32,000 bases of DNA from Chloroflexota bacterium (lineage in GTDB: Bacteria > Chloroflexota > Anaerolineae > UBA4142): positions 12,154 through 44,153 of the forward strand of contig JACRBM010000091.1 in the NCBI GenBank assembly GCA_016219275.1, written 5' to 3'. The notes beneath the pieces were generated by a model, which was not told the DNA's origin, did no database searches, and worked only from the letters and a program-made list of their open reading frames with translations. The translations under genes and the position numbers were made by a program. Position 1 is the first letter of the stretch; the number at the start of each line of letters is the position of its first letter. This document shows positions 1 to 32,000 of the stretch, in pieces.

Positions 1-181
1 CCTCGACGGACAAAGTCTTGTTCGTGCCAGCGAGCAGTTTACCGATTTCGTTGATCGCCGTGAGAAATGGTTTGCCACTGTTTCGCACATGACGCGGATT
101 ACTCGTCACGCCATCCACGTTCCACATTTCGAGCGCATACTTGACTTCATCTACTTTCGCAGAATCCAGAAAGAATTTCAT
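1..181 (-). CDS. Transaldolase / fructose-6-phosphate aldolase (TalC/FSA) family protein, N-terminal part only; gene continues past the window start
   Basis: Reverse-strand translation from ATG at 181 (GGAGA 6 nt upstream) gives MKFFLDSAKVDEVKYALEMWNVDGVTSNPRHV... This matches the MKFF(I/L)D...GVT(T/S)NP N-terminus typical of this family. The ORF is open-ended, so it is absent from the supplied track. Confidence 0.75.
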   Translation of the reverse strand, partial: MKFFLDSAKVDEVKYALEMWNVDGVTSNPRHVRNSGKPFLTAINEIGKLLAGTNKTLSVE

Positions 182-291
182 CCCGATCTCCTTCGTTATT
201 TATTATTTTCTTTGCGTTTTTGCTTCTTTGCGTGAGGATGGTGCGGAAGTAGACAAGTGGCGCGCGAAACATTTCTCCGCGCGTCACCACA

Positions 292-1536
292 TCAGACTTC
301 CTCAGGATTCAGATAAAGATATTTCGCCAGCGCCAACGCCGCCGCACCGACCATGCCAGCTTGCCAGCCGAAGGTGGTCGCTTGCAAACGCGCTTGTTGC
401 CCCATGCCACCAAACGCCGTCGCTTGCATCGTCGCTTTGGCAATGGGTAAAATCACATCCGCTTCGTCGCTAAAAAGCCCACCCAGGAGAATCAACTCGG
501 GGTTGATCAGATTGACGAGATTCGTCAATGCGAGACCCAAATAGTTTGCGCTCGTCTCAACCAGTTGCTTGGCGAGCGGATCGCCCGCACGTGCCGCGAG
601 GTACAAACGCTTGATCGGACGGACGCTCGTTTCGGTGTGCCAGATCGTCGCGAGCTGGCTCGCGGGGTTCGCGCACACAAGGTCCCCGGCGCTTTGCGCC
701 AGGGAGGGTTCCGATACGAGCGTTTCCAGGCAACCGCGCTGACCGCAACGACACATCAGTCCGTCGCGCGGCATGACAATCGTATGCCCGATTTCGCCCG
801 CGCCTAAACCACTGCCGCGTAAAACTTGGCTATTCATCACGATGCCCGCGCCAACGCCGAAACGACCGTACACAAACACCAGCGAGCGGACACCGCGTCC
901 CGCGCCGAACATGGCTTCGCCCAATGCCATGCAGCGCACGTTGTTATCAACAACAATGGGCAATTTGAGTCGTGCATGCAACCACTCGTGGATGGGAACA
1001 TCCCGCCATCCAAAGTTCGCCGCCAGGAGATTGACGCCGGTGTGATAATCAACCAAGCCGGACGCGCCCACACCGATACCCAAAATCTTACGGCGCTTGA
1101 TCTGATGACTTGCAATCAGCGTCTCGATTTTCTCGGCGACGCATTGAATCACATCGAAAGCCGGGGTTTCGTTCGAGAAAGGTGTTTCGGTATAGTCCAC
1201 CAATTCGCCCAGCAGGTTGGCAAGCGCCACGCGAAACACACCGACGCGCATCTGCACGCCCAGCACGTAACGGGCGTCAGGCACCAAACACAATTTCGCG
1301 CGCGGTCTGCCCACCCGTCGCTCTGCCACAAACTGCTTGCTATTGCATTCACGCACGATACCCTGTTTGTACAAGTCATCAACCAGATTGGTGATGGCGG
1401 TCGCGGAGAGCGAGGTCTTTTCGGCGAGTTGGATGCGCGAGAGCGCACCCTCGGAAAGCAAACGCAGCAAGAGGGCGCGGAGGTTATGCTCTTTGACCAG
1501 ACTGACGTTACGTCCTAGAGAATTCGTTTCGGTCAT
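292..1536 (-). CDS. ROK-family transcriptional regulator (NagC/XylR-like; N-terminal winged HTH plus ROK sugar-binding domain)
   Basis: 414-aa ORF. The N-terminus is HTH-like (LSRIQLAEKTSLSATAITNLVDDL). It has glycine-rich ROK motifs and the zinc motif CRCGQRGCLE. It is divergent from the sugar isomerase operon. Confidence 0.9.
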   Translation of the reverse strand: MTETNSLGRNVSLVKEHNLRALLLRLLSEGALSRIQLAEKTSLSATAITNLVDDLYKQGIVRECNSKQFVAERRVGRPRAKLCLVPDARYVLGVQMRVGVFRVALANLLGELVDYTETPFSNETPAFDVIQCVAEKIETLIASHQIKRRKILGIGVGASGLVDYHTGVNLLAANFGWRDVPIHEWLHARLKLPIVVDNNVRCMALGEAMFGAGRGVRSLVFVYGRFGVGAGIVMNSQVLRGSGLGAGEIGHTIVMPRDGLMCRCGQRGCLETLVSEPSLAQSAGDLVCANPASQLATIWHTETSVRPIKRLYLAARAGDPLAKQLVETSANYLGLALTNLVNLINPELILLGGLFSDEADVILPIAKATMQATAFGGMGQQARLQATTFGWQAGMVGAAALALAKYLYLNPEEV

Positions 1537-1540
1537 CGGT

Positions 1541-1565
1541 AATTATTAAACCTTGTTGAATAATT
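1541..1565. promoter_or_regulatory. Candidate ROK operator 1: AATTATTAAA-N5-TTGAATAATT (one mismatch from a perfect palindrome)
   Basis: Read directly from the sequence. It lies 5 nt upstream of the ROK start codon and overlaps the -35 box of the plus-strand promoter. A near-identical copy sits at 1614-1638. Confidence 0.55.
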
Positions 1566-1584
1566 CTCGATTCTATTGTATAAT
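1556..1584 (+). promoter_or_regulatory. Sigma70-type promoter for the isomerase operon: TTGAAT-17 nt-TATAAT
   Basis: -35 at 1556-1561 and -10 at 1579-1584, with exact 17-nt spacing. It is about 100 nt upstream of the 1687 start. Confidence 0.55.
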
Positions 1585-1603
1585 AGAATTGTCCGCCTGT
1601 CAA
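1575..1603 (-). promoter_or_regulatory. Sigma70-type promoter for the ROK gene: TTGACA-17 nt-TACAAT on the minus strand
   Basis: The complement of 1598-1603 is TTGACA and the complement of 1575-1580 is TACAAT, with a 17-nt spacer. Its -10 overlaps the plus-strand -10 inside the palindrome ATTCTATT-GTAT-AATAGAAT (1570-1589). Confidence 0.55.
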
Positions 1604-1613
1604 TACCGGCTTT

Positions 1614-1638
1614 AATTATTCAAACTCCTTGAATAATT
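1614..1638. promoter_or_regulatory. Candidate ROK operator 2: AATTATTCAA-N5-TTGAATAATT (perfect 10-bp arms)
   Basis: Perfect inverted repeat read from the sequence. It lies in the 5' leader of the isomerase operon, and its centre is 73 bp from the centre of operator 1. Confidence 0.55.
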
Positions 1639-1686
1639 GGCGGTTTACAGACGATGCCATAAACATTTTTAGAGGAGGCGTTAACC

Positions 1687-3054
1687 TTGACCCACTTTCC
1701 CACTTTGCGACTTGGCTTGGCTTGCATTGCGCGCAGTCGGTTTGATTATCAAGCGGCGCGCGACATTTACCATCGCTCCGTTGCGGCGTTGAAACAGTTT
1801 CCAAATGTTGACGTCATTGCGCCCGACGATTTGATTTTGGATAACCCCGACGATCCAACTCCCGGCTTGATCCCGCAAGCGATCAACTTTTTCCAGCAGG
1901 CACAGATCGACGCGCTCATTATTCAAAATGGTACGTTCACGATGGGCGACTTGTCGTTGGAATTAGCGGATCGTTTCAGTGTGCCGCTCATCCTATGGTC
2001 GCCGCTGGAGCCGGATTGGACGAGCGGACGTTTGCGTTTGAACTCGCTCGTTGGGCTGAATGTCAATTCCAGTCATTTCTTCAAGATCGGTCGTCCCTTT
2101 CGTTACCTCGTTGCGAATCCGGGCGATCAAGTGTTTCAAGAAGAGATGGGACGATTTGTACGCGTGCTCGGTCTCGTGCGTGGATTGCGCCGCACCAAGA
2201 TTGCGATGCTGGGCACGCGCGCGCAAGGGTTCTTCGATCTCGCCTTCAACGAGATGGAACTGCGCGCGAAACTCGGCGTCGAAGTCGTTGCAGTCGGCTT
2301 GGGTGATGTGTTCAGCATCGCGCGCGATCTGCCGGCGAAACAAGTGAACGAAACCAAAGTGCGTGTGCGCGAAATGCTCGACGACATGTCCGAGGTTTCG
2401 CCGGAGAAAGAAGACTTGCAAGCGCGCGCGTATCTCGCGATGCGTCAGGTCGCCGAGCAGACGAACGCGAGTGCGCTCGCGGTCAAGTGCTGGCCCGAAT
2501 TTCCATTCGATTATGGCGTCGCCGCGTGTTCTTCCGTCGCGCTGATGAACGACGACATGATTCCCGGCGGCTGCGAAGGCGACCTCGAAGGCGCGCTCAC
2601 GTCATTGATCGTTCAACGACTGGCGAATAGCATTCCATTCTTGTCCGATGTCTCCGCGATCGATCGCGACAAAAACGCACTGTTGCTGTGGCACAATGGC
2701 TGCGCGGCATTGCGACTCGCGGCAACGCGCAAACATCTCTTCACCCACTTTCAGATGAATCGCGGCTTGACGGTTGGTTTTGGTCTGCAACCGGGTCGCG
2801 TGACGCTCACGCGTTTGGGCAATGATGGCAAGCATCTACGTCTCTTCACCACAACCGGCGAAGCACTGCCAACGGAGATGTTCATTCGCGGCACACTCAG
2901 TTGGGTCAAGACAGATGCGCCAGTGAAACGTGTTCTAGACGAATTCATTTACGGTGGCTGGGAACATCACCTCGCGATGTCATACGCCGACCTTGTCGCC
3001 GATCTCGAAGAATTTGCCGCGATCACCGGCATCCCGCTGACGAAAGTTGTCTAA
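1687..3054 (+). CDS. L-fucose/L-arabinose isomerase-like family protein (sugar aldose-ketose isomerase, substrate unknown)
   Basis: 455-aa ORF with a TTG start 8 nt after GGAGG. The C-terminal region (GRVTLTRLG...LRLFTTTGEALP...GGWEHHLAMSYADL) resembles the FucI C-terminal-domain family. Confidence 0.75.
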   Translation: MTHFPTLRLGLACIARSRFDYQAARDIYHRSVAALKQFPNVDVIAPDDLILDNPDDPTPGLIPQAINFFQQAQIDALIIQNGTFTMGDLSLELADRFSVPLILWSPLEPDWTSGRLRLNSLVGLNVNSSHFFKIGRPFRYLVANPGDQVFQEEMGRFVRVLGLVRGLRRTKIAMLGTRAQGFFDLAFNEMELRAKLGVEVVAVGLGDVFSIARDLPAKQVNETKVRVREMLDDMSEVSPEKEDLQARAYLAMRQVAEQTNASALAVKCWPEFPFDYGVAACSSVALMNDDMIPGGCEGDLEGALTSLIVQRLANSIPFLSDVSAIDRDKNALLLWHNGCAALRLAATRKHLFTHFQMNRGLTVGFGLQPGRVTLTRLGNDGKHLRLFTTTGEALPTEMFIRGTLSWVKTDAPVKRVLDEFIYGGWEHHLAMSYADLVADLEEFAAITGIPLTKVV

Positions 3055-3088
3055 CGAGGGTGGCATTGCCTTTCAAAAGGAGGAAACC

Positions 3089-4018
3089 ATGAAAAAAATT
3101 TTTGTGAACCTGAAACGCTTTGACGTGCCGCGTAAACTCGGCGGCGTGTGCCCAATGGACGATCCGATTGCGTGGATCGAATCGGTCATCACCCAGTCGG
3201 TTGAACTGGGATTGGGCATGCACGAAAATCTCGCGTTGACTTTTCTTTTGCCCGAAGGACTCGTGCCGAGCGCCGCGCGTTGCCTCGCCAAGTTTCCGGT
3301 GGAACGACGCAAGATGTTAGCGGTTGGTGTGCAAGGTGTACACTGGGACGATGTTCGCCCCGGCAAAAATTTTGGCGCGTTCACGACGAGTGTGCCCGCT
3401 ATCGCCGCGGCAAACCTGGGGAGCCAGTGGGCGATTATCGGACACTCGGAAGAACGCCGCGCGAAATCGCAAATCCTCGGCGCATACGATGGCTCGATTG
3501 CCACAAACACCGAGGCGCGTGTGCGTGCCATGTCAACGGTTGACCAACTCGTTCATGACCAAGTGCAATGCGCGTTGAATGCCGGTTTGAGCGTACTCAT
3601 GTGCGTGGGCGAATCGGCGGAGGAGCGCGGTGACGGAACGTTTGAAGAACAGCAACCGCGCATCGAACGTGTTTTGCAGTCGCAAGTGGTGAATGACTTG
3701 AAGGGTGCTGAGCAGTTCATTCGCAATGGAAAAATCGTCATCGGTTACGAACCGATTTGGGCGATTGGTCCCGGCAAGGTGCCGCCGGGCAAGGAGTACA
3801 TCGCGTTCGTCTCGGCGTTCATTCAACGCGTGGCTCTCGAAAACCTGGGCGCAAAGATTCCGGTGGTCTACGGCGGTGGATTGAAAGAAGAAAATGCGGC
3901 GCTGATTGCAAGCATTGCGACGATTGACGGCGGCTTGGTCGCGCTGACGCAATTCACCGGCGAGATCGGTTTCAACGTCGCGCAGTTGAACGCGATTGTC
4001 GCCAAGTATCTCGCGTGA
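3089..4018 (+). CDS. Triosephosphate isomerase (TIM) family protein, atypically long (309 aa)
   Basis: The start was moved to ATG 3089 (AAAGGAGG upstream). TIM motifs are present: VNLK(RF), IIGHSEERR, YEPIWAIG, VYGGG. Insertions relative to canonical TpiA suggest a non-triose substrate. Confidence 0.75.
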   Translation: MKKIFVNLKRFDVPRKLGGVCPMDDPIAWIESVITQSVELGLGMHENLALTFLLPEGLVPSAARCLAKFPVERRKMLAVGVQGVHWDDVRPGKNFGAFTTSVPAIAAANLGSQWAIIGHSEERRAKSQILGAYDGSIATNTEARVRAMSTVDQLVHDQVQCALNAGLSVLMCVGESAEERGDGTFEEQQPRIERVLQSQVVNDLKGAEQFIRNGKIVIGYEPIWAIGPGKVPPGKEYIAFVSAFIQRVALENLGAKIPVVYGGGLKEENAALIASIATIDGGLVALTQFTGEIGFNVAQLNAIVAKYLA

Positions 4019-4026
4019 AAATGTTT

Positions 4027-4127
4027 GGGACGCGGACAAACGCAGACAAACGCAGATTTTATTATTTTAATCCGCGTTCATCCGCGTTCACACTTGCACC
4101 GCACGCAAGTGCAGGTGTCCGCGTCCC
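4027..4127. repeat. Composite intergenic hairpin element (CGGACAAACGC family)
   Basis: The outer arms GGGACGCGGACA (4027-4038) and TGTCCGCGTCCC (4116-4127) are exact complements. The inner tandem AACGCAGAC/AACGCAGAT pairs imperfectly with ATCCGCGTTCATCCGCGTTCA. An extra small hairpin is CACTTGC...GCAAGTG. Confidence 0.6.
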
Positions 4128-4145
4128 ATTTCCAAGGGAGACACA

Positions 4146-5594
4146 ATGAAAACCGTGCAATTTGAATACGGCGAAGGAACACTCGCGGTGCAACTACCGG
4201 ACTCGGCGGATATTTTCGTTCCGGGCGAAACGGTCGCCGACCCGCCGTACTTGCCAGACGTGGAAGCCGCGACACGCGAATCGGTGCTTCATCCGATTGG
4301 AATGCCGCCGCTCGCGCACCTCGCGAAACCTGGGTCGAAAGTAACCATCAGTTTTCCAGATAAAGTGAAAGGCGGCTTTCAAGCGAACTCGCATCGCAAG
4401 ACCGCGATTCCAATCATCGTCACCGAGTTGCTCAAAGCGGGGGTGAACAAGCGCGACATCAAACTCATTTGCTCGAACGGCTTGCATCGCAAAAACACCG
4501 ACGAAGAAATTCGCTCGTTGATCGGCGACCCGCTCTATCGCGAATTTATGCCAACGCATCAAATCGTCAACCACGATTCCGAAGACTGGGACAATCTCGT
4601 TGACCTGGGTTACGACGAACTAGGCGACCGTGTCATCATGAATCGTGAGGTGTTTGAATCGGATGTGCCGATTCTGATTGGGCACGTGGTTGGCAATCCG
4701 TACGCCGGTTATTCGGGTGGCTACAAAATGATCGCCACGGGATTGACGCACTGGAAATGTATTGCGGCACATCACATTCCCGCCGTCATGCACGGTCCCG
4801 ATTTTACACCGGTCTCAGCACACAGCATGATGCGCCAAAAGATGAATGCGATCGGCATGCACATGGAAAACAAGATGGGCAAAAAGTTTTTCATGTGCGA
4901 TGCGGTGCTCGACACCAACGCGCGCCAAATCGCGATTTTCTCCGGCTATGGTGCCGAGATTCAACCTTTGTCGTGGAAGGCAGCGAACCAGCGCACGTTC
5001 GTTCCGTTCGCGCAAGAAAAATACGATGTGATGATGTTTGGGATGCCGCAGAATTTTCACTACGGCAATGGGCACGGGACGAATCCGATTCTGATGATGC
5101 AGGCGATTGCCGCGCAAATCATTCGGCACAAGCGCGTGCTCAAGGATAACGGCGTCATCATTTGCAGTTCGATCTGCAACGGCTATTTCCACGACGAAGA
5201 GTTTCCATCGTACCGCGAACTGTACGAGTTGTTCCAAAACGATTATCACAACATCCTGCCCGATCTCGACAAGTACGGCGAGTACTTTTGCTCCAAGACC
5301 GAGTACGTGAACAAGTATCGCTATAACTATGGTTATCATCCGTATCACGCCTTCTCGATGATTTCGTGCGGGCACATTGCGGAGATGCACACAGCCGCAG
5401 TGTACATCGTTGGCGCGTATGCGCCGGGGTATGCGCGCGCGATGGGGATGAAGACGCGCGCAACGTTTGCGGAGGCGTTAAAGGATGCCGAACGATACAC
5501 GGGACCGAATCCGAAAATCCTCGCGTTGCCGCGCACGTTTCGCACGGGCGCCGTGCATTTGATGATGCGCGACGAACAGGTTCCAGAGATATGA
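4146..5594 (+). CDS. LarA-family (lactate racemase-like, nickel-pincer cofactor dependent) racemase/epimerase homologue
   Basis: 482-aa ORF. The N-terminus (FEYGEGTLAVQLPD) is DUF2088/Lar_N-like. It has NGLHRKNT and the AGYSGGYK motif, which carries the lysine that tethers the cofactor in LarA. Confidence 0.8.
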   Translation: MKTVQFEYGEGTLAVQLPDSADIFVPGETVADPPYLPDVEAATRESVLHPIGMPPLAHLAKPGSKVTISFPDKVKGGFQANSHRKTAIPIIVTELLKAGVNKRDIKLICSNGLHRKNTDEEIRSLIGDPLYREFMPTHQIVNHDSEDWDNLVDLGYDELGDRVIMNREVFESDVPILIGHVVGNPYAGYSGGYKMIATGLTHWKCIAAHHIPAVMHGPDFTPVSAHSMMRQKMNAIGMHMENKMGKKFFMCDAVLDTNARQIAIFSGYGAEIQPLSWKAANQRTFVPFAQEKYDVMMFGMPQNFHYGNGHGTNPILMMQAIAAQIIRHKRVLKDNGVIICSSICNGYFHDEEFPSYRELYELFQNDYHNILPDLDKYGEYFCSKTEYVNKYRYNYGYHPYHAFSMISCGHIAEMHTAAVYIVGAYAPGYARAMGMKTRATFAEALKDAERYTGPNPKILALPRTFRTGAVHLMMRDEQVPEI

Positions 5595-5643
5595 TCTGCT
5601 ACGCCGAATTATTTGGCGAGGCGAAAATTTTAATCTGGCAACG

Positions 5644-6300
5644 ATGGTACACCTATCTTTATTCTGAGTGTAACGCTCCTGGTCGCGTTCATTCTTTTGT
5701 TGAGCAACAATCTTTCAACCGATGTGATTGCCTTGTGCGTGGCGTTGATCCTGGGCTTGTCCGGGGTCTTGACCACCACAGAAATGTTTGCCGGCTTTAG
5801 CGGCTCCGCCGTCATCACCATCCTCGGCGCGTTTATCATGACATATGCCCTCGCCGCCACCGGCGTCACTCGCAAAATGATCAAGCTCTTGACCATGTCG
5901 GTTCCCGTGGTGAAAAACACTTGGTGTGGTTCGTGATGCTACTGAGTGCCGGGCTGTCGCTCATCAAGAACAAAATCGTTGCCGCCGCCGTACTGCTTCC
6001 AGCCGCAACCGACCGGATTTCATTGTGTTGGATATGCCACCCGCATCGGAACGCCCAGTACGTGGGAATCGGGCTGGGTTAGCCATGGTGATTACGGTCA
6101 TTGCCTTGACCCTGTCGGCGTTCGATGTTTTGCCGGTAGCGGAAGCGATGTTGATCGGTGCGATAGCGATGGAGCTGACGGGTTGTCTCAAAATAGAAGA
6201 AGCGTATCGTGTCGTGGATTGACGCGCGATTTTTCTCATCATGGGGATGTCGTCAGTGAGCACCGCGATGATCAAGACCGGCGCTTTTCCTGCAACCGAA
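5644..6300 (+). pseudogene. Decayed DASS/SLC13-type anion permease gene
   Basis: Permease-like fragments occur in different frames (LSNNLSTDVIALCVALILGLSGVLTTTEMFAGFSGSAVITILGAFIM, then VMLLSAGLSLIKNKIVAAAVLLP, then AMVITVIALTLSAFDVLPVAEAMLIGAIAMELTG). There is a frameshift right after ATG 5644 and an in-frame TGA at 6220-6222 where W is expected (VD*RAIFLIMGM). The middle of the gene is missing, and the 3' end is replaced by IS sequence. Confidence 0.65.
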
Positions 6301-6304
6301 TTCC

Positions 6305-6857
6305 CCGCTGACAGATGAACACACTGATCCGTTAGATCCTCCGTGGCAACGAGCGAACAACCAACGCGGACGCGAGACATACGCTAATGATCGTCCGCCG
6401 ATTGTCGGAACGATTGGGCGTGAAAGCGGTCAAGTTCGTTTGCGAGTTGTACTGAACACGACGGGTGAAACCCTGGAAACTCCTGTGCATCAGTTCACCT
6501 GTGTCGAAGCCATGGTCTACACGGATGAATCGAACGGTTACAATCACATCATTCGCCTCCATGCCACCGTCGAACATGGCATTCATGAATACGCCCGCGA
6601 CGATGACAGCGATGGAATTCGCGAAGCGCATTGCAACAACCTCGGAAGGGATGTGGACGGATGTCCGCAATTTTCTGCGCCCGTTCAAAGGCGTTCACAA
6701 GAAATATCTTGCCGAGTATGTGGCGATCTGCGAATTTCGACGAAATTTGAAACGCGTGTCGCCAGCATTTATTTCATCTCTTGTCACCTTTCCCACTTTT
6801 TGCATCTTGGCGAAACGACTTTGCACCAGCCGTGGATTGTTTGACACGCGATATTGA
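6305..6857 (+). mobile_element. IS1595-family (ISXO2-like DDE) transposase remnant, 5'-truncated and frameshifted
   Basis: One frame reads DPPWQRANNQRGRETYANDRPPIVGTIGRESGQVRLRVV...VYTDESNGYNHI...HEYARDDDSDGIREAHCN. After a frameshift near 6640 it continues as WTDVRNFLRPFKGVHKKYLAEYVAICEFRRNLKR. This is the characteristic C-terminal two-thirds of this transposase family. Confidence 0.7.
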
Positions 6858-6882
6858 CAAAAAGCTGAAATAATTGTATTAT
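6854..6882 (+). promoter_or_regulatory. Candidate promoter TTGACA-17 nt-TATTAT in an AT-rich island upstream of the GH4 gene
   Basis: -35 at 6854-6859 and -10 at 6877-6882, with a 17-nt spacer. It is followed immediately by a LacI-type operator. Confidence 0.45.
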
Positions 6883-6887
6883 GTTAG

Positions 6888-6901
6888 TGTCATCGTTTAC
6901 A
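6888..6901. promoter_or_regulatory. LacI-family operator candidate O1 (TGTCATCGTTTACA)
   Basis: This 14-mer has a CG centre and TGT/ACA ends. It is the exact reverse complement of the 9556-9569 site and overlaps the predicted transcription start of the 6854 promoter. Confidence 0.55.
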
Positions 6902-6973
6902 TGTTTAATATAAATTTTAATCACATATTATACATAAATAGATCTATTTACGCGCAAATTCACTTATCAAAAA

Positions 6974-6987
6974 TGTAAACGATAACA
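6974..6987. promoter_or_regulatory. LacI-family operator candidate O2 (TGTAAACGATAACA)
   Basis: It differs at one position from the other two sites. Its centre is 86 bp downstream of the O1 centre. Confidence 0.5.
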
Positions 6988-7087
6988 TTAAAGTGCATTT
7001 ATTGCGGATTTTATTGGATTCAAGACCAGAGCCATTGAGTTGCAAAAATTCGTGGACGCATTACCGAATTTCAAGGAGTCGCGTAGA

Positions 7088-8473
7088 GTGCCAAAAATCA
7101 CCTTCATGGGCGCAGGCAGTTCTGTATTTGCCAAAAATATTCTGGGCGATTGTCTGCTAACCGATGCTCTTCACGATGCCCACATCGCACTCTATGATAT
7201 CGACGCGGATCGCCTGAACGATTCGCGTCTGATGCTCGAAGTGTTGAATCGCAACATCAACGCAGAGCGCGCGACGATCACAACGCACCTGGGTGTCGAG
7301 CAACGACGCGATGCGCTCATTGGCGCCGATTACGTCGTCAACGCAATTCAAGTCGGCGGATATGAACCGGCGACCGTGATTGATTTTGAGATTCCGAAAA
7401 AGTACGGTCTGCGTCAAACGATCGGCGACACCCTGGGCATTGGCGGAATTTTCCGCGCGCTCCGCACGATCCCAGTCATGTTCGATTTTGCGCGCGATAT
7501 GGAAGTCGTGTGTCCGGACGCGTGGTTCCTCAACTACGTCAACCCGATGGCGATGATCACGCTGGCAATGTTGCGCGCGACCGACATTCACACCGTCGGT
7601 CTGTGCCACTCCGTCCAAGTGTGTGCGCGCCGATTATTGCGCCGGGTCGGCATCGAAAATGATGTGCGCGAGTTGAAATGGAAGATCGCCGGTATCAATC
7701 ATCAAGCCTGGTTGCTCGAAATCACAGATGGCGGACGCGATTTGTATCCCGAAATTAAACAGCGTGCCGAAGCAATGAATCGCGCGGCACGACAATCAGA
7801 TGCACCCAAGCATGATGACATGGTGCGCTTTGAGATCATGCGCCACTTTGGTTTCTACAACACGGAATCGTCGGAACACACGGCGGAGTATTCTCCGTAC
7901 TGGATCAAGTCCACGCACCCGGAGTTGATCGACGCGTTTAACATTCCGCTCGACGAATATCCGCGCCGTTGCGTTCATCAAATCGAAGAATGGGCAAAGC
8001 GAAGTCATGAACTTGTTGCGAATCCACAATTGTCTCATCAGCGCAGCGACGAGTATGGCTCGTACATCATGGAAGCAATGGAGACCGACGAGCCGTGTCG
8101 TATCGGCGGCAATGTTATGAATACCGGACTGATTACGAATCTTCCGTCGAACGCAGTTGTCGAAGTGCCATGCTTGGTCGATCGCAATGGCGTGCAAGGT
8201 TGTTACATCGGCGATTTGCCGGAACAACTTGCCGCGCTCAATCGCACGAACATCAACGTGCAACTGCTCACCGTCGAAGCCGCGCTGACGCACGATCGCG
8301 AGAAAGTGTACCAAGCCGCAATGCTCGACCCGCACACATCGGCAGAACTCACACTCGATCAAATTCGCGCGTTGTGTGATGACTTGTTCGCGGCGCATGG
8401 AATGGAACTGACTTTCCGGCAATGCGGAAATTTGGACGCGGACAAACGCGGACAAACGCGGATGAAGAAATAG
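7088..8473 (+). CDS. Glycoside hydrolase family 4 (NAD+/Mn2+-dependent; alpha-galactosidase/alpha-glucuronidase-like)
   Basis: The start was moved to GTG 7088 (AAGGAG 9 nt upstream). GH4 hallmarks are KITFMGAGSSVFAKNILGD, NYVNPM and VGLCHSV. The last ~10 codons (DADKRGQTRMKK) are encoded by a repeat half-element. Confidence 0.88.
   Translation: MPKITFMGAGSSVFAKNILGDCLLTDALHDAHIALYDIDADRLNDSRLMLEVLNRNINAERATITTHLGVEQRRDALIGADYVVNAIQVGGYEPATVIDFEIPKKYGLRQTIGDTLGIGGIFRALRTIPVMFDFARDMEVVCPDAWFLNYVNPMAMITLAMLRATDIHTVGLCHSVQVCARRLLRRVGIENDVRELKWKIAGINHQAWLLEITDGGRDLYPEIKQRAEAMNRAARQSDAPKHDDMVRFEIMRHFGFYNTESSEHTAEYSPYWIKSTHPELIDAFNIPLDEYPRRCVHQIEEWAKRSHELVANPQLSHQRSDEYGSYIMEAMETDEPCRIGGNVMNTGLITNLPSNAVVEVPCLVDRNGVQGCYIGDLPEQLAALNRTNINVQLLTVEAALTHDREKVYQAAMLDPHTSAELTLDQIRALCDDLFAAHGMELTFRQCGNLDADKRGQTRMKK
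8434..8463. repeat. Half copy of the CGGACAAACGC element inside the 3' end of the GH4 ORF
   Basis: GGACGCGGACAAACGCGGACAAACGCGGAT is nearly identical to the left arm at 4028-4056. No matching right arm follows. Confidence 0.6.
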
Positions 8474-8498
8474 TCGCACATTTGAAAGAGCGATAAAA

Positions 8499-9536
8499 AT
8501 GTCCAAGCCAACCATCAAAGATGTAGCACACGCCGCCGGTGTTTCGACGGCAACCGTCTCGCGCGTATTGCATGAGAACGGATATGTCTCCGATGAAGCA
8601 CGAAAGTTAGTCGAACAGGCGTTGGAAAAAACCGGCTTTCGGCTCAATCTCGTCGCGCAAAGTCTGCGCCGCCAACATTCGCGCATTATCGGGCATCTGC
8701 TCACCAACCTCGTGCCTAATCCGTACTTCGCCAGCGTCGAAGCCGGCGTTGAAGAAATCGCGGTTAAGAACGGCTACAGCGTTCTCGTTTGGAACACCTT
8801 GGCGAATGCGGATCGCGAACGCGAAGGTGTGGAAGCGTTCATCGATCGCCGGATCGATGCAATGATTTTCACGACGCCGCGCAACGTCAAAAACGTCCAA
8901 GCCGCAAAGCAAGCGGGGATTCAAGTCGTGCAAATCGAAAAGCCGGTTTACACGAGTTCGCATCTCGTGATGGTCGATAATTACAGCGGCGCGGCGAGCG
9001 CGATGGAGCATCTCATCGCATTGGGGCATCGCCGCATCGCGTTTGTCGGTCGCGTGACGCCGCCGAATCTTCAGAAAAATTACGAAGCCGATCAGCAGCG
9101 CTTCAAAGGTTATCAAGATGTGATGCGCAATCATGACCTTATACCGGATGAACGCTGGGTCTGTCTGAATGTGGACCCGTACTCCGTTGCGGATGGCTAT
9201 CGTTTTGCTAGTACGATTCTCGCGCAAACGCCGCGCGTCACCGCGATTCTCGCTGGCTGCGATATTCTCGCCGCCGGTGTACTTCAAGCCGCGTACGAAC
9301 TCGGAGTCCAAGTCCCCCAGGATTTATCGGTCATCGGTTTCGATAATACCTTCGCGCCATTTCTCACTCCGCCATTGACGACCGTCGATTTGCCCGCGCT
9401 CGAAATGGGACGCACTGCCGCGCGCCTTGCGATCACCGCGCTTGAGTCTGAATCGAACCGCGAAACGAACTTGCGAACGGAGACGCTCAAGGCAGAACTG
9501 ATCGTCCGAAAATCCACCGCGCGTTTATCGGGATAG
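8499..9536 (+). CDS. LacI-family transcriptional regulator
   Basis: 345-aa ORF. The N-terminal HTH is TIKDVAHAAGVSTATVSRVLHENGYVS, followed by a periplasmic-binding-protein-like sugar-binding fold. Confidence 0.92.
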   Translation: MSKPTIKDVAHAAGVSTATVSRVLHENGYVSDEARKLVEQALEKTGFRLNLVAQSLRRQHSRIIGHLLTNLVPNPYFASVEAGVEEIAVKNGYSVLVWNTLANADREREGVEAFIDRRIDAMIFTTPRNVKNVQAAKQAGIQVVQIEKPVYTSSHLVMVDNYSGAASAMEHLIALGHRRIAFVGRVTPPNLQKNYEADQQRFKGYQDVMRNHDLIPDERWVCLNVDPYSVADGYRFASTILAQTPRVTAILAGCDILAAGVLQAAYELGVQVPQDLSVIGFDNTFAPFLTPPLTTVDLPALEMGRTAARLAITALESESNRETNLRTETLKAELIVRKSTARLSG

Positions 9537-9555
9537 ATTATTTTTTTGCCTGATG

Positions 9556-9569
9556 TGTAAACGATGACA
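9556..9569. promoter_or_regulatory. LacI-family operator candidate O3 (TGTAAACGATGACA; extended ATGTGT...ACACAT)
   Basis: Same 14-mer as O1 in opposite orientation. It lies between the lacI-type gene and the ABC transporter genes. Confidence 0.55.
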
Positions 9570-9574
9570 CATTA

Positions 9575-9678
9575 CCTCACTCCTCACCCCCCTCTCTTGT
9601 CGCGCACCCTAAGCGGAGCGTAGCGAAGTCGAAGGGCAGCGACAGGAGAGGGGAGAGCGGCAGGGGTGAGGGGTGAGG
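9575..9678. repeat. Pyrimidine-arm/purine-arm palindromic element, copy A
   Basis: The left arm is CCTCACTCCTCACCCCCCTCTCTTGTCGC, with a 35-nt loop. The right arm is GCGACAGGAGAGGGGAGAGCGGCAGGGGTGAGGGGTGAGG. Confidence 0.8.
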
Positions 9679-9767
9679 TAAGGAGGGCAAGCAACGAACA
9701 CAAATTCAGAAAGCCATCATTTAATCCGTACGGAAATTTGCACGTCATCCAACCAAAGGAGTCTGAG

Positions 9768-11183
9768 ATGAAAAAGTTTTTTGCACCGTTGTTGGTCGCC
9801 CTGACCTTGATCGGTTTGATCGCCTGTCAAGCCGCGCCAACTCCAGTCCCCCCGACCCAAGCGCCCGCGCCGACGACTGCCCCTGCCCCAACGCAAGCCG
9901 CCGTCGTTCCCACCAAAGCGCCCGAGCCGACGAAAGCGCCCGAGCCAACCAAAGCCCCCGCGCCAACCATCGCGAAGCAAGTCACGTTAAAAGTCGTCGA
10001 TGTGCGCACCGATGCCAAACAGGGCGCTGCCATGGACAAGATCAACAAGCTGTTCATGGAAAAGTATCCCAACATCAAAGTCCAGCGCGAGGCAATGCAA
10101 CTCGCGGACTTGCAGACTATTGCGCCGACCAATCTTTCTGCCGGCACGACCTGGGATGTGATTGAGTACGGACCGGGCGGCAATTACGTCGGCGTGCTCG
10201 CCGATGCCGGCTTGGTGCGTCCGCTCGACAATGAAGCGAAGCAACTCGGCTGGGACAAAAAGTTCTTCAAGTGGACGATGGAACGAACATTGTGGAACGG
10301 CAAAATGTTTGGCGTCCCGAACGCGCTCGAAACCTACGGCTGCTTCTACAACGTAGATCAGTTCAAGAAACTGAACATCGAAGTTCCAAAGACTTACGAT
10401 GATCTGCTCAAGCTCGCCAAGACTGCGAAAGACAACAACCTGACGCCAATCGCGTTTGGCGATTTGGAGAAATGGCCCGCTTATCATTCGTTCAGCATGA
10501 CGACGAACAATCTGCTCGGCAATTCAAAACTCGAACCACTGCTCTACACCAAAGCGAGTTGGGACGATCCGGAAATCGCCAAAGCGATCAAGACCTGGTT
10601 CGTCGATCTGCCCAAAGCCGGCGCATTCAACACCGATCCCGTGGCGACCAAGGTCGAGGATTCACGCACCTTGTTTTACACCGGCAAAGCATTGACGATC
10701 TGCACAGGCACATTCTTGATCGGTCGCGTCGAACTCAATGCCAAAGGATTTATACCGGGGTTCTTCTACTTCCCGGCAATAGATGGCAAAGCGATCAATC
10801 CACCGGCGGGCGTTGGCAAACTTTGGATCACACCGACCAAAGCGCCCAATCCACAAGAGGCGATTTTGTACTTGGATTTCCTGACGAGCGCTGCAGCATC
10901 GAAGGTTTATCTCGAAGAAGTCGGATTGATTCCGGCGTGGCCCGTCGATACATCCAACATCAACATCAGCGCGATGATGAAAACGGTCGTCGCCGAGTTG
11001 GGCAAACCGGGTTTGAGCATGGGACACAACATCGACGTCGAAATGCCGGCGAACTTTGTGCTGGCAATGGGCGATGGTTTCCAAGCTGTTCTGCTCGGAC
11101 AGAAAACACCTGAGCAAATGGCGAAGGACTTGCAAAAAGCCAAAGAGGATGCGATTGCCTCCGGCGCGATGAAGGTCAAGTAG
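9768..11183 (+). CDS. Sugar ABC transporter substrate-binding lipoprotein (family 1 extracellular solute-binding protein)
   Basis: The start was moved to ATG 9768 (AAGGAG upstream). The signal peptide has a lipobox (LIGLIAC) followed by a Pro/Thr/Ala linker with APEPTK repeats. The body is MalE-like. Confidence 0.9.
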   Translation: MKKFFAPLLVALTLIGLIACQAAPTPVPPTQAPAPTTAPAPTQAAVVPTKAPEPTKAPEPTKAPAPTIAKQVTLKVVDVRTDAKQGAAMDKINKLFMEKYPNIKVQREAMQLADLQTIAPTNLSAGTTWDVIEYGPGGNYVGVLADAGLVRPLDNEAKQLGWDKKFFKWTMERTLWNGKMFGVPNALETYGCFYNVDQFKKLNIEVPKTYDDLLKLAKTAKDNNLTPIAFGDLEKWPAYHSFSMTTNNLLGNSKLEPLLYTKASWDDPEIAKAIKTWFVDLPKAGAFNTDPVATKVEDSRTLFYTGKALTICTGTFLIGRVELNAKGFIPGFFYFPAIDGKAINPPAGVGKLWITPTKAPNPQEAILYLDFLTSAAASKVYLEEVGLIPAWPVDTSNINISAMMKTVVAELGKPGLSMGHNIDVEMPANFVLAMGDGFQAVLLGQKTPEQMAKDLQKAKEDAIASGAMKVK

Positions 11184-11194
11184 AGTATCGATAA

Positions 11195-11287
11195 CCTCAC
11201 CCCCTTCCCCCCACCCCCTTCCCCCTCTCCTGTCGCTGAACTGCGCGACAGGAGAGGGGGAAGGGGGCAAGGGGGATGGGGGTGAGG
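11195..11287. repeat. Pyrimidine-arm/purine-arm palindromic element, copy B
   Basis: CCTCACCCCCTTCCCCCCACCCCCTTCCCCCTCTCCTGTCGC, then an 8-nt loop, then GCGACAGGAGAGGGGGAAGGGGGCAAGGGGGATGGGGGTGAGG. It sits between the binding-protein and permease genes. Confidence 0.85.
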
Positions 11288-11299
11288 AGGAGAGTCCGA

Positions 11300-12250
11300 A
11301 TGCAAGTTCAACCCCAAGTGATTGTCGGGAAAAATGTCGCCATGAGTACTGCGCGCAATTCTTTTTTCACCCGCTGGCTCGATAAAAACAAAACCGGTTT
11401 TCTGTTCGTGTTGCCCGCGCTGATCTTTTATACGATCTTTTTCTTCGTTCCGATTCTCAACACGATCTACTATAGCTTTGTGCGCTGGAACGGCGCGGCG
11501 CCGACAATGCAATGGGTCGGTCTCGCGAATTACGCGCAGATGTTTCAGGACACCCAGTTGTGGTCTGCGTTTCAGCACAACGTCACCTGGATCATTGCCG
11601 GCACGCTTGCACCAATTGCGATTGCGCTGCCGCTCGCTTTACTCGTGACCAACATATCGCGCGGTCGGCTATTTTATCAGACGGCGTTCTTCATGCCGCA
11701 CATTCTCTCGAACGTCGTCGTCGCCGTGATCTGGGGTTGGATTTACAGTCCGCAGTTTGGTTTGCTCAACGCGGCGTTGCGGAACCTGGGTCTCGATTCG
11801 TGGACGCGCGGTTGGCTCGGCAATCCGCAAACGGCATTGTTTGCGATTGTCGCTGCCGCGGTGTGGCACTATATCGGTTTTTGTTTGGTGATTTTTGTCG
11901 CGGGCTTGCAAGATGTTGACGTGACCTTGATCGAAGCCGCGAAGATGGATGGCGCGAATGAACTCCAGCGATTCTTTCACGTCATCATTCCACAGATGCG
12001 CCACGTGCTCAACATGGTGATCGTCTACACGTTGATCGGCGGCTTTAATGTGTTCGACATTGTGCGCGTGATGACGGATGGCGGTCCCGCCGGCAACACC
12101 GAGTTGATTGGAACATACGCTTACAAGATGTCGTTCCGCACATTAAACATCGGTTATGGCGCGACGATTTCCGTGCTCATCATGGTTCTCTCGCTCGGCG
12201 CGTCCATCGTGTACAACTTGCTGCGCGATCGCGAGGAGGTCAGACGATGA
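11300..12250 (+). CDS. Sugar ABC transporter permease (MalF/BPD_transp_1 type)
   Basis: The start is probably ATG 11300 (GAGGAGGAG upstream). It is a multi-TM protein with a typical permease topology. The track start 11276 lies inside repeat B. Confidence 0.85.
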   Translation: MQVQPQVIVGKNVAMSTARNSFFTRWLDKNKTGFLFVLPALIFYTIFFFVPILNTIYYSFVRWNGAAPTMQWVGLANYAQMFQDTQLWSAFQHNVTWIIAGTLAPIAIALPLALLVTNISRGRLFYQTAFFMPHILSNVVVAVIWGWIYSPQFGLLNAALRNLGLDSWTRGWLGNPQTALFAIVAAAVWHYIGFCLVIFVAGLQDVDVTLIEAAKMDGANELQRFFHVIIPQMRHVLNMVIVYTLIGGFNVFDIVRVMTDGGPAGNTELIGTYAYKMSFRTLNIGYGATISVLIMVLSLGASIVYNLLRDREEVRR

Positions 12251-13113
12251 CAACAATTTCGATCACACGCGCAAATTCAAAAATAAAACCGCTCAAAGTT
12301 TTTATCGATGGACTCAAGTACAGCGTCCTCACGCTTGTGTTGGCGCTGATGATCGCGCCGCTCTTGTTGATGTGGATGTCGGCGATGAAGACGACCGTCG
12401 AAGTCGAAACCGATCCGCTCGCGCTGCCGCAGCGTTGGTCGTTCGATAATTTGGCGACGGCATGGACGGTCGGACGTTACGCGCTCTATGCACAGAATTC
12501 GATCCTCATCACGATTCCCGTCGTCGGCGGCGTGGTGGTGTTGTCATGTCTCGCCGGCTATGGTTTTGCGCGACTCAGGTTCGCCGGACAAAAGGCGCTC
12601 TACTATTATCTCTTGCTCGGTTTGATGGTGACCGTTCAATCGATCATGATCCCCCTGTTTTACAATGTCAAGAACCTGGGTCTGCTCGGTTCGCACTGGG
12701 CGATGATTCTTCCTTCGATTGGACTCGGCATTCCATTCGGAACATTTTTGATGTATTCATTTTTTCGCGGACTGCCGGAAGAACTGGCTGACGCCGCGCG
12801 TGTCGATGGCTGCAACGAATTCCAAGTTTTCTATCGCGTCATTTTGCCGCTCACCTCACCGGCGGTTTCGTCGTTGACGATTTTTCAATTCATGTGGTCG
12901 TGGAATGCATTCTTGTTGCCGCTCCTCTTTCTCAACTCCGAATCACTTCGTCCGATCACACTGGGGCTGATGTTGTTCCAAGGCGAATACACCACCGAAT
13001 TTCCACTCATCGCCGCCGGTGTCACACTGGCATCGCTGCCGATCATCATCGTGTATTTGATTTTGCAGCGACAATTTTTGCGCGGGCTAACTGCCGGCGC
13101 GTTGAAAGGTTGA
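12247..13113 (+). CDS. Sugar ABC transporter permease (MalG type)
   Basis: 288 aa, with an ATGA start/stop overlap with the upstream permease. It has the EAA-like loop (ELADAARVDGCNEFQVFYRVILP). Confidence 0.88.
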   Translation: MTTISITRANSKIKPLKVFIDGLKYSVLTLVLALMIAPLLLMWMSAMKTTVEVETDPLALPQRWSFDNLATAWTVGRYALYAQNSILITIPVVGGVVVLSCLAGYGFARLRFAGQKALYYYLLLGLMVTVQSIMIPLFYNVKNLGLLGSHWAMILPSIGLGIPFGTFLMYSFFRGLPEELADAARVDGCNEFQVFYRVILPLTSPAVSSLTIFQFMWSWNAFLLPLLFLNSESLRPITLGLMLFQGEYTTEFPLIAAGVTLASLPIIIVYLILQRQFLRGLTAGALKG

Positions 13114-13114
13114 A

Positions 13115-13203
13115 CCTCACCCCCACCCCCTTGCCCCCTCCCCCTCTCCTGAACCGCACTTCAGGTTCAGGAGAGGGGGAGGGGGTGGGGGGAGAGGGTG
13201 AGG
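13115..13203. repeat. Pyrimidine-arm/purine-arm palindromic element, copy C
   Basis: It starts 2 nt after the permease stop codon. The sequence is CCTCACCCCCACCCCCTTGCCCCCTCCCCCTCTCCTGAACC, then a loop, then GGTTCAGGAGAGGGGGAGGGGGTGGGGGGAGAGGGTGAGG. Confidence 0.85.
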
Positions 13204-13217
13204 ATTGGAGAACACAC

Positions 13218-14264
13218 ATGGGACAAGTCCTCACCATTCAAGAACCCTTTAAGGTTGGCTTTGACGAATATGAAGACCGACCGCTGTCCGAATCTGAAGT
13301 GCGGATTCAAACACTTTATTCCGGGATTAGCGCGGGCACGGAACTCACCGCGTATCGCGGGAGTAATCCTTACTTGCACAAATTCTGGAATGAAAAAGAT
13401 CGACTCTTTGTCACGAGCCAACCGCCGTCCAAACAATATCCCATGATCGCGTTTGGTTATGAGGAATGTGGGCGCGTGATTGAAATCGGAAATCAGGTGA
13501 CCCAGCTCAAACCCGGCGATTGCGTGTACGGAAACTGGGGACATCGCACGTATCACATCGCGACCGAAGAATGGGCAGCCGCGCGTCTCATGCCGGAAAA
13601 TCTCGATCCCATGCTCGGAATCTTTAACGTGATAACCGCAATTGCATACAACGGCATCTTGGACGCGGCGATTCGTCTGGGCGAAACGGTCGCGGTGTTC
13701 GGACTCGGCACGCCGGGGCAGATGGTCGCGCAGATGGCGAAACGATCCGGCGCGCGCGTGATTGGCGTTGACATGATCGACTTGCGGTTAGACTTGGCAC
13801 AGAAGATGGGCTGGATCGATGTTGCGCTCGACGCGCGGCGAGGACGGATCGCCGAACGCATCAAGGAACTCACCGACAATCGCGGCGCGGATGTTGTGAT
13901 CGAAGTGTCGGGCAGTTATGCCGCGCTGCATGAAGCGATCCGCGCGGCGGCGTATTCCGCCAAAGCAATCACACTCGGATTTTTTCAGGCACAAGGTTGC
14001 GACTTGTATCTCGGCGAAGAATTTCATCACAACCGCATCAACATCGTTTGTTCGCAAATCGGCGGCGTGTCGCCCGAACTCACGTATCGCTGGAATCGCC
14101 GGCGGCTGGAGCAAATGGGCATTCGTCTCCAAGCCGAGGGCGTACTCAATTTCAAACCATTGATCACACACGTCGTGCCATTCTGTAACGCGGCGGAAGC
14201 ATATCGCATTGCCGACCAGGAACCGGACAAGGCAATCCAAGTCGTTCTCGATTTTAATAACTGA
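13218..14264 (+). CDS. Medium-chain dehydrogenase/reductase (MDR) family oxidoreductase lacking the usual zinc ligands
   Basis: The start was moved to ATG 13218; the track start 12894 reads through repeat C and the upstream permease. It has GISAGTEL and FGYEECG where Zn-ADHs have C..D and GHE. The Rossmann motif is VFGLGTPG. Confidence 0.8.
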   Translation: MGQVLTIQEPFKVGFDEYEDRPLSESEVRIQTLYSGISAGTELTAYRGSNPYLHKFWNEKDRLFVTSQPPSKQYPMIAFGYEECGRVIEIGNQVTQLKPGDCVYGNWGHRTYHIATEEWAAARLMPENLDPMLGIFNVITAIAYNGILDAAIRLGETVAVFGLGTPGQMVAQMAKRSGARVIGVDMIDLRLDLAQKMGWIDVALDARRGRIAERIKELTDNRGADVVIEVSGSYAALHEAIRAAAYSAKAITLGFFQAQGCDLYLGEEFHHNRINIVCSQIGGVSPELTYRWNRRRLEQMGIRLQAEGVLNFKPLITHVVPFCNAAEAYRIADQEPDKAIQVVLDFNN

Positions 14265-14267
14265 ACC

Positions 14268-14319
14268 GCAAAGAACACGAAGAACAAAAAAAATAACTTT
14301 GTGTCCTTCGTGTCTTTGT
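14268..14319. repeat. Intercistronic hairpin (CACGAAG-type arms)
   Basis: GCAAAGAACACGAAGAACA, then an A-rich loop, then TGTGTCCTTCGTGTCTTTG. The inverted repeat is imperfect and lies between the MDR and Gfo/Idh/MocA genes. Confidence 0.5.
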
Positions 14320-14339
14320 AGTTCCATTCGGGATTCAAC

Positions 14340-15341
14340 ATGCAACAATTGAAAACGGCGATCCTGGGTTGCGGTGGTTTTGCTAATCGCCACGCTCAAA
14401 ACATCGCCTCACTGCCGGAACAATTCGAACTCGTCGCATTTTGCGATGTTGACCTTGCACGCGCTCACGCCTTCAACGAAAAGTACGGCGCGGGTCGCGG
14501 CGTGGTCTTTCAAGATCATCACGCTTTGTTTAAGCAAACGAACTTGGATTTGTGTTTGATTTGTCTGCCGCCATTCGGTCATGCCGACGAGGTTGAAATC
14601 GCCGCGCAATGCGGCGTGCATCTGCTCATCGAAAAACCGATCGCGCTCACGTCGCAACACGCCTGGCGCATGGTACAAGCGGCGGAACGCGCCGGCATCG
14701 TGACCCAGGTTGGGTTCATGTACCGGTTTGGCGCGGCGGTCGCGCGATTGAAAGAATTGATCGACAATGGTCAAGCCGGGAACCTCGGGCTGATGAGCGC
14801 GCATTATTTTTGCAATCATCTTCATGCGCCGTGGTGGCGCGACCGTGAAAAATCCGGCGGGCAGTTAGTCGAGCAAGCGATTCATCTGGTTGACTTGATG
14901 CGCTACCTGATGGGCGAAGCCGCGACGGTGTACAGTTTGCAGAACAACGTGTTCCATCGCGATCTTCCCAGCTACACCGTCGAAGATGTGTCGGGCACAG
15001 TGATCGGTTTTGAGAACGGAAGCGTCGGCGTGCTGTATGCGTCGAATGGCGCGGTTCCCAACAAGTGGCTCTACGATGTTCGCATCGTCGCCAAGAATCT
15101 CACCGCTGAATTCTCGAATGCGAATTGCGGGGTGATTACGCACACGAACGATTCGACATTGAAGACCGAAACGATTAGCTCCGATGCGAATCTTTATCTG
15201 CTCGAACTCCAAGACCTGTGGCGCGCGATTGTCAATCGCCAACCCACGCGCACGCCGATTCGTGAAGGCGCGCGCTCGCTCGATCTTGTGCTCGCCGCGA
15301 TGCGCTCGGCAAAAACGCAGAACATTGAAAGGTTACCATGA
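14340..15341 (+). CDS. Gfo/Idh/MocA-family NAD(P)-dependent oxidoreductase
   Basis: 333 aa. The N-terminal Rossmann motif is LKTAILGCGGFANRH, followed by EKP (LLIEKPIA). Confidence 0.88.
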   Translation: MQQLKTAILGCGGFANRHAQNIASLPEQFELVAFCDVDLARAHAFNEKYGAGRGVVFQDHHALFKQTNLDLCLICLPPFGHADEVEIAAQCGVHLLIEKPIALTSQHAWRMVQAAERAGIVTQVGFMYRFGAAVARLKELIDNGQAGNLGLMSAHYFCNHLHAPWWRDREKSGGQLVEQAIHLVDLMRYLMGEAATVYSLQNNVFHRDLPSYTVEDVSGTVIGFENGSVGVLYASNGAVPNKWLYDVRIVAKNLTAEFSNANCGVITHTNDSTLKTETISSDANLYLLELQDLWRAIVNRQPTRTPIREGARSLDLVLAAMRSAKTQNIERLP

Positions 15342-16504
15342 ACGCACGTCAACGCTTTTTGGCGGCGATGCACTATCAATCGCGCGACCGGTCGCCGCTG
15401 CTCGATTTCAACTTTTGGCCCGAGACCTTGCCGATCTGGCAAGAGCAAGGTTTGCCGGATTGGGTGGATCGACAAAACGAGGATGTTTTTTTTGGAATTG
15501 ATTTTTCTCTCGATAATGTTGGCGCGACCGGGGTGCGTGATGGTTTAGCGCCCACGTTCAGAAAAATAATTCTTGAAGATCGCGGCGACGTGCGTCTTTT
15601 GCAACAACGCGACGGCGTCCGCGTCGAACGGCGCAAACACATGTCGTCGTGGCACTCGGTTGGATACTTGCTCACCGATCGCGCGAGTTGGAACAAACAC
15701 TACAAGCCGCGCCTCGATCCGGCAAATCGCGTGCGCTATCCAGCCGATTGGAACACGCGTGTCAAGACATGGTGCGACCCGAATCGCAATTATCCCATCG
15801 TGTTGCCCGGCGGAAGTCTGTATGGTTGGCTGCGCAATTGGATGGGACTCGAAAATATTTCGATGGTGATTTTCGACAACCCAGTTTGGTTTGAAGAAAT
15901 GGTAACGACGGTCGCCGACTGCATCATCGGCGTGCTCGAACGCATCCTTGCAACTGGCGGCAGGTTCGACGCGTGCTCGATGTGGGAGGACATGTGTTAC
16001 AACACCGGTCCGCTCATCAATCCCAAACATTTCAAAAAATATTTTGTTCCGCACTATCGGCGCATTTCGGATTTGCTTCGCAAGCATGGCGTGGACATTA
16101 TCTATCTCGATTGCGATGGCAAGATCGACGATTTGATTCCGTTGTGGTTGGACGCCGGAATCAATTGCATGTATCCTGTCGAAGTCGGCACATGGAAGCA
16201 CGATCCAATCGAATTGTGCCAACGCTTTGGGAAAGATTTGTTGATGATGGGCGGATTCGACAAGCATTATCTTTTTGGATCTCCGGAAGAAATCGAAAAA
16301 GAAATTTATCGCCTGCTGCCGCTCGTCGAAGAAGGTGGGTACATCGGATTTCCCGATCATCGCGTTCCGCCGGACGTGCCGTACAAAAATTATGTGTTCT
16401 TCATCGAGACCCTGCGCCGGGTTTGGGGACAAGACACAAATCTGAAACCGATGGGCGTCAAATCGAAAAAGCCGAAAGAACGCCGAATGTTTTTCTATTG
16501 GTGA
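15338..16504 (+). CDS. Uroporphyrinogen decarboxylase (URO-D) family protein (MtaA/CmuA-like methyltransferase superfamily; function unknown here)
   Basis: 388 aa, with an ATGA overlap with the upstream gene. The N-terminus (RQRFLAAMHYQSRDRSP) and C-terminus (GGYIGFPDHRVPPDVPYKNYVFFIE) are typical of non-heme URO-D family members. Confidence 0.75.
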   Translation: MNARQRFLAAMHYQSRDRSPLLDFNFWPETLPIWQEQGLPDWVDRQNEDVFFGIDFSLDNVGATGVRDGLAPTFRKIILEDRGDVRLLQQRDGVRVERRKHMSSWHSVGYLLTDRASWNKHYKPRLDPANRVRYPADWNTRVKTWCDPNRNYPIVLPGGSLYGWLRNWMGLENISMVIFDNPVWFEEMVTTVADCIIGVLERILATGGRFDACSMWEDMCYNTGPLINPKHFKKYFVPHYRRISDLLRKHGVDIIYLDCDGKIDDLIPLWLDAGINCMYPVEVGTWKHDPIELCQRFGKDLLMMGGFDKHYLFGSPEEIEKEIYRLLPLVEEGGYIGFPDHRVPPDVPYKNYVFFIETLRRVWGQDTNLKPMGVKSKKPKERRMFFYW

Positions 16505-16597
16505 CCTCACCCCTCACCCCTGCCCCTCTCCCCTCTCCTGTGACTCGCGAAGCGTTCGTCACAGGAGAGGGGAGAGGGGTTGGGGAGTGGGGTGAGG
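16505..16597. repeat. Pyrimidine-arm/purine-arm palindromic element, copy D
   Basis: It starts the base after the URO-D stop codon. The sequence is CCTCACCCCTCACCCCTGCCCCTCTCCCCTCTCCTGTGAC, then a 13-nt loop, then GTCACAGGAGAGGGGAGAGGGGTTGGGGAGTGGGGTGAGG. Confidence 0.85.
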
Positions 16598-16618
16598 TGG
16601 AAACGGAACTCGTGGAAT

Positions 16619-17488
16619 ATGAATCACGCTGAATTGACTCGACTGTACGATTTCACGAATCGCGTTGTCGCGATCACCGGCGGCGCGGGTGCGCTGGGGA
16701 GCGAGATGGCGTGTGCCTTGATCGGTTGTGGCGCGCACGTTGCGATCCTCGACCGCGTTGCAGAATTGCCGCAACAATTTGTTGAGCGAATCGAAAATGA
16801 AAAGACATCCCGCTCAGGTCGTCTCGTTTTTCAGCAGACCGATGTGCTTGATCGCGCGTCACTCATCCACGCGCAAAAATCTATCGAGACGCAACTGGGT
16901 CAAGTTGATATATTGATCAATGCAGCGGGCGGCAATCATCCCAACGCGACAACTGGCGCGTATGGGAAACCAGGTGAACCGGCTGATCTCAGATTCTTCG
17001 ATCTTGCCGAAGATGGTTTGCGCCGTACGATGGATCTCAATTTTCTCGGCACGGTGTTTCCGTGCCAGGTCTTTGGTCGCGGCATGGCGGAGCGCGGCGA
17101 AGGCATCATTCTCAACATCTCTTCGATGAATGCGCTTCGACCCTTAACGCGCATCCCAGCGTACTCGGCGGGCAAAGCGGCAGTTAGCAATTTCACGCAA
17201 TGGCTCGCGGTCTACCTGGCGATGAATTATTCGCCGCGCATTCGCGTCAATGCGCTTGCGCCCGGTTTTTTCATCACCGCGCAAAGTCGTTTTCTTGCGC
17301 TCGACCCGGCAACCGGCGAATTGAGCGCGCGTGGTCGCACTGTCGTCGCGCACACGCCGATGGGTCGCTATGGCGCGCCGGACGAATTGATTGGAACGAT
17401 GTTTTGGTTGCTCTCGCCGGCATCCGCATTTGTAACTGGGACAATCGTTCCGGTGGATGGCGGCTTTTCCGCGTTTAGCGGTGTGTGA
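16619..17488 (+). CDS. Short-chain dehydrogenase/reductase, D-mannonate oxidoreductase (UxuB/YjmF)-like subgroup
   Basis: The start was moved to ATG 16619. It has TGGAGALG, NAAGGNHPNATT plus an insertion, and YSAGK catalytic motifs. Confidence 0.8.
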   Translation: MNHAELTRLYDFTNRVVAITGGAGALGSEMACALIGCGAHVAILDRVAELPQQFVERIENEKTSRSGRLVFQQTDVLDRASLIHAQKSIETQLGQVDILINAAGGNHPNATTGAYGKPGEPADLRFFDLAEDGLRRTMDLNFLGTVFPCQVFGRGMAERGEGIILNISSMNALRPLTRIPAYSAGKAAVSNFTQWLAVYLAMNYSPRIRVNALAPGFFITAQSRFLALDPATGELSARGRTVVAHTPMGRYGAPDELIGTMFWLLSPASAFVTGTIVPVDGGFSAFSGV

Positions 17489-17499
17489 AAAAAAAGATG

Positions 17500-17568
17500 A
17501 CAACGGACAAGAACGGATTTAGCGGACTTGTAATTGGTTTGTCCGTTCAATCCCATGTCGTCCGTTGT
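17500..17568. repeat. Nested intergenic hairpin (ACGGACAA family)
   Basis: ACAACGGACAAGAACGGA pairs imperfectly with TCCGTTCAATCCCATGTCGTCCGTTGT. An inner hairpin is CGGAC...GTCCG. Confidence 0.5.
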
Positions 17569-17591
17569 AATCCCCAAGGAGAAGCGTACGC

Positions 17592-18680
17592 ATGAGTGTT
17601 CAATATACAAGTCCACTGCACCAAACTGTTACGACTACAGTCACCGATTATTGGAACGATTCATGCGCGGTCGAAGAACTGACGTATGCGCTGGAGCATG
17701 GCGCAGTCGGCGCAACGACGAATCCGACGATTGTGTTGGACGTGCTGAAAAAAGAATCACAGTATTGGCGCGGGCAATTGCAAGAAATGATCCAGGCAAA
17801 TCCAATCGCGTCCGAAGATGAAATCGCTTGGTGGTTGATCGAGCAGATGGCAATGCGCAGCGCGAAATTATTGCTGCCGGTGTTTGAACGCGAGCATCAC
17901 AAAAAAGGTCGCCTCTCGATTCAAACGAACCCCACGTTTTATCGAAACGCTGAAGCGATTGTTGAGCAAGCCATGCACTTTAACTCGCTCGCGCCAAACA
18001 TACAAGCCAAAATCCCGGTCACTCATGCTGGGATCACTGCAATCGAAGAAGCGACCTATCGCGGTGTGAACATCAATGCGACGGTGTGTTTCACTGTGCC
18101 GCAATCGCTCGCCGTCGCCGAAGCCGTTGAACGCGGTTTGAAGCGCCGGGTCGCCGAGGGCAAGCACATCGATGACATGTCGCCGGTCTGCACGATCATG
18201 ATCGGTCGTCTCGACGATTGGATGCAGGCGCTGATCAAACGCGACGCGATTTCGTGCGATCCGGGGTGCGTGCATTGGGCGGGCATCGCGTGCATCAAAA
18301 AGGCATCGGGTATATATTCAGAGCGCGGCTATCGCACACGTTTGCTCGCGGCGGCGTATCGCCATCACTTGCATTGGTCCGAGTTGATCGGCGGCGATGT
18401 GGTGCTCACAATTCCGTACGTGTGGCAGCGTCAATTCAATGCGTCCGACATCGAAGTGAAGGAACGCTTTGCCAATCCGGTTGCACAAGAAATCATTGAC
18501 GAACTGCATAAATATTTTCCGGATTTTCGACGCGCGTATGATGTGGATGGATTGCGCTGTGAGGAATTCGATACATTTGGAGCAACCGTTCGCACGCTCC
18601 GTACATTCATCGCATCGTATCGCGAATTGATCGCCTACGTGCGCGATGTAATGCTTCCCGATCCGGAAATCCGGCGTTGA
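17592..18680 (+). CDS. Transaldolase family protein
   Basis: 362 aa, with AAGGAG upstream. It has GATTNPTIV, GRLSIQTNP and IQAKIPVTHAGITAIEE (Schiff-base lysine context). Confidence 0.85.
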   Translation: MSVQYTSPLHQTVTTTVTDYWNDSCAVEELTYALEHGAVGATTNPTIVLDVLKKESQYWRGQLQEMIQANPIASEDEIAWWLIEQMAMRSAKLLLPVFEREHHKKGRLSIQTNPTFYRNAEAIVEQAMHFNSLAPNIQAKIPVTHAGITAIEEATYRGVNINATVCFTVPQSLAVAEAVERGLKRRVAEGKHIDDMSPVCTIMIGRLDDWMQALIKRDAISCDPGCVHWAGIACIKKASGIYSERGYRTRLLAAAYRHHLHWSELIGGDVVLTIPYVWQRQFNASDIEVKERFANPVAQEIIDELHKYFPDFRRAYDVDGLRCEEFDTFGATVRTLRTFIASYRELIAYVRDVMLPDPEIRR

Positions 18681-18699
18681 GTAGGGGCGAGGTGACACA

Positions 18700-20172
18700 A
18701 TGACCCGGCAGCTAGAAAATTTTATCGATGGACAATGGATGCGCTCGCAGGCGTCCGAATATCTCGACATTATGAATCCCGCGACCTTGGAAACACTCGC
18801 CCAGGTCCCCCTGTCGCCCGGCGCAGACGTGATGATCGCGGCAAACGCAGCAAGCCAGGCAAGCGTCGAATGGCGACGGACACCGGCGGGCGAACGCATT
18901 CAATACCTCTTCAAATTGAAAAATCTTTTAGAACAACATCTCGACGAACTCGCGCGTGCGATCACCATCGAGTGCGGCAAGACGCTGGCAGAAAGCATCG
19001 GCGAATTGCAACGCGGGATCGAGAATGTACAAGTCGCGTGCGGCATTCCCTCGTTGATGCAAGGCAACGTCAGCGAAGATATTGCGCGCGGGATCGACGA
19101 AACGATGATTCGTCAGCCGCTCGGTGTTGTCGCCGCGATTACGCCCTTTAATTTTCCGGCGATGATTCCGCTCTGGTTTCTGCCGTATGCTGTTGCGACC
19201 GGCAACTGTTTCATTCTCAAGCCGAGCGAGCGTGTTCCGCTAACGGCATGCAAATTGTTCGAGTTGATTCAAGCCGCCGGTTTTCCACCCGGCGTCGTTC
19301 AACTGATTCACGGTGGCAAAGCAACCGTGGATGCGATTTTGGATCACCCAGTTATTCGCGCCGTGAGTTTTGTCGGCTCGACCCAGGTCGCGCGCTACAT
19401 CTACAGTCGCGCGGCAGCGCAGGGGAAGCGCGCGCAATGTCAAGGCGGCGCGAAAAATCCGGTCGTGATTATGCCGGATGCGGACATGACTTCGGCAACG
19501 CGCGTCCTTGCCGATTCGGCATTCGGCTGCGCGGGGCAACGCTGTCTCGCCGCCGCCGATGCGATCGCCGTCGGCGATGCGCATCGCGCATTCACCGAAC
19601 AAATCGTCGAGGTCGCGATGAATCGCAGAGTCGGTTATGGTCTCGAAAAAGATGTCGAGATGGGTCCGGTCATCAGCGCGGCGAGTCAATCGCGCATTGC
19701 CAATTTGATCGAACAGGGGAAAGCGGAAGGCGGAAAAATTCTGGTCGATGGACGTGAGCGTCAAGTGCGCGGGTACGAACAAGGTTATTTTATCTTTCCG
19801 ACGATCATCGATGCACTGCCAGCCGAAAGCCAGCTTGCCAAAACTGAAATCTTTGGTCCCGTGTTAAGCACGACCCAGGTCAACACACTCGACGAAGCGA
19901 TCGGCTTGGTCAATCTGCGGCGCTATGGCAACAGCGCGTGCATCTTCACTTCGAGCGGTGCGGCGGCGCGACAATTTCGGTACGAAGTGAATGCCGGAAA
20001 TGTCGGCGTGAACATTGCGATTGCCGCACCGATGGCGTACTATCCGTTTAGCGGCTGGGGCGACAGTTTCTTCGGCGACTTGCACGGACAAGCGCGGCAT
20101 GGTGTTGAGTTTTACACGCAGACCAAAGTGGTGGTTGAGCGGTGGTCCCAAGAGTGGACCAGAAAATTTTGA
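18700..20172 (+). CDS. mmsA: CoA-acylating methylmalonate-/malonate-semialdehyde dehydrogenase (ALDH superfamily, MmsA/IolA type)
   Basis: 490 aa. It has FNFPAMIPLW, the active-site region FGCAGQRCLA, and the C-terminal FYTQTKVVVERW typical of the MMSDH subgroup. Confidence 0.85.
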   Translation: MTRQLENFIDGQWMRSQASEYLDIMNPATLETLAQVPLSPGADVMIAANAASQASVEWRRTPAGERIQYLFKLKNLLEQHLDELARAITIECGKTLAESIGELQRGIENVQVACGIPSLMQGNVSEDIARGIDETMIRQPLGVVAAITPFNFPAMIPLWFLPYAVATGNCFILKPSERVPLTACKLFELIQAAGFPPGVVQLIHGGKATVDAILDHPVIRAVSFVGSTQVARYIYSRAAAQGKRAQCQGGAKNPVVIMPDADMTSATRVLADSAFGCAGQRCLAAADAIAVGDAHRAFTEQIVEVAMNRRVGYGLEKDVEMGPVISAASQSRIANLIEQGKAEGGKILVDGRERQVRGYEQGYFIFPTIIDALPAESQLAKTEIFGPVLSTTQVNTLDEAIGLVNLRRYGNSACIFTSSGAAARQFRYEVNAGNVGVNIAIAAPMAYYPFSGWGDSFFGDLHGQARHGVEFYTQTKVVVERWSQEWTRKF

Positions 20173-20186
20173 AATAGGAGTAGAAC

Positions 20187-20840
20187 GTGTCAAGGCTTGA
20201 ATCAATCCGGACAGCAGTTATCGAAGGCGATGCGAATCAAACGCGAACCGATGTAACTCGAGGTTTAGCCGAGGGAATCAGCGCTGCCGACATTTTGAAC
20301 AAGGCGCTTGTTTCCGCAATGTCCGAAGTCGGAAAACGTTTTGAAGAAGGTGAGTATTTTGTGCCTGAAATGCTGATCTCGGCGCGTGCTATGAAAGAAG
20401 GCTTGGCAATTCTCAAGCCGAAACTTGCCGCGGCAGCCGTTGAACCGGCTGGCAAAATTGCGATTGGCACCGTTAAAGGTGATCTGCACGACATTGGCAA
20501 AAATCTCGTCGCGATGTTGATGGAAGGGGCTGGGTTCAAAGTCTTCGATTTGGGCGTAGATGTCTCACCAGAAAAATTTAGCCAAGCCGCCACAAATGAT
20601 ATTCAGGTCATTGCGATGTCTGCCTTGCTCACCACGACGATGCCGATGATGCAACAAACCATTCAGCATTTGAATAAAATGGGTGTGCGTAATCGTGTGC
20701 ATGTTATTGTCGGTGGCGCGTCGGTGACCGAAGCGTTTGCACAATCCATCGGCGCTGATGCCTTTGCGCCTGACGCAAGCACCGCCGCACGCAAAGCGCT
20801 CGCACTTGTCAAAAAGCAATCTTTGTTTTGTGTTCGATGA
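20187..20840 (+). CDS. Corrinoid (cobalamin)-binding protein, MtaC/MtbC type
   Basis: 217 aa with a GTG start after AGGAG. An N-terminal helical cap is followed by the B12-binding Rossmann domain, with DxHxxG (GDLHDIGK), SALLTT and VGGA motifs. Confidence 0.88.
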   Translation: MSRLESIRTAVIEGDANQTRTDVTRGLAEGISAADILNKALVSAMSEVGKRFEEGEYFVPEMLISARAMKEGLAILKPKLAAAAVEPAGKIAIGTVKGDLHDIGKNLVAMLMEGAGFKVFDLGVDVSPEKFSQAATNDIQVIAMSALLTTTMPMMQQTIQHLNKMGVRNRVHVIVGGASVTEAFAQSIGADAFAPDASTAARKALALVKKQSLFCVR

Positions 20841-21140
20841 GATTTGGCGTCACCGAATCCCATCGGATCAATCAATTTAGTGGTCAAATGATTCTTCCCC
20901 ACCACTCTCACTGTCGTTACAATCCGCTAACCAACGAATGGATTTTGATTTCTCCTCATCGTGATTAAATCTGTCCGAGCCACGGATAGATTGAATCGCA
21001 AGCACCGACAGAGCTATTCGTATGTGCCAGTTTGTTATCTCTACCGGGGCAATCGGCGCGCGGCTGGCAAATTAAACCCACTCAATAACCACATGTTTGT
21101 TTTCGGGAATGACATTGCTCCTTGGTTGCCCAAGCCAATG
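20837..21140 (+). pseudogene. galT: Galactose-1-phosphate uridylyltransferase gene remnant (frameshifted, 3'-truncated)
   Basis: Fragment 1 reads HCRYNPLTNEWILISPHRD and ends at a stop codon. Fragment 2, in another frame, reads VCYLYRGNRRAAGKLNPLNNHMFVFGNDIAPWL. This corresponds to the CxLCPGN...NP.Y...F.NDF region, with the Cys/Pro lost. Homology ends near 21140. Confidence 0.7.
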
Positions 21141-21149
21141 CCATGTAAG

Positions 21150-21739
21150 GATGCTCGAATGAGATGACTACCACATTCGCCGCAAAACAATTTACTGGTC
21201 ACAGGAAAAAGCGTTCGGGTTCTGGTAGTCAAAGAATGTGGTTTTCGATGCATCCGCTTGCGAATTTCCTGACAGCGCTCAAACACTTCGGTCGTGACCA
21301 AGGACGGGTGGCTACCGTCTTGCAACAAGGTCGGGTTGTATCGTTTCGACTTGGTACCGTGTTCGGTTGTGCCAAAGTACGGAACGCGTCCAGTGTAGAA
21401 GACGCGCATCAGCAGTTCGCGAACACTGTCGCGCGTGAACTGTTGTGGTCCACCTCGTGGTTGCAAGCGTTTGGTCCGAAAGTGTCGCGTGGTTCCGTCG
21501 GGTAGCGTCACGACATAGCCGTTCAACTTTTCGGCGATAAGCCCGTCGCAATATTTTCCTGCTTGATGCCAATCGAAGGAAAGGTGGACTGCAATGCTTT
21601 CAATAGGATGAAGGATCAGAGATTTTCCATCACTACGATTGGTTTCGGAGTAATATGGACAGTAGTTCAATCCATTGGTCATCATTGCATGGCGGATCGC
21701 TCTGAGTGCACCTCCATCCTCATCGTCAGGATCGAGCAA
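21150..21739 (-). mobile_element. Large serine recombinase remnant (recombinase domain plus start of zinc ribbon; catalytic resolvase domain missing)
   Basis: The translation reads CPYYSE...HPIESIAVHLSFDWHQAGKY..IAEKLN...FTRDSVRELLMRVFYTGRVPYFG...GSHPSLVTTEVFERCQE...KLFCGECGSHL. There is no N-terminal Ser catalytic domain. The last ~35 codons of the track ORF (21041-21145) are read-through into antisense galT. Confidence 0.7.
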
Positions 21740-21743
21740 AGGT

Positions 21744-22574
21744 CACAGTATCCAACTCACCCTGGATGGCAAGACCTTGCGCGGCACCATCCCCGCAGGA
21801 CACACGCGCGGCGTTCATCTCTTGGCGGCGTTCTTGCCGGGCGAAGGCTGGGTGATGGCGCAAGTCGAGGTGGGCGCGAAAGAAAACGAAATTCCCGCCG
21901 CCGCGCGCGTCTTAAAATGCCTGGATTTACAGGGTAAAATCATCACCGGCGATGCTCTGCTTGCCCAACGCGAGTTATCGCGCCAGATTGGTGAGGCGCA
22001 GGGCGACTACGTTTGGACGGTGAAAGCCAATCAACCGCAACTGTGTCAGGATCTGGAAACGCTGTTTGCCGGCGAATCCTGCACCCCGGGCTTTAGTGCG
22101 GCGACGAAAGATTTTCGCTCGGCGGAAACGGTGGACAAGGCGCACGGACGGATTGAGCTGCGCACCCTCACGGCGAGTCAGGAATTAAAGGGCTATCTCG
22201 ACTGGCCCTATGCCGAACAAGTCTTTCAACTCGAACGTCGTTTTGGGCGTGTGGCGGACGGGCGCGTGATGCATGAAGTCGTCTATGGGATCACCAGCCT
22301 GACCGCCCACGAAGCGAATGCCCCACGCTTACTCGAGCTTGTGCGGGGGCATTGGTTGATTGAGAACCGGTTGCATTATCGCCGCGATCAAACGATGCGC
22401 GAAGATTGGTATCACGTGCGCTTGGGAACGGCACCGCAGGCAATGGCCGTGATTAACAATCTGGTCTTGGGCTTGCTAGACAAGCAATCTTTTCGGAGTG
22501 TGCCAGAAGCGCGGCGTTACTATGCGGCTCACCTTGATCAAGCTTTGAGTCTGCTCGTGCAATCGCCGTGCTGA
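21744..22574 (+). mobile_element. ISAs1-family (H-repeat-associated) DDE transposase remnant, 5'-truncated
   Basis: The translation reads LTLDGKTLRGT...HLLAAF...AKENEIPAAARVLKCLDLQGKIITGDALLAQRE...YVWTVKANQP...AHGRIELR...RGHWLIENRLHYRRDQTMREDW. About 100 N-terminal residues of the family are absent. Confidence 0.78.
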
Positions 22575-22609
22575 CTTTGCACGCGCCCTGGATGAGGCGA
22601 CTCGGCGCA

Positions 22610-22638
22610 TTGACTTTTCCGGCGATTCGGCATATACT
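22610..22638 (+). promoter_or_regulatory. Sigma70-type promoter TTGACT-17 nt-TATACT
   Basis: -35 at 22610-22615 and -10 at 22633-22638, with exact 17-nt spacing. Confidence 0.5.
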
Positions 22639-22644
22639 CACGAT

Positions 22645-22754
22645 TGTAAGGAGTTTCTGACGATGAGTGGTTTTCCCGCCCGAGGGCAACGGGAATCAGC
22701 TTGCAATTTTCAAAGGCACTAGACGCGCCCGTGCGCGTCTGGTGTTTTTTGTTT
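22645..22754 (+). other. Short promoter-to-terminator transcription unit (~110 nt): candidate small RNA, or leader with a 19-codon sORF (22663-22722, MSGFPARGQRESACNFQRH)
   Basis: It is bounded by the 22610 promoter and the 22721 terminator. AAGGAG lies 9 nt before ATG 22663. An internal hairpin is TTCCCG-N11-CGGGAA. I recognise no known riboswitch motif. Confidence 0.3.
22721..22754 (+). terminator. Rho-independent terminator
   Basis: Stem AGACGCGC, loop CCGT, stem GCGCGTCT, followed by GGTGTTTTTTGTTT. Confidence 0.7.
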
Positions 22755-22779
22755 GGCAAATCCCAGTCAGGAGGTTGTG

Positions 22780-23055
22780 ATGGATTCGAGTATGTACGGT
22801 AAGATCGAAAAGGCAAAGCGGTACGCCGCCGAAGCGGATCGCCGCGTCGTCTTTACCAAGTTCGAAGTGAAACTCGAAGGGGACAACAACACGTACACCG
22901 TGGCTTTTGATTTGGGTCGTTGGTCGTGCGGATGCCGCTACTTTGCGACGCACGGCTTGTGCAGTCACACGATGGCGATGGAACGCGTATTAGGCAGCAA
23001 GATTCCACCTTCGCCCGAAGCGGTTGCAACGGTGGTGGGTGTAACGAACAACTGA
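22780..23055 (+). CDS. Small SWIM-type zinc-finger protein (91 aa)
   Basis: The start was moved to ATG 22780 (AGGAGG upstream). The CxCx8CxH signature is WSCGCRYFATHGLCSH. Confidence 0.7.
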   Translation: MDSSMYGKIEKAKRYAAEADRRVVFTKFEVKLEGDNNTYTVAFDLGRWSCGCRYFATHGLCSHTMAMERVLGSKIPPSPEAVATVVGVTNN

Positions 23056-23074
23056 ATACGCGAGTAGAACGCGA

Positions 23075-23108
23075 GACCCGAAGGGTGATTGCCCTTCGGG
23101 TCTTTTTA
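23075..23108. terminator. Bidirectional Rho-independent terminator between convergent genes
   Basis: Stem GACCCGAAGGG, then a loop, then CCCTTCGGGTC, followed by TTTTTATT. It lies between the SWIM gene and rdgB. Confidence 0.75.
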
Positions 23109-23699
23109 TTCGCCAAAATGTTTGAGCAGTTCGCGCGCGTGTTCCGCCGCGCGGGCGCGATGGCTGATGCGATTTTTTTCTGCGCTCGACAATTCCGCCA
23201 TCGTCAACCCGCGTTCGGAAAACAGGAACACGGGATCGTACCCAAACCCGTTCGCGCCGCGCGGCGCGAACGCAATTTCGCCTTCGCACGCGCCGGCGCA
23301 TTCGCGCGTGTCGCCGCGCGGCGACGCGAGGACGATGACACACCGGAAACGCGCGGCGCGTTGTGCGCGCGGCACGTCGCGCAGTTTGTCGAGTAAGAAG
23401 ACGACGCGCGCCGCGTCGCTCGCATCGTCGCCGGCGTACCGTTTCGAGCGGATGCCTGGCTCGCCGCCGAGCGCGTCCACTTCTAACCCGGAATCATCCG
23501 CGAGGGTGAGCAAACCGCTTGCGCGCGCGTACGCGGTCGCCTTGAGGTGCGCGTTCTCCGCAAAGGTCGCGCCGGTCTCTTCCACATCGTCTTGAATGCC
23601 AACATCGTCAAGCGTGACGAGTTCGTAGGGCAATCCCGCGAAGATTTCCTGATACTCGCGCAGTTTGCCGCGATTGTGCGTCGCAATCAACAATTTCAT
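23106..23699 (-). CDS. rdgB: Non-canonical purine NTP pyrophosphatase (XTP/dITP diphosphatase, RdgB/HAM1 family)
   Basis: 197 aa. It has MKLLIATHNRGKLREYQEIF and FGYDPVF motifs. Confidence 0.9.
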   Translation of the reverse strand: MKLLIATHNRGKLREYQEIFAGLPYELVTLDDVGIQDDVEETGATFAENAHLKATAYARASGLLTLADDSGLEVDALGGEPGIRSKRYAGDDASDAARVVFLLDKLRDVPRAQRAARFRCVIVLASPRGDTRECAGACEGEIAFAPRGANGFGYDPVFLFSERGLTMAELSSAEKNRISHRARAAEHARELLKHFGE

Positions 23700-24038
23700 C
23701 TATACACTGATCACTTTCGCCGCGCCATTCATCGCGGCGATGATGTCGCCCATGCCGCCGACAATGCCGACGCGCACCTGCTCACGCAAGCCAAGAAAAT
23801 CGAGACACGTTTGGCAAATGACGAGTCGTGTCGCTTTGCCGGCGAGATTTTGTAACGGTTCCAAAACGGGCGAACCCGCGCACGCCAGTTTGACGCCTTC
23901 GCCGTAAAACGCGATGACCCCGGGCGGCGTGTCTTGATTGAGCAACGTCAAAAACGTCGCCGCGAGTTTTTGTTGCAACGCAGTGGGCGCATCGCCCATC
24001 CCAAAACGCGTAAAGAGAATCACGGTGTCCGAATTCAT
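23700..24038 (-). CDS. DsrE/DsrF-like family small protein
   Basis: 112 aa. It has the pattern VILFTRFGMG...LVICQTCL...GGMGDII...AKVISV typical of DsrE-like sulfur/selenium-relay-fold proteins. Its stop codon abuts the rdgB start. Confidence 0.55.
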   Translation of the reverse strand: MNSDTVILFTRFGMGDAPTALQQKLAATFLTLLNQDTPPGVIAFYGEGVKLACAGSPVLEPLQNLAGKATRLVICQTCLDFLGLREQVRVGIVGGMGDIIAAMNGAAKVISV

Positions 24039-24059
24039 TTTGGTTTCCTCTTGTCACTC

Positions 24060-24088
24060 TTGACCTTGTAAACCAATCGCGCTACAAT
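24060..24088 (+). promoter_or_regulatory. Sigma70-type promoter TTGACC-17 nt-TACAAT
   Basis: -35 at 24060-24065 and -10 at 24083-24088. It is about 45 nt upstream of the DUF4446 start. Confidence 0.5.
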
Positions 24089-24132
24089 GCGACTGCTTTG
24101 ATTTCAAAATCTCCAACCCATACGGGGGGCGT

Positions 24133-24603
24133 GTGGAAATTCTGGTTGTAATTCTGTTGCTGGCGTTGATCGCGCTTGGCGGCTGGGTCGTCTTTCTCGA
24201 ACTGCGGCATCAAAAACTCGCGGCAGCGTTTCGCACGGTGATGACCGGTCGCGCGGGCGCGGACTTGGAATCTATCTTGATGGATTACCTGGCGCGGATG
24301 GATCGCGTCGAGCAAGTGGCGCAGGCAGTAGAGCAACATCTTGTGCACATCGAAAGCAAAATGCCGTTCCTGATCCAGCACGTCGGCATCGTGCGCTTCA
24401 ATCCATTCTCGGACAAGGGCGGCGACCAGAGTTTCGTCGTCGCGGTGCTCGACGACCACACCGACGGTTTTGTATTCAGCGGCTTGCACTCGCGCACCGA
24501 TGTGCGCGTCTACGCCAAGCCGGTCGTCAGCGGACAATCCACCTACACATTGACCGCCGAAGAAAAAGAAGCCATCGCGCGCGCGATGAAACCGCGGACG
24601 TGA
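24133..24603 (+). CDS. DUF4446-family membrane-anchored protein
   Basis: 156 aa with a GTG start. It has an N-terminal TM helix, then VGIVRFNPFSDKGGDQSFVVAVLDDHTDGFVFSGLHSR...VYAKPV, as in DUF4446. Confidence 0.75.
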   Translation: MEILVVILLLALIALGGWVVFLELRHQKLAAAFRTVMTGRAGADLESILMDYLARMDRVEQVAQAVEQHLVHIESKMPFLIQHVGIVRFNPFSDKGGDQSFVVAVLDDHTDGFVFSGLHSRTDVRVYAKPVVSGQSTYTLTAEEKEAIARAMKPRT

Positions 24604-24637
24604 TTTTGGATTTTCGATTTCTGATTTTCGATTTGCC

Positions 24638-24677
24638 GCCGTTGAAGTTTTTTCCTCGCTTCAACGGCGTTTCTTTT
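24638..24677 (+). terminator. Rho-independent terminator
   Basis: Stem GCCGTTGAAG, an 11-nt loop, stem CTTCAACGGC, followed by GTTTCTTTT. Confidence 0.7.
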
Positions 24678-24731
24678 AGTAGCGAATTCACAATACGCAA
24701 TACGCAATTTGCCATTCGCCATCCGCCATTC

Positions 24732-26261
24732 CTAATTCGCTGCCGCCAGTTCGACCTCACGTTGCCGCGCCGGACGCGCGTGCCACACGCTCAACGCGCC
24801 GGTAAAACCGAAACTCGCCGCGTACAACAACAAGTACGGCAACGTCCAGTACGCGTGCTGATGCCACGCAATCGCCGCGCCGACCAGCGCGTACACGGCA
24901 AGCGCCCACTCGCCAATCGTTTCCCAGCCCAATGTCAACGCGTACCGTTTTTCCGTCCACGAATCGCCGTCCGCTTCGACGCGGAATTTCGGCGTGCGGC
25001 GAAACGTGTTGCCGCGCCGCGTGAGCGCCTCGATCACGGCGATAGAATTGTTGAGCGCCAGCCCGGTACCCAGTAGCAGCAGCACGCTGAAATAGCGCAT
25101 CCGCGAGATCCAATCGGGATACAACGCGCGTTGCGACATGCCGTAGATCGTCACCGGACCCAGCATTGCGAAACTGAACAGCATCATCACGTCGGCGAAC
25201 TGAACGCGCCACGCGAGAAGCGGCACAAGCATAATCAGCATGACGATCAGCAAGGGATTCATTAGATAGCCGGACAGATGAAGCAAACCGACGATGCGTT
25301 TGAACCAGGGCACGCCCGGTGCGGTGAGAATGCGCGGTCCCAGTTTGACGAGACATTGGGTTGAACCCTTTGCCCAGCGAAATTGTTGACGCTTGTACGC
25401 GTGAATCTGCGGCGGCAACTCGGCAGGCGAGATCACGTCCGGCAAAAACAAGAATTGCCAGCCGCGCAGTTGCGCGCGGTACGACAAGTCCAGGTCTTCG
25501 CTCAACGTATCGCCGTGCCAGCCGCCCGCATCGTCAATACACGCGCGCCGCCACACGCCGGCGGTGCCGTTAAAGTTAAAGAACAAGCCATTGCGCGAGC
25601 GCGCGACCTGCTCGACGACGAAATGTCCATCGAGCGCGATCGCTTGCGCGCGGGTCAACGCCGAGTAATCGTGATTGAGATGTCCCCACCGCGTTTGCGT
25701 CATCCCCAGCTCGGGGCGCGCGAGAAAATGCGGAATCGTCTTTTTGAGAAAATCGGTCGGCGGCACAAAGTCCGCGTCAAAGATCGCGATAAATTCGCCG
25801 GTCGCGTACTTTAATCCTTCGGACAGCGCGCCGGCTTTGAACCCGCTGCGGTCCGCGCGGCGAATCAGCGCAATGTCCACGCCGCGCCGGCGATGGTACT
25901 CGACACGCGCTTGCGCGATCGCGGTCGTCTCATCGTCCGAATCGTCGAGCACCTGGATTTGCAACCGGTCGCGCCGCCAATCGAGCAGTGCCGCCGCGTC
26001 AATCAATCGTTCGACGACGTACAGCTCGTTAAAGATCGGCAATTGCACCGTCACGCGCGGCATCACGAACAATGTCGGCGTCGTGGTCTTGTTGTTGCGT
26101 TTACGCCAAAACAAACCAACCGATAGAATGAGATTCAAACCATAGATGCCAAGAAAAATCGCGGCAATCAAATAAACCCAATAAAAAATTCCTGCCACAC
26201 TACCTCCGATGAAACCAGGATAACAGTGCGGGAGTATACCACTGAATAAAAAATTCAACAA
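24732..26261 (-). CDS. Processive family-2 glycosyltransferase (cellulose-synthase-like, multi-TM)
   Basis: 509 aa. Motifs are VLDDSDDE, FDADFVP, SEDLDLS and QQFRWAKG (QxxRW), with flanking TM helices. The TTG start is uncertain. Confidence 0.85.
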   Translation of the reverse strand: MLNFLFSGILPHCYPGFIGGSVAGIFYWVYLIAAIFLGIYGLNLILSVGLFWRKRNNKTTTPTLFVMPRVTVQLPIFNELYVVERLIDAAALLDWRRDRLQIQVLDDSDDETTAIAQARVEYHRRRGVDIALIRRADRSGFKAGALSEGLKYATGEFIAIFDADFVPPTDFLKKTIPHFLARPELGMTQTRWGHLNHDYSALTRAQAIALDGHFVVEQVARSRNGLFFNFNGTAGVWRRACIDDAGGWHGDTLSEDLDLSYRAQLRGWQFLFLPDVISPAELPPQIHAYKRQQFRWAKGSTQCLVKLGPRILTAPGVPWFKRIVGLLHLSGYLMNPLLIVMLIMLVPLLAWRVQFADVMMLFSFAMLGPVTIYGMSQRALYPDWISRMRYFSVLLLLGTGLALNNSIAVIEALTRRGNTFRRTPKFRVEADGDSWTEKRYALTLGWETIGEWALAVYALVGAAIAWHQHAYWTLPYLLLYAASFGFTGALSVWHARPARQREVELAAAN

Positions 26262-26312
26262 GGTTTGTGCCGTGGCTGGTATCCACGCGCGTCATTGCGA
26301 GCGCGGGCAACA

Positions 26313-26360
26313 CTCACCCCTCCCTTCCCTCCCCTTACCAAGGGGGGCTGGGTGGGGTGA
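26313..26360. repeat. Pyrimidine-arm/purine-arm palindromic element, short copy E
   Basis: CTCACCCCTCCCTTCCCTCCCCTT, then ACCA, then AAGGGGGGCTGGGTGGGGTGA. It lies in the divergent GT2-GT2 intergenic region. Confidence 0.7.
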
Positions 26361-26363
26361 TTG

Positions 26364-26372
26364 TGTTATAAT
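26364..26372 (+). promoter_or_regulatory. Extended -10 promoter element TGTTATAAT
   Basis: It matches TGnTATAAT exactly. It ends 6 nt before GTG 26379, implying a leaderless or near-leaderless mRNA. Confidence 0.45.
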
Positions 26373-26378
26373 AGCGCC

Positions 26379-27347
26379 GTGAAAATTTCACTCATCATCA
26401 CCGTCAAGAACGAAGCGGACGCGCTGCCGCGTTTGCTGGATTCGATTGCCGCGCAGACGCTCGCGCCAGACGACATCGTCGTCGTGGACGGCGGCTCGAC
26501 CGACGCGACGCTCGCGGTGTTGCGCGCGGCGATGACGCGGTTGCCGGTGCGCGTGATCGTCGAACCGGGCGCGAACATTTCGCGCGGACGCAACCTTGCG
26601 ATTCACGCGGCAACTGGTGACATTATCGGTTCGACCGACGCGGGGGTGCGGCTCGACGCGGGCTGGGTCGAGGAATTGGTCAAGCCCTTCGACCACCGAC
26701 CACCAACCGCCGACGTGGTTGCCGGCTTTTTCGTGCCCGACCCGCGCGGCGCGTTCGAGACCGCGCTCGCCGCGACAACGCTTCCCGCGCTCGCGGACAT
26801 TCGTCCTGAAAAGTTTCTGCCCTCGTCGCGTTCGATTGCGTTTCGCAAATCCGCGTGGGAGCAAGTGCGCGGCTATCCTGAATGGCTCGACTTTTGCGAA
26901 GACTTGATTTTCGATTTCGATTTGCAACGCGCCGGTTTTCGATTCGCGTTTGCGCCACGCGCGGTCGCGCATTTTCGCCCGCGTCCCAGTTTGCGCGCGT
27001 TCTTCAAGCAGTACTATCAGTACGCGCGCGGCGACGGCAAAGCGAATCTATGGTTCACGCGCCACGTGATTCGTTACCTCACGTACCTCGTCGCGTTGCC
27101 GCTCGCGCTCGTCGTCACATTCGTGATACCGCTCGTCGCGCTCGCGTTGTGGCTCGGCGCGTTTTGCGGAATGTTCTTTACGCCGTACAAACGCCTCGCG
27201 CGAATGCTGGGTGATCTCACATTCGCCGAACGCGTGTCCGCGTGCGCGTGGGTTCCGCTCATCCGCGTCACCGGCGACATCGCGAAAATGATCGGCTATC
27301 CGGTGGGCGTAGTATGGCGCATTCGACATCGTTCAATCTTCAAGTGA
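26379..27347 (+). CDS. Family-2 glycosyltransferase with C-terminal membrane segment
   Basis: The likely start is GTG 26379. It has KISLIITVKNEADALPRLLDSIAAQT and VVVDGGSTDAT motifs, and C-terminal TM helices. Confidence 0.82.
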   Translation: MKISLIITVKNEADALPRLLDSIAAQTLAPDDIVVVDGGSTDATLAVLRAAMTRLPVRVIVEPGANISRGRNLAIHAATGDIIGSTDAGVRLDAGWVEELVKPFDHRPPTADVVAGFFVPDPRGAFETALAATTLPALADIRPEKFLPSSRSIAFRKSAWEQVRGYPEWLDFCEDLIFDFDLQRAGFRFAFAPRAVAHFRPRPSLRAFFKQYYQYARGDGKANLWFTRHVIRYLTYLVALPLALVVTFVIPLVALALWLGAFCGMFFTPYKRLARMLGDLTFAERVSACAWVPLIRVTGDIAKMIGYPVGVVWRIRHRSIFK

Positions 27348-27361
27348 AAAGGAACCAGCCA

Positions 27362-28981
27362 ATGCGTATCCTGAAACCTGGGTCGCGCGTGATTGCCATA
27401 CTTTTGAGCGCGGCGTTGTTGAGCGCGTGCGACGCGTTGATCGCAACGCCCACACCGATTCCACCAACGGCAACCCCGGTCACGCCGACGCCGACCGCGA
27501 CCGCGACGATTACGCCAACCCCGACCGCGACCGCGACGATCACACCCACACCAACCGCGACGGCAACGCCCACACCAACCGCGACGCCGACGGTCGCGCA
27601 AGCCAAGCCGCTTACGTTCGCGCACCCGGTGACGGTGCTGCCAACCCAGGTTTTGCGCGCGAGTATTGCGCCGCGGCAGTTTGTCGCGGACTCGGCTGAT
27701 GAACTCGCCGCGAACCAACTCATCGCGCCGCGCGGCGCAACGCCATCCGCGATCACGCGCACCCAAGCGGAACAAGACACGCGCTTTTTCTTCCGTTTGC
27801 TCAAACATGGTTATGCGGGGTACGGTGTCTTTGGCGCGGAGGGTAATTTTGAGCGCGCGGAGAACGCGACCTTGCAAACGATCGCGCGCGAAACCACGTT
27901 GACGCCCACGCGTCTTGCCAGCGCACTGCGCGATAGTTTGTCGTTCATCCAAGATTGCCACTTTAACATCGGCGGAGACTCGCTGTTCAAAGATGCGGAC
28001 TATTTTTATTTCGATGGAATCCATTTCTTCAAAGAAGGCGAGCGTTATTACTATTGGGGCGCGAGCGGCAAAACATTCGTCACCGCCGTGAACGGCAAAG
28101 CGCCCGGCGAGTTTATAAAGTTGTCGCTCGCGCCGAACGGCGACCCGGTGTACCAACTGGGTGTTACCGCGACCCAGTATCCGAGCGAACTTGTCCTGGA
28201 TGGCGTCGCCGCCGATGGCAAGGTCCAACGCCAACGCGCACTCTGGAGTCGTTCGCCGCGTATCGGCGACCACACCACGTTCGCGCGTTATTTGGAGCAA
28301 GACGTTTCGGTCGTCGTCAGCCGATCGTTTTCCGATGCGACGGACGCGTTGCGAAAATTTAGAGAAGACGCCGAGAACCTCCGCATCGAGCCAATCGTCG
28401 TTTTGGATTTGCGCGGCAATACCGGCGGCTTGGTCTCCGTGCCGGGCGATTGGATCAACGGGCTGACATGGCGCGTGCCGGCATTTCCCTTCGTCCGCAC
28501 CGAAATCGAATCGCGCACCGTCCTCGCGGGCAAAATCAATATGCTTGCCACGCGCACGTTCGACGCGAATGAGTTGCAACTGTTATTCAAAGACTGGGAT
28601 TCGGGCAAAGCCACACGCCGTTGGAGCGATATCCGCGTGCCGGAATTCGCGCCGTTCCGGTGGCATCAATTGATGGTTGTGTTGATTGATGGTGAAACCG
28701 CGTCCGCCGGCGAAGTGATGGTCGGCTACCTGCGCCAGTTCGAACACGTCGTCATCGTCGGAGAAAATTCCGCGGGCTGTATCACCTACGGCGATGTGTC
28801 GCGCTATGTGTTGCCCAACTCGAATCTGAGTGTGTCGTTCGGTTCGGAATTATTCGTCATGCCCGATCTCACCGAATTCGAAGGCAAGGGTTTCGCGCCG
28901 GATTTGTGGGTACCCTCGAACAAGGCGCTGCCCTACGCAATTGCCGCGATCAAAAAGGGCTGGCTGAAGCCGCCGCCTTGA
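27362..28981 (+). CDS. Lipoprotein with S41 (tail-specific protease-like) peptidase domain
   Basis: The start was moved to ATG 27362. The lipobox is LLSAC, followed by a Thr/Pro/Ala linker with TPTATATITP repeats. It has VVLDLRGNTGG and LIDGETASAGE motifs. Confidence 0.65.
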   Translation: MRILKPGSRVIAILLSAALLSACDALIATPTPIPPTATPVTPTPTATATITPTPTATATITPTPTATATPTPTATPTVAQAKPLTFAHPVTVLPTQVLRASIAPRQFVADSADELAANQLIAPRGATPSAITRTQAEQDTRFFFRLLKHGYAGYGVFGAEGNFERAENATLQTIARETTLTPTRLASALRDSLSFIQDCHFNIGGDSLFKDADYFYFDGIHFFKEGERYYYWGASGKTFVTAVNGKAPGEFIKLSLAPNGDPVYQLGVTATQYPSELVLDGVAADGKVQRQRALWSRSPRIGDHTTFARYLEQDVSVVVSRSFSDATDALRKFREDAENLRIEPIVVLDLRGNTGGLVSVPGDWINGLTWRVPAFPFVRTEIESRTVLAGKINMLATRTFDANELQLLFKDWDSGKATRRWSDIRVPEFAPFRWHQLMVVLIDGETASAGEVMVGYLRQFEHVVIVGENSAGCITYGDVSRYVLPNSNLSVSFGSELFVMPDLTEFEGKGFAPDLWVPSNKALPYAIAAIKKGWLKPPP

Positions 28982-29022
28982 AGCCAACCTTGCGCCGGTT
29001 TCTCGTCAACGGAGTGATGAAA

Positions 29023-30051
29023 ATGACGACCGCTTTTCTTTATTCGCCGATTTTTCTCGAACACGCCGAGGAAGGGCATCCCGAATCGCCGGAGCGCCTC
29101 ACCGCGACGATGCGCGTGTTGAAAGAATCCGGTTTGCTCGAACGTCTCACCGCGCTCGAACCGGTTCCCGCAACCGACGCGCAACTCGAAGCGGCGCACA
29201 CGCGCGAACACGTCGCGCGCGTCAAGCAACTCGTCGCGCGCGGCGGCGGACATTTCGACCCGGACACGTACGCCAACGCGCGTTCGCTCGATGCGGCGCG
29301 GCTGGCGGCTGGCGCGGTCGTGCGCGGCGTAGACGCGGTAATGCAGCGCGAAGTAGACAACGCGTTCGCGCTCGCGCGACCGCCGGGACATCACGCCACG
29401 CGCCAACGCGCGATGGGTTTTTGTCTGTTCAATAATGTTGCCGTCGCCGCGCAACACGCGCTCGACGCGTTCGGTTTGGAACGCGTGCTGATCGTGGATT
29501 ACGACGTGCATCATGGCAACGGGACCCAGGATATTTTTTACAACACGCCGCGCGTCCTGTACTTTTCGACGCACCAATATCCGCACTATCCCGGCACCGG
29601 CGATTGGGATGAAATCGGCGCAGGCGATGGAACCGGCTTCACGGTCAATGTGCCATTGCCGGCCGGCGTCGGCGACGAAGGTTATCAACGCGTCTTTGAC
29701 GATTTGCTCGCGCCGCTGGCTGAACGGTACCACCCGCAGTTGATTCTCGCGTCCGTCGGGTTCGACGCGCACTGGCGCGATCCGCTCGCGATGCAAGGGC
29801 TGTCGCTCGCCGGGTACGCGTCGCTCGCGCGCACGCTCATCCTGCTCGCGCGCGATCTGTGCGATGGGCGCATCGTGTTCGCGCTCGAAGGCGGGTACGA
29901 TCTCGACGTGATCGCGCACGGCGTCGCGTCCACGTTTCGTGCGCTGCTCGGCGACGCGGACATTCCTGATCCGATTGGCGCGTCGCGCCGAGGCGAACGC
30001 GACATTACCGAATTGGTCGAGCATCTCAAGGGCGCGCATCGGCTCGTGTAA
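29023..30051 (+). CDS. Histone deacetylase-family amidohydrolase (AcuC/acetylpolyamine deacetylase-like)
   Basis: It has RPPGHHA, DYDVHHGNGTQ and EGGYDL motifs. The start is ATG 29023 (GGAG 8 nt upstream) or ATG 29017. Confidence 0.88.
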   Translation: MTTAFLYSPIFLEHAEEGHPESPERLTATMRVLKESGLLERLTALEPVPATDAQLEAAHTREHVARVKQLVARGGGHFDPDTYANARSLDAARLAAGAVVRGVDAVMQREVDNAFALARPPGHHATRQRAMGFCLFNNVAVAAQHALDAFGLERVLIVDYDVHHGNGTQDIFYNTPRVLYFSTHQYPHYPGTGDWDEIGAGDGTGFTVNVPLPAGVGDEGYQRVFDDLLAPLAERYHPQLILASVGFDAHWRDPLAMQGLSLAGYASLARTLILLARDLCDGRIVFALEGGYDLDVIAHGVASTFRALLGDADIPDPIGASRRGERDITELVEHLKGAHRLV

Positions 30052-30074
30052 GCATTTGCCTGGCTCGTGAATGG

Positions 30075-30103
30075 TTGACCATTTACCCGAATTGTTGCAT
30101 AAT
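30075..30103 (+). promoter_or_regulatory. Sigma70-type promoter TTGACC-17 nt-CATAAT
   Basis: -35 at 30075-30080 and -10 at 30098-30103, with a 17-nt spacer. Confidence 0.45.
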
Positions 30104-30196
30104 AGCGATACCCAAGATGTACCAAACCCTTGCGAAGGTTTGTGTGACCGGCGCAAGGTTGACCGTCAAAGTACTCGCTCGCGCGAGGAGATGATT

Positions 30197-32000
30197 GTGG
30201 AAGATCGAGTAACCCTCACCGCGTACGCGGATGAAATCCGCGAATTGATCCACCACGACCGCAATACCGAAGCGATTGCGCTCTGTCGGCACATTTTGCG
30301 CTTTTACCCAAAGTGCGTTGACACCATCCGCCAGGTTGCGGAAGCGTGTTTGGAACAGCACGAATACGACGCCGCGCAGGATTTGTTTCGTCGCGTGCTC
30401 AGCGCGGACCCGGAAAATGCCGTCGCGTATGTCGGGCTGGCTTCGATTTTTGAAGAACGCCAACTGATGGATGAAGCGGTGTGGCACATGGAGCGCGCGT
30501 TCGAACTTTCGCCGGCGCATCCGGAAATTCACAAAGAACTGTTGCGTTTACACACGCTCAACTCGCGTAAAACGCGCGCGCGCTTGAAAATGACGCCCGG
30601 CGCGCTCGCGCGGTTGTACGCGTATCAGGGCTTGCTCGCGCAAGCGACCCAGGAATTGCGCGCAATTGTCGCGGGCGATCCCACGCGCCTCGACACGCGC
30701 ACCGCGCTCGTCGAAATGTTGTGGCGCACGGGACGCATCCACGAAGCCGCGCAGGTCGCGCAAGATTTGCTTGGACCGCTGCCGTACTGCCTCAAGGCGA
30801 ATTTGATTTTGGGCACTGCCTGGAAAGAGAGCGGCTTGCCGGAAAGCGAAGCGTACTTGCAACGCGCGCAACAACTCGACCCGACCAATCGCGTCGCGGC
30901 GAATCTACTCGGCGCGCGTTCACCGCTTTTGCCCGTCGAGCCGACCGTTCCGCGCTATGTCGAAGGCGCGCCAGCACCGGTCGTGACCATAACGCCAGTG
31001 GCGGCGCCAACGCCGTTTGACCTAACCGTGCCAGTGGAAGAAACTCCGTTCGCGCCAGAGCCGGAGGTCGTATCCGTTTTCGATCAAGCGCCCGCGCCAA
31101 CACCGACCGTCGAAATGCCGGCGGAATCGGCAACGGATGTTGAAATCGGTCCGTCTGCCAAACCGGAATTGCCGATCACGGCTTTGCCGCCGTGGTTGCG
31201 CGGCGAGGGTGTTCCGAGCACCGCCGAGACCTCGGAGATGCCGCCAGTCAAACCGGCGGTCGCGGAAGAAGGCACAGCATTGCCACAATGGATCAGCCAA
31301 GCGCCCGATGCAACCGCGCGCGAACCGGAAGAGATCCTGCCGCCCACTTGGCGCGACACGCTGGCGACGCCGGCGGAGGAGACCGCGCCAACGGATACCA
31401 CGTTCGATTGGCTCAACGTGTTGCGCCAAAAACAAATTGTAGAAGAACCCGCGCCCGAGGAACCGGAACCGCCGGCGATTTTCGTCGCGCAACCACCCGC
31501 AGAAATTCCGGCAGAACTCGCGCACGCGGAATCTGTTGAACCCGAATCCGAACTACCGTCAATTTTCGCCGAGCAACCCAGCGACGAAATTCCGGCGCAA
31601 CCCACGCGCGCGGAAACTGCCGAACCCGAATTCGAATTGCCGGCGATTTTTGCCGAGCAACCCAGCGACGAAATTCCGGCGCAACCCACGCGCGCGGAAA
31701 CTGCCGAACCCGAATTCGAATTGCCGGCGATTTTCGCCGGGCAACCCGGCGACGAAATTCCGGCGCAACCCACGCGCGCGGAAACTGCCGAACCCGAATT
31801 CGAATTACCGTCAATTTTCGCCGAGCAACCCGGCGAAGAAATTCCGGCGCAACCCACGCGTGCGGAAACTGCCGAACCCGAATTCGAATTGCCGGCGATT
31901 TTCGCCGGGCAACCCGGCGAGGAAATTCCGGCGCAACCCACGCGTGCGGAAACTGCCGAACCCGAATTCGAATTGCCGTCAATTTTTGCCGAGCAACCCG
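30197..32000 (+). CDS. TPR-repeat protein with Pro/Glu-rich tandem-repeat C-terminal region (3' end beyond the window)
   Basis: My own translation from GTG 30197 (GAGGAG 6 nt upstream; alternative ATG 30191) is stop-free to the window end: VEDRVTLTAYADEIRELIHH...FRRVLSADPENAVAYVGLASIFEE...LQRAQQLDPTNRVAANLLG..., then 28-aa repeats. It is not in the ORF track because it is open-ended. Confidence 0.8.
   Translation, partial: MEDRVTLTAYADEIRELIHHDRNTEAIALCRHILRFYPKCVDTIRQVAEACLEQHEYDAAQDLFRRVLSADPENAVAYVGLASIFEERQLMDEAVWHMERAFELSPAHPEIHKELLRLHTLNSRKTRARLKMTPGALARLYAYQGLLAQATQELRAIVAGDPTRLDTRTALVEMLWRTGRIHEAAQVAQDLLGPLPYCLKANLILGTAWKESGLPESEAYLQRAQQLDPTNRVAANLLGARSPLLPVEPTVPRYVEGAPAPVVTITPVAAPTPFDLTVPVEETPFAPEPEVVSVFDQAPAPTPTVEMPAESATDVEIGPSAKPELPITALPPWLRGEGVPSTAETSEMPPVKPAVAEEGTALPQWISQAPDATAREPEEILPPTWRDTLATPAEETAPTDTTFDWLNVLRQKQIVEEPAPEEPEPPAIFVAQPPAEIPAELAHAESVEPESELPSIFAEQPSDEIPAQPTRAETAEPEFELPAIFAEQPSDEIPAQPTRAETAEPEFELPAIFAGQPGDEIPAQPTRAETAEPEFELPSIFAEQPGEEIPAQPTRAETAEPEFELPAIFAGQPGEEIPAQPTRAETAEPEFELPSIFAEQP
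31538..32000 (+). repeat. 84-bp in-frame tandem repeat, at least 5.5 copies (28-aa unit EPEFELPAIFAEQPSDEIPAQPTRAETA)
   Basis: Unit starts (GAACCCGAA) are at 31538, 31622, 31706, 31790, 31874 and 31958, exactly 84 nt apart. The copies differ only at a few codons (A/S, E/G, S/G, D/E). Confidence 0.9.

Follow-up and report, generated by a model that had tools for sequence, protein, structure and literature searches.

Long palindromic repeats in the gaps of a Chloroflexota sugar transporter operon and their resemblance to the BoxC/PIT repeats of Escherichia coli

Five palindromes between genes

The window analyzed here is a 32,000-nucleotide stretch of a contig from a Chloroflexota bacterium (JACRBM010000091.1, positions 12,154 to 44,153). 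It carries a sugar ABC-transporter operon with the gene order LacI, binding protein, two permeases, and then dehydrogenases. It was found that the window has five palindromic copies of one C-rich/G-rich repeat, all of them intergenic. Copy A (9575-9678) directly adjoins the 3′ side of a LacI-type operator (9553-9572) and lies 90 nt upstream of the start codon of the binding-protein gene (9768). Copy B (11195-11287) follows the stop codon of the binding-protein gene, which ends at 11183, and precedes the ATG of the first permease gene at 11300. Copy C (13115-13203) lies between the second permease gene, whose stop codon ends at 13113, and the ATG of a Zn-dehydrogenase gene at 13218. Copy D (16505-16597) follows the stop codon of a URO-D-like gene (ending at 16504), and the next gene, for a short-chain dehydrogenase, starts with GTG at 16613 or ATG at 16619. 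Copy E (26313-26360) is short and degenerate and is flanked by divergent glycosyltransferase genes; TGTTATAAT (26362-26370) directly adjoins it, and a GTG lies at 26380. The membership of copy E in the family is less certain.

The first-pass annotation of this DNA described a multi-copy palindrome family in the gaps of one operon, and direct reading of the sequence bears out the limits and termini of all five copies. The two strands together have 10 occurrences of the word CTCACCCC, where shuffles predict 0.37, and all of these are inside one of the five elements. Scans of the window for G/C runs and core words revealed no sixth copy. Independent gene calls on a Logan contig (L001) give the same starts at 11300 and 13218 and the binding-protein start at 9768. 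From the placement of the elements and these gene calls, it follows that the mechanical ORF starts at 9666, 11276, 12894, and 16580 are over-extensions through the elements, as had been proposed. The placement of copies B, C, and D just after a stop codon and before the next start was also described correctly; the next start codon comes 12-21 nt past the element, and there is no promoter-like site between them. It had been suggested as well that the elements supply or overlap Shine-Dalgarno sequences. This holds marginally for copy B, where GGAGG (11286-11290) overlaps the stem by 2 nt, but not for the other copies. The downstream Shine-Dalgarno sequence is free of the stem in B and C. Other gaps of the window have palindromic repeats of unrelated sequence (4030-4130, 8436-8462, and 17496-17572).

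Anatomy and predicted folding

A full copy has the layout H′-Y-R-H, with a variable, copy-specific stem-loop between Y and R. The left and right arms are inverted repeats (reverse complements) of one another, with 90% complementarity over 41 nt in copy D, 86% over 37 nt in copy B, 90% over 29 nt in copy C, and 75-95% over 19-28 nt in copy A, whose left arm has lost one Y unit and leaves an 11-nt bulge. The building unit of the arms is 7 nt long, a run of C4-5 or G4-5 plus TCA/TCT or AGA/TGA. Tandem Repeats Finder reports arrays of 7 nt × 3.9-4.6 and 13-14 nt × 2 in the arms, and the left arm of copy B is a perfect 14-nt × 2 tandem duplication with 100% identity.

In addition, every arm is itself a mirror repeat in keeping with the rules of purine-motif triplexes; in copies B, C, and D this extends to 16-17 positions. 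The rule applied was the class II purine-motif order Y, R, H, in which H mirrors R in antiparallel orientation, with G placed on G and either A or T on A. On the plus strand of copy B, the H′ block CCTCACCCCCTTCCCCC (11195-11211), the complement of the minus-strand third-strand block, is followed by the Y block CCCCCTTCCCCCTCTCC (11214-11230), the pyrimidine strand of the inner duplex. Then come the copy-specific inner stem-loop (11231-11250; TGTCGC, an 8-nt loop, and GCGACA), the R block GGAGAGGGGGAAGGGGG (11251-11267), the duplex's purine strand, and the H block GGGGGATGGGGGTGAGG (11271-11287), which mirrors R at 17 of 17 positions across the loop CAA. The corresponding H′, Y, R, and H blocks are 13115-13130, 13134-13149, 13170-13185, and 13188-13203 in copy C, and 16505-16520, 16523-16538, 16564-16579, and 16582-16597 in copy D. 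In copy A, R (9645-9657) and H (9666-9678) form a mirror of 13 positions. The R-H loop of B, C, and D is 2-3 nt (CAA, TG, TT, CA), while the Y-R connection is a stem-loop of 16-43 nt whose stem varies between copies with its complementarity kept. C residues in the purine arms are restricted to the mirror centre (CAA, CA, CGGCA). Copy E lacks the inner stem, as had been noted before, and its fit to the mirror rule is weak; it fails the same block test. The variation among the copies keeps inverted and mirror symmetry together, and copy D requires four coordinated unit duplications.

The mirror fit is complete on both strands in B (17/17) and D (16/16), while in copy C all 16 positions fit on the minus strand and 15 of the 16 do so on the plus strand. 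None of 2000 shuffles matched the mirror scores of A, B, and D. When runs and spacers were permuted, at most 4 of 5000 permutations matched the observed mirror for six of the seven arms (3 of 5000 for the H block of B). With mirrors of 13-17 positions, six of the seven arms beat both null models.

RNA folding was computed with a few flanking bases and with shuffles as the null. The minimum free energies are −68.7 kcal/mol for A (z −7.3), −93.2 for B (z −10.9), −85.4 for C (z −8.9), −88.0 for D (z −11.1), and −34.3 for E (z −3.8). No shuffle folded as well as A-D, and the stable hairpins proposed in the first-pass annotation are borne out by prediction. Its claim of G-quadruplex potential is true in part. 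The canonical pattern of four G3+ runs with N1-7 loops is present in the arms of B, C, and D, whose G4Hunter scores are 1.6-2.2, but neither A nor E has four such runs within that loop limit. A G-quadruplex of −54 kcal/mol is predicted for the isolated arm of B. However, the view of hairpin and G-quadruplex as competing folds is not favoured, as the minimum-energy fold of every full element remains the hairpin (−64 to −92 kcal/mol) when G-quadruplexes are allowed. No terminator-like T tail follows any copy in the window, a terminator scan flags none of them, and no promoter-like site is present inside the elements. A search of Rfam gave no match at the gathering threshold; the models that scored below it were all generic ones for long hairpins (eukaryotic miRNA precursors).

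Distribution and known relatives

Are such elements found elsewhere? In the sequence collection scanned, a 25-base pattern had matches in at least 120 genome stretches, where fewer than one chance match is expected by my own estimate rather than by a shuffle test. Chloroflexota account for the majority of these stretches, and the others belong to many phyla, including the cultured Arcicella. Across many phyla, the core words CCTCACCCC, CCCCTCTCC, GGAGAGGGG, and GGGGTGAGG are found again, and 10 viral contigs match as well. In the related loci, 43% of half-site centres lie within ORFs of at least 150 amino acids, as compared with 86% of all positions, and the ORF-internal half-sites are mostly at ORF edges. 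The related sites lie between co-directional genes in 49 cases, convergent genes in 23, and divergent genes in 10. No orientation bias was seen (16 versus 12). In the MAG ADurb.Bin325, the core is nested in a larger palindromic unit.

The elements are absent from five related, syntenic operons (L202, whose permease is 80% identical, L216, L218, L220, and L221). The orthologous junctions in those operons have unrelated sequences, and the permease-to-dehydrogenase gap that houses copy C is only 7-13 nt long in L220 and L221. At the binding-protein-to-permease junction, on the other hand, all six operons that were read have a strong hairpin (−94, −34, −42, −47, −45, and −35 kcal/mol), again with unrelated sequences. 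For copy B, the first-pass annotation aptly drew a parallel to the malE-malF REP of E. coli. From these sequence comparisons, the elements are best regarded as secondary occupants of the gaps and not as an ancestral or designed part of the operon. Slippage of 7- and 14-nt units seems to lengthen and shorten the arms, but by itself it does not obviously deliver the double symmetry. Two independent Logan contigs break inside copy D, in line with a sequence present in many copies.

REP and REPIN sequences are imperfect palindromes, 20-40 nt long, that carry a conserved tetranucleotide at the 5′ end and are recognized by RAYT, a Y1 transposase. The present elements share with REP, BIME, and REPIN the nature of extragenic palindromic repeats that are frequent within operons and at gene 3′ ends; copy B lies after a binding-protein gene, as the malE-malF REP does, and the expected action as a barrier to 3′ exonucleases would be similar. 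On the other hand, the element far exceeds a single REP in length and stability, and its arms are homopyrimidine/homopurine with mirror symmetry. REP/REPIN identity was rejected, as the sequence is unrelated and a GTAG-type 5′ tetranucleotide is absent from the five copies. As a weak test for a RAYT, an IS200-like transposase, to which RAYTs are distantly related, served as the query; it matched none of the 4777 open frames from the window and the related loci, the flanks of the elements included, and no RAYT-type transposase could be linked to the elements. Another comparison is with MITE-like repeats such as Correia, ERIC/IRU, and RUP, which are also non-autonomous palindromes of about 50-150 bp, are transcribed along with neighbouring genes, and can change mRNA stability. 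The present copies vary in their internal arm units and are not near-identical. There is no target-site duplication in the flanks of the five copies, and no terminal inverted repeats match the IS copies of the window; the MITE assignment was rejected. The repeats around an IS4-like transposase gene in the window are unlike the element ends, and no related IS ends were found.

The first-pass annotation called the elements REP-like. Judged by the shared core words and by the mirror logic of Y, R, and H, however, the closer match is the family called BoxC, PIT, TM_ECO, or HPGQ in E. coli. The TM_ECO sequences used for comparison are those of Table 1 in Holder 2015 (PMC4666352), and the same motif is named HPG1/HPG2 in Kaplan 2016 (PMC5100583). 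Both groups of repeats are G/C-rich, intergenic, and multi-copy, and are built from a Y block rich in C, an R block of purines, and a third block H that mirrors R. The core-word likeness was read directly from copies A-D, from Table 1 of Holder 2015, and from the E. coli hrpB-mrcB spacer. It consists of the GGAGAG/GTGAGG core, in which the mirror partner of R's first A is A and that of its second A is T, and of a TCTC/GAGA duplex core (CTCTC/GAGAG) with GTGAG beside G runs in the third block. The R-H loop is 2-3 nt here and 3 nt by the published criterion. Inverted pairs are common in both, and triplex and G-quadruplex/hairpin readings have been proposed for both.

There are also clear differences. 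The strict TM_ECO pattern (CCCTCNCCC N3-6 GGGNGAGGG N3 GGGNGAGGG) has no match on either strand of the window. The G runs are shifted (GG-AGA-GGGG here, GGG-AGA-GGG in E. coli), the blocks are 16-17 nt rather than 9 nt long, and Y and R are linked by a copy-specific stem-loop of 16-43 nt instead of a 3-6 nt loop. In the hrpB-mrcB spacer, the E. coli BoxC forms a pair of small hairpins in which H and H′ lie innermost, while the present element forms a single central hairpin in which H′ and H lie outermost, and its host belongs to Chloroflexota. It may be described as a long-armed, single-hairpin variant of the BoxC/PIT/TM_ECO kind in groundwater Chloroflexota.

Possible roles of the elements

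What might the elements do? I give somewhat better than an even chance to the joint reading that they are dispersed non-coding repeats of the BoxC/PIT kind, secondary in the gaps, with a REP-like effect on mRNA chiefly at copy B. In the polycistronic transcript, each copy would fold into a single hairpin of great stability, irrespective of the strand transcribed, and the next ribosome-binding site would remain outside the stem. From the position and the hairpin stability, I infer that the likeliest effect is REP-like, that is, the hairpin may be a barrier to 3′-to-5′ exonucleases or a processing boundary that stabilizes the upstream mRNA segment. The effect would matter most at copy B, which follows the binding-protein gene and so occupies the position of a REP-like stabilizer. 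The 5′ leader would be capped by copy A, and copies C and D are probably tolerated passengers. The triplex and G-quadruplex potentials are a property of the single-stranded DNA arms, and would bear on the origin and instability of the family more plausibly than on operon regulation.

It is also conceivable, but distinctly less probable, that the repeat is purely selfish or neutral, filling harmless gaps with no measurable effect on the operon, and that the hairpin is a by-product of the palindrome. The absence from five orthologous operons, the gap of merely 7-13 nt at the C junction in two relatives, the unrelated palindromes in other gaps of the window, and the decayed appearance of copy A (the lost Y unit and the bulge) are all consistent with this. 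According to Maher and colleagues, summarized in Holder 2015 (PMC4666352), the E. coli relatives have neither promoter nor terminator activity and show no consistent relation to operons; that paper also found the E. coli motif to be free of orientation bias. However, a hairpin of −85 to −93 kcal/mol in an mRNA is unlikely to leave decay unaffected, copy B sits where each related operon has a hairpin, and the downstream Shine-Dalgarno sequence stays free in B and C. A role at the DNA level is improbable. In this case, an intrastrand purine-motif triplex (Y-R-H), H-DNA, or a cruciform would stall polymerases and promote local rearrangement in replication or transcription. The mirror rule, followed on both strands far beyond the permutation nulls, and the confinement of C residues to the mirror centre point in this direction, as does copy D, which lies at a gene-content difference (the short-chain dehydrogenase gene after it is missing in L202), but this is a single case. 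In vitro, single-stranded DNA of the E. coli motif folds into a stable triplex, and the motif is tied to local genomic variability, but neither double-stranded DNA nor DMS footprinting in vivo showed a triplex (Holder 2015, PMC4666352). Moreover, the full-length hairpin is a strong competitor of the triplex, and part of the mirror symmetry is an automatic outcome of the tandem duplication of mirror-symmetric units.

A switch between the hairpin and a G-quadruplex or i-motif, in which an ion- or protein-dependent G-quadruplex in the purine arm regulates transcription or translation of the next cistron, is very improbable. This idea was already published for the E. coli relatives, whose motif has K+-dependent G-quadruplex CD signatures (Kaplan 2016, PMC5100583), and it is consistent with the G-run pattern of the B, C, and D arms and with the predicted G-quadruplex of the isolated B arm. 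However, the hairpin is the predicted fold of every full element, and the C-rich arm is transcribed first and so is ready to pair once the G arm emerges. Copies A and E lack the pattern, and in the wider pattern-defined family in related loci, 133 of 156 arms have just two runs of at least three C/G. The mirror order of the units and the conserved two-G ends would also be left unexplained. The reading to which I would give the least credence is that the elements are intrinsic terminators or attenuators dividing the cluster into separate transcription units. A T8 run follows a single form of the element in a Balneolales genome (L040), and the authors of a genome paper (PMC2869309) presumed that similar repeats of Enterobacter are terminators. 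Against this, the window copies have no T tract, the next start codon follows at 12-21 nt with no promoter-like site, and PIT elements have no terminator activity in E. coli (Holder 2015, PMC4666352).

The joint reading of a BoxC/PIT-kind repeat with a stabilizing effect chiefly at copy B has several counts against it. The E. coli relatives, as noted, gave no promoter or terminator activity and no consistent link to operons, and orientation bias is absent both there and here. Slippage by itself does not obviously account for the paired symmetries, and neither a target-site duplication, nor related IS ends, nor an IS200-type transposase in the flanks was found that would point to a means of spread. 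Four copies lie in 7 kb of one operon, a denser clustering than in the loci of a related genome, which have about one copy per 8 kb in stretches themselves selected for a match.

Five palindromes, the four full copies with combined inverted and mirror symmetry

Five palindromes lie at 9575-9678 (copy A), 11195-11287 (B), 13115-13203 (C), 16505-16597 (D), and 26313-26360 (E), and direct reading of the sequence bore out both the positions and the appearance that the first-pass annotation had given them. The word CTCACCCC has 10 occurrences over both strands, where shuffles predict 0.37, and all of them are within the five elements. These copies are the top-ranked inverted repeats of the window according to a repeat finder, the arms of B, C, and D being 29-41 nt in length with 86-90% complementarity. 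A scan of the 32 kb for core words and for stretches rich in G/C runs gave no sixth copy. The inner stems vary by copy with their complementarity kept (TGTCGC/GCGACA, TGAACC/GGTTCA, and TGTGAC/GTCACA), and copy A has lost one unit of the pyrimidine block Y, which is matched by a bulge in its fold. The stable hairpin that was expected earlier is indeed predicted for all copies: RNA folding with short flanks gave minimum free energies (MFE) from -34.3 kcal/mol (copy E, z -3.8) to -93.2 kcal/mol (copy B, z -10.9), with -68.7 kcal/mol for copy A (z -7.3), -85.4 kcal/mol for copy C (z -8.9), and -88.0 kcal/mol for copy D (z -11.1).

The arms were also assessed with a mirror rule for antiparallel alignment, which places G on G and A or T on A. 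Copy B obeys it at 17/17 positions and copy D at 16/16 positions on both strands, copy C at 16/16 positions on one strand and 15/16 on the other, and copy A at 13 positions; no convincing fit was found for copy E. The observed value was reached in 0/2000 mononucleotide shuffles of the arms of A, B, and D, and in at most 4/5000 permutations for 6/7 arms when the G runs and spacers were kept and their order was permuted. The C residues of the purine arms are confined to the mirror centre (CAA, CA, and CGGCA). Thus, a full copy has the layout H'-Y-(copy-specific stem-loop)-R-H, in which R is the purine partner of Y, H is the mirror of R, and H' is the complement of an H-type block, so that inverted and mirror symmetry are combined. 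Since the element is palindromic, the pyrimidine arm precedes the purine arm on either strand.

The first-pass annotation had also proposed a G-quadruplex (G4) pattern in the arms, competing with the hairpin. The arms of B, C, and D show the canonical pattern (G4Hunter scores 1.6-2.2); those of A and E do not. Competing folds have been published for the E. coli BoxC/PIT/TM_ECO family to which the copies are likened below, but the hairpin remains the minimum-energy fold for every full element when G4 is allowed, and the arms on their own attain only -54, -20, and -35 kcal/mol in this test. The C-rich arm is transcribed first and can pair at once. By the folding model, G4 is not the favoured fold here.

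Setting in the sugar operon and its relatives

The source is an uncultured Chloroflexota bacterium of groundwater, going by the source names of the identical and 80%-identical permeases and by sample and record names. As judged from Pfam domains, the neighbourhood is a single plus-strand cluster for sugar uptake and catabolism. A GH4 glycosidase gene (7040-8473) and a LacI repressor gene (8499-9536) are followed by copy A, the solute-binding protein gene (9768-11183), copy B, the genes of permease 1 (11300-12250) and permease 2 (12247-13113), copy C, a Zn-dehydrogenase gene (13218-14264), a GFO/IDH/MocA oxidoreductase gene, a URO-D-like protein gene (15338-16504), and copy D, after which genes for a short-chain dehydrogenase, a transaldolase, an aldehyde dehydrogenase, and a B12-binding protein lie in this order on the same strand. 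The start codons were taken from gene calls made independently on a Logan contig of the source sample, and these calls confirm the previous suspicion that the ORF starts at 9666, 11276, 12894, and 16580 are over-extended, running through the elements. A LacI-type operator, TGTGTAAACGATGACACA (9553-9572), immediately precedes copy A, so that the binding-protein transcript would have copy A in its leader. The same operator type was found at the equivalent place in related operons. Three such operator palindromes share the core TGTAAACGAT in the window: those at 6884-6910 and 6965-6991 precede the GH4 glycosidase gene, and the one at 9553-9572 precedes the binding-protein gene; the operator type common to related operons suggests one LacI regulon with the LacI gene at 8499-9536. 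Directly 3' of copy A is a strong Shine-Dalgarno-like AGGAGG (9681-9686) with no start codon 5-12 nt on, the binding-protein start (9768) being 80 nt away.

Close orthologues of permease 2 were sought in metagenomes, and the best match had just 48% identity, which was of no use for an empty-site comparison. Five readable syntenic operons were obtained via protein search and contig look-ups, with permeases 80% identical to those of the window in contig L202, 67-68% in L216 and L218, and 60-62% in L220 and L221. A word scan found no element in L202, L216, and L218, and the junctions of L220 and L221 have sequences unrelated to the elements. A strong hairpin is present between the binding-protein gene and the permease 1 gene in 6/6 operons, although the sequences are mutually unrelated: the spacer MFE is -94 kcal/mol in the window (copy B), -34 in L202, -42 in L216, -47 in L218, -45 in L220, and -35 in L221. 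Thus, copy B occupies a position that keeps a hairpin irrespective of sequence, which supports the analogy drawn in the first-pass annotation with the malE-malF REP element. The hairpins after the binding-protein gene in L216 (4979-5059, GGTGAGGGGCGCG...CGCGCCCCTCACC) and L220 (2981-3098, GGGATGGGGGAGTG...CACTTCCCCATCCC) are rich in G runs and C runs with the purine arm first; these unrelated hairpins have a polarity opposite to that of the window family.

The gap between permease 2 and the dehydrogenase is 104 nt in the window, where it holds copy C, and 94 nt in L202, where the palindromic repeat is a different one (GTCACCCTGAGCG...GCTCAGCATGAC, L202 6844-6935). It is 62 nt with weak structure (-16) in L216, 81 nt with weak structure (-15) in L218, 7 nt in L220, and 13 nt in L221. 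Among the six operons, a large palindrome at this junction is limited to the window and L202, and copy C occupies a gap that elsewhere shrinks to almost nil. A conserved Shine-Dalgarno region lies just 3' of the element in both genomes (ATTGGAGAA in the window and ATGGAGTAA in L202). Copy D adjoins a difference in gene content, as L202 lacks the short-chain dehydrogenase gene. Since the copies lie at defined junctions and the orthologous operons lack the element, these operons offer a clean natural test bed in which the same junction carries the element, an unrelated hairpin, or nothing.

Copy E sits between divergent glycosyltransferase genes. In 26362-26382, directly 3' of it, TGTTATAAT resembles an extended -10 box, and the sequence encoded from the GTG at 26380, MKISLIITVKNE, is an N-terminus typical of glycosyltransferases. 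The mRNA may lack a leader or possess a very short one, copy E being at the place of a -35 box; a consensus promoter scan did not flag this site. Just upstream of copy E is GTCATTGCGAGCGCGGGCAAC (26288-26311). Words of the GTCA(T/C)(T/C)(G/C)(C/T)GAGCG type form another widespread repeat of metagenome-assembled genomes (MAGs).

Kinship, distribution, and origin

A full-text search with the core words led to the literature on the E. coli repeats called BoxC, PIT, or TM_ECO (the HPG motif). The E. coli pattern is CCCTCNCCC N3-6 GGGNGAGGG N3 GGGNGAGGG, in which a C-rich Y, its purine partner R, and a block H able to lie on R can form a purine-motif triplex (Holder et al. 2015, PMC4666352), while Kaplan et al. 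2016 presented the same motif as a G4-hairpin-duplex switch (PMC5100583). The same words recur in the window copies (CCCCTCTCC, GGAGAGGGG, and GGGGTGAGG), except that the G runs are shifted by one. Their arrangement is not that of E. coli: the E. coli hrpB-mrcB spacer reads (Y R H) spacer (H' Y R), and the order in copies of Arcicella and Thermoanaerobaculia is (H' Y R) spacer (Y R H). The window contains 0 matches to the strict TM_ECO pattern, and no Rfam family was found at gathering thresholds, the sub-threshold hits being generic hairpin models. BoxC/PIT/TM_ECO is the closest known family. The earlier description as REP-like holds for a palindrome family in intercistronic gaps and for the placement of copy B, but not for the kinship. 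I found no follow-up work in the literature settling the function of PIT/TM_ECO, and the function of the window elements is one that I infer. These motifs have been known for about 30 years in E. coli without a function; the window variant is much longer, doubly symmetric, and located in an unrelated phylum at defined junctions of one operon.

To one genome per species, a 25-base pattern was applied (CCTCACCCC, gap, CTCTCYTG, gap, CAGGAGAG), for which I estimate, without the use of shuffles, fewer than one chance match in the collection. At least 120 genome stretches matched. Among the matches listed, most are Chloroflexota MAGs (Anaerolineae, Dehalococcoidia, Caldilineales, and Thermoflexales), and the others include Bacteroidota (with the cultured Arcicella rigui and A. 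rosea among them), Balneolales, Thermoanaerobaculia, Armatimonadia, Zixibacteria, Cloacimonadota, Thermodesulfovibrionales, Fraserbacteria, Peribacteria, Nomurabacteria, and one cyanobacterium, several of the non-Chloroflexota groups having more than one locus. This spread is a sample that mis-binning of MAGs could inflate; the Arcicella isolates and the AT-rich flanks argue that it is real. Ten viral contigs also have the pattern. Among the matches listed, 133/156 pyrimidine arms have just two runs of at least three C, so that the short form is usual, while the four-run long-arm form of the window is a minority found mainly in JACQYF01, a related groundwater genome, and in a single further Anaerolineae MAG.

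In a crude ORF model of the related loci, 43% of half-site centres fall within ORFs of at least 150 aa, compared with 86% of all positions, and those inside are mostly at ORF edges; half-sites are thus biased to intergenic DNA. Their contexts are co-directional in 49 cases, convergent in 23, and divergent in 10, and single asymmetric forms have no orientation bias relative to transcription (16 vs 12) in this crude gene model. Two independent Logan contigs of the source sample, one ending exactly at 16597 and the other starting at 16568, meet inside copy D, a break typical of a repeat that also occurs at other loci. The elements disrupt short-read assemblies and shift automatic ORF starts upstream, and masking is advised for the annotation of Chloroflexota MAGs. 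In the MAG ADurb.Bin325, at least seven copies (L034, L039, L052, L061, L068, L075, and L076) make up a homogeneous subfamily whose loops are asymmetric, with CAT on one side and AGCCGA on the other, and which therefore has a defined orientation. Several of these copies are enclosed by a larger palindromic unit whose outer repeats are TCTATCCGAAA...TTCGGATAGA, which suggests mosaic, MITE-like units there. No target-site duplication was seen around the window copies and the ends of the window insertion sequences do not resemble the elements, so a MITE reading was set aside here. No IS200-type transposase was found in 4777 open frames around related copies, although this test is weak.

What has kept the two symmetries together? 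The same 9-nt core words occur in Chloroflexota, Bacteroidota, Acidobacteriota, candidate-phyla bacteria, cyanobacteria, and phage contigs, and divergent copies keep inverted and mirror symmetry together. These two traits jointly raise the idea that a dedicated sequence- and structure-specific machinery acts on the family and that the triplex-capable geometry is selected rather than incidental, which I consider improbable. Such a machinery could be a mobilising enzyme or a host factor reading a DNA hairpin with its fold-back tail, similar to the RAYT and IS200 enzymes that read REPs; if true, it would supply a mechanism for BoxC, an orphan repeat since the 1990s. The arms can also be read as 7-nt arrays by Tandem Repeats Finder (CCCCCTT x 3.9, CCTCACC x 4.6, and AGGGGGA x 3.9), or alternatively as two 13-14-nt units, and the units themselves are mirror-symmetric. 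The left arm of copy B consists of CACCCCCTTCCCCC duplicated with 100% identity, and duplication of this unit within the short form CCTCACCCCC-TT-CCCCCTCTCC would yield the long mirror arm automatically, so that part of the mirror symmetry needs no selection. The four-way symmetry is thereby weakened as evidence of triplex selection, although tandem mirror-symmetric units explain copy D less easily than copy B: each of its four blocks is like a doubled core unit, and coordinated changes are needed. According to the literature summarised by Holder (PMC4666352), purine-motif triplexes do not form in RNA, and the triplex of the E. coli motif was seen with single-stranded DNA only, and neither with duplex DNA nor in vivo. 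A terminator or promoter reading was rejected, as no consensus of either kind lies within the elements. The recurrence of the exact core words across phyla, cultured Arcicella and viral contigs included, sharpens the question of homology or convergence and of what spreads the elements.

Other repeats and mobile remnants

A second intergenic repeat family, unrelated to copies A-E, consists of 10-nt tandem units (ACGCGGACAA / ATCCGCGTTC) arranged as palindromes at 4030-4130, 8436-8462, and 17496-17572. This family is also where two Logan contigs of the source sample terminate (window positions 4109 and 8434), and a relative, GGACGCGGATGAACGCGGATGAACGCGGA, was found in the GFO-to-URO-D gap of the related operon (L202 9060-9100). 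In a divergent region, a 25-nt inverted repeat, AATTATT...TTGAATAATT (1541-1565 and 1614-1638), is flanked by a ROK-family regulator gene (292-1536, minus strand) and an isomerase-like gene (1687-3054), and it could be a ROK operator. Mobile-element remnants include an IS1595-like fragment (6440-6844) and an IS4-like DDE transposase gene (21675-22574), which is overlapped by a serine-recombinase fragment (21041-21739) on the minus strand and contains a Logan contig end at 21906. An 84-bp tandem repeat from 31471 to 32000, running off the window end, has 6.3 copies with 90% identity, each unit with the palindrome TTCGCCGGGCAACCCGGCGA; since the period equals 28 codons, it probably encodes a repeat protein.
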